Source: Longimicrobiales bacterium (GTDB taxonomy: Bacteria; Gemmatimonadota; Gemmatimonadetes; Longimicrobiales; Gaopeijiaceae). Taken from it: a DNA stretch of 64,000 bases. The notes under the pieces were generated by a model. That model did no database searches and was not told the origin of the DNA. It was given only the letters and a program-made list of their open reading frames with translations. The stretch spans positions 1,312,001 through 1,376,000 of the forward strand of contig CBDAON010000004.1 in the NCBI GenBank assembly GCA_965198065.1. The letters are read 5' to 3'. The position numbers and the translations under genes are program-made. Positions 1 to 64,000 of the stretch are shown here, piece by piece; the stretch's first letter is position 1, and the number at the start of each line of letters is the position of its first letter.

Positions 1-699
1 CACGTAGAGCGAGATGCCGAGAAACATGAGAAAGAACGCGAACGCCGCCGCTGAGACCTCGGGCCGCCGAAGCATTCCGAGGTAGGAGCGCAGCGCCCCC
101 CGCACCGTTACCCGCTCCGCGCTCCGCTCCACATCCGGCTGGGGGAGGCGCAGAAGCACCAGTACGAAGGTGGCACCCATGGCGGCGCTGTACAGGTAGA
201 AGGGGGTCCGGAAGCCCAGGCCTCCCGCGAGCACGATCCCGAGTGGAATCCCCAAGATCTGCCCGGCCGCCGCGCCGCTCATGATCCAGCCGGTCGCCCA
301 TCCTCGCCGCTCGTACGGGAAGTAGTCGCCGACGTACGACACGGCGGCTCCGCTGAGCACGCCGCCCGCGATGCCGGCCGCGATCCGCACCGCGATGAAG
401 GAGGCGTAGCCTACCACGAGGCCGTGCAGGGCGAGTGCCGCGGTCATGAGCCCCGAGCCGATGAGTAGGATGCGCCGCCGGCCGATCCGGTCCGAGAAGG
501 GGCCCGCGATCACGGCGAAGAGCCCGACCATGGCCGAGTACGCCGAGACGAGAGTGCCTAGTAGCGCGTCGCGGATACCGAGCGCGTCACCGATCAACGG
601 GAGGATCGGGGCGATGACCATGGTCTGGCTGCTGGCCGAGAACACCAGAAGCCAGAGGGCGAAGACCACCATCCAGGGACGGGGGCGGGAAACGTTCAC
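1..699 (-). CDS. MFS transporter, runs off the left edge of the window
   Basis: Hand translation from GTG at 699: MNVSRPRPWMVVFALWLLVFSASSQTMVIAPILP...GPFSDRIGRRRILL (MFS motif A) with multiple hydrophobic segments. Confidence 0.85.
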   Translation of the reverse strand, partial: MNVSRPRPWMVVFALWLLVFSASSQTMVIAPILPLIGDALGIRDALLGTLVSAYSAMVGLFAVIAGPFSDRIGRRRILLIGSGLMTAALALHGLVVGYASFIAVRIAAGIAGGVLSGAAVSYVGDYFPYERRGWATGWIMSGAAAGQILGIPLGIVLAGGLGFRTPFYLYSAAMGATFVLVLLRLPQPDVERSAERVTVRGALRSYLGMLRRPEVSAAAFAFFLMFLGISLYV

Positions 700-835
700 G
701 GGGACGAGGTGGCCATGACCGGGGGGGGAAGTATACGCGGGGTCCTGCGGCCGGCAACATTCAGGCGTTCGTGCTTGCCCGCCTCGGGAGGGGCGTCCAG
801 CTTGGGTTAGGACCCCAGCACTCACGAGGAACGCC

Positions 836-2431
836 ATGCGAACTGCAAGGAAGGAGCCGACCGTCGCGCCGCTCGCGGCCCTCGCTCTCAGCACCGTCGC
901 CCTCCTGGGCACCGCTCCGGTGGCGGCGGGGCAGGCGACGATCCGCACCCAGGCGGAGCCTCTCGCGTTTCGCGGAAGACACGAGCTACGACGGCATGAT
1001 GGAATACCTGGGCCGTCTCCAGGGAGCGAGCACGGAGATGCGCCTCGGAATCTACGGGCAGAGCCGCGAGGGGAGAGCCCTGCCGGTGGCGATCTTCTCA
1101 CGCCCGGCCGCCACGCGACCCTGGGAGGCGTGGGCGCTGGGGAAGCCCATCCTCGTGCTTGCCACAAACGTTCACGGGGGGGAGCGGGTCCTTCGGGAGT
1201 CCGTCCTCATCCTGGCTCGTGAGCTCTCGACCCCGGGGACGTTGATGAACGACGCGCTCGACGAGCTCACGATCCTGGTCGTTCCCCAGATCAATCCGGA
1301 CGGCTTCTCGGCGCTCCCGGTGCCGACTCGGGGGAACCTCTGGGGGGTCGATCTGAACCGGGACTACATGAAGCTCGAGCAGCCCGAGATCCAGGCCTAC
1401 GTCCAGGACATCCTTCTCGCGTGGGCGTCTCACCTCGTCGTGGACGGTCACAGCGGAGGGGCCCAGCCGTACAACCTGAACTACCAGTGCCCGTCGCACT
1501 CTACCCCCGACCCGCGGATCACGACGCTGTGCGACGAGCGCATCTTCCCGGCCGTCCAGAGGCGGCTCGCGTCGGAGGGTTACGCTGCCTGGTACTACTT
1601 CCGGGGGAACGAGACCCGCTGGGACGTGGGCGGCCCGGAGCCACGGGTCGGGAGAAACTACGGCGGCTTCGCGAACACGATCGCGATCCTGTTCGAGTCC
1701 CCGGACGGGCAGCGGGCCACGGACGCGGTCCGAAGCGGGCTCCTCGGCTACCAGGCGGTCATCGAGTGGGCGATGGAGAATCCGGCCCTCCTGCTCAGCA
1801 CGGTCCGCGAGGCCCGGCGGGAGGCGATTGCCCTGGGAGAAGGTCCTACGGGCGACGTGGCTATCGAGGTGGAGTACGAGCCGGAGCCCTACCGGGTCGA
1901 GTATTTGCTCGCGAGCGGGCCGCCCGGCGCCCGCCAGATCCGGGAGATCGTGAGTGACTCGCTCATGAAGCGACCCGTCGCCGCGCTTGCCCGCCGACGA
2001 CCGTGGGCCTACGTGCTGCCCAGGGACGCAGCGGCCGCCGTAGAGCTCCTGGGCCGCCACGCCGTGCAGGTCGAGGAGCTCCGGGAGCCCGTCCAGATGA
2101 CAGTGGACGCTTACACGATCGGAAACGTGACGTACGAGGACTCGCACAGTCACAGTGCGGCGACCAGGCTGGAGGTGGTGGGGAGCGTCACTCGCACGGT
2201 CACCCTTCCCGAGGGCACGTACATCGTCCGCACCGGTCAGATGCAGGGCCGGGTAGCGGCTCACCTCCTCGAGCCCGAGACGCGGGACGGAGTCGTCTAC
2301 TGGAACCGGATGGACGCCTGGATCCCGAAGGCGGACGTGGACGCTTACCGCGCGGGCCGCGGCCAGCCCCGATCTTCCCGATCTACAAGATCATGGAGCC
2401 GACGCCGCTTCCGACGTTCCTCCTGCCCTAG
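836..2431 (+). CDS. Secreted M14-family zinc carboxypeptidase with two compensating 1-bp frameshifts (about 959 and about 2365)
   Basis: Signal peptide in the 836 frame; VHGGE, NPDG, DLNRD and VDGH motifs in the 771 frame; C-terminus APIFPIYKIM back in the 836/2003 frame, stop at 2431. Confidence 0.75.
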
Positions 2432-2470
2432 GGACGCTCCGCGCAAGCCGGGTCGAGTGGAGGGTGGGGG

Positions 2471-3418
2471 CTACTTCCGCTGGTCCTCGAGCGAGGGCCC
2501 GTCTCCCGGCTCCCCCGTCCAGAGCAGGTGGCGGATCCCGTCCCCACCCCCCTCCTTGGCCTCGTACATGAGGCCGTCCGCGACGCGGATCGCGTCGTCT
2601 GCGGTGTCCACCGGGGCCTCGAATGTCACGGCCCCCATCGAGACGCTCACGGGCCAGCCGCCCTCGCCCATCGCCTCTCCGATCTCCTGGCGCAGCTTTT
2701 CTAACGCCCCTTCAGCCCTGCCGAACGGTGTCTCCGGGAGGAGAATGCCGAACTCGTCCCCGCCCAAACGGGCCGAGAGGTCCGTGGTCCGCATCGTGCT
2801 CCGCATGGTTTCCGCGACCCTCCTGAGCACCTCGTCACCCTCCGCGTGACCGAGGGTGTCGTTCACCTCCTTGAAGTGATCGAGGTCCATGTACGCGAGC
2901 GTGAAGATCGTTCCGTAGCGGAGGGCCCGGTCAATCTCGGCCGACATGCTATCGAAGAAGGCGCGGGTGTTCGCGAGCCCGGTCAGGTGATCCGAGAGCG
3001 CGAGCTGCTTCTGCGCGGCGAGGGACTCCTTGAGGCGAACGGTGAGGGCCACCACCACGAGGAAGGTCGTGAGCCGCACTCCCGTGTTCCACGCGTTCGT
3101 CCAGATCGGGAGGGGATCGGCGTGCGAGAAGTGGTCGGCGGCGAGCCAGACGATGGCCGACAGAACGCAGGCGAAGTATCCGGCCCGCTCGGCCCCGTAC
3201 CAAGAGGTGACGGCGATCGGGAGGAGGTAGAAGGCCGAGAAGCGAAAATCGAACTGGAGCGAGAGGTCTACGATCCCCAGCGCCAGGATCACGACGACGA
3301 CGATGCGCTCGAACGCGGCGGGAGAAAGGCGGGACAGGATCCGGTCCAGGCCGCCGATGAGGCTGCCCGGCCCAGACTCCGGTGGTGCGATCGGGGGGAG
3401 CTCCGGTGGGGTGGTCAC
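2471..3418 (-). CDS. Membrane-anchored diguanylate cyclase (GGDEF)
   Basis: N-terminal TM helices, then DHLTGLAN, DLDHFKEVND, RLGGDEF. Confidence 0.92.
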   Translation of the reverse strand: MTTPPELPPIAPPESGPGSLIGGLDRILSRLSPAAFERIVVVVILALGIVDLSLQFDFRFSAFYLLPIAVTSWYGAERAGYFACVLSAIVWLAADHFSHADPLPIWTNAWNTGVRLTTFLVVVALTVRLKESLAAQKQLALSDHLTGLANTRAFFDSMSAEIDRALRYGTIFTLAYMDLDHFKEVNDTLGHAEGDEVLRRVAETMRSTMRTTDLSARLGGDEFGILLPETPFGRAEGALEKLRQEIGEAMGEGGWPVSVSMGAVTFEAPVDTADDAIRVADGLMYEAKEGGGDGIRHLLWTGEPGDGPSLEDQRK

Positions 3419-3461
3419 GCGGGCGACGGTGCGCCGGGGAGGGATCCGGTGGGGGACGGGG

Positions 3462-3642
3462 TCAGGTGGGGGCTTCAGTGGGGCTTTCCCTGGGTCCCCT
3501 CACGGGGTGCTTGATGACCACCCCCTCGACCATGAAGACCACGTCCTCCGCGATGTTCGTTGCGAGGTCCGCGATCCTCTCGAGGTTCCTCGAGAGGAGG
3601 AGCAGCGACATCGGCGGTCCGATCCAGCGGGGGGTCCTCCAT
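3462..3642 (-). pseudogene. phoU: Orphan C-terminal fragment of a PhoU-like protein
   Basis: MEDP/RWIGPPMSLLLLSRNLERIADLATNIAEDVVFMVEGVVIKH matches the PhoU C-terminus; 1-bp shift in a homopolymer run near 3630. Confidence 0.65.
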
Positions 3643-3659
3643 CACTGGAGGTCACGAGG

Positions 3660-5729
3660 CTACGCCGCCTCCCCGAGATTCCTTCGGATCAGGGCGTCCG
3701 GGTCGGGCCCTCGGCCCATGAACTCCCGGAAGAGCAGCGCCGGATCCTCCCGGTCCCCCGCCGAGAGGATCGTCTCCAGGTAGCGGCGGCCCGTCTCTCG
3801 CTCGAAGATCCCCTGTTCCTGAAAGACCGTGAAGAGATCGGCCTCGAGCACCTCGCTCCACATATACGAGTAGTACGAGGCCGCGTACCCCCCCGAGAAG
3901 ATGTGGAGGAACGAGGGGAGTGGATTCGCGGCGGCGAAGCTCGGTCCGGGCGAAAAGGCCTGGAGCTGCTCGGTCACCCACGCGACCACGTCCCCGTGCC
4001 GATCCGGCCGATACTTGGTGTGGAGTGCCAGGTCCAGCGTCCCGAATCCGAGCTGACGCATCTGGCGCCAGCCTCCCAGGAACCGGCGCGCCCGCTGCAT
4101 GCGTTGGAAGAGCTCATCGGGAAGCCGTTCCTCGGTTTGCCAGTGGCGCGCGAAGAGGTCGAGGGACTCCCTCTCCCAGGTCCAGTTCTCGAGAAGCTGG
4201 GAGGGGAGCTCGACCCAATCCCACGCGACGCTCACGCCCCCCCGCCTCGGGATCGGAACGCGTGAGCTGAGGTGATGAAGGAGGTGCCCGTACTCGTGGA
4301 AAAGGGTTTGGACGTCCCGATGCGTGAGGAGCGCCGGACGCTCCTTCGACGCTGGCGGGAAGTTCGCACAGATCACCCCGAGGTGCGGTGGCACCCGGCC
4401 GTCGGGCTCGGGCGTGCCATAGCTCAGGTCGTTCATCCAGCCGCCCTGCTGCTTGTTCGGGCGAGGGAAGAGATCGATGTAGAAGCCCCCGAGAAACACC
4501 CCGTTTTCGTCGGTCATCTCGAAGTAGCGAACGTCCGGATGCCACGTCTCCTCGACGTTCTGCTCGACGACAGTGAGCCCGAACAATCGCCGTCCGGTCT
4601 CGAAGAGGCCTTCCAGGACCGAATCCAGCGGGAAGTAGGGGCGGAGCTCCTCGTCGTCCAGCTCGTAGCGCTCCCGCTGGAGGTGCTCGGCTACGAACGC
4701 CACGTCCCACGGCTCGAGGGGCTCGATCCCCAGCGTGCGGGCGTGGCTCTCGAGCGCCCCGAAGTCCCGCTCCCAGAAGGGGCGGGTCCGTTCGACGACC
4801 TCGGCCACGAAATCGCGCGCTTGTTTTCCCGAACCGGCCATCTGCTCCTCTAACCGGTAGTCGGGAAAGTCGGGGTATCCCAGGAGCTCGGCCTTTTCGC
4901 GCCGGAGCTCCAGGATCTTCGGGATGAGGGGACGGTTGTTCCACGGGGCCTCCCTCCCCCGCGCGAAGAACGCCTGGTGGATCTCGGCACGGAGGTCCTG
5001 GTCATCGCAGCTCTTTATGACGGCCTCGAACGAGGGATGGTCGAGCGTAAGGACCCAGCCCTCCTTCTCCGAGCTCTCGGCCTTGGCGCGGAACCGCTCC
5101 ATCGCGTCGTCCGGGATGCCGGCGAGCCGCTCGGCATCCGTGACGTGGAGCTCGTACGCCGCCGTGGCGTCCAGCACGTGCTCCGAGAAGGAGCGCTGGA
5201 GCTGGGCCAGCTCCACGTCGATCGCCTCGAGCCGCCCACGCCCCTCCGGATCCAGATCGGCTCCGGCGCGCCGGAAGTCCCGGAGCGTGTGGTCGAGGTG
5301 CCGCCTCTCGAGTCCCTCGAGACCCGCGGCCTCACTGGACTCCCCGTAGCTACGCACCCGACGCCAGAGCCCCTCGTCCAGAAAGAGCGTGGACCAGAAG
5401 CGCGAGACGTCCGGGAGCACTTCCGCCCAGGCCTCCCTGAGCTCGGGCGTCTCGGCCACGCCCAGGAGGTGATGCGCCGCGTTCGTCCGCCGCCGGAGCC
5501 GCTCCATCAGGTTGTCGAGCGGCTCGATCGTGGTCGCCCACGTGAGGGACTTCGTGCTCGAGGCGAGCTGGGCGACCTCGACGCGAGCCTCCTCGATCGA
5601 CTGCCTCACGCCCGGCACGACGTGCTCGGGCCAGATCCGGTGGAAGGGAATTCGGAAGCCGACGTCGAGCATGGGATTCGGGATGTCGGGCTCGGCTGCC
5701 GCGCTCGGGCCCGGATTCGCTTCAGTCAC
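3660..5729 (-). CDS. prlC: M3-family metallopeptidase (oligopeptidase A)
   Basis: LFHEYGHLLH zinc motif, VELPSQLLE, HIFSGGYAASYYSY; GTG start overlaps the msrA stop (GTGA). Confidence 0.92.
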   Translation of the reverse strand: MTEANPGPSAAAEPDIPNPMLDVGFRIPFHRIWPEHVVPGVRQSIEEARVEVAQLASSTKSLTWATTIEPLDNLMERLRRRTNAAHHLLGVAETPELREAWAEVLPDVSRFWSTLFLDEGLWRRVRSYGESSEAAGLEGLERRHLDHTLRDFRRAGADLDPEGRGRLEAIDVELAQLQRSFSEHVLDATAAYELHVTDAERLAGIPDDAMERFRAKAESSEKEGWVLTLDHPSFEAVIKSCDDQDLRAEIHQAFFARGREAPWNNRPLIPKILELRREKAELLGYPDFPDYRLEEQMAGSGKQARDFVAEVVERTRPFWERDFGALESHARTLGIEPLEPWDVAFVAEHLQRERYELDDEELRPYFPLDSVLEGLFETGRRLFGLTVVEQNVEETWHPDVRYFEMTDENGVFLGGFYIDLFPRPNKQQGGWMNDLSYGTPEPDGRVPPHLGVICANFPPASKERPALLTHRDVQTLFHEYGHLLHHLSSRVPIPRRGGVSVAWDWVELPSQLLENWTWERESLDLFARHWQTEERLPDELFQRMQRARRFLGGWRQMRQLGFGTLDLALHTKYRPDRHGDVVAWVTEQLQAFSPGPSFAAANPLPSFLHIFSGGYAASYYSYMWSEVLEADLFTVFQEQGIFERETGRRYLETILSAGDREDPALLFREFMGRGPDPDALIRRNLGEAA

Positions 5730-6268
5730 GTATAGAGCTCCTGGAAGGCAAGCCGTGCCTTGGCCACCTTGGGCGTGATCACCGCCGAGCAGTACGGCTG
5801 GGACGGATTTCGCCGGTAATAGTCGTGGTGCTCCCTCTCCGCGGGAAAGAAGGTCTCGAGCGGCTGGATCTCCGTCACCACGGGGGCGTCCCAACGTCCC
5901 TCGGCCTTGAGCGCACGGACTGCGGCCTGGGAAATCCGCTCCTGCTCGGGGCCATCGTAGAGAACGATGGAGCGATACTGCGTGCCGACGTCGGCGCCCT
6001 GGTGGTTCAAGGTCGTCGGGTCATGGACCGCGAAAAAGATGTCGAGCAGCGTCGCGTACGAGATCGCGTCGGGGTCGAACGTGACCCGGACTACCTCTGC
6101 GTGCCCGGTCGCCCCCGAGCAGACCTCCCGGTAGGTGGGCGAGGGATGGGTCCCTCCGGCGTAGCCCGACACGACTGCCTCCACGCCCTTCAGGCTCTGG
6201 AAGACCGCCTCCAGGCACCAGAAGCACCCGCCTCCCAGCACGGCCGTGTCTCGCTTGCCTGCCGTCAT
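5726..6268 (-). CDS. msrA: Peptide methionine sulfoxide reductase MsrA
   Basis: GGGCFWC motif, GHAEVV, QGADVGTQYRS. Confidence 0.97.
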   Translation of the reverse strand: MTAGKRDTAVLGGGCFWCLEAVFQSLKGVEAVVSGYAGGTHPSPTYREVCSGATGHAEVVRVTFDPDAISYATLLDIFFAVHDPTTLNHQGADVGTQYRSIVLYDGPEQERISQAAVRALKAEGRWDAPVVTEIQPLETFFPAEREHHDYYRRNPSQPYCSAVITPKVAKARLAFQELYT

Positions 6269-6295
6269 CGCGTTTTCCCCACTCGAGGCCGCGTG

Positions 6296-9200
6296 TCACG
6301 ACTCCACCCGGACGAGCCGCACATGCGCCGGGCCGAAGAGCTCGCGTAGCTGAGACAGCGCTTCGCGCTCCGGAGCCACCCGGAGCGTCCGCGAGCGGAG
6401 CCGGGGCGGCTCCCCGGCTCCCTCCTCGCGATCCCCCGCCCCGTTCCCGATCCAGATCTCCACGGGCGCGGGCCCCGGGTGGGCCGAGAGGATCTCGCGG
6501 GCGCGTCCAAACACCTGGCGCTCGACCTCGGTTCCCGGCAGGAGCTCGATCGCGAGGGCGATCTTCCCGCTCTCACCCACGGCCCCGAGCGATTCCGCGG
6601 TGTCCAGGAAGATCGGCGGGTCCTCCTCGTCCCGCTCCCGATTCGACACCGTGCCCCGGAGCAGCACCGCCGCGTCCTGGACGAGCACGCCCTTCGCGCG
6701 CTGCCACGCTTCGCCGAAGGCCAGCACGGTTGTCGTTCCGTGGAAGTCCTCTATCGTGATCTTCCCCCACTCGGAGCTATCGCGGCGGAGCACCTGCCGC
6801 TGAACCTTCGTCACGACGCACGCGAGCTCGATGTCCTGCCCGGCAAACTCCGCCAGGCTCGCCGTGTTCGCCGGCCCGAACGCGTGAGACAGGTCGCTGA
6901 ACCGGTCGAGTGGGTGCCCCGAGATGAAGAAGCCGAGAGCCTCCTTCTCTCTCGCGAGCCGTTCGTGCTCGTCCCACTCGGGGACGTCGGGAAGCTCGGA
7001 GGCGATCCGCTCCATCGCGACATCCCCGGCGTCGAAGAGCGAGGCCTGTCCCGCGGCGGCCTCCGCTTCGCGGGCCTGCACCTCGCCGTACGCGGCGTCG
7101 AGCCCGGCGAGAAGCTGCGCGCGGTGCCCGAACGAATCGAGGGCGCCGGCTGCGATCAGGGCCTCGCACGCTCGCTTGTTGAGGGCCCTGAGGTCGACTC
7201 GCTCGAGGGAGTCGAAGAGGCTCTGGAAGGGGCCGCCCTGGTCGCGGCCGGCCAGAATCGAGGAGACGGCTCCGGCCCCCACTCCCCGCACCGCCCCGAG
7301 CCCGAATCGGATCCGATGGTCGTCCACGACCCGGAACTTCCAGCGGGATTCGTTCACGTCGGGGGGGAGGACCTCGATCCCGTCCCGGAGCTCCGGCAGC
7401 ACCCTTCCCAGCTCCCGGCAGTCCCCGATGTACTTCACGACATCGTCCGTCCGGTCCAGGACCGTGGAGAGGAGCGCGGCCATGTACTCGGCCGGGTAGT
7501 GCGCCTTGAGCCACGCGGTCTGGTAGGAGAGGATGGAGTACCCGACGGAGTGCGCCTTCACGAACCCGTAGCGGCCGAACTTCTCGATAAGCCCGGCCAG
7601 CTCCTGCGCCACGCGCCGGCCCACCCCGCGCTCGACGGCCCGCTCGACGAACGCCTTCAGCTCCCGGACGATCAGCGCGGCGTCCTTCTTCCCCACGGCC
7701 TTCCGGAGCACGTCCGCCTCGCCCAGCGTGTAGCCGGCTAGAATGTGGGCGATCGCCATCACCTGTTCCTGATAGACGATGACCCCGAACGTGGGGGCAA
7801 GCGCCTTCTCCAGGGCCGGATGCAGGTAGCGGACCGGCTCCTGGCCCAGCTTCCGCCGGATGTAGACGTCTGTCATTCCCGAGTCGAGCGTTCCCGGGCG
7901 GATGAGCGCGTTCACGGCGACCAGGTCCTCGAACCGGTCGCACCGCACGGCGCGGAGCTTGTCCGACGCGAGCGCCGACTCGAACTGGAACACGCCCGAC
8001 GTCCCACCCTTCGCGAGCATCCGGTACACGTCCGGATCGTCGAGCGGGACGTCGTCCATCGTCTCGTATGTCTCCCCGGTCCCGGGATGCCTCAGCGCTC
8101 CCACACGTTCCCGCACCATCTCGACCGCTTCCTGGATGACCGTAAGGGTCTTGAGCCCCAGGAAGTCCATCTTGAGCATCCCGGTGTCCTCGAGCGCGTT
8201 CATGTCGAACTGCGTGACCACGACGCTCTCGCCCTCTCCGTCCCCCCCCCCTCCTCGGGTCTGCTGCAGGCACACCGGCACGTAGTCGTCGAGCGGCCCC
8301 GGCGCGATCACGATCCCGGCCGCGTGCACGGACGCGTGGCGAGACAGTCCCTCCAGGGTCATCGAATAATCGAACAGCTTGCCGTGACGCTCGTCGCTCT
8401 CGTAGAGATCGCGGACCTCGGGGAGCCTTCGGATGGCTTCGCGCACCGTGTAGCTCTGTCCCGGCTGGTTCGGGATCAGCTTCGCGATGCGATCCGTCTC
8501 GGAGGGCTCGAAACCCAGGGTGCGCCCCACATCTCGGATGACGGCACGTGACTTCAGCGTCCCGAACGTGATGATCTGCCCGACCGCGTCCCTCCCGTAC
8601 TTCTCCCGCACGTAGTCGATCACCTCGCCCCGGCGCTCGAAGCAGAAATCCACGTCGATGTCGGGCATGGACACGCGCTCAGGATTCAGGAAGCGCTCGA
8701 AGAGGAGATCGAACTGGAGCGGATCGAGGTTCGTGATGTGGAGCGAGTAGCTCACGACCGAGCCGGCCGCGGATCCCCGACCGGGACCGATCGGGATTCC
8801 CTGCTCCCGGGCCCAGCGGATGAAGTCCCAGGTGATGAGGAAGTAGCCCGCGTACCCGGTCTTCAGGATCACGTCGAGCTCAAAGTCGAGCCGCTTCTGG
8901 ACCTCGGGCGGAGGTGGGTCGCCGTAGCGCTCCCTCGCGCCCACGTTCGCGAGGTGGACTAGGTAGTCCCCCTCCGTTGCGTATCCCTCCGGCAGGGAGA
9001 ACGCGGGCACGTGGTAGCTCTTCTCGAAATCGAGCGCGACCTCGTCTGCGATCCGGAGCGTGTTCTCGATGACGTCGGGACGGTCCGCGAAGGCCTCCCG
9101 CATCTCCGCGGGGGACTTGAGATAGAGCCCGTCGTCATATCGCATGCGGGCCGGATCGTCCTTGTCTTTGCCGAGCCCGATGCAGAGGAGGGTGTCGTGG

Positions 9201-9850
9201 GCCTCGTGGTCGCTTCGGCGGAGGAAGTGCGCGTCGTTCGTGGCTACCACGGGAAGGCCGAGCTCCCGGGCGAGCGCGAAGATTTTCTCGTTCAACTCGG
9301 CCTGTCCCTCGGTGCCGTGGGCCTGGACCTCCAGGTAGTAGCGGTCAGGAAACAGGTTTGCGTACCAGGACGCGGTTTCGCGCGCGGCCTCGGGGCGACC
9401 CTCGAGCAGGTGTCTCGCGACCTCTCCCGCCAGGCACGCCGAGGCCACGATGAGCCCCCCGGAGTGCCCGGCGAGTAGCTCGCGGTCCATGCGGGGGCGG
9501 TGGTAGAACCCCTCGGTGAACGCGAGCGAGGAGAGCTTCACCAGGTTTCGATACCCCTCCTGGTCCCGCGCCAGGAGCAGGAGATGGTAATACGCTCGGT
9601 CCGATGCCCCTGCGCGCGTCCGGTCCCGCCGATCCCCGGGAGCCACGTAACCCTCCATCCCGATGATCGGCTTGAGCCCGCCGCTCTTCGCGAGCTTCTG
9701 GAACTCCCACGCTCCGAACAGACAGCCGTGGTCCGTGAGCGCCAGCGCCGGCATCTCGAGCTCGACGGAGCGCTTCACCAGATCGGTCAGGCGGTTGGCG
9801 CCATCCAGCAGAGAGTACTCGGAATGTGTGTGTAGGTGGGCGAAGGACAC
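6296..9850 (-). CDS. dnaE: DNA polymerase III alpha subunit
   Basis: PHP domain HLHTHSEYSLLDG, GRGSAAGS, MPDIDVDF, C-terminal OB fold; 1184 aa. Confidence 0.98.
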   Translation of the reverse strand: MSFAHLHTHSEYSLLDGANRLTDLVKRSVELEMPALALTDHGCLFGAWEFQKLAKSGGLKPIIGMEGYVAPGDRRDRTRAGASDRAYYHLLLLARDQEGYRNLVKLSSLAFTEGFYHRPRMDRELLAGHSGGLIVASACLAGEVARHLLEGRPEAARETASWYANLFPDRYYLEVQAHGTEGQAELNEKIFALARELGLPVVATNDAHFLRRSDHEAHDTLLCIGLGKDKDDPARMRYDDGLYLKSPAEMREAFADRPDVIENTLRIADEVALDFEKSYHVPAFSLPEGYATEGDYLVHLANVGARERYGDPPPPEVQKRLDFELDVILKTGYAGYFLITWDFIRWAREQGIPIGPGRGSAAGSVVSYSLHITNLDPLQFDLLFERFLNPERVSMPDIDVDFCFERRGEVIDYVREKYGRDAVGQIITFGTLKSRAVIRDVGRTLGFEPSETDRIAKLIPNQPGQSYTVREAIRRLPEVRDLYESDERHGKLFDYSMTLEGLSRHASVHAAGIVIAPGPLDDYVPVCLQQTRGGGGDGEGESVVVTQFDMNALEDTGMLKMDFLGLKTLTVIQEAVEMVRERVGALRHPGTGETYETMDDVPLDDPDVYRMLAKGGTSGVFQFESALASDKLRAVRCDRFEDLVAVNALIRPGTLDSGMTDVYIRRKLGQEPVRYLHPALEKALAPTFGVIVYQEQVMAIAHILAGYTLGEADVLRKAVGKKDAALIVRELKAFVERAVERGVGRRVAQELAGLIEKFGRYGFVKAHSVGYSILSYQTAWLKAHYPAEYMAALLSTVLDRTDDVVKYIGDCRELGRVLPELRDGIEVLPPDVNESRWKFRVVDDHRIRFGLGAVRGVGAGAVSSILAGRDQGGPFQSLFDSLERVDLRALNKRACEALIAAGALDSFGHRAQLLAGLDAAYGEVQAREAEAAAGQASLFDAGDVAMERIASELPDVPEWDEHERLAREKEALGFFISGHPLDRFSDLSHAFGPANTASLAEFAGQDIELACVVTKVQRQVLRRDSSEWGKITIEDFHGTTTVLAFGEAWQRAKGVLVQDAAVLLRGTVSNRERDEEDPPIFLDTAESLGAVGESGKIALAIELLPGTEVERQVFGRAREILSAHPGPAPVEIWIGNGAGDREEGAGEPPRLRSRTLRVAPEREALSQLRELFGPAHVRLVRVES

Positions 9851-9866
9851 GGGCAGGGGCGGTTCG

Positions 9867-10880
9867 CTACGACACGCAGCGGAACGAGTCCAGGATGGTC
9901 TGGAGCTGGATCATGTACTCGTATTTATCCCGGTTCGGCGCGTAGAGCCAGGCGTCCATCAGATAGAGCCGATCCTGCTCGGGGCAGGGCAGCGCGCGAG
10001 CGATGAAGGGACCGCCTCCGGGCCACGCTCCCGGAAGGCTCGCCCACGCGGACTGGTATTCCACCCCCCGGAGGTCTCCGACGGCGACGGGCCCGTACGA
10101 GACGATCGCGGTGTCGAGCCGCTGGGGATCGATGTAGTACGCTTCCGTGAACGACCGGCGCCAGTCGGCGAGGTCGCTCCGGGTAGGGAGCTCGTCCGGA
10201 ATCGGCGAGGTCCAAGTGAGGCCGAGCTGTCGAATGAGCTCCGAGGGGCTGGGGTTATCGTTCCGGAAGCGATAGACGGAGTCGCGAACCAAGTACCGGT
10301 ACACCGCGGGCAGCCGCAGAGAGAACCCCGCGGTCCGAGCGAGCGAATCCGCGAGCGCCACGTTCTCGCCGGAAACGAACATACGGTCGCGCGCATACTG
10401 GCGGAACTGGGAATCCAAGAGGTCGTGGAGCTCGTCTACGAGCGAGGCGACGGCATCGGCCTGGCCCGTTCGGGGAAGGAGGAGGAGCGAGACCAGCTGG
10501 CCGCTCGCCCAGACATCATGCGTCTGCACGATGTCCGCGGGAGTCGGCACGACCTCCTCCTCGAGAGCCGCGAGCACTTCGTCTACCCACGGGTCGCCCG
10601 CGCTTCCCAGCACGAGCACCTGACGGAAGCGGCGGAGACTGCTCCAGCCGCCCGGCTCCATGGGATCCTGGTGCGTGATGCGAAACGGCCGCTCGTTCGT
10701 CACGGCCTGAATCGTCGGCGCCATCGCGTCGCGAAAGCGCGGCTCGACGTCGGCCCAGAGCGCGGGATCCGCGGCCACGATCAGGGCGTTCGCGTCTCCT
10801 TGGGCCATCGGGGGTGCGCACGCGGAAGCGAGCAGGACGGCACTCGAGCCGAGCAGGAAGGTGATCAGGCGTCGGGACAC
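9867..10880 (-). CDS. Putative lipoprotein, DUF4837-like
   Basis: Lipobox-like LLASAC after a hydrophobic leader; C-terminal GGGPF...DAWLYAPNRDKYEYMIQL; start codon uncertain. Confidence 0.65.
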   Translation of the reverse strand: MSRRLITFLLGSSAVLLASACAPPMAQGDANALIVAADPALWADVEPRFRDAMAPTIQAVTNERPFRITHQDPMEPGGWSSLRRFRQVLVLGSAGDPWVDEVLAALEEEVVPTPADIVQTHDVWASGQLVSLLLLPRTGQADAVASLVDELHDLLDSQFRQYARDRMFVSGENVALADSLARTAGFSLRLPAVYRYLVRDSVYRFRNDNPSPSELIRQLGLTWTSPIPDELPTRSDLADWRRSFTEAYYIDPQRLDTAIVSYGPVAVGDLRGVEYQSAWASLPGAWPGGGPFIARALPCPEQDRLYLMDAWLYAPNRDKYEYMIQLQTILDSFRCVS

Positions 10881-11133
10881 GATCGTGCCGTGAGCGGGAC
10901 CGCGGAGGCTTGGGGGTTCGAAGTATCGGATAGCCCCGGACGGCCCCATGCGTTCCCCCCTGGAAGCGACGGTTGGGGCGTGGGTCGGCCCCCCTGGAAG
11001 GTCTTTACGGGCGCCCTCTTCCGCCAGCGGAAACCGTTCTTGACTTTCCCCCACCCACCTCTAGAATTGCCCCGAACTGGGAGCGCGTCTTCCCGGATTC
11101 CGCGCGCACGGAATCAGTGGAGGAGGAAAGTCC

Positions 11134-11379
11134 ATGACGGACCGTGGGGTCTGGCTCTTAGAAGAGTCCTGGGCGGAGCCCGAGCTCTTTACCCAAGACG
11201 AGGGCGACGACGTCGAGGACGAGGATTGGGAAGACGACGAGGGGTGGGACGACGAAGATGAAGAGGACGAGGACTGGGAGGACGAGGACGACGATTGGGA
11301 CGATTGGGGGGACGACGACGACGAGGGCACGGACGAGGGTGGAGGCGGTCGCATTCTGTGGAATCTGCGCGTTGCCTGA
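11134..11379 (+). CDS. Small, highly acidic D/E/W-rich protein
   Basis: Strong RBS GGAGGAGG upstream of ATG; 81 aa low-complexity acidic ORF. Confidence 0.55.
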   Translation: MTDRGVWLLEESWAEPELFTQDEGDDVEDEDWEDDEGWDDEDEEDEDWEDEDDDWDDWGDDDDEGTDEGGGGRILWNLRVA

Positions 11380-11466
11380 CCCAGGCGCGCCCCCCTCCGA
11401 GCCTTTCTCCGGTCTTGTCCGACCCTGACTTATCCCTATCGCGTCCCCGAGGGTCCGCTATACCGC

Positions 11467-12042
11467 GTGGCGGAAGTCGTCCGCCGAAGCCGGTTCATCG
11501 CCTCGCTCGGCCCCGCCCCAGACCCCGAGGAGGCTCAGGCCTTCATCCGTTCCGTGCGACAGTCCTTTCCAGATGCGACGCATCACGCCTGGGCGTACGT
11601 GGTTGGGCCGCCGGCGAGCACCGCCCAGGTGGGCATGAGCGACGACGGGGAGCCGCACGGAACCGCCGGGCGCCCGATTCTGAACGTCCTCCTGCACTCG
11701 GGAATTGGTGACGTCGTGGCCGTGGTCACGCGCTACTTCGGGGGCGTGAAGCTCGGGACGGGCGGCCTCAGCCGCGCGTACGCCGGGGTGGTCAGCCGCG
11801 GCCTCGAGGCACTCCCGACGGCCGAGCGAGCCCGGCTGATCGACGTAACGGTCGAAGTTCCCTTCGCGTCGGCCGACGCCCTCTTTCGGCTCCTGGAGGA
11901 GCTGGGAGCGCGGGACCGGACGGAGAGCTACGGATCGGGAGTCGTCGTTAGGGCCAGGATTCCCGAACGGGCGCTGGAGGAGCTGCGGGCAGGTGTGGCG
12001 ACGTTCACCTCCGGCAGGGGCCGGGTCGTCGAGTCCGCCTGA
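11467..12042 (+). CDS. yigZ: YigZ/IMPACT family protein
   Basis: RSRFIA, DDGEPHGTAGRP, VTRYFGGVKLGTGGL. Confidence 0.93.
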   Translation: MAEVVRRSRFIASLGPAPDPEEAQAFIRSVRQSFPDATHHAWAYVVGPPASTAQVGMSDDGEPHGTAGRPILNVLLHSGIGDVVAVVTRYFGGVKLGTGGLSRAYAGVVSRGLEALPTAERARLIDVTVEVPFASADALFRLLEELGARDRTESYGSGVVVRARIPERALEELRAGVATFTSGRGRVVESA

Positions 12043-12091
12043 AGGGACCCTGGGGCCGCACTCGCGGCCAGCTCGCGGGTAGGGACAGCGC

Positions 12092-12850
12092 GTGACCCCT
12101 CGTCGGAGAGGAGCCCGTGTCCCCACGGGGGCACATCGGGCTCTCGGAAGGCTCTTCAGCACCGCGGCGTTTGTCTCGCTGGCGGCCTCGGCACCCGCAT
12201 GTGCCCAGGGGGACGAGCATCGAGACCGCCGTCTCGAGATGGTGCGAACCCAGATCGAGGCCAGGGGAGTGGAGGATCCGGGTACGCTCGGCGCGATGCG
12301 CTCCGTTCCCCGGCACGAGTTCGTGCCGCCCGCGCTCGTAGAGCAGGCGTACTCCGATCGTCCGCTGCCGATCGGCGAGGGGCAGACGATCTCCCAGCCC
12401 TACATCGTCGCTTTCATGACCGAGCAGCTGGCGCTCGGCCCGGGCGACAGGGTCCTGGAAGTGGGCACCGGGTCCGGGTATCAGGCCGCGGTGCTGGCCG
12501 CCCTAGGCGTCGAGGTGTTCACGATTGAGATTGTGGAGAGCCTGGCCCGCTCTGCCGAGGCCCGGCTCGCCCGCCTGGGGTACGATGTGACCGTACGGCA
12601 TGGGGACGGCTATCTGGGCTGGCCCGAGGAAGCACCTTTCGACGCCGTTGTCGTCACGGCGGCGCCGAACGACATCCCCCAGCCGTTGATCGATCAGCTC
12701 CGTCCGTTGGGACGAATGATCATTCCGGTGGGACCGGCCAACGGGGCGCAGCAATTGGTCCTCCTGAGGAAGGAGGAAGACGGGTCCTTTCGGGCGGAGG
12801 CCGTCTTGCCGGTCCGGTTCGTTCCGTTCGTTCGGGATTCGCAGCGCTGA
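12092..12850 (+). CDS. pcm: Protein-L-isoaspartate O-methyltransferase
   Basis: GQTISQPYIV, VLEVGTGSGYQ, APFDAVVVTAA, VRFVPF. Confidence 0.95.
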   Translation: MTPRRRGARVPTGAHRALGRLFSTAAFVSLAASAPACAQGDEHRDRRLEMVRTQIEARGVEDPGTLGAMRSVPRHEFVPPALVEQAYSDRPLPIGEGQTISQPYIVAFMTEQLALGPGDRVLEVGTGSGYQAAVLAALGVEVFTIEIVESLARSAEARLARLGYDVTVRHGDGYLGWPEEAPFDAVVVTAAPNDIPQPLIDQLRPLGRMIIPVGPANGAQQLVLLRKEEDGSFRAEAVLPVRFVPFVRDSQR

Positions 12851-12899
12851 GGCGAACGTTGAGGCAGGAGAAGTCCCTGGTTAGACTTGCAGGTTCTTG

Positions 12900-12973
<74 letters not shown>

Positions 12974-12998
12974 TTGAACTTACGGTAATCGCGGGCCG

Positions 12999-13029
12999 GA
13001 TTCCCTCCATTTGATTCCCTCCAATTGAT
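12999..13029. repeat. Tandem 14-bp direct repeat, probable integrase arm-type sites
   Basis: GATTCCCTCCATTT GATTCCCTCCAATT GAT between the tRNA 3' end and the integrase stop. Confidence 0.55.
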
Positions 13030-13030
13030 C

Positions 13031-14194
13031 TCAGGAGCGAACCCTCCGGCGCTGCTCAAGGGCGTTCCTGAGTTGCTCCTCGTCAGCCCGCTGGTAGCAC
13101 TGGAGGACCGTCTGCGTGGTCTTCCAGCCGCCGAGTTCGCAGAGCACCTTGAGCGGCTGGTCCATGAGGTCGGAGGCGAACTTCCGCCTCAGGGAGTGCC
13201 AGCCTCTGCCACGCACGGGCTCCAGTCCCGCGAGTTTCTGGGCCTTCTTCCACCAGTCACGCGCCAGTGAACGGCTAACGCTCTTTGAGGGGTCCTTCGG
13301 AGCGGGTAGTACGGGAGTGTCCCCGATCCCGGGGTTCGTCTTTCGCGCCTCTTCCAAGACGGCGATCGCCTCGGCGGTTGCCGGCGTCCGGTGTTCGTAG
13401 CCTGTCTTCTCGTGTTCCCCACGCCATCGGATCACTCCGCCTTCCAAGTCGATGTCCGACCATCGAAGCTGTCGGATCGCACCGATGCGGTGTCCCGTAT
13501 CGTGGGCGAGGACCAGAGCGACGTGAAAGCGCCAGTCCAGCTCCAGATATACTTGGAGCAGGGCTTGGTATTCCGCCTCGGTAAGCACCACCCGCGTCGG
13601 GTTTTTTTCCGTGGGTGTCTTCAGGCCCCTCAGCGGGTTTGCGTCGAGGAGCAGCTCACCCTGCTCGTCCCTCGATTGCGCGGCCCAGTTGAGGACCGCG
13701 AGCAGGAACTTCAAGTCGCATTCGATCATTCGATCGGACACGGGTTTGCCGCTCGGGCCGACCTTGCCCGACCGCCGTTCCCGGATGAACCGATCCCAGT
13801 CTCTCTTGGACAGTGTTGCGGGGTCGCGATCCGGGCCGAAGACCCCGAGGAACATCTCCATTGTGGCCCCATCATACCTCTGGGACTGTCGAGCCTTGGT
13901 GGGCGTCACCTCATTACCGTAGATGTCAAAAAGCGTATCCAGTGTGAGTGGCTCGGGCGCGGCGTCCGCTCCGTCTTCGATCTCCGGCCCGACGTAGCCT
14001 GCGGCGACTTCGTCCGCCTGCTTCTTCGCCCGCGCCCAGTCGCGATGCTTGAGCGACCTGCTCAGCTTACGTCCGCCCTCGCGCCACTGGATCTGGAACA
14101 GACCGGTCTTGGGATCGGGGAATACCCGTACCCGGTTCCGGCCCCATTCGCCGGCGCTGTAGCTGCGCCGACTTCGTTTCGTGCGTGCCATCAT
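13031..14194 (-). CDS. Tyrosine recombinase/integrase of the ICE
   Basis: TGHRIGAI (R), HSLRR (HxxR), GGW, QCY (Y); adjacent to the tRNA. Confidence 0.93.
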   Translation of the reverse strand: MMARTKRSRRSYSAGEWGRNRVRVFPDPKTGLFQIQWREGGRKLSRSLKHRDWARAKKQADEVAAGYVGPEIEDGADAAPEPLTLDTLFDIYGNEVTPTKARQSQRYDGATMEMFLGVFGPDRDPATLSKRDWDRFIRERRSGKVGPSGKPVSDRMIECDLKFLLAVLNWAAQSRDEQGELLLDANPLRGLKTPTEKNPTRVVLTEAEYQALLQVYLELDWRFHVALVLAHDTGHRIGAIRQLRWSDIDLEGGVIRWRGEHEKTGYEHRTPATAEAIAVLEEARKTNPGIGDTPVLPAPKDPSKSVSRSLARDWWKKAQKLAGLEPVRGRGWHSLRRKFASDLMDQPLKVLCELGGWKTTQTVLQCYQRADEEQLRNALEQRRRVRS

Positions 14195-14577
14195 CAGGCT
14201 CCTTGCTCGATGACGGACTGCACGATCTGCGCGGTGGAAACCTCGCGAAGCGAGGGCTTCGCCGCCAGACGCGGGGTAGCCGCTCCGGTCTTACGGGGGA
14301 GGTGCCTCAGGGCGATCCTGGGCGCGCCGGGCCTTCCGGCGTTCGGGATCCTGCCGTCGCGCACGAGGCGGCCGAGATGGTCCGCGGAGTAGCCGCTCTC
14401 CCTGGCGGCGTCGGTCAGCGAGAGGGTGGTCTCGTCCCTCTCCCTGAGCGTGGCCTCGAGCTGTGCCGCGCACGCCTCGAGGGCCACGGCCGGTGTCTCG
14501 CCCCCGTATTGGCGGAGCGTCTTGGCCTGCGTCCGCCAGGCGCCGGGCAAGGTCTCGACGGATGCGCGGCCAGTCAT
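14194..14577 (-). CDS. HTH protein, probable excisionase
   Basis: LSLTDAARESGYSADHLGRLVRDGRIP HTH; stop overlaps the integrase start. Confidence 0.7.
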   Translation of the reverse strand: MTGRASVETLPGAWRTQAKTLRQYGGETPAVALEACAAQLEATLRERDETTLSLTDAARESGYSADHLGRLVRDGRIPNAGRPGAPRIALRHLPRKTGAATPRLAAKPSLREVSTAQIVQSVIEQGA

Positions 14578-14626
14578 GTGCGCATCTCCGGATCCTGGCG
14601 GCCTGCGTCCGGCCAGGTCTCCGCGT

Positions 14627-14941
14627 TCACTCCCACTCGCCCTCGGCATCTCTCTTGAGAGCGCGGGCGAGCTCGGGATCGCCCTCGCCGCGCCGGACTG
14701 AGCGTTCGACGAGATCGACGCGGCGTCCCAGGTCGGAGAGCCCGGCAGCTCGCGCGACGGCGTAGATGGCGGCCGCAACGGCTGCGAGTGCCAGCCCGGC
14801 GTGTACTGCGATCAAGATGCCGTGGTTGGCGAGGATCACCGTCCAGAACGGCGCGAGGAATTCGAGGCGCGGACCGGCGAGCAGCACGGCAGACCCCGCG
14901 ATCGCGGCGGTGAGTCCCGCGCTGATCTTCCAGGGTTGCAT
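14627..14941 (-). CDS. Small membrane protein, unknown function
   Basis: Two hydrophobic segments and a charged C-terminus; co-directional within the operon. Confidence 0.6.
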   Translation of the reverse strand: MQPWKISAGLTAAIAGSAVLLAGPRLEFLAPFWTVILANHGILIAVHAGLALAAVAAAIYAVARAAGLSDLGRRVDLVERSVRRGEGDPELARALKRDAEGEWE

Positions 14942-14950
14942 GGGGGCGGG

Positions 14951-15838
14951 CTAGAGTTCAAGCGCGGCGGGATCCCGGTCGGTCGGCCCTCGCAGGGAGG
15001 AGCGATCTCCGCCGTCGCCCACGCCGAGTGAGCGAAGCAGGCGCGCGGCGGCCGGTCCGTTGGCGTGCATCCGGAACCCGGCGGCCACCTTGGCACGTAT
15101 GGAGCGAGCCCGGTAGTTGCCCGATGCGACCTCAATGTTGACGCGTCCGGTGCGCCCCTCGGAGTCGGTGTACTCGATCTGCGCATCCGGGTAGAGCACG
15201 CGTCCCCGCGCATCGATCGGCAAGCCGAGCTCCTCGGCCACGCGGTGCCGCTCGGCGTCTGCGGCCCGCCGGCCGTCTTTCGCCCGCGCGAACTCGCTCT
15301 TGCGTGCTACGGCGCTCTTGAACTCGCCGTCGAGCCGCACACGGCGGACGGTGGCCCCCTGCTCGATCAGGCGTTGGTGCTCCTGGCGGCAGGCCCGATA
15401 GATGGCGGTGTCGTGCGCGGCTTCGGCGGGCCGGGTACGTGCGAACCCGATCTCCTGGCCGGGATCGATTCCCCGCTCGGCGGCCAGCTTCCGGGCCTCG
15501 GCCACGCCTTTCCGCGTGAGGGTCAGCACCTTGAACGGGTTGCCGTTGGGTCCAGTGGCTCGGGTTTCTTGGGCGAGCCCCTCGCGGATCCAGGCGTTCA
15601 CGGCCCGCCGCGTGGTGTAGGGATGGCCGCCGAAGTGAGCCTCGGCGAGATCGCGGTACGAGACGGCGCCGTAGATGCCGATGTCGGCGAGCGCCCCACG
15701 GCACCGTTCGCGGAAGGAGATGGACCCGCGGTCCCGGCTCGCGTCGTATTCTCGGCGATGGCCGTCCCGCATGCGGTAGATAGCGCGGCTTTGCGGCGCG
15801 GCGGGACGCGGGTCCAATCCGATCGTGCGGTCGAACAT
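14951..15838 (-). CDS. wHTH + PD-(D/E)xK-type protein, Replic_Relax-like candidate relaxase
   Basis: wHTH ending LTLTRKG, AAHDTAIY, YPDAQIEY...VNIEVASGNY; located in the ICE transfer operon. Confidence 0.6.
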   Translation of the reverse strand: MFDRTIGLDPRPAAPQSRAIYRMRDGHRREYDASRDRGSISFRERCRGALADIGIYGAVSYRDLAEAHFGGHPYTTRRAVNAWIREGLAQETRATGPNGNPFKVLTLTRKGVAEARKLAAERGIDPGQEIGFARTRPAEAAHDTAIYRACRQEHQRLIEQGATVRRVRLDGEFKSAVARKSEFARAKDGRRAADAERHRVAEELGLPIDARGRVLYPDAQIEYTDSEGRTGRVNIEVASGNYRARSIRAKVAAGFRMHANGPAAARLLRSLGVGDGGDRSSLRGPTDRDPAALEL

Positions 15839-15861
15839 CTCCTAGGGCTCCTTCCTTGACC

Positions 15862-16890
15862 TCAGCGGCTGGGGCTGAAGCTCCGTTTCGGGACCGGCAG
15901 CGGGAGCTCCGGCCTTGCGGCGTGCAGCGGGTCGGGAGCGCGGGTGGCGGCCACGGCCACCGGCTCCCGTTCGGCCTGTCGATCGCGGTTTCGGGCCAGC
16001 ACGAAGTCGGAGATCTTCTGTGCGTCGGCCGCGGCGCGGCGGATCTCCCTTGGGTCCTCCTCGAGCGCCGCGACCCACCCCTCGACATAAGCGGCCCCCC
16101 GGCTCGGGTCGTGGCCGACGCCCACGCGCTCGCCCGTCATCATTGCGCTGATCTCCGCGCGGAGCTCCTCCTTCGCATAGGCCGGTGAGCCGAACCCTTC
16201 GCCGATCCCTTCGATCAGCGTTGCGCGGTTCATCCGCTCGGGATGGCCGGTGCTGTGCCCCAGCTCGTGGAGCGCGGTCTGGTAGTAGTGGTTGGCCGAG
16301 GGGAACTGCACCCGCTCGGGGAGCACGATCTCGTCGTGGTTCAGGTTGTAGAACGCCCGGTCCCCCGCCACGTGACGGACGGTGACCCCGCTGTCCTCGA
16401 GGACGCGTTCGGCCTGCTGGTGCACCTTCCAGAGCGGCTCGGCCGTTGGTGTGGGCCGGGCCGGCAGCCCGTCGGCCTGCCCGGCGTTGAAGACGTTGTA
16501 CTGCCGGACGACGGGCGTGGGCAGGCGCTCGTGGCGGTAGATGCGCTTGCCTTCGTTGTCCCTGACCGGCCGCCCGCGCTCGTCGGTCACAGAGATCTTC
16601 CGGTGGTCCTGGAAGGAGAGGATGCGGGTGCCCTGCTCGCCTTTTCTGACTTGGCCGCCCCGGGCCTGGATCTGACGGTAGGTTCCCCAGCGGACGTCGG
16701 CGTAGCCGCGTGACTGTGCGACGGCCGCGAGATGCAGGCTGTTCCCTCCCGAGTAGGAGCGTCCAGTATCGACGTTGGCGGGAAGCACACGCTCGCCCGG
16801 CCCCCAGGGCTTCTGCCAGGGCGCAGTGCCCTGGCGGATCTGCTCGATGACCCGGTCGGCGAACTGGCGGTGATATTCGTCGTGTTTCAT
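15862..16890 (-). CDS. ardC: ArdC-family ssDNA-binding antirestriction protein (DUF1738 + zincin-like)
   Basis: APWQKPW, YSGGN, WGTYRQ, VRKGE, ALHELGHSTGH, YAKEELRAE. Confidence 0.9.
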   Translation of the reverse strand: MKHDEYHRQFADRVIEQIRQGTAPWQKPWGPGERVLPANVDTGRSYSGGNSLHLAAVAQSRGYADVRWGTYRQIQARGGQVRKGEQGTRILSFQDHRKISVTDERGRPVRDNEGKRIYRHERLPTPVVRQYNVFNAGQADGLPARPTPTAEPLWKVHQQAERVLEDSGVTVRHVAGDRAFYNLNHDEIVLPERVQFPSANHYYQTALHELGHSTGHPERMNRATLIEGIGEGFGSPAYAKEELRAEISAMMTGERVGVGHDPSRGAAYVEGWVAALEEDPREIRRAAADAQKISDFVLARNRDRQAEREPVAVAATRAPDPLHAARPELPLPVPKRSFSPSR

Positions 16891-17117
16891 CGGTCTTCCT
16901 CCTCGGGGCCGTGCGGATCCTCCGAGGCGTCTCGGATCTCGTCCTCGGTGCCCACGTCCTCGGGGAAGAGGCCGTACTGCTGGGCCAGCGATGCCGGCAC
17001 CTCGAGGGCCTCGCCGCCGTCCCATGCGAGCTCGCGGTCGAAGTCGTCGAGCGTCTCGACGCGGACGATCTTCTCGTCGCTTTCCATGGGTTCACTCCTT
17101 GGCTGTTGGTTCTTCAT
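16887..17117 (-). CDS. Small acidic hypothetical protein
   Basis: RBS GGAGG; stop overlaps the ardC start (ATGA). Confidence 0.55.
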   Translation of the reverse strand: MKNQQPRSEPMESDEKIVRVETLDDFDRELAWDGGEALEVPASLAQQYGLFPEDVGTEDEIRDASEDPHGPEEEDR

Positions 17118-18075
17118 CGTGCTTCCTCCAGACGGTGTCGGTGAGCCAGCGGTTGGCAGCCGAGTCGTAGCTCCGGACCCTGATCGCCTCCTCGACGAAG
17201 CGTCGGCCCCCTCGCCGGGTCATGTGAACGACGAGATGGATGCCGTCGACCACGCCCCTGCAGGTGACCTCCCAGGGGAGCGCCCCTCCTGCCTGCATGG
17301 CGCAACTCGCCAGGCGCGATAGCGCGGAGCGGGCATTGTTGGCGTGGACGGTGGTGAGCGATCCGCCGTGGCCGGTGTTCAGCGCCTGCAGCAGATCGGC
17401 GGCCTCGCCGCCCCTGACCTCGCCGACGACGATGTGGTCGGGCCGATGGCGGAGAGCGTGGCGGACCAGGTCGCGGATCGACACGGGCGCCTCGGAACCC
17501 GCCGCTCCGGCCTCGAAGCGCAGGCAGTTCGCGCGCTCGATCCTGAGCTCGAGCGTGTCCTCGATGGCGACGATGCGCTCCTCCTCTGGGAGCAGCTCGA
17601 TCAGTGCGTTCAAGAGCGTGGTCTTGCCCGAGCCGGTGCCTCCGGAGACCAAGATGTTGCGCCGCGAAGTGAGAGTGTCGCGGGCGACGAGGAACACCTT
17701 TTCCGGCAGGGCGCCCTGCCGCACGAGGTCTTCGGCCGAGAACGCGCGGCCCCCAAACCGGCGGATCGTCATGGCCACGTGGGGGCTCGCGGGCGGCGTG
17801 CATATGGCGACCCGCGAGCCGTCGTCGAGCCGCGCGTCGAGGATGGGGCGCGCGGCCGGATCGAGCCCGAGCGGCCGCGCGATGTGGATGGCCGCCCGGT
17901 AGAGCGCGGCGGCGGTGAGCGCCGGTGCCTCGAGGGGCTCGAGCTCTCCGCCGCGCTCGACCCAGACGTTGCCGGGGCCGTTGATCATCAGCTCGGAGAC
18001 CTCCAGGTCCTCGAGCACGCCCTCGAGGCCCGGCAGGAACGGCTTCAGGTGGCCGATTCCGCTTGCGCGCTTCAT
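17092..18075 (-). CDS. virB11: VirB11/TrbB/CpaF-type secretion ATPase
   Basis: SGGTGSGKTT, IEDTLEL, RHRPDHIVVGEVRG, NTGHGGSLTTVHAN; ATG overlaps the virD4 stop. Confidence 0.9.
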   Translation of the reverse strand: MKRASGIGHLKPFLPGLEGVLEDLEVSELMINGPGNVWVERGGELEPLEAPALTAAALYRAAIHIARPLGLDPAARPILDARLDDGSRVAICTPPASPHVAMTIRRFGGRAFSAEDLVRQGALPEKVFLVARDTLTSRRNILVSGGTGSGKTTLLNALIELLPEEERIVAIEDTLELRIERANCLRFEAGAAGSEAPVSIRDLVRHALRHRPDHIVVGEVRGGEAADLLQALNTGHGGSLTTVHANNARSALSRLASCAMQAGGALPWEVTCRGVVDGIHLVVHMTRRGGRRFVEEAIRVRSYDSAANRWLTDTVWRKHDEEPTAKE

Positions 18076-20111
18076 ATCCGGCCCTCCTCGCGGAGCCGCC
18101 AGTAGCCCACGTCCCTCGGCAAGTAGTGGGGCTTCAGGTAGACGCGCCGGGCAGGGAGCGACTTCGTGCCGTCGTAGGGCAGACAGATCGCCTGGTAGTT
18201 GGCCAACAGCGCGAACTCGCGCGGCGTGAACACGGGCTCCCTCTGCTGCCGGAACGACTTGCTCGCGCCGATCGTGCCGCGGCCCCCTCCGGCGCGTCCC
18301 GACAGCAGCGAGAACTCCGGGCGGCCCGTGGTCTCGGTGAACGTGTAGGAGGGCTGCGTCTTCATGACGCTCCCGCACATCTCGGACGCGATCCGGGCCG
18401 ACGACTCGTCGCTCAAGGACAGGAAGATCCGGGTGCGGAGCGTCTGGACCAGGGTGCGCCAGGCCTCCGTGCCCGACAGCACGGAGCGGAGCGAGGAGAT
18501 CGACTGCGTGGCCACGATCGGGATGCAGCGGCACTGCCGCGTCAGCGCGAACGCCTTCTCGTCTCCGGACGGATCGTCCTGGCCCACGGTGGCGAACGCC
18601 TGGTACTCGTCGCAGATGAACACTGCGGGCCGGAGGTAGCGGCCGGGCTGGCGGGCGGCCTCGGCAGGCCGCCGGAGCAACGCCTGTATCCAGGCATTCT
18701 TCAGCAGCACGCCGATAGCGCGTCCGAGCGCCGGGTTGGCGCCCGCGGGCATGTTGAGGGCGAGGACCCGGCCCTCTTCGATCAGCTCGGCGAGCGGTGG
18801 CAGCCGGCGGCGGAGCCCCGGCATGGGCCGGACGGCCTCGGGGTCTTCGTCCGGCGCAGCACTATACATATGTATGGATTCATCCGGCTCCGGAGGAGGC
18901 GGACAGAACATGCTCGCGACCTGCGGCTGGTCGAAGAGGGACAGGAAGACCGAGATGCCCTCGACGATGGAGGTGCGGAGCTTGGGGTCGAGCGCCATCC
19001 AGTCGTTCAGGTACCAGCGCTCGATCGCCTCCACCTGCTCCCTGAGCTCGCTGCCCGCGCCGCCCTCGCTCTCCTCGGTCTCGAACGGGATCTCGAGCTC
19101 GGCGAGCCGATCGCTCAACCCGGGATCGAGCTGGCAGGTGGCCTTATCGGTGCCGGCCACCGGCTCCCAGGCCCAGTCCTCGAGAGACTCCTTGTGCGTG
19201 AACAGATCGCTGCCGGCGACGGTGACCCGGACCGGGCAGAGGCGGGCGACCAGATCCCGGGCCGCGCCGATCTTTCGCGCGAACAGCTCCGCGTCGATCG
19301 TGCAGCGGTAGATGTCCTGGAGCGTGACCCAGCCCCCCGGCAAGAGCCGGTGCAGTTCGATGATCCAGCGCACGAGGTTCGTGTAGGCTTGCTGCCAGAA
19401 CGGTTCGCGACTCTTGCCGAAGAGCTGGTTGATCAGGGAGGCGACGCTGTAGGCGAGCGAATAGGTGTCGAGCAGCGGATCGTCGAGTGGGTTCCACTGC
19501 CAGGCGCCGCCGAGGCCGATCTCCAGGTAGTCGTCCCCGCGCCCGGCGCCTTCGAGGATCCGGCGCACGCTATGACAGAAGTCGCCCTTGACCTCTAGCA
19601 CCAGGGCGCTGGCCCGTCGTGCGGGCCGGTCGGCCTGCCAGGAGAGGAGCTGCTGGGCGAACGGATACATGCAGGCTGAGGTCTTGCCGGAGCCGACCGC
19701 CCCGACGATGAGCACGCCCGTATACAGCCCCGTCTCGGGGATCACGAGCCAGGAGGGCCGCTCGCTCTCGCGCGGGACGACGGGATGGTGGAGCTCGCCG
19801 ATCACGAGCGATGGTGTCTCGTCCTCGGGCGAGGCGGGCCAGGGTGGCAACGTGCCCCGGCGCCCTCCTCCCGCTCGTGGCTGGAGCCAGACTCTCCAGA
19901 CCGAGAGGCCGAGGCTGCCGAAGAGCACCACGGCGACGGCGGGCGCCACGTAGTACCAGACGCGGATCACCGTGTGGAAGCCCGGATCGTGGTAGGCGAT
20001 CAAGTCCAGCACGGGGTTGCCGCCGGGGCCGGGGAACGGCGCCCGGAACGCGTGAGCGATGGCGGCCGCCGAAGCGAGGCCCACGAGTACGAGCGTCGCG
20101 GGCTTCAGCAT
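18072..20111 (-). CDS. virD4: Type IV coupling protein (VirD4/TraG-like)
   Basis: N-terminal TM segments, GAVGSGKT, LEVKGDF, FICDEYQ, VATQS. Confidence 0.85.
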   Translation of the reverse strand: MLKPATLVLVGLASAAAIAHAFRAPFPGPGGNPVLDLIAYHDPGFHTVIRVWYYVAPAVAVVLFGSLGLSVWRVWLQPRAGGGRRGTLPPWPASPEDETPSLVIGELHHPVVPRESERPSWLVIPETGLYTGVLIVGAVGSGKTSACMYPFAQQLLSWQADRPARRASALVLEVKGDFCHSVRRILEGAGRGDDYLEIGLGGAWQWNPLDDPLLDTYSLAYSVASLINQLFGKSREPFWQQAYTNLVRWIIELHRLLPGGWVTLQDIYRCTIDAELFARKIGAARDLVARLCPVRVTVAGSDLFTHKESLEDWAWEPVAGTDKATCQLDPGLSDRLAELEIPFETEESEGGAGSELREQVEAIERWYLNDWMALDPKLRTSIVEGISVFLSLFDQPQVASMFCPPPPEPDESIHMYSAAPDEDPEAVRPMPGLRRRLPPLAELIEEGRVLALNMPAGANPALGRAIGVLLKNAWIQALLRRPAEAARQPGRYLRPAVFICDEYQAFATVGQDDPSGDEKAFALTRQCRCIPIVATQSISSLRSVLSGTEAWRTLVQTLRTRIFLSLSDESSARIASEMCGSVMKTQPSYTFTETTGRPEFSLLSGRAGGGRGTIGASKSFRQQREPVFTPREFALLANYQAICLPYDGTKSLPARRVYLKPHYLPRDVGYWRLREEGRI

Positions 20112-20160
20112 CGCGCTGGCACCCTTCCCGGAGGGATACATGGCCGGGAGCGACCCCGCC

Positions 20161-20397
20161 GGGGGCAGAGCGTGTGAAAACACGCACGCCCCCACGCCAT
20201 CACTAGGGCGTCCGCGGGCGGGGTCGCTCCCATATCCGCCTCATCGGCCCGTCTGGCCACGTCCGGCCGGGCAGCTGAGGCGTAAGACGCAGTGGCGTCG
20301 GCGCATATGCGGTGGGCCGCGTGTGAATCAGGGCCGGGCCATTCTGTGAATCGACCCCCCGCGTCGTTTTCACGTCCTAGTGGTGGCATGACACGCA
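20161..20397. other. Highly structured intergenic segment (candidate oriT, ssDNA signal or ncRNA)
   Basis: GCGTGT-GAAA-ACACGC hairpin; 15-bp long-range stem 20196-20210/20373-20387; nested GCCTCA/TGAGGC stem; repeated TGTGAA. Confidence 0.45.
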
Positions 20398-20403
20398 GGC
20401 CGG

Positions 20404-21338
20404 TCATCGGAAGTGCGCCCCGGAGAGGCGCACCGTTTGCCAGGTGCGGCCGGTGTGGATCGGCCCTCGGCCGCGCTGCCGACGTGCCTGCTTCGTCAGC
20501 GTGACGCTGCGTTTCAGGGCGGCTTGCAGGCCTCCGAACTCGTCGAGGATCTGGATCGCACCTTGAAGGATGGCGCGCTCGATGCGGTCGATCTCTTCAC
20601 GGATCCCGGCGTCCGGTTCGGCCGGGCCGGAGGCTTCTGCCCAGCCGCCGAGTATCGCCCGGGCCCGAGCAAACTCCTCGAGGGTGCGGACGACGGCCAC
20701 GACCTCGACGGATCGGCCGCGCTCGCTGAGCGCTTTCCAAAGGCCGCGGTGCGCTTCGCCCCAGGAGCGGAGCGCGGTCGTGGTATCGTGTCCGGGATCG
20801 ACGTAGACGAACACGGCGCGCTCGGCTTCGAGCGCGACCGGCAGCTTGACTGGGAAGTAACGCCGCGTGTTACCGGCCGCTCCGCGGTAGAGCCGCGAGG
20901 GCAGGATCCGGCGTTCGATGCCGAGCGCCTCGAATGCGCCGACCTTCTCGGACTCGGTCGGCAGCCACGGCAAGTCGGGATGCTCGAGCACGTAGTCGAG
21001 CGAGAGCAGGCGACGCATGAGCACCGCCTCGGAAGCGGCCCGGCGGTGGCGGATGTCCTCGGCGCCGAGCGCTCGGTAGATGCGCCGGCTGAAAATCCTG
21101 CACACGCGGCCGATGCCATTGATGCCGGGCACGGTCTCTTCGGTGGCCGCGCCTTGCGCGATCAGGGCGTGGACGCCGCGCCGCACCTGTTCGGGATGCG
21201 CATCGAGGAACCGGGACCACTGGGCGCGGATGAACACGCCGCTGTGGAGACAAGCCAGCGCGATCCATTCGGGGCCTGGCGTCCCGTCCAACCGAACGGC
21301 TCAAGGGCCGCTTCCCGTCCCCGCAGATGGGCGATCAC
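20404..21338 (-). CDS. wHTH-containing hypothetical ICE protein, frameshifted near 21272
   Basis: GTG start overlaps the virB8 stop; VIAHLRGREAALEPFGWTGRQA joins EWIALACLHSGVF across a homopolymer run. Confidence 0.65.
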
Positions 21339-21804
21339 CTGGGCTGCTCCGTGACCAGGGCACGGTCGGCCTGGAGGTAGGTGATGAGGATGCCCATCGG
21401 GTTGTAGACGACGAACTCGGAGGGAATGACGGTGAGGAACGTGAACCGGAGCGTGATCGACCACCGCTCCCTCAGGGTCTCCTGCCCCTGCCGGAGGTGG
21501 ACTAGGTCGAAGTCGGCGGTCGCGCCGTGGGGTGCCTCCGGTGCGGGGTGGATGCGGAGCACGGCCTGCTCGACCTGGAGCTCGGTGTCGGCGGTGCCGG
21601 CCGCCATGGCGGCGACCTCGGCGCCGTCCCTCGTGAACGCGGCGTTCGCCAGCTCGGTCGAGAGGAAGCGTAGGCTCCGGGTCCAGTGCTCCTCGACCGT
21701 CGCCTGGCGCCTGGAGTAGAAGTCGGCGATGAACCGGTTCAGGAAATACTTGGTCGTGGGATCGAGCGGATCCGCCTGCGCCGTTGCGGCCTCGTAGGCC
21801 ACGG
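21335..21804 (-). CDS. virB8: VirB8/TrbF, 3' part (gene split by element 1)
   Basis: VAYEAATAQ...KYFLNRFIADFYS...YNPMGILITY (VirB8 NPxG motif). Confidence 0.85.
21786..21804. repeat. att core, left end of element 1
   Basis: GCGGCCTCGTAGGCCACGG, identical at 26777-26795. Confidence 0.92.
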
Positions 21805-21913
21805 ACATCCAGAATCTACCGGTGTCCAGTGCCATCCAGATAGATTGCTAAATTACTGTAGTTAAAGGGCTTTATCTACCTTATCCGGCATCTTGCGCGG
21901 CTCGCTACATCCC

Positions 21914-21942
21914 TTGATATCCATCTCCATCCCCTATATTAT
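21914..21942 (+). promoter_or_regulatory. Sigma70-type promoter of integrase 1 (probably leaderless)
   Basis: TTGATA-17 bp-TATTAT, ATG 6 nt downstream; same arrangement upstream of integrase 3. Confidence 0.7.
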
Positions 21943-21948
21943 GAGGGT

Positions 21949-23181
21949 ATGAATGCCGTAGAGAACACCGCCGATCCGCCCCGGAAGACCAAGCCCAAGG
22001 GCCGTCACCCCGACAAAGCCCTGTCCGCCGCCTTCGTGCGCACGGCCCCGCCGGGCAGATATTGCGACGGCAATGGGCTCTACCTCTTCGTTCAGCCGAG
22101 CGGAGCCCGGAGCTGGATTCAACGGCTGGTCATCCGCGGCCGTCGCCGTGACTGCGGACTCGGCAGCGTCGCGCTGGTCTCGCTCGCCGAGGCTCGAGAG
22201 AAGGCGCGGGCCAACCGCAAGCTGGCCCGCGAGGGCGGCGACCCGCTGGCGGAGAAGCGCCGCGCCCAAGGCGTGCCCAGCTTCGCCGAAGCCGCTGCGC
22301 GCGTGGTGCAGCAGAAGCAGGCCGGTTGGCGCAATCCGAAGCATTGCCGCGACTGGATGTCGAGCCTGAGGCGATTCGCCTTCGCGCGCATCGGCGAGAT
22401 ACCGGTGTCGCAGGTGACGAGCGCCGACGTGCTGGAGATCCTTGCTCCGATCTGGCACACGAAGGCGACCACCGCCCGGAAGTTGCGCCAGCGCATCCGC
22501 ACGGTGTTGGAGTGGGCCGTGGCGATGGAGTTCAGGACCGACAACCCGTGCGACCGCCTCGGGCCGGTGCTCGGAGCGCAAGACGCCGTGGTGCAACACA
22601 TGCGGGCCTTGCCGCATCGCGAGGTGGCATCGGCCCTCGAGACGGTGCGGGCATCGGAGAGGATGCCCGTCGTCAAGCTGGTGTTCGAGTTCCTGGTGCT
22701 GACGGCGGCGAGGTGGGGCGAGGTACGGGGGGCCGAATGGGCCGAGATCGATCGGAGGGAGGGTGTGTGGACGGTTCCAGCCACACGGATGAAGGCGAAG
22801 CGCGAGCACCGGGTGCCGCTGTGCCGCCGCGCCATGGAGATCCTCGAGGAGGCGCGGACGCTCGACGACGGCAGTCCGCTGGTGTTCACCGACGGGGCAG
22901 GCAGGCAGCTCAACGGCAAGCGGCTGCGGCGGCTGCTCCGAAAGCACGGGATCTCGGCCGTGCCGCACGGCTTCCGGTCCAGCTTCAGGGACTGGGCGGC
23001 CGAGGAAACGGACCATCCGCGCGAGGTGATCGAGGCGGCGCTGGCGCACGTGGTCCAGAACAAGGTCGAGGCCGCGTATCGGCGCACGGACCTGTTCGAG
23101 CGCCGCCGCCTGCTGATGAACGATTGGGCCGGGTATCTGGCCCGCGAGCGTCGAGACCCGGAGGCCGGTCCCAGCCGCTGA
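21949..23181 (+). CDS. P4-like tyrosine integrase (Arm DNA-binding domain)
   Basis: DGNGLYL, GLGS..VSLAEAR, LTAARWGE, HRVPL, PHGFRSSFRDW, ALAH, AAYRR. Confidence 0.95.
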   Translation: MNAVENTADPPRKTKPKGRHPDKALSAAFVRTAPPGRYCDGNGLYLFVQPSGARSWIQRLVIRGRRRDCGLGSVALVSLAEAREKARANRKLAREGGDPLAEKRRAQGVPSFAEAAARVVQQKQAGWRNPKHCRDWMSSLRRFAFARIGEIPVSQVTSADVLEILAPIWHTKATTARKLRQRIRTVLEWAVAMEFRTDNPCDRLGPVLGAQDAVVQHMRALPHREVASALETVRASERMPVVKLVFEFLVLTAARWGEVRGAEWAEIDRREGVWTVPATRMKAKREHRVPLCRRAMEILEEARTLDDGSPLVFTDGAGRQLNGKRLRRLLRKHGISAVPHGFRSSFRDWAAEETDHPREVIEAALAHVVQNKVEAAYRRTDLFERRRLLMNDWAGYLARERRDPEAGPSR

Positions 23182-23249
23182 GGCGCGAGCCGTTGAGGCC
23201 CGATCCGAGGCCGATCCACGGCTGGCTCATGACCCCTTAAGGGTCAAGA

Positions 23250-23308
23250 GCCAGCCTACCCTTTGTACCCACAAAGGGGCTGGCGAGGGGCTCCGCCCCT
23301 TCGATCCC
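23250..23308 (+). other. oriT-like hairpin A
   Basis: GCCAGC-cta-CCCTTTGT-accc-ACAAAGGG-GCTGGC then GGGGCTCCGCCCCTTCGATCCC; homologous block in element 2. Confidence 0.5.
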
Positions 23309-23551
23309 GAAGGATGCCCGCGCTCTGCTGCGGTGTGCCGTGCTCGCCCAGCGTGCGAGCCGTGTCCGGTCGCGCCCGATGGAGCCTGGCCAGGCGGCTC
23401 CGCAGCGACCGCCTCAGCGTCACCGGCGCAGCTCGCGCCCACGCTCGGCGGACACCGCTCGAGGGGTTGGCCGAAGGGCCGGAGTCCCGGGGAAGGCGCC
23501 TGGCCCCGGGAGGGAAGGAGTGGCCCCCCGGTTCCGATGCCACGGGCTAAT

Positions 23552-24172
23552 TCAACTGAACGTCGCGGCCCCCGAGAACGACTCGTTGATCTGAGCGCCG
23601 CACGCCTGCCCGGCGACTGTGATGCTGAACCCGAGCAACGCGTCCGGATCATCCACCGACTCCAAATCCACATCCATCCGGCATGACCCACTCCGACCGT
23701 CGCCCGTGGCCCACTGAACCGTCCCGGCCACGGTGCCGCTGATCTCGAACATGAACTCTGTCGAGATTGACAGCTCGATGCTCATCTCCACCTCGGGCGC
23801 GCCGTCCACGGTAAAGGTGATCCCGGTCCCCGTGTGCCTCTCCATGCAATCCGCGTGAACAAGGGTCGCCGACACGCCCACGCCGGCGCCGTCGTCGCCC
23901 GGTCCTAGGGAAGGCGTGACCTGTGCGTCCACTGCCACCGTTCCACCTATCGTGCATTGGCCCGTGAACTGTAGGCTGGCGCCGCCAGGGGTCACGATCT
24001 CGTTGATTTCGTCGCCGCTCAGCAGCTGGAGGCCGGGGTTCATCGTTACCTCGAGGAGCGCGAGAGCCTCCGCCGGGGTCAGCGAGTCTTCGGGCTCCGT
24101 CGAGCTGCCACCGCCGCAAGAAGCCACGGCTAGTCCGACACTCAGAATCACCCCTGCTCGAATTCGGCGCAT
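23552..24172 (-). CDS. Lipoprotein cargo, unknown function
   Basis: Signal peptide with VASC lipobox; RBS GAGGA. Confidence 0.75.
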   Translation of the reverse strand: MRRIRAGVILSVGLAVASCGGGSSTEPEDSLTPAEALALLEVTMNPGLQLLSGDEINEIVTPGGASLQFTGQCTIGGTVAVDAQVTPSLGPGDDGAGVGVSATLVHADCMERHTGTGITFTVDGAPEVEMSIELSISTEFMFEISGTVAGTVQWATGDGRSGSCRMDVDLESVDDPDALLGFSITVAGQACGAQINESFSGAATFS

Positions 24173-24189
24173 AAGTCACGTCCTCTGTT

Positions 24190-24400
24190 GTGGCAATTTC
24201 TGATTCGGGAGCGCCAACTCGCGAATCGATCCCGGCCGGTCGCCTGAGCGGGCGTGAGCGGGATCACCCGTTCCGCAACCACCGGCGAGCCCTTCTCTTC
24301 GGCACGCCCCGACCGTGTCCGGATGTGCCGTGATAACACTCCCGGAGCCTAGGAGGTCCTGTGTGGGCGCCGCCGGGTTGAGCCGGAGTGAGATCCCTGA
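24190..24400 (-). pseudogene. Decayed mobC-like (RHH) gene
   Basis: Fragments ISLRLN, LSRHIR and IRELA in shifting frames, downstream of an oriT-like hairpin. Confidence 0.35.
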
Positions 24401-24522
24401 CTCGGGCTCGGGTCGGTCACTTTGTGACGAGCGAGTACCGGCGTTCAGTAAGGCCAACAGCACGGCAGGCGGGCGAGCGAGCCGGGCGGCCGCTCGCTGC
24501 CCCGGCAGCGGCCCGGTAAGTT

Positions 24523-24615
24523 GGGGGTTCAAGGGGGGCGCAGCGTCCCCTTGGCCAGACCGCAATGTTTGACATTGCGTGGGCTGGCTTAAGCACCTTA
24601 GTGTCCGTCTAAGGT
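24523..24615 (-). other. oriT-like hairpin B
   Basis: GCCAG..CGCAATGT-ttg-ACATTGCG..CTGGC flanked by CTTAAG/CTTAG/CTAAG repeats and a GGGG...CCCC stem. Confidence 0.45.
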
Positions 24616-24912
24616 GGCGCGACGGCGGTCGGAAACGCACCCGCCGGGGGGGTGTTGGCCCCCGGCTTGCGCGTCCCCTCTGAGTTGCTGGTGAAGCTCT
24701 CGTGGGCTCACCTCCGGAGCCGGTCACGGTGCGGGGGGGTGAAGCGATCCGGCGCGCAAGCCCGCCAGGTTCGCACGTGCGGGGATCGGATCGGCGGGGC
24801 ACACGGGGCCTCCGGGGAGCTTCACCGCCGGGGGGATCGCATCGCAAGCGCTGGCGCTAGGCAGGGGCGGTCTGAAGGAAGTAGTGGTCTGATCTTCCTG
24901 TAACGAAGACGC

Positions 24913-25299
24913 TTAGGCTGGGTCTCCTTTCTTGATACGAATTCCTGCGCAGAAATAAGCGATGATCGCCCACGCCGGTATGACCAAGTACGGAAACGGG
25001 TCGGTTGCGATCTCGAAGGCAATGTCATTTCGCAGAATAATCAACAGCACTATAGACACCAGAGCCAAGGCTTCTACGGACCTCCGAAGCATCGTCTCCT
25101 TTCTCAAGCCTAGGAGTCTCCTCTTTCGAGACCGGTAGGCGAGAGCGCCAAGAATCATAATTGGTCCGGCAATGAATCCTGCCGTGTCGTCCCCGGCCGC
25201 CAACCGGGCGGGAGCTCCGAGGAAGTAGATGGCGCCAAACACAATGGCCAGAGTGGATCCTAGGAACCGCATGTCTGGCACGAACCGGTTCGCTTTCAC
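24913..25299 (-). CDS. Small integral membrane protein cargo
   Basis: About four hydrophobic segments; GAGGAGG RBS before GTG. Confidence 0.65.
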   Translation of the reverse strand: MKANRFVPDMRFLGSTLAIVFGAIYFLGAPARLAAGDDTAGFIAGPIMILGALAYRSRKRRLLGLRKETMLRRSVEALALVSIVLLIILRNDIAFEIATDPFPYLVIPAWAIIAYFCAGIRIKKGDPA

Positions 25300-25720
25300 G
25301 ACAAACGCCTCCTCACCCGTAGGATGTAGCGAGAGGCCAATCTTAGGGGATCGCATCCGGGAGCGAGCCCGCCGGGGCGGATCGGATCGCAAGCCTGCCA
25401 GGCGCGCACATGGCTGCCTCCGGACCTACTGGGAAAGGTGCACCGGGTGGTGCCGTTAGTCCGACGGTCCAAGAGAAACCGGTGTGTAGAATGCGACCAT
25501 GCGGCACGTGTGGCATACGAGAGGAATTACGGGGAACAACTCATCTTCCTCGGACTGCCCCTGGAGGAACCATAGCCTACTGCCGGGTTCCAGAGTTTCT
25601 TGGTTCCGGCAATGTAGGCAGATGATGCCATGCTGGCGCAGGTGAGCTGATTACTCTCCTCAGCTCTTCACTGGTCAGCTTATCGGACCGGGTGTACTCG
25701 ATTCTGTCCGGATCCATGCG

Positions 25721-26311
25721 TCAGCCGCAGGCTTCCTCATTCACGCGGAGGTAGTCGAGGATGAACCCGTCCAGGTACTCGGACACCGTTTGCATGATGA
25801 AGCTCGCGCTCCCGCCGTGTGTGCCGATGGTGTCCCTTTCCCATGTGGTGGCCACCCCCGATTCTCCGCTTCTGGGGTCTTGGACGGACTTAAAGAGCTC
25901 TAGGCTGATATCGAACGCCGGGCTGAACGTCCTGATATTCAGCTCCAGCATCTGGCCGCCGCCCGAATCGTACAGCCTAGCGGCCCGCAACCGGCTCTCC
26001 ACCATCGTCCAAACGCGCTCCTTGGTGAGCCCCATTTCCTCCGCCTCGTCGCCTGAGACTAGACCGACGGCATACACCGGCGCGCACTCGGTGAATAGCC
26101 CGAAGCGGTCAACGTACGTCCCGTCCAAAATCTCCGCGAACACGTTGCACGGCGGCAGTGCCTGGTCCGGGTCGGCGGACACCGGCGGAGCGCCTGACGG
26201 GTCCTGCTCCGGGGCGGGCTCCGCCCTGTCGAAGTCGTCAACCTGGCACGCGAGCGGCACGGCGAGCGCGAGGCCCGCCAGAGCGAGCTGGCAGACACGG
26301 TGGGCGCTCAC
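25721..26311 (-). CDS. Lipoprotein cargo (paralogue of 41118-41960)
   Basis: PLAC lipobox; FTECAPV, ESRLRAA, FILDYLRVNE motifs shared with the paralogue. Confidence 0.75.
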   Translation of the reverse strand: MSAHRVCQLALAGLALAVPLACQVDDFDRAEPAPEQDPSGAPPVSADPDQALPPCNVFAEILDGTYVDRFGLFTECAPVYAVGLVSGDEAEEMGLTKERVWTMVESRLRAARLYDSGGGQMLELNIRTFSPAFDISLELFKSVQDPRSGESGVATTWERDTIGTHGGSASFIMQTVSEYLDGFILDYLRVNEEACG

Positions 26312-26562
26312 GGGGCCGGGCCGGGCTCGGGGGGGCGCAGCCCGGAGCCGCGCCAGCCGTCGATCAGCCCCTCGATCCGCGCCACGCGTTCCCGCAGGTC
26401 CGCGACGTCGCGGCGGATGGCGACCGCGAGCACGATGCCCACGCCGTCCGCTCGATGGCGGCGAGGGAGCCCGCGCGGAGTCGGATCAAGACTTGTTCGG
26501 GGTACAGCGTTCGCCGCCGGGACATTCGGCGGGGCTCTTGTCCGCCTCCAAGCGTGCGCCAA
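26308..26562 (-). CDS. Short coiled-coil peptide, possibly a remnant
   Basis: IRRDVADLRERVARIEGLIDGW heptad; stop overlaps the next start; N-terminus unconvincing. Confidence 0.35.
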   Translation of the reverse strand: MAHAWRRTRAPPNVPAANAVPRTSLDPTPRGLPRRHRADGVGIVLAVAIRRDVADLRERVARIEGLIDGWRGSGLRPPEPGPAP

Positions 26563-26760
26563 GGGACGGTTGGTCCGGTCATTGCTCGTCCTCCGTTGCG
26601 TCGGCGCGGACCTTCAATCCCCACTGTCTAACCGACGGGTTCTGCAAGGTTCCCTTCCGCGAACGTCCACTGGGGTCGAACGGATTCCCGTACGGAAAGA
26701 GGGATCTAATGAGGGGATCGGAGAGAGTTGGTCAGCAGTAAGTTATTATATATCAGTATC

Positions 26761-26994
26761 TTATAATCTTTCTGTCGCGGCCTCGTAGGCCACGGCCTCG
26801 GCGCGGCCGACCTCGTCGACCCGCACCACGATGGGCCTGGGCGGCTCGACGGTCGCGATGCGAAGGAGCAGGACGGCGAGCGCGAGGCATCCCCCTGCTA
26901 GGATGATTGCAAGAGTCCGGAGCTTTCGGTTCGCCTCGACGGTCTCGCCCCAGATCTCCGCGTACTCGCGGCCGGCATCGTGTTCTCGGTTCAT
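26761..26994 (-). CDS. virB8: VirB8/TrbF, 5' part (truncated by element 1)
   Basis: MNREHDAGREYAEIWG...TM...PIVVRVDEVGRAEAVAYEAA, then a stop inside the element. Confidence 0.85.
   Translation of the reverse strand: MNREHDAGREYAEIWGETVEANRKLRTLAIILAGGCLALAVLLLRIATVEPPRPIVVRVDEVGRAEAVAYEAATERL
26777..26795. repeat. att core, right end of element 1
   Basis: GCGGCCTCGTAGGCCACGG. Confidence 0.92.
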
Positions 26995-27005
26995 GGATGT
27001 CTCCT

Positions 27006-28016
27006 TCAGCCTCCGGGGACTGGGGGGCGGGGCGGGTTCGCGGCAGCCGTGAGGCGCCCGCCGCCGCGCACCACGAGCGCCATCATGCCCGACCCGACGG
27101 ACCCGGATCCGGAGACGAGCATCGCGGCGAGCTCGCCCACCTTCATGCCGGCCATCAGGCCGGAGACGACGAGCGGGAGGAGAACGACGACCCACAGCCC
27201 CAGCTCGGCGGGGTCGGAGGAGCCGGTGCCCATCAGGGCACCGGTATAGGTGGTGACGTAGCCCATGCCCACGCCCATGAACACACGGAGGATGGCTCCC
27301 GCCACGACGCCGTAGAGCGTGTAGACCATGAGCGTGCGGAACCATCCCCAGAACAGGAACGCGAGCGGCTCGAACAGCAGCCAGGGGATGAACACGGGGC
27401 CCAAGAGGATCACGATCGCGAGCGCCACCTGCGCCCAGATCACCTGCGCGTAGGTCAGGCAGAAGAGCGCGACTAGGCCGAGCACGAGCGGCACGCCCAT
27501 CATCAGCGCGACGAGGGCGGAGAAGAACACGCTCACGCCCTCGGTCACGAGGGTCATCAGGCTCCCGCCCGACCATGCCGCGCCGAGCCGTGCGGCGAAC
27601 GCCTGCACCAGCGCGGTCATCTCCGTGTAGCCGACCGACACGACGTCGGAGATGAACAGGTTCTGGAGCCAAATCCCTCCGGCCGCCACCGTGGCCGGGA
27701 ACGTGAACCCCACGCCCGGGATCGGGACGCTGTAGTAGTGGAGTAGCGTCCGGGGGATCGCGATCCCGAGGACGACCCGCACGAGCGCCCAAGGCTCGAG
27801 CGTGCCGCTGTAGGCGATCTTGAGGCCGGTCCAGGCGACGACGATCGCCGCGAGACCGCCCCAGAGTTGGTGGCCGAGCGTCAGCACGTCGGGCGCGGCG
27901 CCGCCGATCACCGTATCGAGCACGACGTCCAGGAACCCCTTGAAGTCCTGGAGCTGATCCGCGGGGATCTGGGCCGGGACGTTCGGATCGATCGACTGAG
28001 GGGGAGGAAGTTGCAT
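27006..28016 (-). CDS. virB6: VirB6/TrbL-type inner membrane T4SS protein
   Basis: Polytopic, LLGPVFIPWLLFEPLAFLFWGW; position in the operon. Confidence 0.85.
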   Translation of the reverse strand: MQLPPPQSIDPNVPAQIPADQLQDFKGFLDVVLDTVIGGAAPDVLTLGHQLWGGLAAIVVAWTGLKIAYSGTLEPWALVRVVLGIAIPRTLLHYYSVPIPGVGFTFPATVAAGGIWLQNLFISDVVSVGYTEMTALVQAFAARLGAAWSGGSLMTLVTEGVSVFFSALVALMMGVPLVLGLVALFCLTYAQVIWAQVALAIVILLGPVFIPWLLFEPLAFLFWGWFRTLMVYTLYGVVAGAILRVFMGVGMGYVTTYTGALMGTGSSDPAELGLWVVVLLPLVVSGLMAGMKVGELAAMLVSGSGSVGSGMMALVVRGGGRLTAAANPPRPPVPGG

Positions 28017-28035
28017 GACGGTCGCTCCCCGGGGC

Positions 28036-28947
28036 CTAGGCTTGGCCGCCCATGTAGAACGACGGGACCTTGAAGAGGAGCCCCTCCCGGAGCCGGTCGC
28101 GATTCTGGAGCGCGGCCGCCCGCATCTGCTCGTACATCGCGTTCGTACGGAGGCGTGCGTCCCTCCACTCGGCGAGCCGCTCGAGCCGGTCGATCTCGGC
28201 CTGCTGCATCTGGTTCGCCTGCTCGACGGCCTGATAGGCGAGCACCTGCGCCACGGCGGCGTTGATCCGGCCCTGCGTCAGCGCGGCAGCCACTTGCGCC
28301 TGCTGGAGCGCCGTGTTGGACAGATTGCCGTTCGCGGTCAGGTCGTCGAACGAGCCCTGTGCGCTCTCGACGGTCGAGGCGAGCGAGGCCGCGGCGTCCA
28401 TCATCGCGTAGTCGAGCACGCGCTGGCGGTCGGCGGCCTCACGGGCCTGGCGGTAGTCCTCAACCGCGCGCGACGACGCCTCGGCCGGGCGGTTGCGGAA
28501 CAGCTCGAGGATGTCCGCCTCGCTCACCTGGTCGGCCACCCCTTGGGCGCTCCGCCAGACGTCGGTGAACGAGTCGCCGCTCCCCATGTCACGCACCGCG
28601 TCGACCAGCTCGCCGGCTGCGCCGGTGAAGTCGGAACCCCAGTCGAGGCCGTCGCCGACGAGGCCGATGGACCCGGCCGCCAGCTCCGCGAACGGCTCGA
28701 TCAGCCCATCCACCTCGCCCCGCGCAACCTCCTTCATGTAGTCGAGCTGCTCCTCGAGCTCGGTGAGCTGGCGGGTCATCGTCCGCATCTGGCGGATCTG
28801 GTTCGCGATCTGGGTCGCCTGGTTCACGATCATCTGGGCACGCTGAATCGCGCCGCTGATGGCGCCCAAGAAGGCTTCGGCCGGCGCCGCGCTGGTCAGG
28901 ATCAGGATCGGGACCAGGAGGACGGCGGTAAGGGTTCGGTGACGCAT
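28036..28947 (-). CDS. TrbJ/VirB5-like T4SS protein
   Basis: Signal peptide, NQATQIANQIRQ helical Q-rich segment; AGGAG RBS (alternative start 28968). Confidence 0.7.
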   Translation of the reverse strand: MRHRTLTAVLLVPILILTSAAPAEAFLGAISGAIQRAQMIVNQATQIANQIRQMRTMTRQLTELEEQLDYMKEVARGEVDGLIEPFAELAAGSIGLVGDGLDWGSDFTGAAGELVDAVRDMGSGDSFTDVWRSAQGVADQVSEADILELFRNRPAEASSRAVEDYRQAREAADRQRVLDYAMMDAAASLASTVESAQGSFDDLTANGNLSNTALQQAQVAAALTQGRINAAVAQVLAYQAVEQANQMQQAEIDRLERLAEWRDARLRTNAMYEQMRAAALQNRDRLREGLLFKVPSFYMGGQA

Positions 28948-28964
28948 TAGAGGCTCCTTTCGTC

Positions 28965-30251
28965 TCATTGCCGTGTCCCGGGCCTGGGGACCAGGACATC
29001 GGAGGTGAACCAGATGCGCAGGCGGTGGCCCGCGCGGATCGTGATCGTGGGAAGCCGGTTCAGGAACCGGTCGAGGACCGAGGTGGCGCTCTGGCCGAGG
29101 CCCTGGCCGATGCCAGCCCTCAGGCCGAACGGCGAACCACCGGCCAGCGTGAGTCCGCTCAGGACGCCCACGGCTCCGGCGGCCGCGAACGTGCTGAAGT
29201 AGTGGCGATCGACCTCGTCCCGAAGCGCACCCTCGCCCGCCTGGTTCAGGCCGGTGAACTCGAGGCCGATCCAGCTCCCGCCGGGCAGGAGGAGCCGGTG
29301 GAAGCCGACGGCCAGCCGGCTCTGGTCCTGGTCCTGAACGGCCTGGGCCGTGCCGACGACGCGCGTGCCGCGCGGGATCAGAACCCGTTGGCGGTCGGCC
29401 GAATAGAACGGCACCGAGACCATGGCGAGCACCGGTCCGGGGAAATCGCCCGTGAGCTGCGTGAGAAGCACCGCCTCGAGGAACGAGCCCTCGTGGATCC
29501 GCTCCCAGCCCGGCGGGTCTTCGGGCCGGACGCTCCGGCCGAGCTGAATGGGGCTCGGCGTCCGACGGGAGGCTTGCTGCGGCATCGCGCTTGCCGGCTC
29601 CGGGGCCGGTGCAGCCAACCCCAGAGCTCCGAGCAGCCGCTCTTCGGCTGCCAATTCGTCCTCAAGCGTCGCGACGGACTGCTCGAAGGAGGCGAGCGCC
29701 GCTTGGACCGTGTTCTCGAGGAACGCCACATCCGCGTCGGCCGCATCGCCGGTGCGCGGGCCGCCAGCCTCGGACGACTCCAGAGTCGCGTTTGGATCGC
29801 GGTACGACTGGGCCACGGGAAGGGTGCGGAGCGAGCGTGTTCTTCGCTCCAGCTCCTCCAGCCGAAGCGCCTCCCGAAGCTCCGACTCCACCGCTCCGAT
29901 GCCGAGGGCAGCGGTGTTCGGCGCCTGGGACTCGGCCTGGATCCGGGCCATCTCCTCGGCGGCAGCGGCCTGCCGGCGCTCGAGCTCGGCGCGCGCCCGT
30001 GCGGCGGCCTCCAGAGTCTGCCGCTCGGCCTCTTGCCGAATGCGCGCCTGGAGCGACCTCCCCATCCCGTCGTCGACAGCCTGCGCCTCGGGCAGGGCTA
30101 CGAGAGTGTCGGCTTCCTGGGGACCCGTCATCGCCCAGGAGAAAAGCAGTCCACCGACGAGCACGGCGATCAACACCACGCCCGCCTTCGTCACGATGCC
30201 GCCCGGCAGCGCGCCTTCCGGGGGCCGGACCCACTGCTTCCAGCGGCTCAT
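28965..30251 (-). CDS. virB10: VirB10/TrbI
   Basis: GSFLEAVLLT, LIPRGTRVVG, G.GALRDEVDRHY, PTITIRAGHRL. Confidence 0.9.
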   Translation of the reverse strand: MSRWKQWVRPPEGALPGGIVTKAGVVLIAVLVGGLLFSWAMTGPQEADTLVALPEAQAVDDGMGRSLQARIRQEAERQTLEAAARARAELERRQAAAAEEMARIQAESQAPNTAALGIGAVESELREALRLEELERRTRSLRTLPVAQSYRDPNATLESSEAGGPRTGDAADADVAFLENTVQAALASFEQSVATLEDELAAEERLLGALGLAAPAPEPASAMPQQASRRTPSPIQLGRSVRPEDPPGWERIHEGSFLEAVLLTQLTGDFPGPVLAMVSVPFYSADRQRVLIPRGTRVVGTAQAVQDQDQSRLAVGFHRLLLPGGSWIGLEFTGLNQAGEGALRDEVDRHYFSTFAAAGAVGVLSGLTLAGGSPFGLRAGIGQGLGQSATSVLDRFLNRLPTITIRAGHRLRIWFTSDVLVPRPGTRQ

Positions 30252-31110
30252 CGGAGCGCTTCCGCGGCGTGAACCGCCAGGCAGCCCGCTTGTCGCCGAT
30301 CTGCAGCCACCCGTCGGCCAGTACGTGGCGGGCGACGTACAGCCCGTCATCCGTCAGATCGTAGGCCACGAGCGCCGGTTCCCCGTCCCGGAGCTCATAG
30401 AGCGCGGGCGACTCCTGTGCGTGGGACCTCAGATAGGTGAACTGCCCGTCGTGCCACATCGCCTCGACCAGGAACGGTCGGTCGGCCGCGTCCCCGTCGA
30501 GCCGGTACTCGAACGCGAGACGCTCCGGATAGGCGGCACGGAACTCCTCGATCGCCGACTCAGCCTGAGTCCGGGCCTCCAGGATGCTGGCCTCGGCCGC
30601 CTCCCGGGCACTCCGCGCGGCCTCGGCCGCCTCGGCGGCCATCTGTTGGTAGGCCGCGACCTCGCTCCGCGCGACGAACGCGGGACGGCCGCTGCCTCCA
30701 GAGAGCCGCGCCGCCTCTGCTCCGGACTCTACGCGAACGACCAGATGAGGCGGCCCGTCGCTGTGCTCGGCCACCAGGAACGAGTAGATCCGCCCCGACT
30801 CGCAGACGAGCGCGATGTTCGTCGCCGCGTCCGGCCGCAGGGGTTTCAGGAACGCGACGTTCGCGGCGCCCGCCAGATGCCAGTACTCCGAGTCGCCGAC
30901 CACGAAATCCAGGATGTTCTCATCGGCGGGGAGCACGATCACCGTCGTGTGACGGACCTGCGTCCGCAGCCGGTGGATGCGGTCCTCGCCCTCCTCCGGG
31001 ACCGGCACCCGGAGGAACGCTTGGTCGTCCTCCTGCTGGGCGGTAGCCCCGGCGGGGAGGGCAGCCAAGAGAAGGGCGGTTAGAACGAGGGGTGCCATTG
31101 GTGGTCGCAT
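29662..31110 (-). CDS. virB9: VirB9/TrbG; the recognisable domain ends near 30260 and the ORF then runs on into virB10
   Basis: Signal peptide, TTVIVLP, GDSEYW, FLKP, ATNI, WHDGQFTYL, PALY. Confidence 0.8.
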   Translation of the reverse strand: MRPPMAPLVLTALLLAALPAGATAQQEDDQAFLRVPVPEEGEDRIHRLRTQVRHTTVIVLPADENILDFVVGDSEYWHLAGAANVAFLKPLRPDAATNIALVCESGRIYSFLVAEHSDGPPHLVVRVESGAEAARLSGGSGRPAFVARSEVAAYQQMAAEAAEAARSAREAAEASILEARTQAESAIEEFRAAYPERLAFEYRLDGDAADRPFLVEAMWHDGQFTYLRSHAQESPALYELRDGEPALVAYDLTDDGLYVARHVLADGWLQIGDKRAAWRFTPRKRSDEPLEAVGPAPGRRAAGRHRDEGGRGVDRRARRWTAFLLGDDGSPGSRHSRSPARGAGCRRRDGEVAPGAHSARGRAADSGGRRTGARRARAPAGRCRRGDGPDPGRVPGAEHRCPRHRSGGVGASGGASAGGAGAKNTLAPHPSRGPVVPRSKRDSGVVRGWRPAHRRCGRRGCGVPREHGPSGARLLRAVRRDA

Positions 31111-31116
31111 GGCGTG

Positions 31117-32959
31117 TCAGCTCCTTGCGTTGGGGGTGGGGGTGGGGGTGGGATCGTCTCGGCTCGCGAGCACCTCGAGCGCCCGGCTGAGTCCGTGACG
31201 CTCGACGGCCCGGGCCCGCTCCTCGGCGTCCAATGCGGACGAGGTGTAGAGCCAGTAGCTCTCCGGATCGACCTCGAGCCGGAGCACCGCCGCCCCGTCC
31301 GGGCGGCGCAGGTAGAGCTCGCGTTTGGGGATCAGGCCCCGGACCTGGGCCAGCTCCGACTCGTTCAGCCGGAACAGCGCTCCGACCTCGTCGGGGAGCT
31401 CCGGGTTCGCGAGGAACAGCTTGGTCGGGATCGACTCGAGGAGCGCCGCCGCGCCCGGCGTGGCCGTGACGTCCACCGCGGACTGGGTGGCGAGGATCAG
31501 CGCGGCGTTCTTCTTCCGCCACGTCTTCGCCGCCTCGGCCAGGTAGCTAAGCACCGCCGGGTCCTGCAGGTAGCGCCAGGCTTCGTCCACCACCATCAGC
31601 TTCAGCCGCGTCGCCTCGGACGGATCCTCCACCTCGAGCCGCATCCGCTCGAGCAGATAGGAGAGTGCCGCGTCGCAGAGATCCGGATGCTCGACCGCAC
31701 CCGCCAGATCGATCACCTGCCAGTCGGCGAACTCGAGGTCCGGCGCCCCGCCCGCCGGGTTGTCGAAGTAGGCGCCCCACGCGCCGCCTTGGGTCCAGCG
31801 GCTCCATGCCGGCCACGTCGCGGACGGAAGCGAGCTTGCCAAGACGCTCAGCGTGCGCCGCTCCGGCTCGAACGCGTAGAGGTCCTCGATCCGCGCCCGG
31901 ATCTCGCTCGTATCCGCCCCGCTCGCTTCCCAACCGCCGAGCTTCAGGAGCCGGAGCACCCAGCCGGTCAGGAACTGGAACGTCCGCGTGCCCGCCGGCA
32001 GGGCGAACGGCTGAAGCCGGAGCGTCGGCTCCGCCTCCCCGGGCGAGAGCTCCAGGTAGCGGCCCCCGAGGAACCGGGTCAGCCAGCGGTAGGAGCCGCC
32101 CAGGTCCAGGATCAGGACGCGCGGGTCGTACCTGAGAGCTTCGACCAGCAGGAAGTTGAGCGTGAAGCTCTTCCCCGAGCCGGTCGCGCCGAGCATCAGC
32201 GTGTGGCCTACGTCGCCGGCAAACAGGTCGTAGTGGTACGCCGTACGCCACGGGGTCTCCAAGACCGCGAGCGACTCGCGACCGAGATGCTTGCTCTTTG
32301 CCGTGCCCCGGGGCGGCCCGAAGAGCGGCGCCAGGCTCGCCGCCACACCGGCCGACACGAACACCTTCCGCACCTGCCGCCCACGCGGCTGGGCCGGCAG
32401 CCGCGCGAACCAGGCCGGCAGCTGGCCGTAGCCCTCACGGATCACCTTCGCGGCGTGCGCGGCGAACAGCCGACGCAGGTCGCCGTCCACGCGTTCGATG
32501 CTTCCCAGCTCGCCGTGGAGGGCCACGGTCAGCGTGGCCTCGCCGTAGCTCACCCCGTCCGCTTCCAGCTCGACCAGCGCCTCGCCCAGCCGGTCGGACT
32601 CGGTCGCCGCGGCCGAGTCGACCATGGCGGCCGCCGTGCCCTCGGTCTCCTGCACATGCGCCATCATCGAGTAGCGCCTGGCGAAGTAGTGGCGCTGCGC
32701 GCCACGGATCCGGCGCCTCGCCGCCTCCATCGCCCACGGCCGCCACTCGAGCGAGACCGTCATCGCCGCGTCCAGGCAGTAGAGCTCCTGGAGCAGGTTG
32801 GCCCGGGCCTGCCCAGGCGGGGACAGAAGCGAGTACAGGATCACCGGCTGGCCGTCGAGGCGCAGGTGCCCTCGCTCCGCCTCGAGTTCCGAGAGGGCGA
32901 GCCGCCAGTTCATACCGCTCCCCGTCGCGCCGTCCCACACCGTGCCCGGACGGTTGATC
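31117..32959 (-). CDS. virB4: VirB4/TrbE ATPase, 3' part (gene split by element 2)
   Basis: GHTLMLGATGSGKS, DLGGSY, VVDEAW, RKKN, ATQS. Confidence 0.9.
32949..32959. repeat. att core, left end of element 2
   Basis: GACGGTTGATC, identical at 37251-37261. Confidence 0.85.
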
Positions 32960-33311
32960 TACTGTCTATCCTGTTGCTATTTCGTCATAAGTATATGACT
33001 TATAGTTATTTATGGATGTAGTAGTTTTTGGTCCGACTCGTTTATATCGTATGTGATCCCGTATAATTGGCGTGCGATTACACGGGAACCTACGGTACGT
33101 TCGCGGACCCCGTGACGGGTTCGACCTTCGGCGTCGCGCGGGGCTGAGAAAGACCACGCAGATGACGATGCCCCCCTGAGCGGCGGCCAGATCCGCAATG
33201 GACCAGAGCCCGCCCGCCAGTAAGACCATGAGAATCGCGACGTCGATGGCAAAGAGGGGGCGATTGTATACCCCGTGCACGTCACCGGAAGGCCAGTTAG
33301 CATGAGGACCC

Positions 33312-33500
33312 ATGGAGCACCCCCCAGGAGACCGCCAAGCCGCCAGCTTCGGACGATTCAGAGCCAGCGTGGGCGATCTAGAGGTCCACGGACGGCCATA
33401 CCCGAGAATGCAAATGCTGACCGTTCAAGAGATCCTAGACGGGAGGCGGTTCGACACGCCTAGCGTCGTGGGCCGTGGATCGTCTCAGACCGTCTTCGGG
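33312..33500 (+). pseudogene. C-terminal fragment resembling DNA methyltransferase/restriction fusion proteins
   Basis: YPRMQMLTVQEILDGRRFDTP motif with no upstream catalytic domain. Confidence 0.4.
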
Positions 33501-33987
33501 ATCGCAGACGGAAAGGCACAGCAAGTGCTCAAGATTGATGGACTAAGGCGGACCGGTCTCGCTATTGGGTCACGCAACCGGGAGACACCCACCCAGCGAA
33601 AGGCAGCGTGGCCGAGCTGATGCGGGCGCTTGCGAAGGAACTCGAGGTCCCCATCTACGTTGACGACACCAGGGAGACCCTCGCGCTGAGGCTCGCCCGG
33701 GCGAACCCCGAGCGCTGGAAGGAATTTATCACGGAGGAGCACCTAACCGAGTCTGGAGCTGCGGACTCGACACCCAGGAGTGGACCCCATGCTAAGCCCT
33801 GACTCCGGGCTGCAAAGCCCATAACTTGTTATCGCGAAGTTCTTCGCTAAGCTCCTCAATGTTGATGATGCGACGAGACCCAGCTACTTTTACCACACGG
33901 GCAGCTGCGGACCGGTGAGCCACGTCGCAGACAGTAGTTCCCGCACCCAGGTCTAGCGTCCTCCAACCTACGGAAGAAGGCTACACG

Positions 33988-34644
33988 ATGCGTCTCGCAC
34001 CTCATCTCCTCCAGCAGGTTTCTCCACTTTTCGCACTTGCGCTTTCCGTCAGCCTACTCGTCCCGGGAAGTGTCCAAGGGCAGACGAGCCTGTCACTCCA
34101 GGCCGGCGCCAGCCTCGCGACCCTCGGAGGGAGCGACGTAGACAGCGCTGATTCTCGAACCGGCATCAAAGTTCGGGCATCGGCTATCCTGCCACTTACG
34201 ACCAGCCTTGGTTTGCAGCTTGGGGCTGCCTATGCAGCAAAGGGCGCGACCGAGCAGGAAGATGGTGTGGATTTGGCGTTTGATCTCGACTACCTGGAGA
34301 TACCCCTGCTTCTGAGGCTCAGCCCTGCCGTCGCGGGCACCCTATCGCCGCACTTCACCATCGGCCCGACACTCTCCTTTCGGGTGGCCTGCAACGTGAG
34401 CGGAAAGGCAGAGGGCTTTGAGATTTCAGTTGACTGCGATGATGCAGAATTTGCGGACTTGAGCTTGAAGACGATTGACTTTGGGGCAGTGGCCGGTGCC
34501 GGTCTAGACATCGCAACGCCGGGTTCCCTGTCCGTGTCGTTGGATGTCCTCTACAACTTTGGTCTGGCGTCCATCTCCGAGTCGGACGATGTGAAGAATC
34601 GCGCGTTCTCGATCCTAGCGGGCATCACGTTCCCCATAGGATAG
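33988..34644 (+). CDS. Outer-membrane beta-barrel (porin family) cargo
   Basis: Signal peptide, LDYLEIPLLL, DFGAVAGAG, terminal GITF strand. Confidence 0.85.
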   Translation: MRLAPHLLQQVSPLFALALSVSLLVPGSVQGQTSLSLQAGASLATLGGSDVDSADSRTGIKVRASAILPLTTSLGLQLGAAYAAKGATEQEDGVDLAFDLDYLEIPLLLRLSPAVAGTLSPHFTIGPTLSFRVACNVSGKAEGFEISVDCDDAEFADLSLKTIDFGAVAGAGLDIATPGSLSVSLDVLYNFGLASISESDDVKNRAFSILAGITFPIG

Positions 34645-35539
34645 CAACCGAGTTCGAAACACAACCACGCCGTGTCGAACGGGCGAGCTGACGGTCGAGC
34701 TTACGAATGAGGCGCGACTAGGGCCACGACGATTGAGATGAGCCACTTCCGTCCCGTTTTCATTGAGCACTCCCCATTTGGCATTTGGGGCCTTGACACC
34801 CGGGACGTGGTAGTGCCGGGCCGTTTGTCGCCATGACCCGTTCTCCCGTCCGCATAACCCCCTTAACTGCCTCTTATGACTGCATAACTTGCGAGCCACT
34901 GAGCGCGTGTCAATATCGGAAACGGCTACTTATGGTAGTCGGTAAGTAACCGTTAACACCATCAAATTGTTGGACTTCGGTGGCTCCCTAACTCCGCTCC
35001 CCACGAGCGCGGGCCACCGCTATCCGGCGGCACCAACACACACGGCAGGAGAATGCAGGGATGCGGTGGACCCCGGCGTTGACAACACGAGTGTGTGGAG
35101 TGTCTATGGTAGGTTTGCTCGATGGCTGGCCGAGGGCTGATCGCCCGTGGCACGGCCTGGCAAACCGCACGACTCGCCCAGGTGCGCTTCCGATGAGAAG
35201 CCGACCCCTCACGCCACCACTGGGATGTGCAAGACACATCAGGGGTTGATGCACATATGGCCCCAGTCGTGATGTGCAGAAGCAGGGCTCGCTATCCTAT
35301 TGGGGCTGCGGCAGTTGCGCGCGGCGGCGCCCGCCCGGAGACCGCGAACGGGACAGCGCGCGGGTTAAGGGGAGCGACCCCCGGATTCGATGCCTCGATC
35401 GGCATCGCGGAGGGTTGGCATGTGCACACCCATGCCACCCTCCGCCGGGGGTCGCTCCCCTCCAGCAATCCCTAGCGGGAAGGCCATCAAGCGCCGCTGC
35501 GAGCGCGGCGTATCAACGAATCCGGCCGCCGGTCGCGGC

Positions 35540-35730
35540 TTTTCACCAGCTAGGTGGCTCGGCAAGTCGTCCCAGTGAGGTCGGCGTCGGCGCTCGACCA
35601 AGCCCGAAACTGCCCCGAGGTGGTTGAGGTTGCCGCCGATGCGCGCGACCTGCCGGCCGCGCTCGCACGCAAAGCGGCCGCCGGGGCAGTCCAGGTCCGC
35701 GTGCGCGCCATGGCCTGCCGGAGCGCGGGC
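35540..35730 (-). pseudogene. Decayed mobC-like gene
   Basis: RQVARIGGNLNHL resembles the MobC LxxIGxNLNQ motif. Confidence 0.55.
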
Positions 35731-35736
35731 GTCCAG

Positions 35737-35840
35737 GGGATCGAAGGGGGCGGAGCCACCCTCGCCAGCCCCTGCCGGGGACCCGCGAAGCGTGGCCACA
35801 AAGGGTAGGCTGGCTTAGGCACCGCTTAGGCACCGTAAGG
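35737..35840 (-). other. oriT-like block of element 2
   Basis: Reverse strand AGCCAGCCTACCCTTTGT...AGGGGCTGGCGAGGG..GCTCCGCCCC.TTCGATCCC as at 23249-23308; tandem GCTTAGGCACC x2 at 35813-35834. Confidence 0.5.
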
Positions 35841-35911
35841 TGTTCTCAGCCAGCTCTGCGGACGCCTCCGAAACGCCTCTCCGGGCACCGCCCGGAGCAG
35901 CGGGCCAAGGT

Positions 35912-37147
35912 CTATCTCTCGCCCGCGAGATAGGCCGCCCAATCGTCCATCAGCCGGCGCCTGCGCTCGAAGAGGTCCGAACGCGCATAGGCCGCTTCCA
36001 CCTTGTTGCGAACCGCATGGGCCAACGCGGCCTCGGCGACCTCACGCGGTGCGTTGGAACACTCGCCGCACCAGTCCCTGAAGCTCGAACGAAAGCCGTG
36101 CGGCACAGCCGCGATACCCAGGTCTCGAAGTAGCGTGGAGAGTCTGCTGCCGGGAAATGCGCGGCCCTCCGACGACGGGAAAACCAGACCGCTGCTGCCG
36201 CCGAGCGTCCGCGCCTCCTCGAGGATCTCCATGGCGCGCCCGGACAGCGGCACCCTGTGCGGGCGATGGGCTTTCGTGCGTTCGGCGGGAACCGTCCACT
36301 CCCGAGCCTCCAGGTCGATTTCATCCCACTGTGCCAAGCGAACCTCTCCCGAGCGGGCCGCCGTCAACACCAGGAACTCGAAGGCGAGTTTCGTGGCCGG
36401 GTAAGCGTGCGACTTCCGCACCATCTCCATCGCGCCCGCGACCTTCGAGTGAGGCAACGCGCGCATGTGCCGGATTACGGCTTGCTGTCGGCCAAGCGCT
36501 TGACCGAGCACATCGCTGGCGGGGTTGTCCGGCCGAAGCCCCATCGCCACCGCCCACTTCATCACCGCCCCGATGCGCTGGCGCACCCGCCGGGCCGTCA
36601 CCTGCTTGTCGTGCCAGATCGGTGTCAGAACCGCCAGAACGTCGGCTGTCGTTATCTCGCCGACCGGTCGATTGCCCAGCTGTGGGAATGCATAGACGCG
36701 CAGGCTCGAGACCCAGTCCTGCGCATGCCTGGGGCTGCGCCAGCCCGGCCGAAGCTGTTCCAGAACACGGGCGGCCGCCTCGGCGAACGTGGGCATGTCC
36801 CGGACCTTGTATCGCTCGGTACGCGGATCGCCGCCCGAGCGCGCGATCTTGCGGTTCATGAATGCCTTCTCGCGCGCCTCGGCCAGCGATACCAGCTGGT
36901 AGCCCCCGAGCCCCAGCGTGCGGTTTCGACCCTGGATCCGCAGACGCTGCTCCCATCGGCGCGCGCCGGATCGGTCCACGCGCAGATAGAGGCCGTTCCC
37001 ATCGCAGTAGTATCCGGGCTTGGCGCTGCGCACGAAGGCCGCGCTGAGTGCGTTGTGCGGCCGCCTGCCTCGGTGTTTGGGCAAATCCAATTCGGGAGTC
37101 CCCGTATAAAGTATCGTATGTTGTATACGGGAACATAGTGGACACAC
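35912..37147 (-). CDS. P4-like tyrosine integrase of element 2 (true start may be TTG at 37090)
   Basis: DGNGLYL, LTAARSGE, HRVPL, PHGFRSSFRDW, ALAH, AAYAR. Confidence 0.95.
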   Translation of the reverse strand: MCPLCSRIQHTILYTGTPELDLPKHRGRRPHNALSAAFVRSAKPGYYCDGNGLYLRVDRSGARRWEQRLRIQGRNRTLGLGGYQLVSLAEAREKAFMNRKIARSGGDPRTERYKVRDMPTFAEAAARVLEQLRPGWRSPRHAQDWVSSLRVYAFPQLGNRPVGEITTADVLAVLTPIWHDKQVTARRVRQRIGAVMKWAVAMGLRPDNPASDVLGQALGRQQAVIRHMRALPHSKVAGAMEMVRKSHAYPATKLAFEFLVLTAARSGEVRLAQWDEIDLEAREWTVPAERTKAHRPHRVPLSGRAMEILEEARTLGGSSGLVFPSSEGRAFPGSRLSTLLRDLGIAAVPHGFRSSFRDWCGECSNAPREVAEAALAHAVRNKVEAAYARSDLFERRRRLMDDWAAYLAGER

Positions 37148-37194
37148 AGCGACACTGCAACCGGGAGTATCCTACATAACTCACTGTGGTAACT

Positions 37195-37869
37195 CTAGTT
37201 ATATGATATTACTAGACATGTATGGATCGTATTGGAATCTATGTGTAGCAGACGGTTGATCAGCTCGGAGAGGAGACGGGAAGCTTCGGCGGGCTCGAGC
37301 ATCTCGATCGGCGTGTGCTCCTCCACGAGCGCCCGGCCCGCGTCCACCGTCGAGCGAAAGCGGGCAGCGGCGGCCTCGATCTCGGACCGCAGGTAGGTGG
37401 GCGCGCCCCCTCGGCGGCGCTTCCACCACTGCGTGAGCCGGGAGGCGCTACCCGATGTGGGCCCGTCTGCCACCGTCCGGAGACGGGGATCGTGCGACCA
37501 GACCAGGTAGGCCCCGAGCTGCTGCACCCGCCCGGCCAGAAACGCACTCCGCTTACGCTGCGAGACCGCTACGATGCCGGAACCCTCGTCGTCCGCGGCC
37601 TCGGGCGAGGCCGGGCGCCGGAGTAGATAGAAGTAGAGGCGCGTGTCGGCGTCCAACCCCGAAAGCAGACGCTGCCAGCGGCCCAGCACGCGGTCGATCT
37701 GCTCGGGCGAACGCCCATCGACCACCGCAGGCTCCAGCCGTCCGGCCGCGATCAACTCGCCGGACCGGGTCAGGCACGTGCGGCCGTCCTCGAGCCAACC
37801 CCAGTAGGGCAGCTCCTCGGCCAGCGAGCCGGCCGCCTCGTGGTCTCTGAGCTCAGCGGCGATCCTCAC
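37195..37869 (-). CDS. virB4: VirB4/TrbE, 5' part (truncated by element 2)
   Basis: GTG overlaps the virB3 stop; SLAEELPYWG...LSELINR, then reads into AT-rich element DNA to a stop. Confidence 0.85.
   Translation of the reverse strand: MRIAAELRDHEAAGSLAEELPYWGWLEDGRTCLTRSGELIAAGRLEPAVVDGRSPEQIDRVLGRWQRLLSGLDADTRLYFYLLRRPASPEAADDEGSGIVAVSQRKRSAFLAGRVQQLGAYLVWSHDPRLRTVADGPTSGSASRLTQWWKRRRGGAPTYLRSEIEAAAARFRSTVDAGRALVEEHTPIEMLEPAEASRLLSELINRLLHIDSNTIHTCLVISYN
37251..37261. repeat. att core, right end of element 2
   Basis: GACGGTTGATC. Confidence 0.85.
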
Positions 37870-38168
37870 CGCCCGCTCCGGATCACGAGATGCCACGGCT
37901 CTTCGGCCCACTTGCCCGGGTCGAAACGCGACGGGTAGCGCGTCCCGGCGCGGAGCACGCCAAGCATGTCCGGGTCCTTGCGGCCGGCCAGCCATCCGGC
38001 CCCAAAGCCGACCGCGAACACCACGCCGCCCGTCACGAGCGAAGCCGTCGCGTTCCACATCGCGAGCCCGAGCGTGGCGACGAGGAGAAACCCCCTACGC
38101 TCCACGCCCAGGATCGTGAGCGGACGGTTCAGCGCCGCATAACCGGCCCAGCGCCTCAGACCCCTCAT
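37866..38168 (-). CDS. virB3: VirB3/TrbD
   Basis: ALNRPLTILGVER, two TM segments, KDP motif. Confidence 0.85.
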   Translation of the reverse strand: MRGLRRWAGYAALNRPLTILGVERRGFLLVATLGLAMWNATASLVTGGVVFAVGFGAGWLAGRKDPDMLGVLRAGTRYPSRFDPGKWAEEPWHLVIRSGR

Positions 38169-38461
38169 CAGAAGAGCCAGGCCAGGAAGTTCGCCGCGCC
38201 CATCGCCATCCCGAGACCGAAGATGATCCCGGCCAGCGTCCGCTTGCTCCCGCCCTCGCCGAACGCGAACATCAGCCCGCCCACCACGATCGCGATCAGA
38301 GATAGCCCGCGCGCGATCGGACCCGTGAACTGCGCCTGCAGCTCGTTCACCGCCTCCACCCACGGGCTCGTCCCCTGCGCCCACAGCACCCCGGGGGACA
38401 GCAACCACAGCGCTACCGTGGCCCAGGCCGCCGCTCGTACCGTCCTAATGAAAGGTTGCAT
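38168..38461 (-). CDS. virB2: VirB2/TrbC pilin
   Basis: Signal peptide, SPW..., FTGPIARGLSLIAIVVGGLMFAFGE. Confidence 0.88.
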   Translation of the reverse strand: MQPFIRTVRAAAWATVALWLLSPGVLWAQGTSPWVEAVNELQAQFTGPIARGLSLIAIVVGGLMFAFGEGGSKRTLAGIIFGLGMAMGAANFLAWLF

Positions 38462-38496
38462 CGTCTGCTCCTTGGTCTCTCGCTGGGATGCGCCGA

Positions 38497-38988
38497 TCAC
38501 TCGGCTTTGCCGCGGCTCAACGCGATCTGCTTGCGGATCCACTCGTCCACCTCCTCCTCGATCCAGCCGACAGCGCGCGCGCCTAGCTGGACGGGTCTGG
38601 GGAAGGACCCCTCGGCCAGCCGCACGTAGATCGTGCTCCGCCCGAGCCCCGTGCGAGCTTGCACGGCCGGGAGCCGCACGATGCGGATCGGCACCTCCAT
38701 TTCCTGCACCATGGTTCTCGTCATCTCTCTGCCTCTCCGTTCTCTCTGGGATGAATCCCGGAGCCGGTCGCTCCGGGAGGAAACAGGGTCCACACCGGCC
38801 TCGTCGAAGCCTTCCATGAACGCCAGGAGCTGATCGACCGTCGCGAGCGTCGGGGAGCGGCCATGGCGTAGCTCACGCACCAGGTTCGGATCGCCAACCG
38901 CCTGGCGGCCAAGCGTCGCCGGCCCCACTCCCGTGCGCTCGAGGAACGCCTCCACTCGCGCCATGAAAAGCCCCTTCAGCGTCTCCAT
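38497..38988 (-). CDS. AlpA-family regulator with an extra N-terminal HTH
   Basis: IVRLPAVQARTGLGRSTIY..FPRPVQLGARAVGW; N-terminal GPATLGRQAVGDPNLV HTH. Confidence 0.88.
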   Translation of the reverse strand: METLKGLFMARVEAFLERTGVGPATLGRQAVGDPNLVRELRHGRSPTLATVDQLLAFMEGFDEAGVDPVSSRSDRLRDSSQRERRGREMTRTMVQEMEVPIRIVRLPAVQARTGLGRSTIYVRLAEGSFPRPVQLGARAVGWIEEEVDEWIRKQIALSRGKAE

Positions 38989-39394
38989 GCGAGGGACGAT
39001 GAAGGCACTTGCGCAACTACGTCAATCCGTAGGATTTAACCGACGTTCTTAGTGGATCTATTGGAATTGAAGTGGAACAGCGGCCTCTCCGACCGCTCCG
39101 CCAGCGGGGCGTCGAGCGGGTCGGGGAGAGGCGCTCCGAGGGTGGGGAAAAACGTCAATCGGGATCGGGCGAGACACGGCCGACCCGGGGGCGGTTCATT
39201 CTCCGGCAGTACACCCGGCATACTGCTCTGAAGGGTGCGTCTATACGAGCCAAGGGCCGGGCCGAGGGGCTCTAGAGCGCGATAATTGAAATCGAGTGCC
39301 TCATGGCGGGGCCGATTGGCGATGGAAGCATCGGACAGGCCGGATAGACGACAGCACTTGACCACCATGTGCCGAACCGTCGACGGGGGCACCT

Positions 39395-39780
39395 ATAGAC
39401 GCCAGCGCGGCCTCAAAGACCTCGCGTGGATGGTTCGTCTGCTCGGCCGCCCAGTCCATCAAGCTGGAACGCAAAACCGTGCGGCACGGCCGGCAGCTCT
39501 AAGTCCTCGAGCAGCCCCGACAGTGCCAGCCCCGTTCGACACGCTTTCCGCGCACACTCGGGAACACCAGCGGGTTCTCGTCGCCGAGCTTCGGTGCCGT
39601 GTCGAGGACGTGCCTAGTGCGGCGGCGCAGCGGAATCCGGTCGTCTTCGTCCACGTGGCCGGGATGGTCCACGGGCCGTTTAGCAAGTGGAGGCGGACAA
39701 GGCGGAGACCGTGTCAGGCTTGATCGGAGGGACGCCGGTGGGGATCCGGGGCGTCCCACCGCGGCGAATCCGACCAGAGG
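39395..39780 (-). pseudogene. Degraded P4-like integrase remnant
   Basis: WTIPA, RIPL, PLVFPS, AVPHGF, DWAAEQTNHPREVFEAALA in several frames. Confidence 0.75.
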
Positions 39781-40027
39781 CGGTAGATGGGGCGGCGGCG
39801 TGGGTCCGCAAGGTTGTTCTGGATGTCATGGATCGTTCAGCCCGAGAACGATGTGTTCTTGCTGACCCTAGAGAGCGAGCCGGCCACGTTCGTCAGGGGA
39901 CGGCAGCCAAGCGATCTTGCTTTCAGCGGCCTGCTGCAGTGGCGGTTCGGCGGCGAGGCGTACTGCACGGGTTCCGTTCGAACCATAAGTCTCACCTGCA
40001 AGCTGACACCCCACGGGGGTAGGAACA

Positions 40028-40723
40028 ATGGTAACAAGCAACGTCATACAGCGTATCTTCAAGATTCGACGAGGTGAGTCATCAGGTACAGCCTTTACCA
40101 CGGACCGCGGCGGTCGGCAATACGTCGTCACTGCCCGTCACGTTGTCGAAGGCATCGTGCCGGGAGAGACGATTGATATATGGCACGACGAGAGATGGAA
40201 GGCTCTGGATGTCCACATCGTGGGAATTGGTGAAGGAGAATTGGATATCACCGTACTGACCGCCTCGATCCAGGTTTCACCTACGCATCCACTGGAAGCA
40301 AGCGCCGGAGGGGTGACCTACAGTCAGCCGGTGTATCTCCTTGGGTTTCCGTACGGCCGCGACGGTGGCGGTACGGAAATAAACCGTGGCTTACCCATTC
40401 CATTCGTGAAGTCGGGGATTGTCAGTGCCATGGAGTTCGGCGATGTCAACAGGATCTACATCGACACGCACGCAAACGAAGGGTTCAGCGGTGGCCCGGT
40501 CGTGTTCCATCCTCAAGACAAGCCGAAGGAGGCGAATGAGCTTCGAGTGGCAGGGGTCGTCACCGGGTACCTTCAACATGCCCGAACGGTTCATGACGAC
40601 AGCGGGAACCGGTTGGGTAGGGTAACGGAGAACGCTGGCATTGTTGTCGCGCTTGGGATGCGGCAGGTCGTTGATTTGATCGACGCAAACCCCATCGGCT
40701 TCAAGTTGCCTACAGTTGCGTGA
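40028..40723 (+). CDS. Trypsin-like serine protease
   Basis: VVTARHV (His), LDITVL (Asp), GFSGGPV (Ser). Confidence 0.88.
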   Translation: MVTSNVIQRIFKIRRGESSGTAFTTDRGGRQYVVTARHVVEGIVPGETIDIWHDERWKALDVHIVGIGEGELDITVLTASIQVSPTHPLEASAGGVTYSQPVYLLGFPYGRDGGGTEINRGLPIPFVKSGIVSAMEFGDVNRIYIDTHANEGFSGGPVVFHPQDKPKEANELRVAGVVTGYLQHARTVHDDSGNRLGRVTENAGIVVALGMRQVVDLIDANPIGFKLPTVA

Positions 40724-41117
40724 TTTGGCGCGTGCGTTTCGTCACGATGTTTAGGATCTGCTTCCGTGTCGATGTCCGAAGAGCCGAAGTGATCATCTCG
40801 ATCGCGGCCCACTTGCGGAGGAGTGCCAACAGGCACGGTCTGCTCACAGCGATGTCACCGTGCGATCCGGCGTCGGAACGCGGCGAGGGGGGGCTCGGTG
40901 ACGATCGGGGGCGAGGTCAAGATCGCATCGTCCCGACCATCGATCCCTGCGGGAAGGCTGCGGCGCTAGGGCGCCGAATGACCACTAATTCGCGCACGCC
41001 TTTGGCGGATGAGAGCCTGGTGCAGGGGGCGTTCCGGCCTGCCAGGGTCGCTCTCTCTCCTGCAAGACGCCTATTAGGGGGATTTGGTATCCCGTTTCAT
41101 CGAGCAGCCCGGCTGGC

Positions 41118-41960
41118 TCACTGGCAGTACCCCTCGTTGACACGCAGGTAGTCGAGGATGAAGGCGTCTAGGTATGCGCTCACCAGCTCACGGACGGCCA
41201 CCCGTTGGCCCGGTTCGTCTGCAACGATTACGGATGATCTCCCGTCGAGTTCCCATGACATACGCTCCCACGTCTCAACGACCTTGAACTCACCCGACAA
41301 GGGGTCCCAAACCTCCTTCGGGAACCATGCCCGGCTCCCGTCCCAGGCAATTCCCAGTGCGAGGGGATCGCCGTTCTCCCAATCATCACCATTCCAAATT
41401 CCTGCGGACCGCAGGCGATTCTCGGCCATTCTCCGGTTCTCCCTGAGCAACTCCCCACTCGGATCGGTCGGGCCGATGTAGACGGCATTCAACTTCACCG
41501 GCGCGCATTCGGTGAAGAGCGCGAACCGTTCATCCGCGAGGGTGGCAAGCGAGTCGAGTTCGGCCGATGCAGCTTCCAGAGCGTATATCCTCGCTAACAT
41601 TGAGTCGGCTCGCGCGAGCGCCCCGCGCATCTGCTCCGATCCTGTAGCGACACGACGGGCAACTTCGTCTCGGAAAGCCCGAAAGTTGTCTAGATCGTCG
41701 ATCACGACGTCGGTATCAGCCTCCCGGAAACCCTCCCAGAAAGCCTCCCGTATGGAATCGTTGAACACCCGGCGGGAGTACAGGGAATCGTGCCGGACGA
41801 CGGCCTCTGCGTAGCTGCGTTCAGCCTGATCGCCTCGGATCTCCTCCGCTAGGTCCGGATTGCCCACTTCCGGTTGCTCTGCCTCAGGAGTTGCCGGCGC
41901 ACAGCTTCCGAGCGCGACGGTAAGGAAGATAAGCGCGACGGCCCGGTACGTGTGTGTCAT
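41118..41960 (-). CDS. Lipoprotein (paralogue of 25721-26311)
   Basis: AGGAGG RBS, LGSC lipobox; FTECAPV, ENRLRSA, FILDYLRVNE. Confidence 0.78.
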   Translation of the reverse strand: MTHTYRAVALIFLTVALGSCAPATPEAEQPEVGNPDLAEEIRGDQAERSYAEAVVRHDSLYSRRVFNDSIREAFWEGFREADTDVVIDDLDNFRAFRDEVARRVATGSEQMRGALARADSMLARIYALEAASAELDSLATLADERFALFTECAPVKLNAVYIGPTDPSGELLRENRRMAENRLRSAGIWNGDDWENGDPLALGIAWDGSRAWFPKEVWDPLSGEFKVVETWERMSWELDGRSSVIVADEPGQRVAVRELVSAYLDAFILDYLRVNEGYCQ

Positions 41961-42058
41961 CCGGCCTCCTTGAGCCCCCCTAGGCGTGAATGTCTTGCTC
42001 CTGCTAGGCCCCATAAGGCTAGAAACCTAAGACCCGCCCGCCGTGGCCCGCGAGGAGG

Positions 42059-42137
42059 CTAGGGTAGGGAGGAGTCCGAAGTGTCGAGGGCCTCTTCTCC
42101 GGCCCTAAGTCGGTCCAGATAGTCCGCCCATTCTTGG
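42059..42137 (-). pseudogene. 3' tail of a P4-like integrase gene (target of element 3)
   Basis: QEWADYLDRLRAGEEALDTSDSSLP* resembles the C-terminus of P4-type integrases. Confidence 0.6.
42111..42137. repeat. att core, left end of element 3
   Basis: CGGTCCAGATAGTCCGCCCATTCTTGG, 25/27 identical to 52127-52153; perfect IHF consensus at 42160-42172. Confidence 0.85.
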
Positions 42138-42216
42138 ATCAGCTGCGCCAATATCATTATAAACGATTGATTAAAATATACTTATCGTAAGCAAAACCGG
42201 AGGCTCACACACGGAG

Positions 42217-42777
42217 ATGGAACCGATGAAGAAGGCTCGCCGCAGTAAGAAGCTCCAGGAGGAACGAGCGCAACGAGCGGCCGGTATGGTTCTCATTGTA
42301 CTGTTCGGCTTGCTCGTAGTCCATGGCTGTACTCGCGGTGACGACCGCGAGATACAGGCCGCACTGGACCTCGAAGAGCAAGGAGATTTCGCCGAAGCCG
42401 CGCGCCTGTTTCGCGAGCTGGCCGATCAAGAGAATGCAGAGGCGCAGTACGCTCTCGGGTACAGGTATGATGCCGGTATCGGCGTCCTGGAAGACGACGC
42501 CGAGGCATTGCGCCTAATATCCTTGTCAGCTGCACAAGGGTTCGCCCCTGCTCAACGCTCCATCGCGCTTAGATACGCCACCGGGACAGGTGGCGTGGGT
42601 GAGAGGGACTTTGTACTCGCGCACATGTGGTTTAACCTGGCCTCGGTCAACGGAAGCGATTTTGCATTCGACGACAGGACCGACATCGAGCTGTCCCTGA
42701 CAGCCGACGAACTCGAACGCGCTCTGGAGCTTGCCCGTCGATGTCTGGACTCGGGCTATCAGGAATGCGGGCTGTAG
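42217..42777 (+). CDS. Sel1-like repeat protein with N-terminal membrane anchor
   Basis: AEAQYALGYRY..G.GV, AAAQG..AQ, AHMWFNLA. Confidence 0.85.
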   Translation: MEPMKKARRSKKLQEERAQRAAGMVLIVLFGLLVVHGCTRGDDREIQAALDLEEQGDFAEAARLFRELADQENAEAQYALGYRYDAGIGVLEDDAEALRLISLSAAQGFAPAQRSIALRYATGTGGVGERDFVLAHMWFNLASVNGSDFAFDDRTDIELSLTADELERALELARRCLDSGYQECGL

Positions 42778-43790
42778 AAATAGCCGATGTCCGACCTCGG
42801 GTTGGCTGGCGCTCTCTCCGACCCTAGAAAAGAGCACAAACCCGAAGGGGACCGGTGTCCCCTCGGGGTCTGCGATCATCGAAGCCCTGGCATGGCCTGG
42901 CGTGGCTCGGCAGGGCAAGGCAGGGCAAGTAAGACGGGACGCGGCAGCGTTCGACACGCTTCCCCCGCCCTACGGGATCGCTAGTCGAACAGACTCGGTG
43001 GGGCCGCCGCTTGGAGCTCCCCTCGGGGCGTGTCCCGGAATCGGTGGGCTGCGCGAAGAGCTCTAGCTGACGTGGCCTAATAGCTCCTGCCTGACCGGCT
43101 AGCCGCGTCCCCGTGGCGGATCACAAGATCGGCGCACGACTCGCACACGAGTCACTCGGCCCAAGCCGCGCCGCTCGGCCGAGGCTGCGGGGACGTGGTG
43201 AGTGGCCTCCGGTCGCGTCGCGGTCCCCGGGCCAATCTTCCCGTCGTCACGTTATCTCGGCATCCGTTCATCCGTTCGCGGCTAGGGAGAGCCCAGGGAA
43301 TCCGTTTCGCTCCGGTGGAAATAATGGTGGGAACAGCGCCACTCCTAAATCCGTAAAGCCTTTATAGTAAATGGATTAGTAGTGCGCGGAGAAACAGACA
43401 AAACGGCCTACGGCAGATCACTGATCGTTCCGATCCGACAACGCAGCCGAAGCGTCTCTCTGAACCGACCCGCATCGTCCAACCCGAATCAGGTTGGAAG
43501 AGAGTCCATGTCAGCGGCAGGCGTGAGTCAGGCCATGGCTTTGCGTTCATGCTCGGCCAGGATTCGGGGAGTGCCTCGGTTACCGAACTGTCCCGGATCG
43601 AACGCACTTCGATCGACCGTGATCGAGGCTTTCCTCAGGCCCTCCGGGAGAAGCTCGATCGGGCGCTGGCGGAGCCCGATCCGGCTGTGGGACGTGGTTG
43701 ACCTCCTGGAATCTCCCCTCTCTTGCCGTGCTTGACACTGCACGGAACCGGCTCCTCAATGTAGCTGGTATGGACACCCTGACGGCCCTG

Positions 43791-43945
43791 CACCGGCTGC
43801 CTCGAATCACGATCCGCGCAGGCCGCCGCCTTCGCACCGGGCATACCTCCGATGTTCTGATCCCTGGGCCCGGGACAGGCCATGGGACGACAAGAGACCG
43901 GCATGCGTTACCGAGCCCTCACTGCCGCCCTGCCGCAGGGCCAGA
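43791..43945 (+). pseudogene. Diverged copy of the virB10 3' end / trbJ 5' junction
   Basis: HRLPRITIRAGRRLRTGHTSDVLIPGPGT versus NRLPTITIRAGHRLRIWFTSDVLVPRPGT; nucleotide similarity continues into the trbJ start. Confidence 0.75.
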
Positions 43946-44100
43946 TGAACGCCTCCGTGGGCCGAGTACTCGCCTGTCAGGCCGTCGAGCAGGCGAACCG
44001 GATTTGCCGTGGTGGTCAACAATCCTGTGTGCCCAATCACATTTCGAACCGGCTTATATGAAACCGCATCTTTCCAGAGAGATTTATTCTTGCTCTTCGC

Positions 44101-44552
44101 ATCCTGGCCAAGGTCCCGCATCGCCTGCGCAAGCGTGTGGCGCGCGAGGTTGCCGCCGTCTTCCGGGCCCCCGGGCTCGCTAAGGCGAAGAAGCGCCTGG
44201 CCGAGATCACGGCGCGCTGGCACAACGAACTCCCCGAGGCAATGAGGGTGCTCGAGCGGGGCTTCACGGCCGCCATCCAGTTCTACGCGTTTCCCGAGCC
44301 CCACTGGGCCAGGCTACGCACCACGAACAGCCTCGAGCGCCTGCACACCGAGATCAAGCGTCGAATCCGGAGCGCCGGCGCCTTCCCTGACTGAGCCAGT
44401 GCACTCCGCCTCATCACCGCGGTTGCTCTGAGGACTACTGCGGTCTGGAGCGAGCGCCGTTACCTGGACCTCTCACTCCTCGAGCCCAAGGAGGTCGCCA
44501 AGGCAGCCTAACCGAAGCATCGAGGAGCTTCCTCTCACTTTTGGACTTGACC
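44101..44552 (+). mobile_element. IS256-family 3' remnant (nonsense codon at 44392)
   Basis: RTTNSLERLHTEIKRR; near-identical to 54471-54930 on the opposite strand; terminal GGACTTGACC. Confidence 0.88.
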
Positions 44553-44600
44553 CTCGAGGCTCGGTCCTTCGGCGGTTCTGCGACTCGACATCATGGTCCA

Positions 44601-45467
44601 TCAGACCGGTTGCAGGTTGACGAACTCCGTAAAGTCGTCCGTACCATCGGACTGGATCGCATACCGGAATCGGAGTTCATCTCTGTCGTCGCGACGCCTG
44701 GCATTCTTGATTGCGAGCACTTGAATGGCTGCGTAGAAGCCCCCCGTGTTGCGCAGTACGACGATTTGGCCGAGGGATGGTTTCCGAGAGCGAGACGTGT
44801 AGTCCAGCGACGCGGCACACTCCACCTGCGAGATCGACCTGCATCCGCAGGCCAGCCCGACGCCGTTGATGGACGGGGGATCGTTGTAAACATGAATCCT
44901 AGTGTCACTCGCACTAGACCACTTAGTTTCGAATTCCAGCACTCCAAAGCCGATGACGTAGCGCCCGTTGTAGCTGCTGTAGTCGAATACGACTTCGCCG
45001 GTCGGCGATGTCATTCTTGGCGGCGGTACCTGGGACGCTTTGCCGGCGAAGGGCTGGACGCCCAGTTTGTTGGCGATCATTGTCGCGAGTTGCGCGGGCG
45101 TGTGCTTCCGGGCGCATTCGTAGATGACGTCCGTCGGCAGACCGGGCACCCGCGTGTCATCGAAGCGAACGGGAAGGATGTACTCGTCCTTCTCCTCGAT
45201 CATGCGGCTAAGGGCCGACCGCCTTTCATGATTGGGCCAAGCCTTTGACACATAGGCTTCGGAAATGAACATTACGACGTAGGCGCTCTTTTCGGCGAAT
45301 GCTTCATGGAATGCTTCCGCGCCGCGCCGGCCCCAAAGACCGACCTTTTCGAAGCCGTCGTAGAAGACGTCGATGGATCGGCTCTGGAGATGCCGTGCGA
45401 CCTCTTCCACATAATCCCGCTGTTCCCCGGCAAAAGACAGCGCTACTTGATACTTCGGGCCGGTCAT
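44601..45467 (-). CDS. TIR-domain protein with a beta-rich C-terminal domain
   Basis: VALSFAGEQR, VFYD, FISEAY, WPNHE (putative catalytic E), ILPVRFD. Confidence 0.88.
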   Translation of the reverse strand: MTGPKYQVALSFAGEQRDYVEEVARHLQSRSIDVFYDGFEKVGLWGRRGAEAFHEAFAEKSAYVVMFISEAYVSKAWPNHERRSALSRMIEEKDEYILPVRFDDTRVPGLPTDVIYECARKHTPAQLATMIANKLGVQPFAGKASQVPPPRMTSPTGEVVFDYSSYNGRYVIGFGVLEFETKWSSASDTRIHVYNDPPSINGVGLACGCRSISQVECAASLDYTSRSRKPSLGQIVVLRNTGGFYAAIQVLAIKNARRRDDRDELRFRYAIQSDGTDDFTEFVNLQPV

Positions 45468-45656
45468 CGGACTCCCTCTCTACCGACCATTCGTCTGCGG
45501 CCGGGTCTGTCGAAGGGCTTCGCCGCCATTGCCCCTGGTTGGAAGGTAGCACGGCGCGTAGCGCGGAGCGCCATATCGTGCCACTCCCGATCAGCCGGTG
45601 AGGATAGGTGATCACCCGACCTTGCAGCTCCGGAGACATCCAGGTTACGCACCTGG

Positions 45657-45810
45657 TGAGTTGACGGGGCCGATTTGAGTTGAGCGGCCTCCGCTCCGGA
45701 TCGACTCGCGATCCGGAGGCCAGGTGAGATGAAGCTGAGCAAGGAGCAGGTGAGGGTGGCGAAGGGGCTGGCAGAGCGGGGCAGATCGGTGCGGAGGCTT
45801 GCTGGGAGAT
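45657..45810 (+). mobile_element. Short IS remnant (IS21-like left end)
   Basis: TGAGTTGA repeated; GGTGAG RBS, then MKLSKEQVRVAKGLAERGRSVRRLA HTH start that breaks off. Confidence 0.4.
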
Positions 45811-45998
45811 CTTCTCCTGGAATATGGACGGGTTGATGATCCCTAGGAGAACAGTTGGAGAAGAGCGGGGGCCAAGCTACGCGTAACGAAAGGCTGGGTG
45901 AGCGGTCCGTCGAACGGGGTGCCGGTCTGGGAACTGTACGTGTCCCACGCTGTAGAGCTAGCGATGCAGTTCAGACATCCACCAGGGATGCTCAGCAA

Positions 45999-47375
45999 AT
46001 GTCGAACGATGTGAATTCCCGCCTCTCCGATCTACTGGCCAACCTCCGTGAGTCCCCTGAAGTAGAAGTCAAGGGCTGGCTCGACCTGGAGAACAACAAC
46101 CAGCACAAGGCACGTCTCGCGAAGGCAACTCTTGCGTTGGCGAATCATGGTGGTGGCTGGGTTGTGTTGGGATTCAAGGAGGTTGATGGGACCATGGTGG
46201 AGGCTGAAGACTATCCAGCCACGCTCAACCCATATAACCAGGATCTGATCAACGGAATCGTTCGACGGTATTGCGAGCCAGAGTTTCATTGCACGGTGCA
46301 CCTGGTTCCGCATGGAGGCAAGATTTTTCCGGTGGTGGAGGTACCGGGTGGGCATGACGTTCCTGTGCGTGCCCGACGGGCAGGGGCCGATGAGAAGATT
46401 CTTCAGATGAATGCCATCTATATTCGCAAGCCGGGCCCTCGTAGCGAGCCACCGCAAAGCGGACAGGAATGGGACCGTCTCCTAGCTCGGTGCCTGAGCA
46501 ACCGAAGTGATGAACTGCTTGGCCATATTCAACGCATAGTGAGCGGGGCCGCGTCGCAAGAACGGCTTGCATCCGACAACGAGCGCCTTGATGAGTGGAT
46601 TACCACATGCTTCGATCGTTGGTCTTCACTGATCGATCAGTTACCGCCAGAAGCCATAGGGCCTAGGTTTTCATACGGCTGTTACAACTTCGCGTATGAG
46701 ATCGTGGGCGATGCGCGGGAGACTACGCTTGCCCAGCTACCGCATGTCTTGCAACGAAGCGTTGTCCACCTTACAGGATGGCCACCGTTTTGGTTTCCAA
46801 CACGAAAGGGAATCGCACCATACCCTGCGGATGGTGCCGTGGAATGCTGGATAGGCGGAGACACCGATGCAGAGCCGGGGGCACATGCTCCGGATGATTC
46901 GGATTTTTGGAGGATCAGTCTGGATGGATATGCCTTTTTGTTAAGAGGCTATCGCGAGGATCAAGGTGATCTGCAGTTCGCAGGGCAAGGAACCGCGGAG
47001 CCCGGAACGGTTTTCAGTGTCACAAAGCCGGTATGGCGCGTTGGCGAGACACTCCTGCAGGCCCAACGCCTAGCAGAGAATCTGTTCGAAGGCCCTACAA
47101 CAATTCGATTCTCTGCTAAGTACACTGGGCTCAAGGGACGATCATTGGTGAGAATAAATGGAGGAAGGCATATAATGAGAGGATTGATCTCCCGTCAAGA
47201 AGCAATCACCCCAAAAACTGTGACTATAGACTCAACGACTATCAGTACCAGTCTGCCTCAAATAGTTCATAGAATTTTGTCGCCACTATACGAGTTATTC
47301 AGTTTCTTTCAGCTCCCAATGGACCTAGTCGTGGAAGAGCTAGACTGTATGCGTAAGAGAGGCATTACTAGCTGA
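45999..47375 (+). CDS. Schlafen/AlbA_2-domain protein
   Basis: RESPEVEVK, ALANHGGGWVVLGFKE, IYIRKPGPRS. Confidence 0.85.
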   Translation: MSNDVNSRLSDLLANLRESPEVEVKGWLDLENNNQHKARLAKATLALANHGGGWVVLGFKEVDGTMVEAEDYPATLNPYNQDLINGIVRRYCEPEFHCTVHLVPHGGKIFPVVEVPGGHDVPVRARRAGADEKILQMNAIYIRKPGPRSEPPQSGQEWDRLLARCLSNRSDELLGHIQRIVSGAASQERLASDNERLDEWITTCFDRWSSLIDQLPPEAIGPRFSYGCYNFAYEIVGDARETTLAQLPHVLQRSVVHLTGWPPFWFPTRKGIAPYPADGAVECWIGGDTDAEPGAHAPDDSDFWRISLDGYAFLLRGYREDQGDLQFAGQGTAEPGTVFSVTKPVWRVGETLLQAQRLAENLFEGPTTIRFSAKYTGLKGRSLVRINGGRHIMRGLISRQEAITPKTVTIDSTTISTSLPQIVHRILSPLYELFSFFQLPMDLVVEELDCMRKRGITS

Positions 47376-47424
47376 TGAGAATACAAAAGAGGTTGCAATC
47401 CAAAGCTGATCCTGAGCGGTGGCC

Positions 47425-48456
47425 CTAGAGCGAGCGGTTCTCCTGGTCGAAGAACGTATCGCCATCGTACGAGGAGAGCTTGAACACTTCGAATCCGGAC
47501 TGGAGTAGCCCAAGTAACTTGGTCTTGGCTTCGCCTTCGCTCATAGAGTAGTTGACTACATGCTCGAGCTTCTCCCGCTCGACAGGCAAGTGCTCGACAG
47601 AAAGGTCTCGGAAAGTGTGCCAAAGGACGGAGAGAGCCTTGAGCACTTCAGAGGTGTGCCAGTCGAAGAGGATCGCGGCCTGCTCCTTAAGGTAGTCTCG
47701 CTCGAAGTACTGCTTGAACTGGGGCAAGGCCAGGTTGAAGTCGAGTTGAAAGTAGCCGTCGAACGAGTAATTCTCTTCGTTGCGATCCCGAGTTAGATGG
47801 TCGCGAGGGATGCCCCACGGGCTGTCGTCGTCGAGAAGGGGCTCTGGGAATACGAAAAAGGTGAGTTCAAGGGACTTGGGTAGACTCCGGTAGTCCTCCC
47901 ACACGTCTCGGTGGGCCCTGACCGGCTTTCGATCGAATTGAAGCGTCGCGCATGCCCCCGGAAGGTCAAGATCGAGGCGCATTCGATACGACTGCGCATT
48001 TTCGTGGAGACGTCGAGCTAGCTCTTCATTGAAATGGGGACTTCGTTCATGGAGTTGGTATGACTGCTTTCCCAGTAGCGTCGTGACTGACCGAGCCAGG
48101 TAGAACTTCGCGTAATACGTCGTGATGTTGAGCCAATGAAGCAGGCCGCCTTCCATCAAGTTGCGGGCTGCTATGTAGTTGTAGAACCCCTTGTAGAAGT
48201 GGAACAGCGCCTCATGGAGGATGATCGGACGAACCGCGACGAGCTCATCCCCTTCGAGCGAAAGCTCGATCCGCCCGTTGCTCGATGGCGTGTCATCGAG
48301 GCGTAACGCATCTCGTGTCGCCCTCGCCAGGTTCAGTTCACTTGGGCGTCTCGGCAGCTTTTTTGCAGGCCAGTAGTCGGTGTTGGCGTAGAAGCTTTGG
48401 AGATCATCTTTACTTGTCATGCGAGCCCTTAATTCAGACCACAGGTAACGCGCCAC
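47425..48456 (-). CDS. Hypothetical protein, HEPN-like
   Basis: YYAKFYLARS and RNEENY resemble HEPN-type motifs; start at 48456 or 48420. Confidence 0.6.
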   Translation of the reverse strand: MARYLWSELRARMTSKDDLQSFYANTDYWPAKKLPRRPSELNLARATRDALRLDDTPSSNGRIELSLEGDELVAVRPIILHEALFHFYKGFYNYIAARNLMEGGLLHWLNITTYYAKFYLARSVTTLLGKQSYQLHERSPHFNEELARRLHENAQSYRMRLDLDLPGACATLQFDRKPVRAHRDVWEDYRSLPKSLELTFFVFPEPLLDDDSPWGIPRDHLTRDRNEENYSFDGYFQLDFNLALPQFKQYFERDYLKEQAAILFDWHTSEVLKALSVLWHTFRDLSVEHLPVEREKLEHVVNYSMSEGEAKTKLLGLLQSGFEVFKLSSYDGDTFFDQENRSL

Positions 48457-48545
48457 TGTGCCGGCCAGGCATGTCCGCTAACGGATCTTGGCAGACGTGT
48501 CCGATTGTTGCACTTCAAACTTGATCTCAAGAGTCCTGCCGGCGA

Positions 48546-49370
48546 CTACAGGATGCTATCCATGATCCCGCGAGCAATGTCGAGAGACGCCTGGTCCCTG
48601 TCAGGCCACTGTGTGATCGGGATACCATCCTCTGGTAGCCCTTGCAGCTCGCCGAAAGGCGTGACGTTCCAATCACAAGCGCGCAGGACCACAGGAATAA
48701 CTCGAGCCGTGCCATCCCTGTGTCGGCGAAGAGCGATCTCACCTTCGACTTCGTAGCAATATCGAGATGCCAGAAAGTCAGGACTCATGAAAAGTAGGAT
48801 AACGTGAGCCTGCTCGATCCTCTCGTCGACCTCGGTTCGCCATTCGTCGCCCGCAGGAATCATCCGGTCGTGCCATTTCACGATCTCACCAAGGCGTTCG
48901 CGCACTACGAGTTGCAGCCGGACCACGTCCATTAGCGCTTCATCTTCATGCGTGTAGGAGAAGAAGATCTCGATGGGGCGTGCCGCAATGGGCGGCTGAG
49001 GGGCACCGCGCTGAGGAGGAGACGCCGCCAGTTGGCGCTCCGACGGCGGCGGATCGAGCGCTAGCAATCGGGTCGCGATAGCCCTGCAGCGCTCGGCCCC
49101 AGTGTGCCCCGGCCTGTAGGACTCAGCGTACTCGACCAGTTCACGGAGGATCTCCCCCACTAGCTGATCTGGCGCACGATCCCAGAAGCTTCGCATCCGG
49201 TTGGCCTTCGAGCCGCTATGCCCCTCAAGATACGGAGCACCGTCGATGTCGACGTCGAAGTCCCGGAAAAAGTCAGCAAACGTCCGGTCACTGAAGTTCA
49301 AGACGTAGCCGCCACCCATCTCGAGAAACTCTTCGAGGACATTCTTTTCCCGAAACCTCAGCGATGCCAT
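48546..49370 (-). CDS. TIR-domain protein with AbiJ-like N-terminal domain
   Basis: GGYVLNFSDRTF..GSKANRMR N-terminus; IFFSYTHED, WHDRMI, SPDFLASRYCYEVE, IPVVLR. Confidence 0.88.
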   Translation of the reverse strand: MASLRFREKNVLEEFLEMGGGYVLNFSDRTFADFFRDFDVDIDGAPYLEGHSGSKANRMRSFWDRAPDQLVGEILRELVEYAESYRPGHTGAERCRAIATRLLALDPPPSERQLAASPPQRGAPQPPIAARPIEIFFSYTHEDEALMDVVRLQLVVRERLGEIVKWHDRMIPAGDEWRTEVDERIEQAHVILLFMSPDFLASRYCYEVEGEIALRRHRDGTARVIPVVLRACDWNVTPFGELQGLPEDGIPITQWPDRDQASLDIARGIMDSIL

Positions 49371-49582
49371 GCGGCTCCAACCGTCTTCATGGGACTCCTA
49401 ACTTAAGATTGTGCCGTTCAAGGCATGTCTTCTAACGTTCAGAGGTTGCCAGCGCGGCTCCGTCCGCGCTTCACCGGAGCGAACGTAGTGAGCGAAGGCG
49501 GCAACCGCATTGTTATCGGACGGCGCCACCTGATAGCCAACCGCACCGAAAAAGTGCGCGCTGATCCCACAGGGATTCTCGC

Positions 49583-50022
49583 TCACCTGCGGCTGGGCCA
49601 GAAACGTCTATCTGGGAACACGCTCTCCAGACGCTCGATCAGCGCGTCGGCGGCTCTGCTGGGACTGGGATACGATTCTCCGCCCATGGTGAAGCCAGCG
49701 TTTAGCCGCAGGTCCAATTGCTCGGTACCGACCAGTTCGGGGTCGGCACCAAGCGAGAAGACATCAACAACGGAGTCTCCGATCACCGATAAGCGGACTT
49801 CGGCGAGGCTAGGCGGGTTGCCATTCACCACGGGTCTTCGCGCCGCCTCGCGCGGGAGCAGAACTGCGATAGCCGTCACTGTCGGGTCCCGATCTGGCAC
49901 TATCACGGTTCGCCGAATCGGACTTACTTCGAAGCGAGAGGAACGCCCTCTCGCGAAGAGCTCCGATCTAAGTTCCTCAAGCGCTGCCGCATTTATCACC
50001 AAGTCGGATGGGTCTCGAGCTA
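49583..50022 (-). pseudogene. 3' part of a hypothetical gene truncated by IS256
   Basis: Open frame begins at the IS end at 50023 with no convincing start. Confidence 0.4.
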
Positions 50023-50357
50023 GGATCAAAGGGTGTGTAAAAAGAGAGGCGACGTACCTTTGCGCTGAGATTTAAAGCAGCGAGCCCGGGTGACAGCCCG
50101 GGGAAAGGAACGTCGCCTCATGAGAGAGGATATCGCGGGAGCCCAGGGTGCGTCCAGCAGGCCGATGTGGGAGACGCTCGAGGGGATGGTTCGGGAGAAG
50201 GCGCAGGAGTTCATCCAACAGATCATGGAGGAGGAAGTGACGGAGTTGTTAGGCCGGGAGAAGTCAGAGCGCAGGAGTACGGTGGACTCGGCCGAGGGCT
50301 ACCGCAACGGATATGGCAAGCCGAGGCGGTTGGCGATGAGCTCGGGCACGATCACGC
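50023..50357 (+). mobile_element. IS256-family 5' remnant
   Basis: End GGATCAAAGGGTGTGTAAAAAG; EEEVTELLGREKSER..YRNGY..R. Confidence 0.85.
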
Positions 50358-50764
50358 CATGGACCGACAACGAATCCGAACACGAGACGAGAAAATCGCG
50401 GATCGATCCACGCACGAATCGACCTACTTTCGCCAGAGAGCATCCGGCGATGGGGAACCATGGCTGCGAGAGAGATGGTCTGCCATGCCGCCGATCAGCT
50501 AAGGGTCGCACTCGGCGATCTCAAGTTACATGCAGGACCGCTCCGGCTCAGATTCAGCGGTCGGGAAGTAAAGGTGACACCGGGGCTCCTCAGGTTCAGA
50601 TCCTTTCGACGGGGCCTGGGTCGGAAGGCTTCCCCGTCAAGCGGACCACGCATAGTTGGACTCCGGCGCTAGTGTTCGCGCGCGCTTTCTTCGCTCCACG
50701 GGGACGCTCGGGCGATTGATCTCTGCGGATATTAGTCGCGCCGTGTTGAGACAAAGACGGCAGA

Positions 50765-52000
50765 TCAACGGACCGGTTCGGCCTCCGGGTCGCGACTCTT
50801 GTCGGCCAGGTACGCAGCCCAATCGTCCATGAGCCGACGTCGGCGCTCGAACAGGTCAGTGCGCCGATAGGCCGCCTCGACCCTGTTCTGGACGACATGC
50901 GCCAAGGCTGCCTCGATGACCTCGCGCGGGTGGTCCGTCTCCTCGGCTGCCCAATCGCGGAAGCTGGAGCGAAACCCGTGCGGCACGGCCGCGATCCCGT
51001 GCTTCCCGAGCATCCGGCGCAGTTGCTTCTCCTCGAGCTGCTTGCCGAGCCGATTGGGAAACAGATACGGACTGGTTCCCTTCACCAGCGTCCGTGCCCC
51101 GTCCAGAATCTCCAGTGCACGACCACACAGCGGTACCCGGTGCTCGCGGTTCGCCTTCGTCCGCCTGGCCGGGACAGTCCACACACCCTCGTCCCGATCA
51201 ATCTCGGTCCATTCGGCCCACCGCACCTCACCCCATCGTGCCGCCGTCAGCACCAGGAACTCGAACGCCAGCCGGACGGCCAGCGGCACCGTTGATGCCC
51301 GCGCAGTCTGGATGGCCGCGGCCACCTCGCGATGCGGCAGCGCCCGCATGTGCTGCACGACGTCACGCTGTGGACCCAGGACCGGGTCGATCCGGTCACA
51401 GGGGTTGTCGATCCGGAACTCCATCGCCACCGCCCACTCCAACACCGCGCGGATGCGCTGCCGCAACCGCCGGGCGGTGTCCGCCTTCGTGTGCCAGATG
51501 GGAGCGAGGATCTCCAGCACGTCGGCGCTAGTGACCTCCGAGACCGGCATCTTCCCGATGCGCGGGAAGGCGTACCGCTCGAAGGTCAAGATCCACTCGC
51601 GGCCGTGCGCCCGATTTCGCCAGCCGGCTTGCTTCTGTTCTACCACACGCGCGGTGGCTTCGGCGAAGCTCGGCACACCCTCCGCACGACGCTTCTCGGC
51701 AAGCGGGTCGCCACCCTCGCGGGCCAGCTTACGGTTGGCCAGCGCCTTTTCCCGGGCCTCGGCGAGGGAGACCAGCGCGACGCTGCCGAGCCCGAGCTCG
51801 CGGCGCCGACCCCGGATGAGCAGGCGCTGAATCCAGCTTCGGGTTCCGCTCGGCTGGACGAAGAGGTACAACCCGTTGCCGTCCGCGTGTCTTCCAGGCG
51901 GGGCCGTGCGCACGAAGGCGGCCGACAGGGCCTTGTCTGGATGGCGGCCCTTGGGCTTGGTTTTCCGCGGCGGAGTGGCCTTGTTCGTTACAGTAACCAT
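50765..52000 (-). CDS. P4-like tyrosine integrase of element 3
   Basis: Same motifs as integrase 1, with long identical stretches; ATG at 52000 chosen from the conserved promoter. Confidence 0.95.
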   Translation of the reverse strand: MVTVTNKATPPRKTKPKGRHPDKALSAAFVRTAPPGRHADGNGLYLFVQPSGTRSWIQRLLIRGRRRELGLGSVALVSLAEAREKALANRKLAREGGDPLAEKRRAEGVPSFAEATARVVEQKQAGWRNRAHGREWILTFERYAFPRIGKMPVSEVTSADVLEILAPIWHTKADTARRLRQRIRAVLEWAVAMEFRIDNPCDRIDPVLGPQRDVVQHMRALPHREVAAAIQTARASTVPLAVRLAFEFLVLTAARWGEVRWAEWTEIDRDEGVWTVPARRTKANREHRVPLCGRALEILDGARTLVKGTSPYLFPNRLGKQLEEKQLRRMLGKHGIAAVPHGFRSSFRDWAAEETDHPREVIEAALAHVVQNRVEAAYRRTDLFERRRRLMDDWAAYLADKSRDPEAEPVR

Positions 52001-52006
52001 CCCCGC

Positions 52007-52035
52007 ATAATATAGGGGATGCAAGCGGATATCAA
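52007..52035 (-). promoter_or_regulatory. Sigma70-type promoter of integrase 3 (probably leaderless)
   Basis: TTGATA-17 bp-TATTAT, ATG 6 nt downstream. Confidence 0.7.
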
Positions 52036-52126
52036 TGGATGCTAAGTCGGAAGAATCCGCTAGGCTAGGTCAGTAACTCGTTGTTATAGAAGCTAGTTAT
52101 GGACTTAACTGGACGATACTGCACAC

Positions 52127-52153
52127 CGGTCCAGATAGTCTGCCCATTCCTGG
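52127..52153. repeat. att core, right end of element 3
   Basis: CGGTCCAGATAGTCTGCCCATTCCTGG. Confidence 0.85.
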
Positions 52154-52610
52154 GTCGTGCGTGGCTGCCCGAGCACCCGGCACGCTCTCCTCTCCGACGC
52201 CCCGAGCTGCTGACGTACACGCACCACACAACGTCGTCGGCCCTCGGGGCTCAGAAGTTTCCCTTGGCCGCTTCCTCCACGATCAGCTTGTCCAGTGTCA
52301 AGTCCGCCACTGCTCGCTTCAGGCGCCCGTTCTCGCGCTCGAGCTCCTTCAGGCGCCGTGCCTGGCTCACCTTCATCCCGCCGTACTCCCGCCTCCACCG
52401 GTAGTACGTCTGCTCGGTGATGCCGAGCTCCCCCCTGATCAGCTTCACGGATTTGCCGCCGGCCAGACCGACCTCTGCCTCCCGCACTGCAGTGATGATC
52501 TGCTCCGGAGTGTGTCGCTTCCTTCCCATCCTGACCTCCTCGCTGAAAAGCTTCGGACCAGCTCGATCCTAACATTGCACCTGGTCTCGTTTCAGGGGCT
52601 CAGGTCAATC
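52154..52610 (-). mobile_element. Truncated IS3-family element (orfA 52251-52529 intact, orfB cut off)
   Basis: MGRKRHTPEQII..TYYRWRREYGG..LKELERENGRLK; GGGAAAC at the orfA/B junction; end TGACCTGAGCCCC. Confidence 0.88.
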
Positions 52611-52756
52611 ACGTAGCCCGTCTTACGATCGACGAAGGTGAGGACGCAGTGCTTGTCGGAGCTTCCGATGAGGCCGGTGGTTCCTAGCGGTTGGGACGCG
52701 TTAGCTTCCGGGAGCATTCAGCCCCGGCGTCGTCTGGACCTTGAGAACCCGCTTCG

Positions 52757-54205
52757 ATGAACATTCCCTTCGACAACACCTACGCCCAGCTGCCAGAACG
52801 TTTTTTCGTCAAACAGGAACCCGCCCGTGTTCCGGAACCGAAGCTCATCCGCTTCAACCGCGAACTAGCGGCGAAGCTCTCGATCGACACCGACTGGCTG
52901 GAATCAGCCGACGGCGTCGCGACGCTCGCGGGCAATGCGATTCCCGAGGGTGCCGAGCCGATTGCACAAGCCTACGCTGGCCACCAGTTCGGTGGATTCT
53001 CGCCACAACTCGGCGACGGCCGCGCCATCCTTCTCGGCGAAGTCATCGACGCGGACGGCGCGCGTCACGATCTGCAGTTGAAGGGCTCAGGGCGCACGCC
53101 ATTCTCGCGCGGCGGCGATGGCAAATCTGCGCTCGGCCCGGTGATCCGCGAATACATCGTCAGCGAAGCCATGGCCGCGCTTGGGGTTCCCACAACCCGG
53201 GCGCTCGGCGCTGTTACCACCGGCGAAAGCGTCATACGCCCAGAAGGACCGCTCCTCGGCGCTGTGTTCACCCGCGTTGCCGCAAGTCACATTCGCGTCG
53301 GGACTTTCGAATATTTTCGCGCACGCAACGATATCGATGCCTTGCAACTGCTCGCCGATCATGCCATTGCCCGGCACTACTCGGAGGCCGCCGAAGCGAC
53401 AGATTCTTATGTGGCTTTGCTAGAGTCGGTCGCGGATGCCCAAGCGGATCTCATCGCCCAGTGGATGTCTCTCGGCTTCATCCACGGTGTGATGAACACG
53501 GACAATACCGCCATTTCCGGGGAGACGATCGACTACGGCCCGTGCGCGTTCATGGACGTCTTCCACGCACAGTGCGTCTTCAGCTCCATCGACTCCGGTG
53601 CGCGCTATTCCTGGGGCAACCAGCCCGACATCGGGCTCTGGAACCTCACCCGTTTCGCGGAAACCCTGCTGCCATTGTTGTCTGAGGATTTTGGTAAAGC
53701 GACGAAGATCGCCGAGGCCACTCTCTCCGGATATCCGAAGCGATTCGGCGGCCAATACCTCGCCTGCTTCCGCGCCAAACTCGGCCTCCCACCTGAGGCA
53801 CCAGTCGGGCTCATCAAGGAGTGTCTCGATCTACTGGGCGCCCAAGCGGTCGACTTCACACTCTTCTTCCGTCACCTCACACGTGTCGCCGGCGGAGAGG
53901 ACTCGAAAACGCTTGCGGCGATGTTTTCCAGCAGTGAGCCTTTTCAAAAATGGTTCGCCACATGGCGTAGCGAAGCCGACCCAGCCAAGCACCTCGCTCA
54001 CATGCGCGCTGCCAACCCCATCCTCATCCCGCGCAATCACCGCGTCGAGCAAGCCATCCAGAGCGCCTACGATGGTGACTTCGCGCCGTTCCACCGTCTC
54101 GTCGATGCGCTAGCAGCGCCCTACGCTGACCAGGTCGAATATGCTGATCTCGAAGCAGCACCGCGACCAGAAGAAGTCGTCCACGAAACTTTTTGTGGCA
54201 CGTAG
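52757..54205 (+). CDS. selO: Protein adenylyltransferase SelO/YdiU
   Basis: YAGHQFG, LGDGRA, LKGSGRTPFSR, HGVMNTDN, IDYGP, TFCGT. Confidence 0.95.
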   Translation: MNIPFDNTYAQLPERFFVKQEPARVPEPKLIRFNRELAAKLSIDTDWLESADGVATLAGNAIPEGAEPIAQAYAGHQFGGFSPQLGDGRAILLGEVIDADGARHDLQLKGSGRTPFSRGGDGKSALGPVIREYIVSEAMAALGVPTTRALGAVTTGESVIRPEGPLLGAVFTRVAASHIRVGTFEYFRARNDIDALQLLADHAIARHYSEAAEATDSYVALLESVADAQADLIAQWMSLGFIHGVMNTDNTAISGETIDYGPCAFMDVFHAQCVFSSIDSGARYSWGNQPDIGLWNLTRFAETLLPLLSEDFGKATKIAEATLSGYPKRFGGQYLACFRAKLGLPPEAPVGLIKECLDLLGAQAVDFTLFFRHLTRVAGGEDSKTLAAMFSSSEPFQKWFATWRSEADPAKHLAHMRAANPILIPRNHRVEQAIQSAYDGDFAPFHRLVDALAAPYADQVEYADLEAAPRPEEVVHETFCGT

Positions 54206-54470
54206 CGCGCCAGCATCTCCACTGGTTCTGGAATCCAACGCGGGCCTCTCAGTCATCCTCATCCTCTCCCGGCAGGAGCTTCTCTGCCAACTGTTCAAAA
54301 GGGTAGTGCTCCCGTTTACGGCGTTGAGGCCGCCCATCGCCGCGGATCGAATTTGAGGCAAGATCAACTGTGGTCCGATCTCCAGTGCCACCTGGCCCGC
54401 ATCGATCCTGCGGTTGATCGCGTTCGCAGCAAGCGGGGCATCGATCCATGACCACACCCAGAACCCGAAC

Positions 54471-55995
54471 GGTCAAGTCCCGAGTTGTGTGTAAAAGTGA
54501 GGGGAAGCTCCTCGATGCTTCGGTTAGGCTGCGTTGGCGACCTCCTTCGGTTCGAGAAGCGTGAGATCGAGGTAGCGGCGTTCGCTCCAGACCGCAGTAG
54601 TCCTCAGAGCAACCGCGGTGATGAGGCGGAGCGCACTGGCTCGGTCGGGGAAGGCGCCGGCGCTCCGGATCCGACGCTTGATCTCGGTGTGCAGGCGCTC
54701 GAGGCTGTTCGTGGTGCGTAGCCTGGCCCAGTGGGGCTCGGGGAACGCGTAGAACTGGGTGGCGGCCGTGAAGCCCCGCTCGAGCACCTTCATTGCCTCG
54801 GGGAGCTCCTCTTGCCAGCGCGTCGTGATCTCGGCCAGGCGCTTCTTCGCCTCAGCGAGCCCGGGGGCCCGGAAGACGGCGGCAACCTCGCGCGCCACAC
54901 GCTTGCGCAGGCGATGCGGGACCTTGGCCAGCACGTTGCGTTGCAGGTGCACGGTGCAGCGCTGGCGGCGCACCTCAGGCAGGAAGCGGCGCAGCGCAGC
55001 TGCCAGGCCCGCGTGCTCGTCGGCGATCACCAGTTCGACGCCGCTGAGACCTCGCTCCAGGAGCTGCTCGAGGAGCTCGGACCAACTGTCCTCTGACTCC
55101 TCAGGGCCTAGCGTGATGGCCAGGAGCCGGCGGTGACCGTCCGGATCCACCGCGTAGGCCACGAGCGCGCTCACGTTCTCGACCTTCCTGGCCCAGCGCG
55201 CATCGAGGAACGTCGCGTCCAGATACAGATAGGGGTGAGGCCCCTCGATGGGTGCGCTCCGCAGCGCTTCTACAGCCCCATCGAGCCGCTTCGTGACACA
55301 CCGCTCACGTAGGCCTCCACCATCATCTCGTCCACTTCTTCACTCCTGCGCCGGTAGCGGCCCATCACGTCGGCGGGCGAGCCGCCTTCCCGGCTGCGCG
55401 GCACCATCACGTCGATCTGACCCAAGCTCGTGAGCAGGCGCCTGAGGTACGTGCCGTTCCTGTGGTCCTTCCGGCTGCCGACCCGCTCGAAACGACGCGC
55501 TCCGACCATCGCTTTCAACTCCTCCTCCAGCACCTCCTCAGACGCCGAATCGAGGACTTCGACAACGGAGCCCCCTCGCCCAGCAGGCCTCTCATCGCAA
55601 GCTCGAAGTTCCCTTCCGCCAGACCGTGCAGGTACAGCTCCGGGAGCAGCGCACCCACCTCTTTGGTCCTCCGCAAGAACAGCGGCAGCACCCGGCTCTC
55701 GAACCGCTCCTCGAGTCCCCGAACCCTCGGACGCCTCACCGTGATCGTCCCCGAGCTCATCGCCAGCCGCCGCGGCTTGCCGTATCCGTTCCGATAGCCA
55801 GCAACCGCGTCCACAGCCCGCCTACGCTCCGACTTCTCACGGCCCAGCAGGCTTCCGTAACCTCCTCCTCCAAGATGCCCTGAATGAACTCCTGGGCCCG
55901 CTCCCGTACCCAACCCTCCAGCTCCTCCCACGTCGGCCGGCTGGACTCACTCCCCACTCCCGCGATATCCTCTCTTTTTACACACCTTTTGATCC
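54471..55995 (-). mobile_element. Chimeric, degraded IS256-family element (pieces of two transposases)
   Basis: Two YRNG/HRNG N-terminal pieces, YLYLDA, IADEHAGL, QRCTVHLQRN, RTTNSLER; ends GGTCAAGTCC and GGATCAAAAG. Confidence 0.88.
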
Positions 55996-56243
55996 TACCT
56001 CCCTCGTTCAAGGACATGGTATGTTGCCAGATTTTCCAAACATCAAGAGGAAGGTTGGCAGCCTGTTGAGGAGCCACGTCAAAGAGGAAATATTCAGGCG
56101 ATCGCCCATCCTAAAGCAGATCCACCAAACAGTCCAGCACGAGGGCTACGGAGGCACTTACAAGGATGATCTGACCCCCTAAAACGAGACCAAGTCCAGT
56201 TTTAGAATTCTGGACGGGTCGAGACGAGGGAAAGGAGGTCAGG

Positions 56244-56525
56244 ATGGCAGCGCCAAAGAACCTGAGCGCGGGACAGATCATCAACCAGCTACGCAAGGCG
56301 GAGGTGGCCCTGGCGAACGGGAAGAGGGTCAAGCAAGTGTGCCGTGAGCTGGGGGTGAGCGAGCAGACGTACTACCGATGGCGTAAGGAGTACGGGGGAA
56401 TGAAGGTGGGCCAGGCGAAGCGTCTGAAGGAGCTCGAGAAGCAAAACCAACGCCTGAAGCAGGCGGTGGCGGATCTGACGGTCGACAACCTGATTTTGAA
56501 GGAAGCCTCCAAGGGAAACTACTGA
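56244..56525 (+). CDS. IS3 transposase OrfA
   Basis: HTH plus leucine zipper, TYYRWRKEYGG. Confidence 0.9.
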   Translation: MAAPKNLSAGQIINQLRKAEVALANGKRVKQVCRELGVSEQTYYRWRKEYGGMKVGQAKRLKELEKQNQRLKQAVADLTVDNLILKEASKGNY

Positions 56526-57425
56526 GCCCCGAGTGGCGCAGGCGGTGCGTGGTGCACGTGCGGCAGCGGCTTGGGGTGAGCGAAAGGAAGGCGTGCCGGG
56601 TGTTGGGCCAGGCGCGCTCGACGCAGCGTCGGATCCCGAAGCGGAGGGAGGACGAGGAGGCGCTGAGACAGGACGTGGTGAAGGTGGCCCGACGGTTTGG
56701 ACGCTACGGGTACCGGATGGTGACGGGGATGCTGAGGACGGAGGGCTGGGCCGTGAACCACAAGCGGGTGGAGCGGATCTGGAGACAGGAGGGGCTCAAG
56801 GTGCCAAGTAAGCAGCCGAAACGAGGGAAGGCTGTGGCTGACCGACGGTTCTTGTATCCGACTGCGGCCCCTGTACCGACACCATGTATGGGCGTATGAC
56901 TTCGTGGCGGACCGGACGCATGATGGACGGCCGCTCAAGATGCTGACGGTGCTGGATGAGTACAGCCGGGAGTGCCTGGCGATCGTGGTGACTCGCAGGC
57001 TTCAGGCGGACGATGTTCTGCAGACGCTGAGCGAGCTGTTTGCCGAGCACGGTCCACCGGCGAATCTTCGCTCCGACAACGGTCCGGAGTTCACGGCCCG
57101 AGTGGTTCGGCAGTGGCTCGGTGAGCTAGGCGTGAAGACGCTGTTCATCGAGCCGGGCAGCCCGTGGGAGAACGGCTACAATGAGAGCTTTAACGGCACG
57201 CTCCGAAACGAGCTGCTAAAGCGCGAGATCTTCTGTTCGCTGCAGGAGGCGAAGGTGCTGATCGAGCAGTGGCGGCGCGAATACAACACCGTCCGACCCC
57301 ACAGCTCTCTGGGCTATCTACCGCCCGCTCCTGAAGCTATCCGACCCGACCCGAAGCTGCTCAACCTGCCCTTGCTACTCGGACCTCACCCCAGACAACA
57401 TGAGGCGGTTCGACTAACACTCTAG
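56522..57425 (+). pseudogene. IS3 transposase OrfB with an extra base near 56826
   Basis: RYGYR, VNHKRVER; then WAYDF, RSDNGPEF, SPWENGYNES in the shifted frame. Confidence 0.85.
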
Positions 57426-57560
57426 GTGGTACCACTTTGGGGGGCAGGTCAATAGGGCAAGCCCCCTGCCGATCGGCTCGCGGATGACGTCCTCGCGACC
57501 TGACGGCGGGCGCGGTGGGGGCCGTAGCCGTAGCGACCTGATCCTACTAGCGTGCATAGC

Positions 57561-57833
57561 ATGATAAACACGCTGGCGCTGATCTCCCAGAAGGGCAGGA
57601 GCGGAAAGACGACCCTGGCGCTTGCCCTCGCGGCGGCGCATGAGCGGGCGGGCGGACAGGCGGCGGTGCTGAACGCCTGTCCCCCTCGCGGCTCGTGGAC
57701 GGCCGAGGCGGTGCGCGGCTTCGGCTTGGCGCTGTGCCCCGTCACCCTCGGGGGTGCGAGTGGCACACGCGAAGGCGTTCACCCTCGGGCGCACGGCCCA
57801 GGAAGCGGAGCAGGATTCCCCGGCGGCCCGTGA
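57561..57833 (+). pseudogene. Internally deleted ParA-family ATPase
   Basis: SQKGRSGKTT Walker A joined directly to the C-terminal VLNACPPR segment. Confidence 0.7.
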
Positions 57834-57872
57834 GATTGAGGCCCTTTACCGATTCTGCATGGAGGCGGTGAC

Positions 57873-58091
57873 ATGACGAAAACCCTTGCCGACGCCATGC
57901 AGGCGGCGGCCGAACCGAAACCGGCGGCGAAGGGAACGCCCTCGCGGCGCGGGAAACGCGCCTGGGTGGTCTACCTGGACCCGACCACGGCCCGGCGCCT
58001 GAAGGCGATCGCGGCGCTCAACGACCGGAGTCTCCAGTCCTTCGGGGAGGAAGCGGCGGACCTGCTGATCGAGCGGTACGGTACGCGCTAG
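57873..58091 (+). CDS. Ribbon-helix-helix (ParG-like) protein
   Basis: GGAGG RBS; SRRGKR..YLDP..RRLKAIAA; directly downstream of parA. Confidence 0.7.
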   Translation: MTKTLADAMQAAAEPKPAAKGTPSRRGKRAWVVYLDPTTARRLKAIAALNDRSLQSFGEEAADLLIERYGTR

Positions 58092-58207
58092 CGTTCATAG
58101 CATGCTTGACGGGGGCACGCGCCGTAGCCGGGCACGCGAGTCCGCCCCCTCGAGACACAAACGCAGGCAACCCAAGACGTTCAAGACGTTCAAATAGGAG
58201 ATCCATC

Positions 58208-59254
58208 ATGCGTACGGTGTGCAGTGCTCTGTTGGTGCTCGTGCTCGTCGCGACCCCATGGCATGCGACCGCCGCACAGGAGCGGGGGACCATCGAGCTC
58301 GGGGCGCTGGGCCACTTCAGTAACCTCGACAAAGATGTAGGGCTGGGAGACACCTCGTTCGGTGTCGGCGGGCGCGTTGGGTTCTTCCCTGTGCGGTGGC
58401 TCGCGCTCGAGGGCGAGTATAGCCCAGGCACGCTCGAGGACATGGGGCGCAATGCAGGGTCGTGGCACCCATTCCGCGCGCTGGCCGTCTTGAACCTCCC
58501 GGTGACGCGTCACGTGACACTCTTGGCTGGCGCCGGATACAAGGGGGAGATCTGGAAGGACGACGCGACCTACAACGAGTTCGAGGGAGGAGCAACCGTT
58601 CTCGGTGGGTTACGCGTTTGTTTCGGCCGCGGGTGGTCGATACGCCCTGAGGTCATTGTCGACCACAATCCGTATCCCAACTTCCAATCGGTCGGTGGGA
58701 ACTCGAATTACCTCGGTTTCCGAATCGGGGTGAGCCGCTTCTTCCGGCGGGGACTCGAGACGTGCTCGGGAGCGTCGTTTGCGCCCGCGCCGACCCAAGC
58801 CGCTGCCCCGGCTCCAGCCGCTGCCCCGGCTCCGGCCGCTGCACCACCACCTCAACCTGCCGCGCCGCCTCGGCCAGTCGCGGCTTCGCCTGCTCCCGCC
58901 CAGCCGCCCCGGGAGATGTTCCGGCTCAACGGTGTCCTCTTCGACTTCGACCGCGCGACGCTTCGACCTGAAGGGCGCGCCCTCCTCGATTCGGCGATGT
59001 CGCTGCTGAATGCCGAGGCCGGAATCCGGGTCGAGATCCAGGGTCACACGGACCCGATCGGCACGGACGCGTACAACGAAGGTCTCTCGCTCCGGAGGGC
59101 GAACGCCGTCCGGGACCATCTGATCTCGCGAGGCATCGCGGCGTCGCGCATGACCACGCGCGCCTTCGGGGAGTCACAGCCCGTTGCCGACAACGACACG
59201 GCGGCCGGGCGACAGCAGAATCGCCGTGTCGTGGTGATTGAGATCACGAACTAG
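58208..59254 (+). CDS. OmpA-family protein (beta-barrel, Pro/Ala linker, peptidoglycan-binding domain)
   Basis: FDFDRATL, IQGHTD, NEGLSLRRANAV, NRRV. Confidence 0.92.
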   Translation: MRTVCSALLVLVLVATPWHATAAQERGTIELGALGHFSNLDKDVGLGDTSFGVGGRVGFFPVRWLALEGEYSPGTLEDMGRNAGSWHPFRALAVLNLPVTRHVTLLAGAGYKGEIWKDDATYNEFEGGATVLGGLRVCFGRGWSIRPEVIVDHNPYPNFQSVGGNSNYLGFRIGVSRFFRRGLETCSGASFAPAPTQAAAPAPAAAPAPAAAPPPQPAAPPRPVAASPAPAQPPREMFRLNGVLFDFDRATLRPEGRALLDSAMSLLNAEAGIRVEIQGHTDPIGTDAYNEGLSLRRANAVRDHLISRGIAASRMTTRAFGESQPVADNDTAAGRQQNRRVVVIEITN

Positions 59255-59761
59255 TCACGGCTACGTGCCCCGCGCGGAGAACCCCGCCGGGTTCTCTTTC
59301 TGATCTGTCACCGCCAAGGGAGGAGATGGAATTGGACAACGGGGGGGTGCAGCCTCGGAGGCTCCGGAGCCGTTAGGGGCCTCGCGCTGCTAGCTTCCGC
59401 ACGTCTTCCGGGGGCAGGTGGAGCGCATGGGGGCCAAGCTCCTGAATTCACCTGCCCGCAATACCGCGCCATGGGGCATTCCACCAACCCTGAACCCCGT
59501 TCCTTCCCGTCTTGAGCCGTTAGCTCGATCGCCCGAAAGGCATCCCGAATCCGGCGGTGAGCTCTCCAGTCGGACGGGCTGAACCTGGCCGGACATTCCT
59601 TCGGGTCCTTGGAACGTGTGCCCTTCGGGCGCGCCCCGTCTTTCGCAGCCCGGAGAATCGCCGCGCCGCGCATGACAAGACGGGTCTTCATCAAGGTGTC
59701 TTCCGCTGCCGCGCGCTCGACGCAGCGTCGGATCCCGAAGCGGAGGGAGGACGAGGAGGCG

Positions 59762-59902
59762 CCCACCAACGCCCTCGAGCACGAGGCCGACATCGCACGC
59801 GTCCAGGATTGGCTCGGCCACGCCAACGTCAGCACCACCCGGATCTACGACCGGCGTGCGCGACGCCCCGAGGACAGCCCCACGTTCCGCGTCAGCTACT
59901 GA
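59762..59902 (+). pseudogene. C-terminal fragment of a tyrosine recombinase fused to an IS3 fragment of about 50 bp
   Basis: TNALEH.ADIARVQDWLGHANVSTTRIYDRR; 59711-59762 matches about 56611-56662. Confidence 0.75.
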
Positions 59903-60066
59903 CGAGGGGATTCGCTGTCAGTGATCCTCGAGGCCTAACGGGGCTAGAAGCACCCTTCCCTTTCCCTCCAAGAAATTTCTGTTGCTTCTGGAGCCTAGAT
60001 GTGACACACTTGCACGCGTACATGCTTGCAAGTGTGCACACCTAAACATCGAAAGGGACCGAGCCC

Positions 60067-60327
60067 ATGACAGACTTCGCAAGCGCGCTTAAGAAACCGG
60101 CGACTCCGGAGTCCGATCCACCTCAGAAACGCACTGAAAGAGGCAAGGCACCGATGAATCCGTCGAGGCAAGGCACCAAGCACATCGGCGGCTACTTCTC
60201 GCCAGAAGTATCTAGGCAGCTACGCACGATCGCAGCAGTCGAAGACACGTCCAACCAGAAACTCTTGGCCGAAGCGCTCGACATGCTCTTTCAGAGTCGC
60301 AAGATGCCAATGATTGCAAACAGGTAA
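60067..60327 (+). CDS. Ribbon-helix-helix (ParG-like) protein
   Basis: SRQGTKHIGGYFSPEVSRQLRTIA..QKLLAEALDMLF. Confidence 0.8.
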   Translation: MTDFASALKKPATPESDPPQKRTERGKAPMNPSRQGTKHIGGYFSPEVSRQLRTIAAVEDTSNQKLLAEALDMLFQSRKMPMIANR

Positions 60328-60361
60328 ACACCTGCAATTGTGCACATATGCACACTACGCC

Positions 60362-61035
60362 TTAGTGTCGCCGCGCGTAGCGGGCCTTGCAGAAGCCTAG
60401 GAAGGCTGCATCCGTACTCTTCAGGGTGGGGCATCCGGACTGACGCCAGAACTCCTTCCAGTCGCTTTCCCAGGTATAGACGGTCCTCACCCAACGTGTA
60501 GCGTTTCGCGCGCTCGTACGTGTCCAACGAGCGGAAGGGTGGGGGGTCGTCCTGACGGTGGCTCTCCCACCACGCACCGCGGTTGCGAAACACCACCTGG
60601 TCAGCTTCTTCGTCGAACTCGACCGTGTAGTCCGGCAAATGGTTGCTTTCTGCCAACTGCTTGGTGAAGAAGCGAAACTTCTTCAGCGGGCTCCGTGCGC
60701 CCATCTTTTTGCGGAGGAGCTCTAGGCCGATGCGCCAGTCGGCCTTTCGGCCGCAATGCTTCCGGGCAATCTCATAGGCACGGCGCTCGTACGGCTTTCC
60801 AAGACGGAAGTAGTCTCGGTTAAGGGTCAGAACCTCGCCCGCGCGAATCGCACGGAATACCCAATCAGATAGGGTGACCTCGACCCACAGCAAGCGGCCA
60901 TCCAGACCTTTTTCGCGACGTATTGAGGAAGCATCGATAAGCCCAAACGTATCGATTTGCTCCTCATCACCCGTGCGGATGTTCGTGCTGATGGTGGTTC
61001 CTCGCAGCCGCTCTAAAGCGGCGATGAACGCAGCA
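60362..61035 (-). pseudogene. 5'-truncated, frameshifted plasmid replication initiator (RepA, RPA family)
   Basis: LERLRGTTISTNI, LSDWVFRAI, VLTLNRDYFRL, YEIARKHCG, HLPDY; C-terminus DAAFLGFC in another frame. Confidence 0.82.
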
Positions 61036-61056
61036 GAGCATCTTCGGGCTGGTTCC

Positions 61057-61278
61057 TCAGAAGTCTTCGGGAGGGACTCCGAGTCGCTCGAGCGCCTTTG
61101 GGGAGAGCTGGGGGGACCCCAGGACGGTGCCGGCATCCATGCCTCCCTCGACCCAACCCCTCTCGGGGCCGCGCCAGGTCTCGACCCGGAGCTCGCCGGA
61201 ATCCACGTCCTCTACCCAGCGACCGACCACGCCGCCGTCGCGGGAGGGACCGCCTAGCACCTTAAGTTCGCCCATCAC
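61057..61278 (-). CDS. Small hypothetical protein
   Basis: GGAG RBS; MGELKVLGG...RVETW...LERLGVP; no recognisable family. Confidence 0.35.
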   Translation of the reverse strand: MMGELKVLGGPSRDGGVVGRWVEDVDSGELRVETWRGPERGWVEGGMDAGTVLGSPQLSPKALERLGVPPEDF

Positions 61279-61948
61279 CAAGTCTCCCAAAGGGTGGGAG
61301 GTCGTTCAGCAGAGCAGTGACGTCGAGGCGCTCAAGAGAGCCGCCTCCGACCTTGTGCAACCCTACCGTGACATTCTACGCCAGGTGCAGCGAGACGTTC
61401 CGGGTGCCAAGCTGTTGGGTGCTAACCATAGAACGGCGTTCTCGTAAGTCGTGACAGGGCACCACAAGTTCCCGCCCCGCCCCCGACTCCGACAGGGGGA
61501 GGGAGGGAAGAGGGAGCACCGGTCGGCGCCGCTTCTGAGGAGCGCCGCCGCCACTCCCTCTCTCTGTCAACAGCAGTTCTTCCGCCCAGCTCCTGAACAG
61601 CGCTTCGGAGGTTGCGGAGACCAAACCACAGGAGGGAAAGAGATTGATCGAAACCCACACCGACCCCGACCTAAAGGGAGGGGGGGGTGGGGGGGCGGGT
61701 TGCCCCCCAGGGGGGTGCGCCCCCGCCCCTTTCGAGGCGTCCTCGGTCGTCGCCTTCGAGGGTGAGCATGCCCAGCTGTAAGCCGCTCCCCCTGGAGGCC
61801 TCCAGAGAACTCGTCAGCGCGGCGATCGCCGCCGCCCGTCCTGCAGGGCGGATCGCGAACGGCCGGGCTTCCGGCTTGACCTGCACAACCCGGGATAGCT
61901 AACCCGCAGCTGCGCCAGTGGACACCCCAGCCGCTGAAGGGCGCCAGA

Positions 61949-62224
61949 TCAATCGAACAAATCGGTATGGGTTCCAGTCCGAACCAGGATGAGAGCATCG
62001 TCCTCCTGGTCCCAGACCAACAGCCAGTCCGGCTCGATGTGACATTCCCAGCAAGGCGACCAGTCCCCGGTCAACCGATGCTTCCGATGTCGTGGGTCGA
62101 GAGGCTGATTCGACAGAAGTCGCTCCACGACACTCCAGAGCTTGTCGAGATCCTTGCCGCGCTTTCTGCCACGCTTGAGATCCTTCTCGAATCGCTTCGT
62201 GGTAAGCAGGCGCATTGGGATCAA
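61949..62224 (-). CDS. yafQ: YafQ-family mRNA interferase toxin
   Basis: FEKDLK, HRLTGDW, ECHIEPDWLL, RTGTHTDLF. Confidence 0.93.
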   Translation of the reverse strand: MIPMRLLTTKRFEKDLKRGRKRGKDLDKLWSVVERLLSNQPLDPRHRKHRLTGDWSPCWECHIEPDWLLVWDQEDDALILVRTGTHTDLFD

Positions 62225-62478
62225 CCGTGCCGGGCTTTGAGATCCTCCAGGCTGGTGTATTCGGTGAGTCCCTCTCCGGTGCGGGCCTGCCGCAACGCTG
62301 CGATGGTCTCGGCATTGGGAACCTTCACAGCGAACGGCAAGCCGTGATGCAGCGTTACCTGTCGATAGAACAGCGTGATCGCCACGGTTGGCGACAAACC
62401 GAGCCCCGAGAAGATCTCTTCGGCCTGGCTCTTCAACTCCGGTTCAACGCGGGCCCGGATCATTTCGGTCTTGGCCAT
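62221..62478 (-). CDS. dinJ: DinJ/RelB antitoxin
   Basis: IRARVEPELKSQAEEI..LGLS..AI.LF.RQ..GLPF..PNAET. Confidence 0.93.
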   Translation of the reverse strand: MAKTEMIRARVEPELKSQAEEIFSGLGLSPTVAITLFYRQVTLHHGLPFAVKVPNAETIAALRQARTGEGLTEYTSLEDLKARHG

Positions 62479-63226
62479 TTTGGGAACCTCCCCCGTCTTG
62501 TTTGCTGATAATGTATCCCACACGGGGAACAGATCAATAACGTGACCTTTTCTCTCCACGATCCCAGCGTCGTCGCCCCCCTCGCCGGCCTCCGCCTCGA
62601 AGATGGCGGGTGCGGGTCTCCGCGAGCATCCGCATTGGGCACGGGCTTATAGAAGTGGCGCGGGAAATCGGCCGGACCCGTCCAGGCCGTGAGTTCTCAC
62701 CTGCCGTCAGCTCGGGCCGATCCCTTGATTTCGCGCCTTCGACCGGCCGGAGAGCCGGCCAGGAGGCCCTCAGCACAGACTTCTCGACGGCGGCTGACCC
62801 GTAGGACCTTTAGCAGGGCAGCGGCTCGGTAGGCGTCGCCGGCGCATTCGCCCAGACTGCCGCGTTCGCTCGACCTCCGCGATGCCGTCGTCAAAAGCGT
62901 CTACAAGAGTACGTACCAGTACCGTAGCAAGGAGATGGACATGGACGCAGGGGGGGATCGTGCGTGACCTCGTATCTCCAATGTGGAGGACGACTTGGGA
63001 CGCACACGGGATGGTCGGAAATACGGACGTGTCCACGGGCCGTGTGTACGGGTGTTCACCCCTCACTTTTGGGGCACAGATCCTGGGGGTTGTTAGTAGA
63101 TTCAAGAGGCTGGATCATATTCGGAGGCAGCGGAGAAGCTCTGGAGGAAGGCGAGAGCCAGAAGCGGGGACTAGACGGATCGGCTTCGGACGCCTTCCCC
63201 CACGTTCAGCGGTTCCTAGAAATAGT

Positions 63227-63335
63227 TCACGCAGCCGCCTGCTTGCGCCTCTCCTGCGCCAAGTCATAGGCCGCCTGAAGACGCATCCAGTGATACTGCG
63301 TTGCTCCAACCGATGCGCTCCAGTGCCAGCGAGGA
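63227..63335 (-). pseudogene. C-terminal remnant of a HigA-type antitoxin
   Basis: LALERIGWSNA / WMRLQAAYDLAQERR across a frameshift. Confidence 0.6.
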
Positions 63336-63471
63336 TGGCGGTACGCGTCTTGATGAAAGCCTGAATCTCGGCCGCCATAGATTCGTCTTCGGACCGGACA
63401 CCCGAAGGCCGGGATCAATTTGATTTGCGATCAAACAGAGTGTGGGCCGACTCCGAACACAGTCAACGAGC

Positions 63472-63900
63472 CTACCGTTCCCAGATCACCTCGACCCCTA
63501 ACTCGCAATCGGTGGGGATCCTGAGGCGACGGCCTTCGACGATGGCCTCATCGGTGCAGCTTCCGTCGCCCGGACTCAGGCGCAGCCTGTCGCCGGATGC
63601 TGTCCAAGTGCCGGAAACCGGGATCCGGCTAGGCACCCTGGTCTGGGCAGGGGTGACATCGAAGTAGCCGGACCAATTTTGGTCCTGGCGGATCTCTAGA
63701 CGGCCATCATGAACGGTGAGGAGGGTTATTCCGGTGGTCACGTCTATTAGCGTCATGGGAAGTGCAAGACCGATGACGCTGACCAGCCGGTAGGTTCCGA
63801 TAAAGCTAGGGGCCTGTGGGGCCGTGGGGCTGCCATCGCTTGTGTCACTGCCGCAACCAAAGGTGAAGAGCACTGCGAGTAGCACGGCGAACTTGCGCAC
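63472..63900 (-). CDS. Lipoprotein, lipocalin-like beta fold
   Basis: MRKFAVLLAVLFTFGC lipobox; IGTYRLVSV, SGTWT. Confidence 0.65.
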   Translation of the reverse strand: MRKFAVLLAVLFTFGCGSDTSDGSPTAPQAPSFIGTYRLVSVIGLALPMTLIDVTTGITLLTVHDGRLEIRQDQNWSGYFDVTPAQTRVPSRIPVSGTWTASGDRLRLSPGDGSCTDEAIVEGRRLRIPTDCELGVEVIWER

Positions 63901-64000
63901 AGAGATGCCCCTGTAGGACTGTGGGCCTGATGAAGAGCCAAGATCGTGCCAGCGTACCAACTACCAGGGTCGTCGGACAATGGCGGGCGTAGAGACCGTG

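Follow-up and report, generated by a model that had tools for sequence, protein, structure and literature searches.

Two elements within virB8 and virB4 of a single ICE as likely helper-embedded mobilisable elements of Gram-negative conjugation

VirB4 and VirB8 are essential for T4SS function. One question raised by the stretch of DNA analysed here (64,000 nucleotides, hereafter the window) is then what it means for conjugation that both genes, in one and the same ICE, are split by inserted elements, which we term E1 and E2. The initial annotation saw in this arrangement an AND gate, such that a pilus could be built only after both elements had excised. In the following we consider the elements themselves, the family of integrases to which they belong and the equipment by which they might be transferred, and ask which reading of the double insertion these features favour.

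The split ICE and its two elements

The ICE is anchored on the left by a tRNA-Ile (12900..12973, + strand), the sole match of an Rfam scan. There follow, all on the - strand, a tyrosine integrase not of the P4 type (13031..14194; 79% to the intact ICE copy of the genome), a candidate relaxase (14951..15838), ardC (15862..16890) and virB11 (17092..18075), each of the latter two being in other genomes the target of another integrase subclade, the coupling protein gene virD4 (18072..20108), which in ICE copy C of the same genome is split by a relative of the elements, and orfX (20404..21338), a conserved ICE gene that fits no known family. The candidate relaxase (Replic_Relax/MOB_C-like) is a lead only, Pfam giving no noteworthy match and the orthologue in ICE copy B resembling PF13814 at 0.90 as an atlas look-alike. 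Between orfX and virD4 lies a nested palindrome, M1 (20143..20240; folding z -7.9), which is present next to many ICE copies and, by position and conservation, is a candidate for the ICE oriT. Further along the - strand are virB6, a virB5-like gene, virB10 and virB9, all uninterrupted (27006..31110), then virB3 with the pilin gene virB2 (37866..38461) and, at the operon head, an alpA-family gene (38497..38988), a candidate excision factor acting in trans. Integrase, coupling protein and VirB set are present, the relaxase as a candidate only, and the backbone genes other than the split pair are stop-free in alignment.

E1 (4,991 bp) divides virB8 into a 3' part (21335..21804, - strand) and a 5' part (26777..26994, - strand), both of which match Pfam VirB8. 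It is flanked by an exact 19-bp direct repeat (integrase side 21786..21804, far side 26777..26795), the second-longest among the exact repeats of the window. The P4-type integrase (21949..23181, + strand) is oriented opposite to virB8 and is followed by an oriT-like motif consisting of AGCCAGC and hairpins (23247..23330, + strand), of the kind that precedes mobC in relatives and small plasmids, by a cargo ORF of no family (23552..24172, - strand), a second oriT-like motif (24505..24591, - strand) and two cargo ORFs with no family over the cut-off (24913..26311, comprising 24913-25392 and 25721-26311, - strand). The M1 palindrome is absent from E1.

E2 (4,302 bp) divides virB4 into a 3' part carrying the ATPase domain (31117..32959, - strand) and a 5' part (37251..37869, - strand), with an exact 11-bp direct repeat at its boundaries (far side 32949..32959, integrase side 37251..37261). 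By itself a repeat of this length could be due to chance, a reading countered by the observation that in another genome the same 11 bp flank another element, of 9.4 kb, at this virB4 codon. Within E2 are a gene for an outer-membrane beta-barrel protein (33988..34644, + strand), a copy of M1 (35368..35461; 84-87% to ICE copies B and C), a weak mobC remnant (35614..35664, - strand; 17 aa, E 0.007), an oriT-like motif (35730..35817, - strand) and a P4-type integrase co-oriented with virB4 (35912..37147, - strand).

Both integrases comprise Arm-DNA-bind_3, Phage_int_M and Phage_integrase domains, that is, the arm-binding, central and catalytic domains of the P4/IntA type, with the R, H-x-x-R, H and Y motifs present; their scores against NCBIfam PRK09692 are 142 and 157 bits, short of its cut-off of 434. 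The two are 64% alike and fall into separate subclades. Removal of each element together with one repeat yields open frames for VirB8 (222 aa) and VirB4 (816 aa), whose junctions read like those of the uninterrupted ICE copy in the same genome. In the core of its virB4 site, this uninterrupted copy differs by one base. To this extent the structural description in the initial annotation, of two genes of one ICE split by elements with exact repeats and intact integrases and rejoining free of stops, is borne out.

One integrase subclade, one site

About 20 relatives of E1 and E2 occur in the same genome, and the closest relatives lie in Longimicrobiales MAGs. In related Longimicrobiales-type genomes each integrase subclade keeps to one site, the sites seen in at least two genomes being virB4, virB11, virD4 (two sites), ardC and a position downstream of orfX. 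The subclades respect their sites on an integrase tree of 152 rows (FastTree). For sites represented more than once, the nearest neighbour shares the site in 25 of 25 rows, which as kin are not independent, against at most 12 of 25 in 10,000 shuffles. Same-site integrase pairs are 85-97% alike, while different-site pairs reach up to 87%. The expectation that the same integrase clades would be found at the same codons in related genomes is therefore confirmed, several genomes carrying such clades at fixed codons within ICE genes. As regards close homologues at unrelated sites, the subclades do keep their sites, but close E2 integrases are also found off-target, where the cores are look-alikes, and other subclades target repeated genes outside the ICE.

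The virB4 codon entered by E2 is occupied in four genomes and in 7 of 22 close virB4 copies. A single clade of occupied alleles is rejected (p-AU 4e-42), at least four changes being required over 13 rows, so that the alleles indicate repeated entry into this site. In one genome (G061) the comparison of an empty virB4 with occupied halves yields one difference in 600 bases and none in 1,383, and this near-identity points to recent movement there. We rejected E2 in the window's ICE (copy A) and its twin in copy C, whose integrase is frameshifted, as independent insertions, since their flanks are 98-100% alike over ~8 kb, as against 74-96% elsewhere.

The picture for virB8 is different. At the codon entered by E1 the gene is broken here only, whereas 43 genomes gave 88 near-full-length matches, all of them uninterrupted. 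A second insertion at virB8 codon 70 was found neither in the 401 genomes of a phylum sample (four candidates scored per genome) nor in five further genomes, 79 metagenome loci and the 43 genomes searched with VirB8. Contigs starting near virB8 codon 70 (four) or virB4 codon 208 (two) were considered as insertions and proved to be mere contig ends. The searched genomes and metagenome contigs hold no relative of the E1 integrase above 81%, and its specificity for virB8 consequently rests on one case. Two further studies include runs with short contigs 97-99% like this integrase, and among those listed none spans the virB8 junction; runs labelled as sponge metagenome gave small shares only. The exact 19-bp site has three further occurrences in the same genome, all empty.

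How do these observations bear on the AND gate, namely double occupancy as a selected control under which the cell builds a pilus only once both elements have excised? The essential nature of both split genes, their rejoining in frame and the open state of every other backbone gene speak for such a control. Yet the same genome contains an ICE copy in which every T4SS gene is open (VirB4 90-96% and VirB8 90-93% alike) and a third copy with an intact virB8, so that a pore is likely possible without any excision and a strict two-key switch is correspondingly unlikely. Moreover, the double insertion stands beside other combinations (virB4 and virD4 in another copy), the two integrases belong to separate subclades, virB8 is split at its codon nowhere else, the three other 19-bp sites stand empty, and both the off-target insertions of close E2 integrases and the entry of other subclades into repeated non-ICE genes argue against a dedicated control, as do the mostly empty ICE copies of relatives and the failure to find a far attachment site on the contig of the doubly split ICE. 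We consider the gate very improbable. Of the first interpretation, the site-specific clades and the repeated entry into virB4 stand, as does the equipment for hitchhiking described below, whereas the gate at the level of the cell is not supported. Double occupancy disables the pore genes of this ICE copy until excision, not those of the cell, and most likely represents two independent parasites accumulated on one copy.

Mobilisation, excision and decay

The elements are not integrase-only, as had been supposed. Each combines an integrase and direct repeats at both ends, as in integrative mobilisable elements, with an oriT-like motif, of which one pattern matches 9 of the 10 both-ended elements examined (relatives and window elements), the tenth having a variant. 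Four of the ten carry mobC and a full relaxase, and two such fuller relatives, with a relaxase of small-plasmid type, are intact in this genome. E1 and E2 themselves contain no relaxase, and among their 83 frames none matches a conjugation family and none is a recognisable excisionase. The sibling relaxase is 47-57% alike to those of small mobilisable plasmids over ~250 aa and matched no solved structure; two of these plasmids bear the same motif ~100-140 bp upstream of mobC. Plasmid mobC-relaxase modules of this kind are presumably ColE1-like (MOB_P5). Position and likeness make the motif a candidate oriT, and its presence in both elements, together with mobC and relaxase in fuller relatives, renders it likely that E1 and E2 are helper-embedded mobilisable elements.

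We therefore regard as probable a reading in which two members of one family occupy the fixed sites of their own subclades in virB8 and virB4, having likely derived from mobilisable elements by loss of the relaxase. Precise excision would restore each gene, a sibling relaxase would nick the oriT-like motif in trans, and transfer would proceed through the T4SS pore of this or any sister ICE copy; the targets may be chosen as genes that are dispensable, occur in multiple copies and mark a helper. Among the joints listed (15 of 201) from public contigs of four runs compared with positions 20300-39500, none is an empty-site or circle joint at the repeats, an absence that shows nothing either way since contigs lose rare forms. 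A backward joint (26699 -> 24547, two runs) lies off the repeats and was rejected as a deletion variant, being likely derived from another element with shared modules.

A refinement of this reading, and not its competitor, is that excision is timed by the helper, through the ICE AlpA or operon read-through, so that the pore genes would be restored at operon switch-on. AlpA is lacking in all ten both-ended elements, yet alpA heads the transfer operon ahead of virB2; the ICE AlpA is ~72% like the AlpAs of sibling elements, and in E2 as in most ICE-site subclades the insertion has the same orientation as the target gene. Precedent exists in the excision of helper-embedded PICIs (HE-PICIs) upon helper induction (Tommasini et al. 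2023, PMC10111431), and the same idea has been put forward for streptococcal IMEs (Coluzzi et al. 2017, PMC5357655). Conversely, the E1 integrase is antisense to the operon with a promoter-like site of its own (one found, 1.4 expected by chance), and the genome has eight other AlpA matches. Such timing is possible but still doubtful. The same tentative standing attaches to the broader proposal that tyrosine integrases have radiated onto at least nine sites of one ICE family's backbone, ceding excision to the helper AlpA, so that each satellite would repair the pore gene it had blocked and become transfer-ready at operon switch-on; if true, this would give helper-embedded phage satellites a counterpart in conjugation.

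Somewhat less probable again is that both elements are single past insertions, now immobile, in an ICE stranded as a remnant in an IS-rich genome, the open halves merely reflecting recent insertion. The dense IS load and the ICE fragments in the genome are consistent with such decay, as are the missing relaxase and AlpA of E1 and E2 and the fact that the main contig offers no copy of the tRNA-Ile 3' sequence fitting as far site, one 45-bp copy lying on another contig. The ratio dN/dS, computed pairwise only and after omission of pairs with fewer than 3 synonymous differences, of virB4 3' rows below 88% identity and of virB8 rows broken at another site, is 0.13 (5', 13 pairs) and 0.07 (3', 15 pairs) for occupied pairs, and 0.19 (5', 28 pairs) and 0.07 (3', 36 pairs) for empty ones. 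Amino-acid change in the split halves thus appears not to be in excess, in line with what had been anticipated, but selection on them is not thereby proven, most divergence being older than the insertion, and the pairwise values fail to separate recent insertion from ongoing selection. Against decay stand the intact integrases of both elements, the recent movement of the family in a relative and the intact sibling relaxases in the genome, and loss of this ICE copy would leave the family-level pattern standing. The occupied ICE copies are often rearranged or broken, and both orientations of insertion occur in the family.

Relation to known satellites

If the preferred reading of excisable, mobilisable elements holds, split virB4 genes tallied as decayed ICEs may be reversible interruptions. 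The family also offers a naturally occurring set of close integrase relatives whose targets are mapped and differ, making testable both how a tyrosine integrase changes its site and whether the excision of embedded elements is tied to helper induction, as proposed in 2017.

Streptococcal IMEs, described in traG/VirD4, maff2 and snf2 of Tn5252-superfamily ICEs (PMC5357655), likewise disrupt helper ICE genes site-specifically, with two per ICE possible and excision upon induction already proposed. These are Firmicutes elements with serine integrases, unlike the P4-type tyrosine integrases and Gemmatimonadota-type host found here, and the present family has more sites, including the core pore genes virB4, virB8 and virB11.

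HE-PICIs (PMC10111431) comprise a single integrase clade with one helper-gene site for each subclade, a pattern that the E1/E2 family parallels, and likewise bring no replacement sequence and show off-target events, a doubly embedded helper and truncated helpers. They differ in having a prophage helper and virion transfer, whereas E1 and E2 sit in T4SS genes of an ICE. HE-PICIs carry alpA and a primase and are all co-oriented; E1 and E2 have neither gene and their family inserts both ways, has an oriT-like site with or without mobC and relaxase, and in some subclades targets non-helper genes.

The iOriT and iMOB elements of nosocomial species (Ares-Arroyo et al. 2026, bioRxiv 10.64898/2026.01.13.699239) also combine an integrase and oriT, to which iMOB elements, but not iOriT elements, add a relaxase. 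E1 and E2, with no relaxase of their own, do not belong with the iMOB elements, and the accessible part of the preprint makes no mention of insertion inside helper conjugation genes. The mobC-relaxase modules of small plasmids share the relaxase likeness and the motif upstream of mobC, but here the module resides on an integrating element, of which E1 and E2 retain the cis motif only. Satellites within helper genes are, in sum, already known from phages and streptococcal ICEs, and are here extended to Gram-negative conjugation with P4-type integrases.

Split genes and empty counterparts among the ICE copies

The ICE-type region of the window (copy A) lies on the minus strand and is anchored at a tRNA-Ile gene; its gene order is integrase, candidate relaxase, ardC, virB11, virD4, orfX (a conserved ICE gene of no known family), virB8, virB6, a virB5-like gene, virB10, virB9, virB4, virB3, virB2 and an alpA-family gene. 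The initial annotation had described virB8 and virB4 as each split by an element with an intact integrase and exact repeats, and as rejoining in frame, and this was borne out. E1 (4,991 bp) lies inside virB8 between exact 19-bp repeats at 21786-21804 and 26777-26795, and E2 (4,302 bp) inside virB4 between exact 11-bp repeats at 32949-32959 and 37251-37261; deletion in silico of each element with one repeat leaves open frames of 222 aa (virB8) and 816 aa (virB4), whose junctions read like the uninterrupted ICE copy elsewhere in the genome, and both integrases have all three P4-type domains and the catalytic motifs. That this ICE copy is simply decaying is a real competitor, if a rather improbable one: no far attachment site that would fit turned up on its contig. 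The remaining backbone genes of this copy are stop-free in alignment. Pairwise dN/dS of the split halves (virB4, 0.13 and 0.07 versus 0.19 and 0.07 in empty copies; virB8, 0.12 and 0.18 in the window versus 0.15 and 0.19) is no higher than in uninterrupted genes, values which do not indicate decay and cannot demonstrate ongoing selection.

The window also contains a nested palindrome (20143-20240), which differs in sequence among ICE copies while its fold is kept and has no match in Rfam; a broken family-integrase fragment just past alpA (39394-39645); short inverted pieces that match the virB10 end and a portion of virB5 (43787-44003), a remnant of another ICE copy; and, past the transfer operon, a lower-GC stretch (44601-49370) in which two genes with TIR domains and one Schlafen/AlbA_2 gene form a defence-like cargo. 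A promoter-like site at 21914-21949, ending 7 bp ahead of the E1 integrase start and kept in relatives, may yield a leaderless message, the number of such sites not being above chance.

About 20 matches to the integrase family lie in this genome, along with several copies or fragments of the ICE. In copy B all backbone genes are open from the integrase through virB2, alpA is in two pieces, and the E2 site in virB4 is empty, with a core one base different. In copy C virB8 is intact, virB4 carries the same E2, the integrase of which is frameshifted by one extra base, and virD4 carries a 14-kb relative. The likeness of copies A and C is 98-100% in the 8 kb or so around virB4, against 74-96% in other parts, so their E2 represents one event. 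The proposed AND gate, whereby both elements would have to excise before conjugation, found no support: it could hold only in cis for the window copy, whereas copy B could likely provide both proteins and the combination of occupied genes varies between copies, so that we regard it as very unlikely. An intact, empty virB4 in the G000:C4:467291 region differs from the E2 core by one synonymous base, and a G421 copy with another core variant is likewise empty; these are a possible escape allele, the cases being too few. G006, with about ten virB4 matches and zero integrase-family matches, represents an uninvaded control.

Among 22 virB4 copies at least 91% like that of copy B, seven, in four genomes, are split at the E2 site. 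On a set of 13 rows, from which one doubtful row was omitted, a single clade of occupied 5' halves is rejected (p-AU 4e-42), with a minimum of 4 changes; recombination among ICE copies could contribute to this scatter. In G061 the empty virB4 differs from the occupied halves at 1/600 and 0/1,383 bases. Support for the mobility and specificity of E1 is thin: no relative of its integrase above 81% was found in the genomes or metagenome contigs searched, and its exact site occurs three further times in this genome, always empty. No excision product of E1 or E2 appeared among the 15 of 201 joints listed from public contigs, which drop rare forms.

An integrase family and its attachment sites

The nearest relatives of the E2 integrase (94-96%) are from Longimicrobiales MAGs and more distant ones from Vicinamibacterales. 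Each integrase has its attachment site some 125-300 bp upstream, and on a FastTree phylogeny of 152 integrases the subclades keep their own sites. ICE sites found in at least two genomes are virB4 codon ~205, virB11 ~241, ardC 251, virD4 242, the virD4 start and a position just downstream of orfX, and single cases are virB8 ~70 (window), virB4 56, the ICE integrase start, virB4 681 and virB9 151; where both ends are mapped, the target halves resume across repeats that are 7-14 bp or ~15 bp long. The nearest integrase shares the site in all 25 rows with a multi-row site (of 32 ICE-site rows), against a maximum of 12 in shuffles, a count that omits two Vicinamibacterales rows and rows without an ICE hit and includes kin that are not independent. 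Clades fixed at one codon were recovered for virB4 in several genomes; for virB8 codon ~70 only the window copy is split (hand count), beside 88 uninterrupted near-full-length matches in 43 genomes. In three genomes another position in virB8, near codon 90, is occupied by an integrase lineage only 43% alike, and at two loci orfX is broken at codon ~160 beside a further lineage about 50% alike.

The tropism is not exclusive, since 100 of the 152 rows have a junction without an ICE or integrase gene. Homologues at unrelated sites, which the initial annotation had held against its reading, do occur in the E2 subclade, in which four of nine rows lie at look-alike cores elsewhere and five are at virB4. 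Matches in 42 scanned flanking frames include Ig-like repeats, PQQ dehydrogenases, istB and other genes; repeated genes make up many of the non-ICE targets, a hint that abundant and dispensable targets have been selected for. Eight loci of other subclades adjoin Ig-like repeat proteins or PQQ dehydrogenase genes. One subclade uses sibling integrase genes as targets, inserting at their 3' end; at 50765-52024 of the window, and at G000:C4:380407, a third family integrase directly follows a short coding stretch for the C terminus of another, this subclade building tandems.

Mobilisation equipment and a probable mechanism

The "integrase-only" description of the elements had to be abandoned. E1 and E2 lack a relaxase and a recognisable excisionase, yet E1 has two copies and E2 one copy of an oriT-like hairpin motif, E2 with a weak mobC remnant. 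Pfam Relaxase and MobC were found in all five genomes tested, frequently adjoining family integrases. Of ten elements with both ends mapped, four have mobC and a full relaxase; a single pattern matches the conserved hairpin in nine, and the remaining element has a variant of it. AlpA, a candidate excision factor, is absent from all ten. In 20 of 26 mobC regions the motif precedes mobC by 94-150 bp, one further match far from mobC being omitted. The relatives' relaxases, a module we take to be ColE1-like/MOB_P5, show 47-57% likeness to the relaxases of small mobilisable plasmids, two of which have the same motif at the same position, and two intact sibling relaxases occur in this genome, one within copy C's virD4 element. 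Cargo of relatives comprises restriction-modification, TIR, TonB-receptor and repeat proteins. Three complete ardC-targeting elements (10-17 kb) combine integrase, mobC and relaxase, with 14-bp repeats in the two checked.

Between orfX and virD4, ICE copies have a strongly folding palindrome, which also occurs as a copy in E2. Given this position, a candidate ICE relaxase with a likeness of 0.90 to Replic_Relax, and the oriT kept between pore operon and relaxase in MOB_C systems (preprint), the E2 palindrome may, as a lead, be a captured ICE oriT.

We consider it probable that E1 and E2 are helper-embedded mobilisable elements. Precise excision would restore the interrupted gene, a sibling relaxase would nick the circle at the oriT-like motif, the circle would leave through the pore from any ICE copy and would recombine with its subclade's site within an ICE gene. 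Excision might further be tied to the helper, through the operon-heading alpA or read-through into co-oriented integrases, a refinement we hold only tentatively: the operon alpA is ~72% like sibling-element AlpAs, but the E1 integrase is antisense, which argues against read-through as a rule.

Relation to known systems

The open-access literature searched yielded no paper on P4-type integrases at fixed virB4, virB8, virB11 or virD4 sites, and subscription papers and supplements (e.g. TIGER island tables) may list some. Coluzzi 2017 (PMC5357655) describes IMEs in traG, maff2 and snf2 of Tn5252-type ICEs, reports that an ICE carrying two IMEs still transfers and proposes IME excision on induction; those IMEs, like E1 and E2, lie within ICE genes, but have serine rather than P4-type tyrosine integrases. 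In Tommasini 2023 (PMC10111431) a single integrase clade occupies 14 sites within late genes of prophages, with excision after induction, and a 2024 review (PMC11389934) mentions both precedents. Several IMEs per ICE are described in Faecalibacterium (PMC12084326), iOriTs are defined by Ares-Arroyo 2026, and PIMEs are the subject of a preprint. The concept of elements embedded in helper genes has the two published precedents of Coluzzi and Tommasini; the pattern found here is real and wider than the initial annotation had it, a whole family of likely hitchhikers having radiated onto one ICE backbone.

Follow-up and report, generated by a model that had tools for sequence, protein, structure and literature searches.

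Integrative islands of the P4/CP4-57 (IntA-like) group usually target the ends of tRNA, tmRNA or housekeeping genes (guaA in the case of GIsul2) and regenerate them. The island described here, located within virB8 of an ICE in a window of 64,000 nt (the whole stretch of DNA that was analysed), shares with HPI and GIsul2 the integrase architecture (Arm-DNA-bind_3, Phage_int_M and Phage_integrase), the position of the integrase gene beside one end, an IHF-like site and the AlpA-type class of excisionase, as far as these are treated in PMC9376610. It differs from them in disrupting its target gene, and in belonging to a family whose targets are short motifs of mobile and multi-copy genes.

Elements residing in ICE genes have been described in Firmicutes, where IMEs (IME_Sco1050_traG_site1/2, Tn6104, IMESp2907) occupy traG (VirD4), maff2 or SNF2 genes of Tn5252-superfamily ICEs (PMC5704250). 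As in that case, the virB8 island is a small element inserted site-specifically in a conserved conjugation gene of an ICE, and its family also resembles these IMEs in that one gene can offer more than one site and one ICE can contain more than one element; for the IMEs, excision upon ICE induction, restoring the transfer gene, has been proposed (PMC5704250). However, the Firmicutes elements are listed with serine integrases, and those from the mobilisation table of the same source have their own relaxases (PMC5704250), whereas the virB8 island lacks a relaxase, relies on a tyrosine integrase of the P4 type, and resides in virB8 of a Gram-negative VirB/Trb system in a Gemmatimonadota host. The idea of a mobile element hidden in a transfer gene of its helper, known from serine-integrase elements of Firmicutes, is extended here to a Gram-negative VirB system and to tyrosine integrases of the P4 type. 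Literature searches did not find virB8 as such a target in print, while the TIGER target tables may already hold virB8 sites.

Integrative mobilisable elements that carry only an oriT (iOriT), with oriTs matching the relaxase of the helper, have been reported from six nosocomial species (bioRxiv 10.64898/2026.01.13.699239). The virB8 island resembles them in having an integrase, att sites and an oriT-like sequence, in lacking relaxase and mating-pair genes, and in exceeding 4 kb in size; nesting inside ICE genes is not mentioned in the word-searched text of that source (bioRxiv 10.64898/2026.01.13.699239). In contrast to iOriT, the oriT-like motif of the virB8 island matches relaxase-bearing sister islands and not the ICE backbone, and therefore two helpers are implied. 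Finally, helper-embedded PICIs are likewise satellites in a helper gene whose expression needs excision, and their integrase clade has repeatedly evolved new sites in helper genes, but their helper is a lambdoid prophage and they encode AlpA and replication genes, according to the relevant parts of PMC10111431. The helper of the virB8 island is an ICE, its target is virB8 of that ICE rather than a prophage late gene, and it has no AlpA, replication or capsid genes.

Insertion in virB8

The preliminary description of this locus considered virB8 to be interrupted by an island and recoverable by joining its two parts, and our comparisons agree with it. Joining 26994-26777 (218 nt) to 21785-21335 (451 nt) yields 669 nt encoding 222 aa and a stop, with no internal stops, and the joined gene reads GRAEAVAYEAATAQADPLDP. 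The two halves match complementary positions of the Pfam VirB8 model (Table 1), and the joined protein aligns gaplessly over residues 1-222 to two uninterrupted paralogues from the same genome, both lacking the island (93.2% and 91.4%, with differences at 49 and 63 of 669 nt). An intact VirB8 paralogue exceeds the Pfam cut-off (48.2 bits vs 23.2). In the integrated state, as had also been noted, the 5' half encodes 77 aa, ending with ...AYEAATERL at a stop at 26761. According to these alignments, removal of the island would give back the full virB8 exactly. VirB8 is essential in every T4SS studied, as stated in PMC6003364.

The host ICE comprises genes for an integrase and a Replic_Relax-like protein, ardC, virB11, virD4, virB8, virB6, trbJ, virB10, virB9, virB4, virB3, virB2 and alpA, and the genome contains three similar ICE copies, the second of which (copy 2) retains a homologue without stops for each of the 14 backbone genes compared. 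There are no matches to PF13814 and PF08751 in the genome, so the relaxase of the ICE is assigned by its Atlas score of 0.90.

Table 1. Features of the virB8 island and its host ICE (positions in the window).
Feature	Position	Strand	Remarks
Host ICE	12973..38990 (right end approximate)	-	colinear with copy 2 at C4:452347-468902
virB8/trbF 3' part (periplasmic domain) of the host ICE	21335..21785	-	PF04335 model 67-212; in frame with 5' part
attL (integrase-side att identity segment)	21786..21804		exact 19-bp repeat; end 144 bp before integrase ATG
attL inner arm	21805..21948	+	conserved short repeats, predicted arm-type sites; consensus of 68 relatives
P4-type tyrosine integrase, 410 aa	21949..23181	+	Arm-DNA-bind_3, Phage_int_M, Phage_integrase
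Hairpin motif copy 1, likely oriT of mobC-mobA (MOBP, ColE1-like) type	23208..23340	+	profile E 1e-29; fold z -6.7
Cargo ORF, 206 aa, lipoprotein-like N-terminus, no family	23552..24172	-	DNA homologues elsewhere in genome
Hairpin motif copy 2 (inverted), second likely oriT	24504..24604	-	85% over 95 bp to sister-island motif
Cargo ORF, up to 159 aa, hydrophobic	24913..25392	-	no family above cut-off
Cargo ORF, 196 aa, lipoprotein-like N-terminus	25721..26311	-	Atlas neighbours are unnamed hypotheticals
attR inner arm	26652..26776	+	conserved family end motif; near-identical end in G056 joined to virB8 5' half
Putative IHF-like site	26751..26763	+	13 bp inside attR core
virB8 5' part (cytoplasmic tail and transmembrane helix)	26761..26994	-	PF04335 model 4-66
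attR (far att identity segment)	26777..26795		exact 19-bp repeat
Second P4-type island, interrupting virB4 of the same ICE	32949..37261	-	integrase 35912-37147; 11-bp repeat
ICE-encoded AlpA, candidate in-trans excisionase	38536..38688	-	PF05930; directly upstream of virB2

Ends of the island

The 19-bp repeat GCGGCCTCGTAGGCCACGG, earlier proposed to be the att core, is exact, with identity stopping at both edges, and matches to it with up to three mismatches number three in the window (vs 0.06 expected from shuffles). The Pfam halves and the gapless join support its assignment as the att identity segment of an integrase-bearing island inserted in virB8. The distance between the repeat copies gives an island length of 4,991 bp, and, as in other P4-type islands, direct-repeat att segments at both ends are accompanied by an empty site in relatives. 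The dyad pointed out within the repeat does exist, but it is not a special feature, as the intact 669-nt virB8 contains 22 such dyads with 5-bp arms, five of these having the 3-nt spacer. Nor is a dyad a rule of the island family, being present in only one of 16 other family cores. Judging from the junction in G056, a genome of another genus (see below), the strand-exchange zone falls among the first 16 positions of the 19-bp repeat.

Cores of the family end at -144 to -152 relative to the integrase ATG, and the core of this island (-144) fits this range. A sigma70-like integrase promoter is predicted at 21914-21942 (promoter scan, one found vs 0.3 expected). At the opposite end, TATCAGTATCTTA, previously suggested as an IHF site, is the only exact match in the island to the IHF consensus, and one of two in the window. 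With at most one mismatch, IHF-like sites are found in 24 of 52 family ends, in 21 at the same offset, compared to 3.4 expected (duplicates are kept in this count); as read from these ends, the putative site is conserved across the island family. The genome has two full-length matches and one partial match to HU/IHF-family genes.

The integrase and its relatives

All catalytic residues of the integrase are present in the alignment (R255, K282, H340, R343, H367 and Y377), and the protein is intact by this measure. Moreover, it is widespread, since near-identical integrases (97-99% identity) form 14 further protein clusters in public assemblies. None of the 79 integrase loci contains the 19-bp core.

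The target follows the integrase clade, being ardC in 4/4 cases and an ICE intergenic site in 5/5 (support 1.00 each). Of 123 junctions in the family, just 13 fall in backbone DNA of ICEs, so that ICE targeting is true of some clades, not of the whole family. With its many clade-specific targets of 9-19 bp, the family presents a natural set for studying target change by tyrosine integrases.

Hairpins resembling oriT

The two hairpin motifs of the island are likely oriTs, according to their position and likeness. Changes on both sides affect eight of the 28 hairpin base pairs. Of 18 related loci, 17 have the hairpin 170-400 bp ahead of mobC-relaxase genes, with the relaxase on the same strand, and the sister-island motif compared with copy 2 is located upstream of mobC-relaxase in an island embedded in virD4. 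The best matches among 72,556 plasmids come from small Aeromonas and Citrobacter plasmids, a homologous relaxase being encoded about 420 bp downstream of the hairpin in three of the seven best; in one Aeromonas plasmid, annotated mobC directly follows the motif. The profile did not detect the hairpin in Citrobacter plasmid L242, yet mobC of this plasmid is preceded by a similar sequence. The hairpin presumably also resembles the ColE1 nick sequence.

Domain and profile searches found no relaxase or mating-pair genes in the island, and the genome contains two full-length modules of MobC and relaxase. As in iOriT elements, the island carries a sequence that resembles, by position and likeness, an oriT lying beside a co-resident relaxase. 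No relative of the relaxase was found in PDB.

Two other interpretations of the hairpin were rejected. It is not the own oriT of the ICE, as the profile search did not find it in either ICE backbone, and it is not a guide RNA of a bridge-type recombinase, as the region is preserved (92% over 132 bp) in the virD4-targeting island L051, so the hairpin does not covary with the target. A search of Rfam gave no matches except tRNA-Ile. The intergenic region on the virD4 side of the ICE contains another motif, which is shared with the virB4 island and not with the virB8 island.

Excision and AlpA

No match to PF05930 or PF12728, that is, no AlpA-type excisionase, was found inside the island. The assumption that relatives normally carry AlpA proved wrong, as only three of the 41 distinct ends in the family come with an AlpA of their own. 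Excision of P4-type islands is promoted by AlpA/Hef-type proteins, as described for those covered in PMC9376610. The ICE itself encodes such a protein; alpA is located upstream of virB2 in 27 of 29 ICE copies, and 38-39 of 51 residues are identical between ICE AlpA and island-borne AlpA. As the island lacks its own AlpA, the excisionase is likely provided in trans by AlpA of the ICE; we infer this link, and the island may contain an undetected excisionase. In the uninterrupted ICE copy 2, AlpA is split into two pieces. Since virB4 of the ICE copy carrying the virB8 island is also interrupted, this copy could be repaired in cis only by excision of both islands. The preliminary description did not include this second island, the oriT-like motifs or the lack of an excisionase.

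Proposed life cycle

We consider it rather probable that the virB8 island is a site-specific, gene-restoring, oriT-only hitchhiker on the relaxase and channel of other elements from the same cell. Integration, as can be read from the sequence, duplicated the att segment and split VirB8 between the membrane anchor and the periplasmic domain. The integrase with IHF would excise a 4,991-bp circle, and the use of AlpA encoded at the head of the ICE transfer genes would tie island excision to ICE induction. Then the MobC/MobA relaxosome of a sister island could nick one of the two oriT-like hairpins, and the island may exit through the VirB/VirD4 channel of either the repaired ICE or an uninterrupted second ICE copy, and in the recipient it would probably reinsert into an ICE at the conserved site in virB8. 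In such genomes, an ICE that is counted as broken may be conditionally intact. Induction of an ICE has been proposed to excise the islands embedded in it and to repair its transfer module (PMC5704250, section 3.5), and this untested proposal can now be tested with small parts.

An extension of this hitchhiker model is more doubtful, though possible: a three-tier parasitic network, in which P4-type islands would have repeatedly evolved sites in essential transfer genes of a multi-copy ICE (virB8 twice, virB4, virD4 three times) and given up their own excisionase, AlpA of the ICE would excise all of them at the onset of conjugation, so that the channel genes are rebuilt just in time, and oriT-only islands would exit via relaxases of sister islands.

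Alternative explanations and occurrence in other genomes

Having integrated site-specifically, the island might have lost excision, its oriT-like motifs being relics, and be able to move in cis alone, as part of an entire ICE copy transported by the machinery of another one. This is consistent with the lack of its own excisionase and relaxase, the double interruption of the ICE copy and the abundance of decayed integrase fragments (only 12 of 32 integrase matches in the genome span at least 370 aa), as well as with the orphaned junction in G056. In the latter, a 73%-identical virB8 allele is joined, at the corresponding site, to the same end of the island (16/19 bp shared), but there is no integrase within 29 kb on the island side, and the 3' part of virB8 is fused to virB4, so such insertions can decay. 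Still, such stranding is unlikely, as the integrase is intact here, and so are the two ends and the two halves of virB8, near-identical integrases are found on many contigs, and this site is occupied in another genus too. Contigs of two other studies pass from virB8 through the core to island sequence, with only 13 and 27 letters beyond the core.

Sister islands occupy virB4, virD4, ardC and a second virB8 site. Such positions in transfer genes, together with the essential role of VirB8 (PMC6003364) and the suppression of its helper by SGI1 (PMC5704250, section 3.5), could suggest that the main effect of the island is to knock out transfer of its host ICE, the other ICE copy acting as helper. 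We regard this anti-ICE role as improbable, since the family also targets non-transfer, multi-copy genes, a conserved sequence present in many copies is enough to explain the target choice, and no defence-family cargo was found in the island. The cargo had no matches in Pfam (above cut-off), NCBIfam or PADLOC, and the one cargo protein compared with Atlas fell among unnamed clusters.

Precise restoration of an essential gene and the position of ICE alpA at the head of the transfer genes would also fit an island kept by the ICE or the host as a regulated gene-integrity switch, turning conjugation on and off. This is highly improbable given the low occupancy of the site: one island junction was observed among 71 VirB8 matches (42 full length) in 15 related genomes, none of the 30 core-bearing loci inspected, 23 of which are virB8 (one being this genome's own), is broken at the core, and the two paralogues in this genome have no island.

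In a sample of 401 genomes of the phylum, junction matches outside this genome were limited to those with one or two mismatches (20 loci). The junction pattern had no matches in viral contigs, and two matches in JGI metagenomes were rejected as chance ones with unrelated flanks. Neither an attP circle joint nor a loose end is present among the listed contig matches from public runs, where contigs drop rare forms; the far junction is absent from the listed public-run pieces, run X9 being uncovered at 21820-21904. Among the listed datasets with this sequence there is no RNA dataset. Despite the three similar ICE copies and the identity of the first 2,072 bp of C4 to window positions 34108-36179, we can practically dismiss an artefact of assembly, as well as a repeat produced by chance from ICE copies that had been collapsed. 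Runs X1 and X2, which belong to one sample that may be the source, yield contigs crossing the integrase-side junction without a break, G056 contains the far junction as well, and the ends show the anatomy of the family.

Insertion of the island into virB8

The P4-type integrase element almost certainly lies between att repeats within virB8, as the preliminary description proposed. The 19-bp core is repeated exactly at 21786-21804 and 26777-26795, with no extension beyond 19 bp (0.06 matches with up to three mismatches are expected by chance), and the island measures 4,991 bp from core to core. Joining the flanks in silico reproduces the reported 669 nt (222 aa plus stop) and the reported junction sequence, and the joined protein aligns without gaps over residues 1-222 to two uninterrupted full-length paralogues (93.2% and 91.4%). 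The two gene halves match complementary positions of the Pfam VirB8 profile, 4-66 and 67-212, each under the cut-off of 23.2 bits, versus 48.2 bits for an intact paralogue. The integrated 5' part, 77 aa with a stop at 26761, and the IHF-like 13-mer at 26751-26763 are also as described; the IHF consensus is matched exactly at two places in the window, and the 13-mer is one of them. The dyad reported in the core does exist, but it is ordinary: virB8 contains 22 such dyads, and one of 16 other cores has one.

The core is present five times in the genome (3.05 Mb, four contigs), two copies being inside uninterrupted virB8 paralogues, which are natural empty sites. Near the split gene there are virB6, trbJ, virB10, virB9, virB4, virD4, virB11, ardC, virB2 and virB3, and an integrase adjoins tRNA-Ile; the target is thus the virB8 of an ICE. 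VirB8, which is essential in the systems studied, consists of a short cytoplasmic tail, a single transmembrane helix and a domain in the periplasm (PMC6003364). The insertion point falls between the anchor and the periplasmic domain, and the 3' part is probably non-functional, since its in-frame ATG within the island gives no membrane anchor.

The ICE family is multi-copy, with up to nine VirB8 matches per genome, and in a second copy in this genome (C4:452347-468902) each of the 14 genes tested has a homologue free of stops. The ICE gene at 14951-15838 has no Pfam match, its nearest named Atlas cluster being Replic_Relax (0.90), and is a candidate MOBC-like relaxase gene of a multi-copy ICE family. 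Left of the ICE, the short stretch 11200-11348 encodes D/E/W-rich repeats arrayed with a period of 15 bp.

Island content and integrase relatives

The integrase (410 aa) retains every catalytic residue and is preceded by a predicted sigma70-like promoter. The three cargo ORFs have no family assigned, two of them having lipoprotein-like starts. The best 79 genomic integrase loci (66-82%) belong to Gemmatimonadota (Longimicrobiales, Ca. Palauibacter), Acidobacteriota and one Gammaproteobacteria bin, and the assembly names suggest a sponge habitat; 14 other protein clusters are 97-99% identical. In the 17 islands with both ends pairable, of which this is one, core length is 9-19 bp, and the distance from the end of the core to the start of the integrase is 144-152 bp (144 bp here). 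Of 52 far ends (duplicates kept), 24 have the IHF-like site, 21 of them at the same offset, versus 3.4 expected.

Reuse of the virB8 site

The genome G056, from another genus, has a near-identical island end, IHF-like site included, joined directly to the 5' half of virB8; this allele is 73% identical to ours. Of the 19 core bases, this junction shares just the first 16, which places strand exchange among these; a hypothetical 7-bp overlap with the dyad at its centre would be compatible. No integrase was found within 29 kb on the island side of the junction. In G056 (L197, C1 near 433760), a virB8 3' part whose end coincides with the dyad's right edge is followed by virB4 sequence, a fusion that is a scar of deletion or aberrant recombination.

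The junction lies on unbroken contigs in runs X1 and X2 (one sample, possibly the source). Contigs from X3 and X5, of two other studies, lead from virB8 through the core into 13 and 27 letters of island, and since both overlaps fall below the 31-letter matching rule, they are a weak hint. Island occupancy of the site is low; 42 of 71 VirB8 matches are full-length across 15 genomes picked for carrying the core.

A likely oriT

The hairpin motif, present twice in the island, is likely an oriT. Copy 1 folds with z -6.7, and in 13 copies picked by hand both partners vary in eight of the 28 predicted base pairs. The motif is found in 40 of 79 integrase loci, and in 17 of 18 relaxase loci, which are related and not independent, it lies 170-400 bp upstream of the relaxase on the same strand. 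A MobC/NikA-like gene stands between motif and relaxase in both full-length modules of the genome; identity between the relaxase and its 15 best matches on plasmids is 46-56%, and nearly all of these matches adjoin mobC. Presumably, the motif resembles the ColE1-like nick region. A blastn search of 72,556 plasmids gave seven weak matches, six in small Aeromonas and Citrobacter plasmids, and in the one of these examined the island-only profile hits (E 2.6e-10) directly before the annotated mobC, where PMC9282650 and PMC5935869 place the oriT of ColE1-like mobC-mobA modules.

Since the island has no mobC or relaxase gene, and the ICE backbone no hairpin motif, two helpers are likely needed: a sister island, from which the relaxase would be borrowed, and an ICE providing the channel.

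Proposed mechanism and known systems

No AlpA or HTH_17 gene was found within the island, and only three of 41 distinct family ends have their own AlpA. In 27 of the 29 ICE copies with enough upstream DNA, alpA lies just upstream of virB2 (in the second ICE copy it is split into two pieces), and ICE AlpA shares 38-39 of 51 residues with island-borne AlpA. For integrases of this class, AlpA/Hef proteins serve as excisionases (PMC9376610). The excisionase would be supplied by the ICE upon induction. As a whole, this hitchhiker mechanism is likely, and a selected on/off switch of conjugation is a very improbable role for the island.

In its way of working the island resembles the Firmicutes IMEs found in traG of Tn5252-type ICEs, for which excision upon ICE induction is a proposal (PMC5704250). 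Its tyrosine integrase and lack of a relaxase place it outside that group. The island has the sequence features of iOriTs (bioRxiv 10.64898/2026.01.13.699239), and helper-embedded PICIs offer a parallel (PMC10111431). Nested elements are common in Faecalibacterium according to the available portion of PMC12084326, where virB8 is unmentioned. A literature search at the level of listings, covering few subscription papers, found no published island in virB8 or trbF and no published work on ICEs in these hosts.

Targets and nesting of the island family

The family aims at mobile and multi-copy genes. Of 123 distinct junctions on the integrase side, 13 fall within the ICE backbone, namely in ardC (four loci, one position), virD4 (three positions), the integrase of the ICE, virB8, one unnamed gene and one intergenic site; seven come after other P4-type integrase genes, and many of the rest sit at recurring short motifs that, by eye, look like the ends of gene families with repeated members. 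Integrase clades recur at such motifs in the integrase-side flanks of L023-L042 and L047-L076, which by eye look like VTVTV repeats in Gemmatimonadota and, in Acidobacteriota, like a C-terminal ...FALP-stop from a repeated gene family. The FastTree phylogeny of 108 integrases (midpoint root; partial or stop-containing sequences excluded) groups them by target, ardC (4/4) and the intergenic site (5/5) with support 1.00, and contains no close sister of the virB8 integrase. In G130 and G058 a second virB8 att site is used by an integrase that is 42-43% identical; far ends that match it occur in G000 (this genome), G130, G058 and G172.

In the virB4 island there are a single copy of the hairpin and a gene for an outer-membrane beta-barrel. 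The island's motif at 35190-35485, common to the virD4-side intergenic region of the ICE, is a candidate ICE oriT. C4:876659 and C4:3014 have related integrases that are flanked by virB4, and a third ICE copy contains the same virB4 island plus a 14.4-kb island in virD4. The contig start, C4:1-2072, is 100% identical to part of the virB4 island (window 34108-36179), which means that a recent duplicate is where the assembly opens or closes. The third island has defence-like cargo (two TIR-domain genes and a Schlafen/AlbA gene), and its integrase clade inserts at a motif resembling the 3' end of integrase genes. ICE and P4-type islands nest mutually; the ICE itself occurs inside or right behind P4-type integrase genes of the family at C4:451521-452347, L051 and C3:55326-56488.

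Features of the window and of related loci (window coordinates unless a contig or locus is named)
Feature	Position	Strand	Remarks
Hairpin motif copy 1	23208-23340	+	non-coding, structured, about 100 bp
Hairpin motif copy 2	24504-24604	-	non-coding, structured, about 100 bp
virB4 island	32949-37261		P4-type; 11-bp repeat; interrupts virB4 of same ICE
Third P4-type island	42112-52140		~10 kb; integrase 50765-52024; 14-bp repeat
SelO-family adenylyltransferase	52757-54205		right-hand accessory region
Mutator-family transposase part	54524-55174		right-hand accessory region
RepA-type replication initiator	60291-61136		right-hand accessory region
Second virB8 site, near codon 90	G000 C4:144043-144119; L198, L199, L200, L201, L205		distant integrase clade

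Follow-up and report, generated by a model that had tools for sequence, protein, structure and literature searches.

Within the window – the whole 64-kb stretch of DNA analysed here – a 4.3-kb segment, element 2, lies inside virB4 between copies of the 11-bp sequence GACGGTTGATC at 32949 and 37251. Element 2 has an integrase, without a relaxase and without mating-pair genes. From its sequence features, we interpret it as a fixed-site insertion in the virB4 gene of a conjugative element (ICE) and likely (with a probability of roughly two in three) as a mobilizable satellite without a relaxase: its excision would restore virB4, and ICE machinery would then move it.

The original prediction placed an att core at the two 11-bp copies and held that the flanking sequences join into a VirB4 of normal length. 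Both copies proved to be exact, with no extension possible on either side. Joining 37869-37251 to 32948-31117 gives a 2451-nt frame with a GTG start, 816 codons plus a stop and no internal stops, which reads LLSELINRPGTVWDG across the junction. When the joined protein was aligned to an intact paralog from the same genome (C4:465463-467907), 769 of 816 residues were identical (94%). The sole gap, of two residues, falls at the far C-terminus; the alignment is gap-free at the junction. Comparison of the two halves with profile models gave a VirB4/TrbE assignment for one of them: the C-terminal half matched TIGR00929 (E 3e-67, with a score below the curated cut-off for what is only half a protein), whereas the N-terminal half alone had no match. 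GC content is 34% and 41% in the inner ends of element 2 versus 72% in the virB4 halves. In the integrated state, the virB4 5' part reads into element 2 and meets a stop 18 codons on.

Table 1. Features of element 2 and of its surroundings (positions within the window)
Feature	Position	Strand	Remarks
Host ICE hairpin and motif, upstream of virD4	20123..20231	-	TTCACA type, unlike the copy in element 2
Host ICE o295b	20404..21335	-	310-aa family, N-terminal winged helix; relaxase or relaxosome candidate
Element 1	21786..26795		Related integrase element; 19-bp repeat inside virB8, join = 225 aa
virB4 3' part	31117..32948	-	Codons 207-816, ATPase domain
Left junction	32949..32963	+	11-bp repeat 32949-32959; putative overlap CGGTTGA 32951-32957; putative element-side core-type half-site TCTACT 32958-32963
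Arm-like motifs TATCGTATGT and CCCGTATAA	33045..33066	+	
Methyltransferase remnant	33312..33620	+	C-terminal piece of ~550-aa N6/N4 DNA methyltransferase
Cargo: 218-aa outer-membrane beta-barrel protein	33988..34644	+	
Last ~23 codons of ICE winged-helix gene o295b	35125..35196	+	Captured with downstream region
Captured ICE hairpin and ATCCC..GGGAAGG motif	35368..35483	+	oriT candidate, GTGCAC repeat type
mobC remnant	35614..35720	-	RIGGNLN motif
80-bp block	35736..35815	-	Directly upstream of mobC-MOBP relaxase in sisters; second oriT candidate
Tyrosine integrase	35912..37090	-	Arm-DNA-bind_3, Phage_int_M, Phage_integrase; putative TTG start; open frame extends to 37147
Arm-like motifs CCCGTATAA and TATCGTATGT	37101..37131	+	Inverted copy at 37123-37131
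Right junction	37247..37261	+	Putative element-side half-site AGCAGA 37247-37252; putative overlap 37253-37259; 11-bp repeat 37251-37261
virB4 5' part	37262..37869	-	Codons 204-206 encoded by the 11-bp repeat itself
ICE AlpA-domain gene	38497..38988	-	Head of virB2-virB3-virB4

By itself, the 11-mer is weak evidence of an att core, since the main contig holds seven exact copies, two of them away from element ends; it was absent from the top 20 families of the repeat finder. The proof of the core is its recurrence in other genomes together with the empty alleles. Of 31 uninterrupted virB4 rows, in which some loci are represented twice, the exact 11-mer is present in 15 and the 7-bp overlap in 26. 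The integrase-side junction at virB4 codons 204-206 was found in at least 6 of the 314 family genomes (five genera; two candidates scored per genome), and the same junction carries different cargo among genomes. Both ends and both virB4 parts are visible in L087 (9.4 kb), L259 (13.5 kb) and L261 (13 kb), the last of which has a truncated virB4 3' part. As for an integrated island, a flanking core repeat is present and the empty site is found in relatives. The geometry of the junctions suggests that the core is a 7-bp overlap between the imperfect inverted repeats AGCAGA and TCTACT. The idea that the intact paralog is an escape allele, with GC versus GA beside the overlap, was weakened by variation of this base among empty alleles and by L261, which is filled despite GG in its host arm.

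The genome holds a twin copy of element 2 with a 1-base insertion in the integrase. These copies are not independent insertions: they differ by a single base and lie inside a ~7-kb near-identical tract. The main contig is broken inside the twin. Six of 23 public runs were covered and, with contigs too short to show absence, listed no attP joint, excised circle or attB joint; cargo contigs of the element were found in public runs. Loose ends of the empty site appeared in two public runs and may derive from never-occupied ICEs.

The integrase matches PF13356 (which we take to be the former DUF4102), PF22022 and PF00589 above their cut-offs and PRK09692 below its own; its frame is open and the R-K-HxxR-H-Y motifs are present. 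The best integrase matches in a plasmid collection were about 50% identical, and a metagenome scan returned 35 loci, all at ≤71% identity. CGTAT motifs at the inner ends had been proposed as arm sites probably distinct from the ATCC-type repeats of elements 1 and 3, suggesting an independent integrase specificity. Both TATCGTATGT (33045, 37112) and CCCGTATAA (33058, 37101) occur exactly twice in the window, at the ends of element 2 only, and the CGTAT motifs behave in an arm-like manner: 22 of 28 motif positions are invariant in attR versus 47 of 124 others, and 15 of 19 in attL versus 55 of 126. We regard the CGTAT repeats as candidate arm-type sites. The contrast with elements 1 and 3 held for CGTAT, which is found 2 and 4 times in element 2's inner ends and nowhere in the four ends of the other two elements, but failed for ATCC/GGAT, which element 2 has as well (3 and 3 copies in its ends, versus 1 to 7 for those of the other two). 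Independent specificity was likewise supported as to the separate clade and not supported as to its cause. The integrase is 60-64% identical to those of elements 1 and 3 and forms a separate branch (SH-aLRT 99 in a quick tree without bootstrap). Sister integrases that are 83-86% identical share the CGTAT motifs and target virB11 or a second virB4 site. Because the virB11, second-virB4-site and integrase-gene sisters combine the same motifs with a different 7-bp overlap, the arm motifs do not set the target.

Sister elements occupy virB11 codons 239-242 (L093, L094, L263) and virB4 codons 681-685 (L092), and sisters also insert in another integrase gene; related elements also target virB8 (element 1) and virD4. 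The specificity for virB4 is a preference, not absolute, as virB4 is the site of five of the nine integrase-proximal junctions in the ≥94% sub-clade (junctions from integrase searches, duplicate copy excluded). About half of unbiased junctions sit at other sites. Relative to the target gene, the integrase has the same orientation at virB4 site 1 and virB11 and the opposite one in L092 and element 1; given this variability, the integrase is not generally triggered by read-through from the transfer operon.

Secondary sites (L088, L089, L095, C4:1513900 and a DUF1501 gene) are common enough to raise the question of whether the integrase is simply loosely specific, with insertions surviving in ICE genes that the cell can dispense with and no coupling to conjugation. 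Genomes carry several ICE copies, which would enlarge such a target. We find this explanation somewhat doubtful, because sub-clades with different overlaps each recur at one transfer-gene codon (virB4 204-206 in six genomes; virB11 239-242 at three loci), because the elements carry mobilization modules, and because two exact 11-mers elsewhere in the genome are unoccupied.

We found no recognisable relaxase inside element 2, in which it departs from a canonical IME. Matches to PF03432 fall elsewhere in the genome, and TrwC, MobA_MobL and Replic_Relax had no match in the whole genome. Mobilization remnants, which the original prediction did not mention, are present: besides the mobC remnant, two non-coding blocks of element 2 are homologous to the region upstream of mobC-MOBP relaxase in sisters and to the conserved hairpin upstream of virD4 in the ICE, respectively. 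Sisters L263 and L265 encode a relaxase, and the order in L263 is integrase, 80-bp block, mobC, MOBP relaxase. By blastn, 35124-35815 matches C4:2545408-2544755, where tblastn puts the o295b C-terminus; the frame of the o295b piece in element 2 was read by eye. The captured hairpin has a 17-bp perfect inverted repeat (arms 35368-35384 and 35445-35461) and a fold z of -8.6. In 46 of 47 matches to a pattern with three outer positions left free, all 10 bp of the outer stem can pair. Acidobacteriota ICEs with a 43% identical o295b retain the hairpin, which is absent from four complete sisters, L088, L092, L093 and L096. Of 20 loci examined, 8 carry the two-block cassette at 95-99% identity. There was no Rfam match, and a promoter and terminator scan found none. 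Position, structure and covariation make both blocks oriT candidates. Alternatively, the hairpin may act as an RNA leader of virD4 or as a replication origin. The methyltransferase remnant is up to 92% identical to PF01555 family proteins over 73% of the ORF; element 2 contains no AlpA match, and 11 of its small ORFs have no Pfam match.

This fragmentary state of mobC and the methyltransferase, with relaxase and any AlpA absent, would fit an immobile, decayed remnant of a once relaxase-bearing IME that merely inactivates virB4. The twin's 1-base integrase insertion would fit as well, and ICE copies that are near-identical over only about 7 kb suggest copying by recombination, not new integration. 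We nevertheless judge it unlikely that this copy is such a remnant: its integrase frame, catalytic motifs, att ends and arm motifs are all intact, and the highly similar relaxase-less cassette is spread across genomes of several genera.

Since the captured hairpin matches that of two other ICE copies in the genome and not that of the window's ICE, the helper is likely one of those two. The window's ICE is probably disabled by three lesions. Its o295b has a +2 frameshift near the 5' end, and because of this frameshift and the virB8 insertion, its revival would take more than the excision of element 2. Where the adjacent repeat type differs, the predicted recognition helix of o295b differs with it. 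The protein matches no Pfam or NCBIfam family. An assignment to Replic_Relax was not achieved, with no PF13814 match and a non-significant profile comparison against three Replic_Relax proteins (probability 0.4%). In structure searches, the winged helix was dominant and restriction-nuclease chains appeared at E 0.02-0.13 only; the wide search was run on the weaker model only.

We propose that the integrase of the putative satellite would carry out recombination within the 7-bp overlap, flanked by AGCAGA and TCTACT as half-sites, and would use the CGTAT repeats as arm sites, and that exact exit of element 2 would restore the virB4 reading frame. Excision would need an outside directionality factor, for which the ICE AlpA gene, acting in trans, is a candidate. 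The 80-bp block may be a transfer origin read in trans by the MOBP relaxase of a sister element, and the captured hairpin one read in trans by the ICE o295b protein; the excised element would then be transferred through an ICE's conjugation machinery. Its ancestor may have been an int-oriT-mobC-relaxase IME that later lost the relaxase. A wider scheme, which we hold to be decidedly doubtful, has the satellite clade hopping among ICE-family transfer genes by swapping the 7-bp overlap while keeping its arm sites, borrowing AlpA so that excision coincides with conjugation, and carrying two origins – one of them acted on by an undescribed family of relaxases, o295b, in which winged helix and binding repeats co-evolve.

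Because excision would be precise and in frame, and several transfer genes are hit in the same reversible manner, one could also imagine that the ICE or host keeps the element to turn on conjugation through programmed excision. This is very improbable given that most virB4 alleles are uninterrupted, the site is occupied patchily, elements differ in cargo and range from 4 to more than 13 kb, element 2 bears mobility remnants of its own and the frameshift in the window's ICE looks irreversible. Despite the contig break inside the twin, an assembly artefact or chance repeat has a negligible chance of explaining the insertion: it is refuted for the site by the same junctions in five other genomes with different cargo and by the cargo contigs in public runs, and may apply at most to there being two copies in this genome.

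As far as the available text of two papers on streptococcal IMEs goes (PMC5357655, PMC5704250), elements there occupy conserved genes of Tn5252-superfamily ICEs (IME_Sco1050_traG_site1/2, IMESp2907 in maff2, a tet(O) fragment in snf2), and their authors hypothesise excision on induction of conjugation followed by use of the ICE T4SS. Element 2 resembles them in being small and in interrupting a conserved ICE gene at a fixed position within it, with several sites and genes used. In these descriptions, however, the streptococcal elements are from Firmicutes and have serine integrases and their own relaxase, and IMEs with a tyrosine integrase insert at the ends of tRNA or housekeeping genes, or at oriT. 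Element 2, from Gemmatimonadota and, judging by relatives, from Longimicrobiales, has a tyrosine integrase and no relaxase, and it splits virB4 (its sisters virB11, virB8 and virD4) of a VirB/VirD4-type system.

With MGIVflInd1 (PMC5704250) and iOriTs (bioRxiv 10.64898/2026.01.13.699239), element 2 shares a tyrosine integrase of its own and the lack of a relaxase. In the parts of these sources drawn on here, such elements carry sequence related to the helper oriT, whereas two origin candidates are present in element 2; the MGIs have a directionality factor of their own, and PMC5704250 does not describe them as lying inside helper transfer genes, whereas element 2 has no recognisable factor and lies in virB4. 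The integrase shares its N-terminal arm-binding (PF13356), core-binding and catalytic domains with the IntSXT subgroup (P4, SXT, epsilon15). According to the available text of PMC8138268, IntSXT clusters sit beside conserved host genes and keep one target, whereas the clade of element 2 inserts within genes of another mobile element and switches target between integrases that are 83-86% identical. Nesting has experimental support from Tn1806, which excises from snf2 of ICESa2603-family ICEs and transfers independently; in the consulted portion of PMC12942858, this guest is itself an ICE, in a streptococcus, with a target other than virB4. Our literature search, which covered few subscription papers, found no paper on tyrosine-integrase elements splitting virB4, although supplementary target tables could hold cases, and, in main texts, none on this ICE family.

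How an element that interrupts an essential transfer gene manages to spread was not settled by the streptococcal papers. The element 2 family is a compact system for testing this, since empty and filled alleles both exist in nature and closely related integrases have different targets. It also widens the range of gene-splitting ICE parasites to include tyrosine integrases and, in a diderm system, virB4. The sister integrases form a natural series for retargeting studies. The ICE family backbone shows no known relaxase, and the hairpin may form, together with o295b, an unannotated pair of origin and relaxase. ICEs recorded as lacking virB4 may in some cases be reversibly interrupted instead.

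We found that two copies of the 11-mer GACGGTTGATC bound element 2 – a 4.3-kb tyrosine-integrase element inside virB4 of the window's ICE – and that rejoining virB4 without the intervening DNA gives a 2451-nt frame of 816 amino acids with zero internal stops. VirB4 sequence is neither missing nor duplicated at the junction: the rejoined protein aligns gap-free there with an intact virB4 product encoded elsewhere in the same genome, matching it at 769 of 816 residues. The end motifs named in the original prediction each occur exactly twice in the window, confined to the two AT-rich inner ends. That element 2 is a real insertion is close to certain; by sequence it is site-preferring and precisely reversible, and it carries mobilization remnants.

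The host ICE encodes a tyrosine integrase, ardC, virB11, virD4, virB8, virB6, a TrbJ-like protein, virB10, virB9, virB4, virB3, virB2, and an AlpA-domain gene. The nearest integrase relatives come from Longimicrobiales, which is likely the order of the host. Three near-complete ICE copies and many fragments are present in this genome; one copy has an intact virB4 and another is filled by the same element, which differs solely by a single-base insertion in the integrase. Near-identity between these filled copies is limited to ~31000-38000, with ~20-100 differences per 500 bases further left; we counted them as a single insertion, duplicated through recombination or during assembly. The o295b frameshift listed in the table could be genuine or introduced by assembly, and the cargo of element 3 – whose right end is abutted by a ~460-bp repeat with many copies in the genome – is likely defence-related.

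Coordinates of features in the window and in fetched loci (C1 and C4, contigs of the window's own genome)
Feature	Position	Description
tRNA-Ile	window 12900-12973	adjoins ICE
o295b (winged-helix protein gene of ICE)	window 20404-21335	+2 frameshift near 5' end, in comparison with the ICE's other copies
Element 1	window 21786-26795	splits virB8, 19-bp repeat; join of 225 aa; integrase faces against operon
11-mer copies bounding element 2	window 32949 and 37251	
Element 3	window 42111-52149	related integrase element, ~23-bp imperfect repeat; two TIR_2, Schlafen AlbA_2, Sel1 genes
RPA (PF10134) plasmid-type replication initiator gene	window 60291-61136	amid IS fragments
L254	C4:2844908-2859261	14-kb integrase element in virD4 of another ICE copy, 20-bp repeat; intact-looking mobC and MOBP relaxase
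L092	L092:9442-16528	one virB4 interrupted by two related elements, one at codons 204-206 and the other at codons 681-685
Element in another satellite's integrase gene (also seen in L091)	C4:380407	
L255, element-2-type end	C4:1485985	non-ICE site
L256, element-2-type end	C4:1513900	non-ICE site
L257, element-2-type end	C1:10590	non-ICE site

The predicted attP of element 2, AGCAGA-CGGTTGA-TCTACT, has a 7-bp overlap flanked by imperfect inverted repeats, the usual core geometry of tyrosine recombinases. Among 31 uninterrupted virB4 rows of relatives, which include some loci fetched twice, 15 hold the exact 11-mer and 26 the overlap. The integrase-side virB4 junction recurs in at least 6 of 314 family genomes, spanning 5 genera; both element ends are present in three fetched loci (L087, L259, L261), with sizes of 9-13.5 kb and differing cargo. 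Targeting by this integrase sub-clade is not strict, as five of nine junctions in a set drawn from integrase searches (integrases at least 94% identical) lie in virB4 and four lie elsewhere. A further end pair splits a DUF1501 gene, with just three overlap bases matching. This gene is split across two contigs, with mismatched overlaps and mispaired element ends (the L255/L256/L257 group), which suggests rearrangement between elements. At L207/L264, the virB4 5' part stops at the same core and runs on into unrelated sequence that lacks element arms, possibly a scar left by recombining with a secondary site.

Across the 15 right and 10 left ends compared, the CGTAT motifs are better conserved than the sequence around them; they are absent from elements 1 and 3. 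This pattern fits arm-type sites belonging to an integrase clade of its own, in line with the arm-site role that the original prediction considered probable, but the motifs do not set the target, since sisters with 83-86% identical integrases retain them despite other overlaps: TGAGCGA in virB11 (L093, L094, L263), CGTGGCG in virB4 codons 681-685 (L092), and CGGATCA in the integrase gene of another element (L091). The motifs are thus a signature of the recombination system, and it is the core that differs from target to target. In the window's genome, virB8 and virD4 are split by more distant relatives.

Element 2 encodes an integrase with intact motifs, an outer-membrane beta-barrel gene, and a DNA methyltransferase tail; searches of it turned up neither AlpA nor a recognised relaxase. 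The integrase is followed by an 80-bp block and a fragment of mobC. Sister elements carry this block ahead of an intact mobC and a MOBP relaxase gene; in L263, integrase, block, mobC, and relaxase are consecutive inside virB11. Next in element 2 comes a captured piece of ICE backbone – the o295b end and the hairpin that precedes virD4, a candidate oriT. This two-block cassette recurs at 95-99% identity in 8 of 20 examined loci, partly picked for this question, and the hairpin is absent from four complete sisters. Sister cargo (L087, L088, L090, L092, L094, L096, L131) includes many genes for surface and defence functions: TonB receptors, an FN3 protein, Sel1, a C5 methylase with Vsr, Mrr, and TIR.

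The hairpin folds far more stably than shuffles (z -8.6). Of its 47 hits in fetched loci, 46 show full complementarity of the 10-bp outer stem, and several variants are compensatory. Its pattern occurs at 7 sites in this genome but nowhere in three shuffled versions of the main contig. The hairpin persists in ICEs of Acidobacteriota and in satellites that have no virD4 behind it, so a ribosome-binding signal cannot be its sole role.

The o295b family (310 aa, 2380 representatives) has a confidently predicted fold (pLDDT 92) with an N-terminal winged helix; profile and structure searches for a family or relaxase match obtained none. Homologs P0143, P0155, and P0198 are fused to ArdC/MPTase domains. 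Across 39 rows, taken as they stand although kinship contributes to the pattern, the predicted recognition helix varies with the type of repeat in the adjacent intergenic DNA: HPEQ with TTCACA, HHER with TGCGCA, and RWxA with GTGCAC. Exceptions are L171, L190, and L192, which are mixed, and L131 and four Acidobacteriota rows, which fall outside the three types. Element 2's hairpin repeat is of the GTGCAC type, which fits the genome's other two ICE copies, not the window's ICE.

Parts of this arrangement have precedents in published work. Streptococcal IMEs likewise split ICE genes – traG, maff2, and snf2 of the Tn5252 family – but with serine rather than tyrosine integrases, and their authors propose excision upon conjugation induction (PMC5357655, PMC5704250). 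Published work also describes relaxase-less islands with helper-like oriTs (PMC5704250; iOriT preprint bioRxiv 10.64898/2026.01.13.699239; PMC12084326) and tests of nested integration for Tn1806 (PMC12942858). IntSXT-type integrases, as described in PMC8138268, insert beside conserved host genes, whereas the element 2 clade inserts inside genes of another mobile element. A literature search, with supplements and most subscription papers outside its reach, returned no report of element 2's combination of features.

We favor, at a probability of roughly two in three (0.68), the reading that element 2 is a relaxase-less mobilizable satellite. Its ancestor would have been an int-oriT-mobC-relaxase IME that lost its relaxase, and its lineage would have captured a second origin. 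Short public-run contigs yielded no attP joint, though cargo pieces and empty-site ends were present. Excision would borrow a directionality factor – the ICE's AlpA is a candidate – after which the excised element would transfer through an intact ICE and re-insert into the virB4 gene of a recipient's ICE.

Follow-up and report, generated by a model that had tools for sequence, protein, structure and literature searches.

The window (the whole 64,000-nucleotide stretch of DNA that was analysed) lies in a Longimicrobiales genome, here called G000, and contains an ICE with an integrase at a tRNA gene, a VirB-type T4SS and a coupling protein, in which both virB4 and virB8 are split. Read from tRNA-Ile, the minus-strand order is integrase, xis candidate, ardC, virB11, virD4-like gene, virB8, virB6, trbJ-like gene, virB10, virB9, virB4, virB3, virB2 and a gene that fuses a Cro-like to an AlpA-like domain. 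A reading made from the sequence alone had placed a two-HTH AlpA fusion first in the T4SS operon, upstream of both interruptions, and this placement was borne out: the fusion is a 163-aa ORF whose stop codon lies 36 bases ahead of the virB2 start codon; virB3 and the 5' portion of virB4 come next. The features of the ICE are as follows.

12900..12973, plus strand: tRNA-Ile, the ICE insertion site
13031..14194, minus strand: ICE tyrosine integrase, without a P4 arm domain
14194..14577, minus strand: ICE xis candidate, abutting the ICE integrase (HTH_17, E 0.03, below cut-off)
15862..20141, minus strand: virD4-like coupling protein, virB11 and ardC
21335..21804, minus strand: virB8 3' part, codons 67-222 (PF04335)
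26777..26994, minus strand: virB8 5' part, codons 1-74, hydrophobic segment included
27006..30251, minus strand: virB10, trbJ-like gene and virB6
29662..31110, minus strand: virB9 (PF03524)
31117..32958, minus strand: virB4 3' part, codons 204-814
37252..37869, minus strand: virB4 5' part, codons 1-206 of the intact 814-aa allele
37866..38168, minus strand: virB3 (PF05101)
38168..38461, minus strand: virB2/trbC pilin (PF04956)
38497..38988, minus strand: cro-alpA fusion ORF, 163 aa, the operon-head gene directly before virB2
38518..38688, minus strand: AlpA/excisionase-like winged-helix domain of the fusion, aa 101-157 (PF05930, 8C3T and TorI matches)
38722..38724, minus strand: internal in-frame ATG (Met89) behind a purine-rich SD-like stretch; gives a 75-aa AlpA alone if used
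38800..38988, minus strand: XRE/Cro-like HTH N-domain of the fusion, aa 1-63 (fold matches ClgR and C.AhdI at Z 7-8)
38989..39128, minus strand: upstream region common to other ICE copies (putative promoter)
39394..39651, minus strand: decayed P4-type integrase relic, the fourth P4-type integrase in the window (39-43% to intact integrases by tblastn)

The earlier suggestion of a separate ICE xis candidate beside the integrase holds for position, the candidate adjoining the integrase in other ICE copies too, but less well for identity, given its sub-threshold family match. The window copy has no CI repressor gene, and its virB9 is one base short near the 3' end, the frame continuing for ~200 codons over virB10. 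In 10 of 10 other copies virB9 stops normally, and the overrun is possibly a real lesion, possibly a sequencing error. The displaced 3' half of tRNA-Ile was found only on contig C3 (C3:45793-45837), so the missing second att on the window contig reflects either a rearrangement or an assembly break. Two ORFs of the conserved ICE core (20404-21291 and 14951-15838, 295 aa each) are relaxase candidates; Pfam, PHROGs and NCBIfam returned no relaxase or other family for them, and one of the two may be an unrecognised relaxase. Elsewhere in the genome, ends of the ICE family lie inside P4-type integrase genes at two different codons (C4:451521-452408 and C3:55265-56488; L013, L027), and at C4:511787 and 2685154 the 3' half of an integrase gene comes after conserved sequence of the ICE far end.

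The sole Pfam domain of the fusion is Phage_AlpA (PF05930; aa 101-151, E 1e-20, 73.4 bits vs a cut-off of 21), and PHROGs placed excisionase/regulator families on the same C-terminal part. An AlphaFold model gave two folded domains (aa 1-63 and 101-160) joined by a low-confidence linker (67-99). When 48,161 chains were compared with the C-domain, the best was the GIsul2 excisionase 8C3T (Z 9.4, rmsd 0.9, 57 residues), which was also the only chain at Z>=8; by sequence, the domain matched both 8C3T and TorI. Full RDF activity of TorI requires each of Y28, P37, R45, A46 and W48, as tabulated in Table 1 of PMC3509656, and in our alignment all of these positions are identical in the fusion, while F22 is replaced by leucine and S9, F15, M17 and others also differ. 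Judged from this alignment and the predicted structure, the AlpA domain resembles a functional excisionase. For the N-domain, no family was found in Pfam or PHROGs. Its structural matches were XRE/Cro-type HTH folds at Z 7-8, a common level, and in the ESM Atlas it fell with unnamed phage clusters at 0.90; in related ICEs, the gene for this domain faces a CI/S24 repressor.

At 163 aa the fusion is larger than stand-alone AlpA/TorI-type RDFs of ~70 aa, and split copies in the genome suggested that it might be a frame accident. A homologue search, blind to separate short forms in which cro and alpA are unfused, returned 232 matches; among the query and the best 120 of these 232, 103 of 121 proteins measured 140-185 aa and aligned over their full length, most at 49-96% identity. 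A family conserved end to end and recurrent at ICE heads rules out the frame accident. Met89 is kept in 83 of the 103 full-length homologues. Among ICE-head fusions, an ATG stands at this position in 17 of 20, and 15 of those 17 have an SD-like motif, a count that is partly chance as the linker is purine-rich. The conserved methionine and its motif point to a 75-aa AlpA that is likely also made separately from Met89. Estimates of dN/dS (NG86; saturated, so that only their ranking is meaningful) were 0.57 for the Cro domain, 0.83 for the linker and 0.58 for the AlpA domain. The region upstream of the fusion contained no strict sigma-70 match, and a promoter/terminator scan there was empty; upstream homology ends near 39130, with no CI gene beyond. 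The integrase relic at 39394-39651 was considered as AlpA's own partner, since the spacing fits an int-cro-alpA arrangement, but its DNA matches the clade of the A- and C-type integrases described below and not the integrase found in that arrangement, and this partnership is unlikely.

Three elements with P4-type integrases lie in the window, two of them inside the transfer operon.

21786..26795: element A in virB8, 5.0 kb, with 19-bp direct repeats at 21786 and 26777
21949..23181, plus strand: integrase of element A, opposite to the operon
32949..37261: element B in virB4, 4.3 kb, with 11-bp direct repeats at 32949 and 37251
35912..37147, minus strand: integrase of element B, co-oriented with the operon, with the P4-type domain set (PF13356, PF22022, PF00589; PRK09692)
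42111..52140: element C, with repeats at 42111 and 52127 and TIR, Schlafen and Sel1 cargo
50765..52000, minus strand: integrase of element C

Elsewhere in the genome there are intact alleles of virB4 and virB8, in which the window halves meet exactly at the 11-bp and the 19-bp repeat, respectively; taken with tyrosine-recombinase chemistry, this indicates that precise excision of A and B would rejoin virB8 and virB4. The integrases of A and B, which together with the flanking repeats are as expected of an IME, are full-length ORFs with a catalytic region of the R-H-R-H-Y type, the start codon of integrase B being uncertain. As the sequence-only reading had stated, none of the three elements was found to encode an alpA or xis gene: six-frame genome scans gave no match to PF05930, PF12728 or TIGR01764, Pfam scans of 89 and of 82 small ORFs detected none, a profile built from 94 AlpA domains found nothing, and neither an alpA nor a primase family occurred among the ORFs. 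The fusion gene itself lies outside A, B and C. Element A has an oriT-like stretch (24506-24600), in which 95 bases are 85% like a stretch preceding the mobC gene of a sister element elsewhere in the genome; a sister element encodes MobC and an MbeA-like relaxase (E 5e-33, below cut-off). Element B carries an OMP beta-barrel cargo gene, a mobC relic (35614-35765) and a nic-like motif at 35808. The nic label of this short motif follows ColE1.

Element C is located upstream of the operon, where it leaves the transfer genes uninterrupted. Its repeats (42111-42140 and 52127-52156) resemble the final codons of a gene for a P4-type integrase, and a sister of C at C4:380407 sits at the end of the integrase gene at 381733. 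The outer flank of C is an IS3-like element, with the same junction at C4:451.4 kb and C3:60.4 kb, and the two flanks of C mismatch. At 44601-49370 the cargo genes encode a Schlafen/AlbA_2 protein, two TIR_2 proteins and a 331-aa product without an assigned family, a content suggestive of anti-phage defence. Beyond C, selO, IS256/IS3 fragments, a RepA fragment and a RelB antitoxin gene occupy 52757-54205 and 60291-62478. Exact matches to the IHF consensus lie at 26761-26773 and 42148-42160, near the far-end cores of A and C, with 22 exact sites on the 2.87-Mb contig. In the 3' part of virB8, the in-frame ATGs come from the left end of element A (21808-21835), and the product would be without the membrane segment. 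Two related, secreted-looking proteins with no family assignment are encoded at 25721-26311, in A, and at 41118-42014, between alpA and C (42% over 144 aa).

We then placed these elements among their relatives, using an integrase set of 80 of 199 matches from 20 genomes and 15 from G000. Judged by flanking genes, with target labels assigned by tblastn adjacency, insertion sites comprised virB4 at codon ~204 (7 loci), two other virB4 sites, virB11, virD4, the trbJ-like gene, ardC and virB8, as well as a site beside an unnamed ORF before virD4. In a FastTree phylogeny of 126 integrases, those of A, B, C and the elements in ICE genes formed one clade (support 0.998) with subgroups by site, and an integrase type found adjacent to alpA fell outside it. 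In the ten elements for which both gene halves delimit the ends, the repeats measure 7-20 bp; nine of these ten contain the nic-like motif, vs 0.03 expected per 5 kb. No AlpA was detected in any of 14 delimited clade segments (A, B, C, the second B, eight bounded on both sides and two on one side), and an alpA other than that of an ICE head lay within 17.5 kb downstream in only 10 of 95 integrase loci. The sequence-only reading had held element-encoded excisionases to be evidence against it: an alpA of their own was found in four embedded sister elements (L113, L127, L087 and L099, in virD4 and trbJ-like genes; the L113 integrase belongs to the clade), so that the objection applies to the family, and in none of A, B and C. 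Across 201 genomes of the order, AlpA was present in 25 of 25 genomes with a clade integrase vs 19 of 176 without, an association among kin genomes, with at most nine candidates scored in each, that may be explained by kinship or by general mobile-element load. A comparison of alpA-bearing ICE heads against integrase genomes (18 of 25 vs 1 of 5; Fisher p 0.047) was left unused, as another query gave 2 of 5 and kin genomes are not independent.

We favour, tentatively and at a little below an even chance, a model in which the AlpA of the ICE head acts in trans as the RDF for embedded P4-type elements that have none, as one of several shared sources. Induction of the operon, presumably via a CI/Cro switch whose CI gene related ICEs have and the window copy lacks, would make AlpA first, excision of the embedded elements would then be favoured, and virB4 and virB8 would be rejoined. 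The active form would presumably be the 75-aa internal-start product or a free C-domain, which would bind the att arms of the elements. Once excised, the elements, with their oriT-like sequence and the MobC and MbeA-like relaxase of their sisters, might exit via the T4SS. AlpA would belong to a shared pool for which element-borne AlpAs elsewhere in the genome could substitute, and the ICE family probably acquired alpA behind cro from integrase-linked cro-alpA modules and kept it where parasites are common. There is precedent for such exchange: in Vibrio cholerae, three RDFs are described as each promoting excision of two islands (PMC7721734), and GIsul2 AlpA supplied from a plasmid is reported to have raised mobilisation (PMC9376610). 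Counting against supply in trans, the Aux3 island is described as locked in by RDF loss although the strains have other RDFs (PMC7721734).

The distribution of alpA among ICE heads bears directly on this model. The closest cro-alpA loci belong to Longimicrobiales or Gemmatimonadota. In a set of 87 loci (L075-L161, the first 87 of 159) there were 59 cro-alpA pairs. Of these, 21 stand at the head of a virB operon (20 fused, 7 with CI), 15 lie behind a P4-like integrase of a second type and 4 converge on such an integrase; neither of the latter groups contains a fusion. When loci were picked by virB2 (one locus in 30 of 32 positive genomes), alpA lay directly upstream in 24 of 30, cro and CI alone in 5 and neither in 1. 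The CI/S24 gene is present in 7 of 21 heads among the cro-alpA loci and in 13 of the 30 picked by virB2; CI accompanies 8 of 24 alpA-bearing heads vs 5 of 5 cro-only heads. A homology break ~140 bases upstream of the cro start is common to the window copy, a second copy and L075. One relative, G006, is 100% complete on a single contig. Its 20 ICE-integrase matches and 5 virB2 heads are accompanied by no AlpA and no P4-type integrase that the searches could find. The persistence of the ICE in this one genome suggests that the family does not need AlpA for itself.

These heads also accommodate another reading, to which we give a real but minority share of probability: the fusion would be an ordinary operon-head regulator or a tolerated passenger, with Cro acting in a CI/Cro switch and AlpA modulating the same promoter, and the elements would excise at a low RDF-free rate (B helped by read-through of its co-oriented integrase) or be locked in. 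The presence of CI beside many ICE heads and the near confinement of the fused form to them (20 of 21, vs 0 of 15 beside an integrase) are in line with this, as are the autorepressor role described for ICEclc AlpA (PMC7423338), the published case of RDF loss as a lock (PMC7721734) and the retention of alpA by relatives in which virB4 and virB8 are intact. It is less readily squared with the 5 of 30 ICE heads and all G006 copies examined that do with cro and CI alone, with an internal start that is widely kept, with the retained RDF-critical residues, and with an AlpA-less clade that is numerous, occupies many sites and has intact repeats. It is very doubtful that AlpA acts in excision of the ICE itself, whether as a further directionality factor or as an activator of the xis-int pair: AlpA is the sole member of a named excisionase family on the ICE and the xis candidate scores below cut-off, but the ICE integrase lacks the P4 arm domain and has the xis candidate as its fixed neighbour, and G006 combines its 20 ICE-integrase matches with no AlpA.

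The model of an ICE-head AlpA acting in trans was further confronted with the rest of the source genome, which has three large copies of the ICE, many P4-type integrases and eight alpA loci. In one ICE copy (C4:452-469 kb) all T4SS genes are intact, a divergent CI/S24 repressor gene is present and alpA is frameshifted. A further copy, which lies across contig ends, retains its fusion and virB8 intact and carries element B again in virB4 and a different element in virD4. Five other intact alpA ORFs occur in the genome, four of which are 74-76% identical to the window AlpA domain; the four element-end alpA ORFs are intact and lie behind degenerate cro genes, and three of them are within ~330 bases of the same end sequence as that of element A. 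More widely, the identity of the window AlpA domain to integrase-adjacent AlpAs (median 71.5%, n=16) exceeds that to the AlpAs of other ICE heads (median 60%, n=21); identities are used here because support in the AlpA tree was low. A separate int-cro-alpA module, always unfused and with an integrase 43-45% identical to that of A, recurs in the relatives (L085, L116, L119, L154 and 11 more), and a CI-cro-alpA form with a convergent integrase is found at L084, L118, L119 and L121; these modules are a possible source of the ICE-head alpA.

It is in this light that a second alternative, which we hold to be distinctly improbable, has to be read: AlpA would be needed in trans but come from element-borne copies, at the far end of sister islands or beside their integrase, the ICE fusion being too divergent or Cro-blocked. 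The element-end ORFs close to A's end sequence, the 15 loci of int-cro-alpA modules among relatives and the 4 of 25 integrase-positive genomes that have AlpA with no virB2 match agree with it. Against it, the upstream cro of the element-end copies is degenerate, and their 74-76% identity to the ICE AlpA domain far exceeds the 46% given in PMC3014918 for the V. cholerae pair VefA and VefB, which makes exclusion of the ICE copy hard to expect.

Signs of activity were sought for the elements themselves. Compared between the two ICE copies, element B differs by two one-base indels and no substitution, against 35 mismatches in 3.8 kb of flank; the mismatches are clustered, and the longest clean run outside B is 1,269 bases. 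The identity of B fits recent excision and re-insertion of an RDF-less element, and duplication with patchy recombination would also explain the pattern. In public Logan contigs, no excision-circle junction was found among the 15 of 168 and the 15 of 32 joints listed in two comparisons. Empty-site joints are present in X4 and X5; these are not proof of excision, as intact alleles can give them. Contigs with B cargo were deeper than those with A cargo in X1 and X2, consistent with two copies, depth not being copy number. The 8-mers common to the region upstream of alpA and the six att arms were at chance level only.

Collectively, the proposal of excision in trans by the ICE AlpA is supported by the excisionase-like domain, a clade that is mostly AlpA-less, the G006 comparison and published RDF cross-talk, and it is tempered by five other intact alpA ORFs and by excision not having been seen. 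Its corollary, that excision repairs the ICE by rejoining virB4 and virB8, is much less likely. Removal of A and B would not clearly yield a working ICE, because the copy is without CI, its second att is off the contig and virB9 overruns its stop; the other alpA ORFs make AlpA supply redundant, the intact ICE copy means that the T4SS could be complemented without repair, and the defects listed leave the window copy perhaps not revivable. We accordingly think it improbable that this copy is restored to a working state. A broader evolutionary claim may be entertained as possible, though less likely than not: a Gemmatimonadota ICE family would have taken over its parasites' excision switch, the clade having mostly given up its excisionase and the ICE encoding a Cro-fused copy first in the operon, so that induction reassembles the operon and both leave. 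The fusion is a concrete candidate trigger for the excision of elements nested in ICE conjugation genes, and split virB genes in such genomes are not necessarily dead. The elements extend helper-embedded parasitism from prophages to T4SS operons, and their tyrosine-integrase clade has shifted site specificity many times within one operon. Should the fusion prove to be a regulator, what remains is a documented mass colonisation of an ICE by locked-in islands.

Our literature search, mostly of open-access journals, found neither an ICE-encoded RDF for embedded elements nor the A/B/C integrase clade. The closest parallel is provided by the HE-PICIs (PMC10111431), which are described as likewise having one tyrosine-integrase clade with site subclades that repeatedly disrupts essential genes of the helper, so that excision must restore the gene, and as leaving abandoned copies in truncated helpers. 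As presented there, HE-PICIs occupy prophage late genes, are co-oriented and encode their own alpA and primase, whereas the present elements have an ICE as helper, are inserted in either orientation and mostly lack alpA, which the helper encodes. Mobilisable elements that disrupt conjugation genes are also described in streptococci, where IMEs lie in traG, maff2 and snf2 of Tn5252-family ICEs (PMC5357655, PMC5704250). That induction of conjugation excises such IMEs and restores the module was already hypothesised in 2017, with no trigger named in that account (PMC5357655); these IMEs use serine integrases, in contrast to the P4-type tyrosine integrases in T4SS core genes and the candidate ICE-encoded trigger described here (PMC5357655, PMC5704250). 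The present system resembles HE-PICIs and these IMEs in its workings and is a member of neither group.

For the factor itself, a close case is offered by VefA, VefB and VefC of V. cholerae, AlpA-related RDFs that work on the P4-type integrases of islands other than their own within one cell; the islands in these reports are separate, with no nesting, gene repair or coupling to a transfer operon (PMC3014918, PMC7721734). GIsul2 AlpA/Xis (8C3T, PMC9376610) and KplE1 TorI (1Z4H, PMC3509656) have the same winged-helix domain and key residues as the fusion, and are described as small stand-alone proteins, encoded by the element they excise and without a Cro-like N-domain (PMC9376610, PMC3509656). 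In ICEclc, as here, alpA is the first gene of an inducible ICE operon; its 70-aa product is reported to repress its own promoter and to be dispensable for activation of the integrase promoter, and the operon is regulatory rather than one of virB genes, with neither a fusion nor embedded elements in that description (PMC7423338). Finally, SGI1 and MGIVflInd1 share with the model proposed here the timing of mobilisable-element excision by a helper. In those systems, as reviewed in PMC5704250, the activator of the helper turns on the element's own RDF gene, whereas in the model that we favour the helper would supply the RDF protein.
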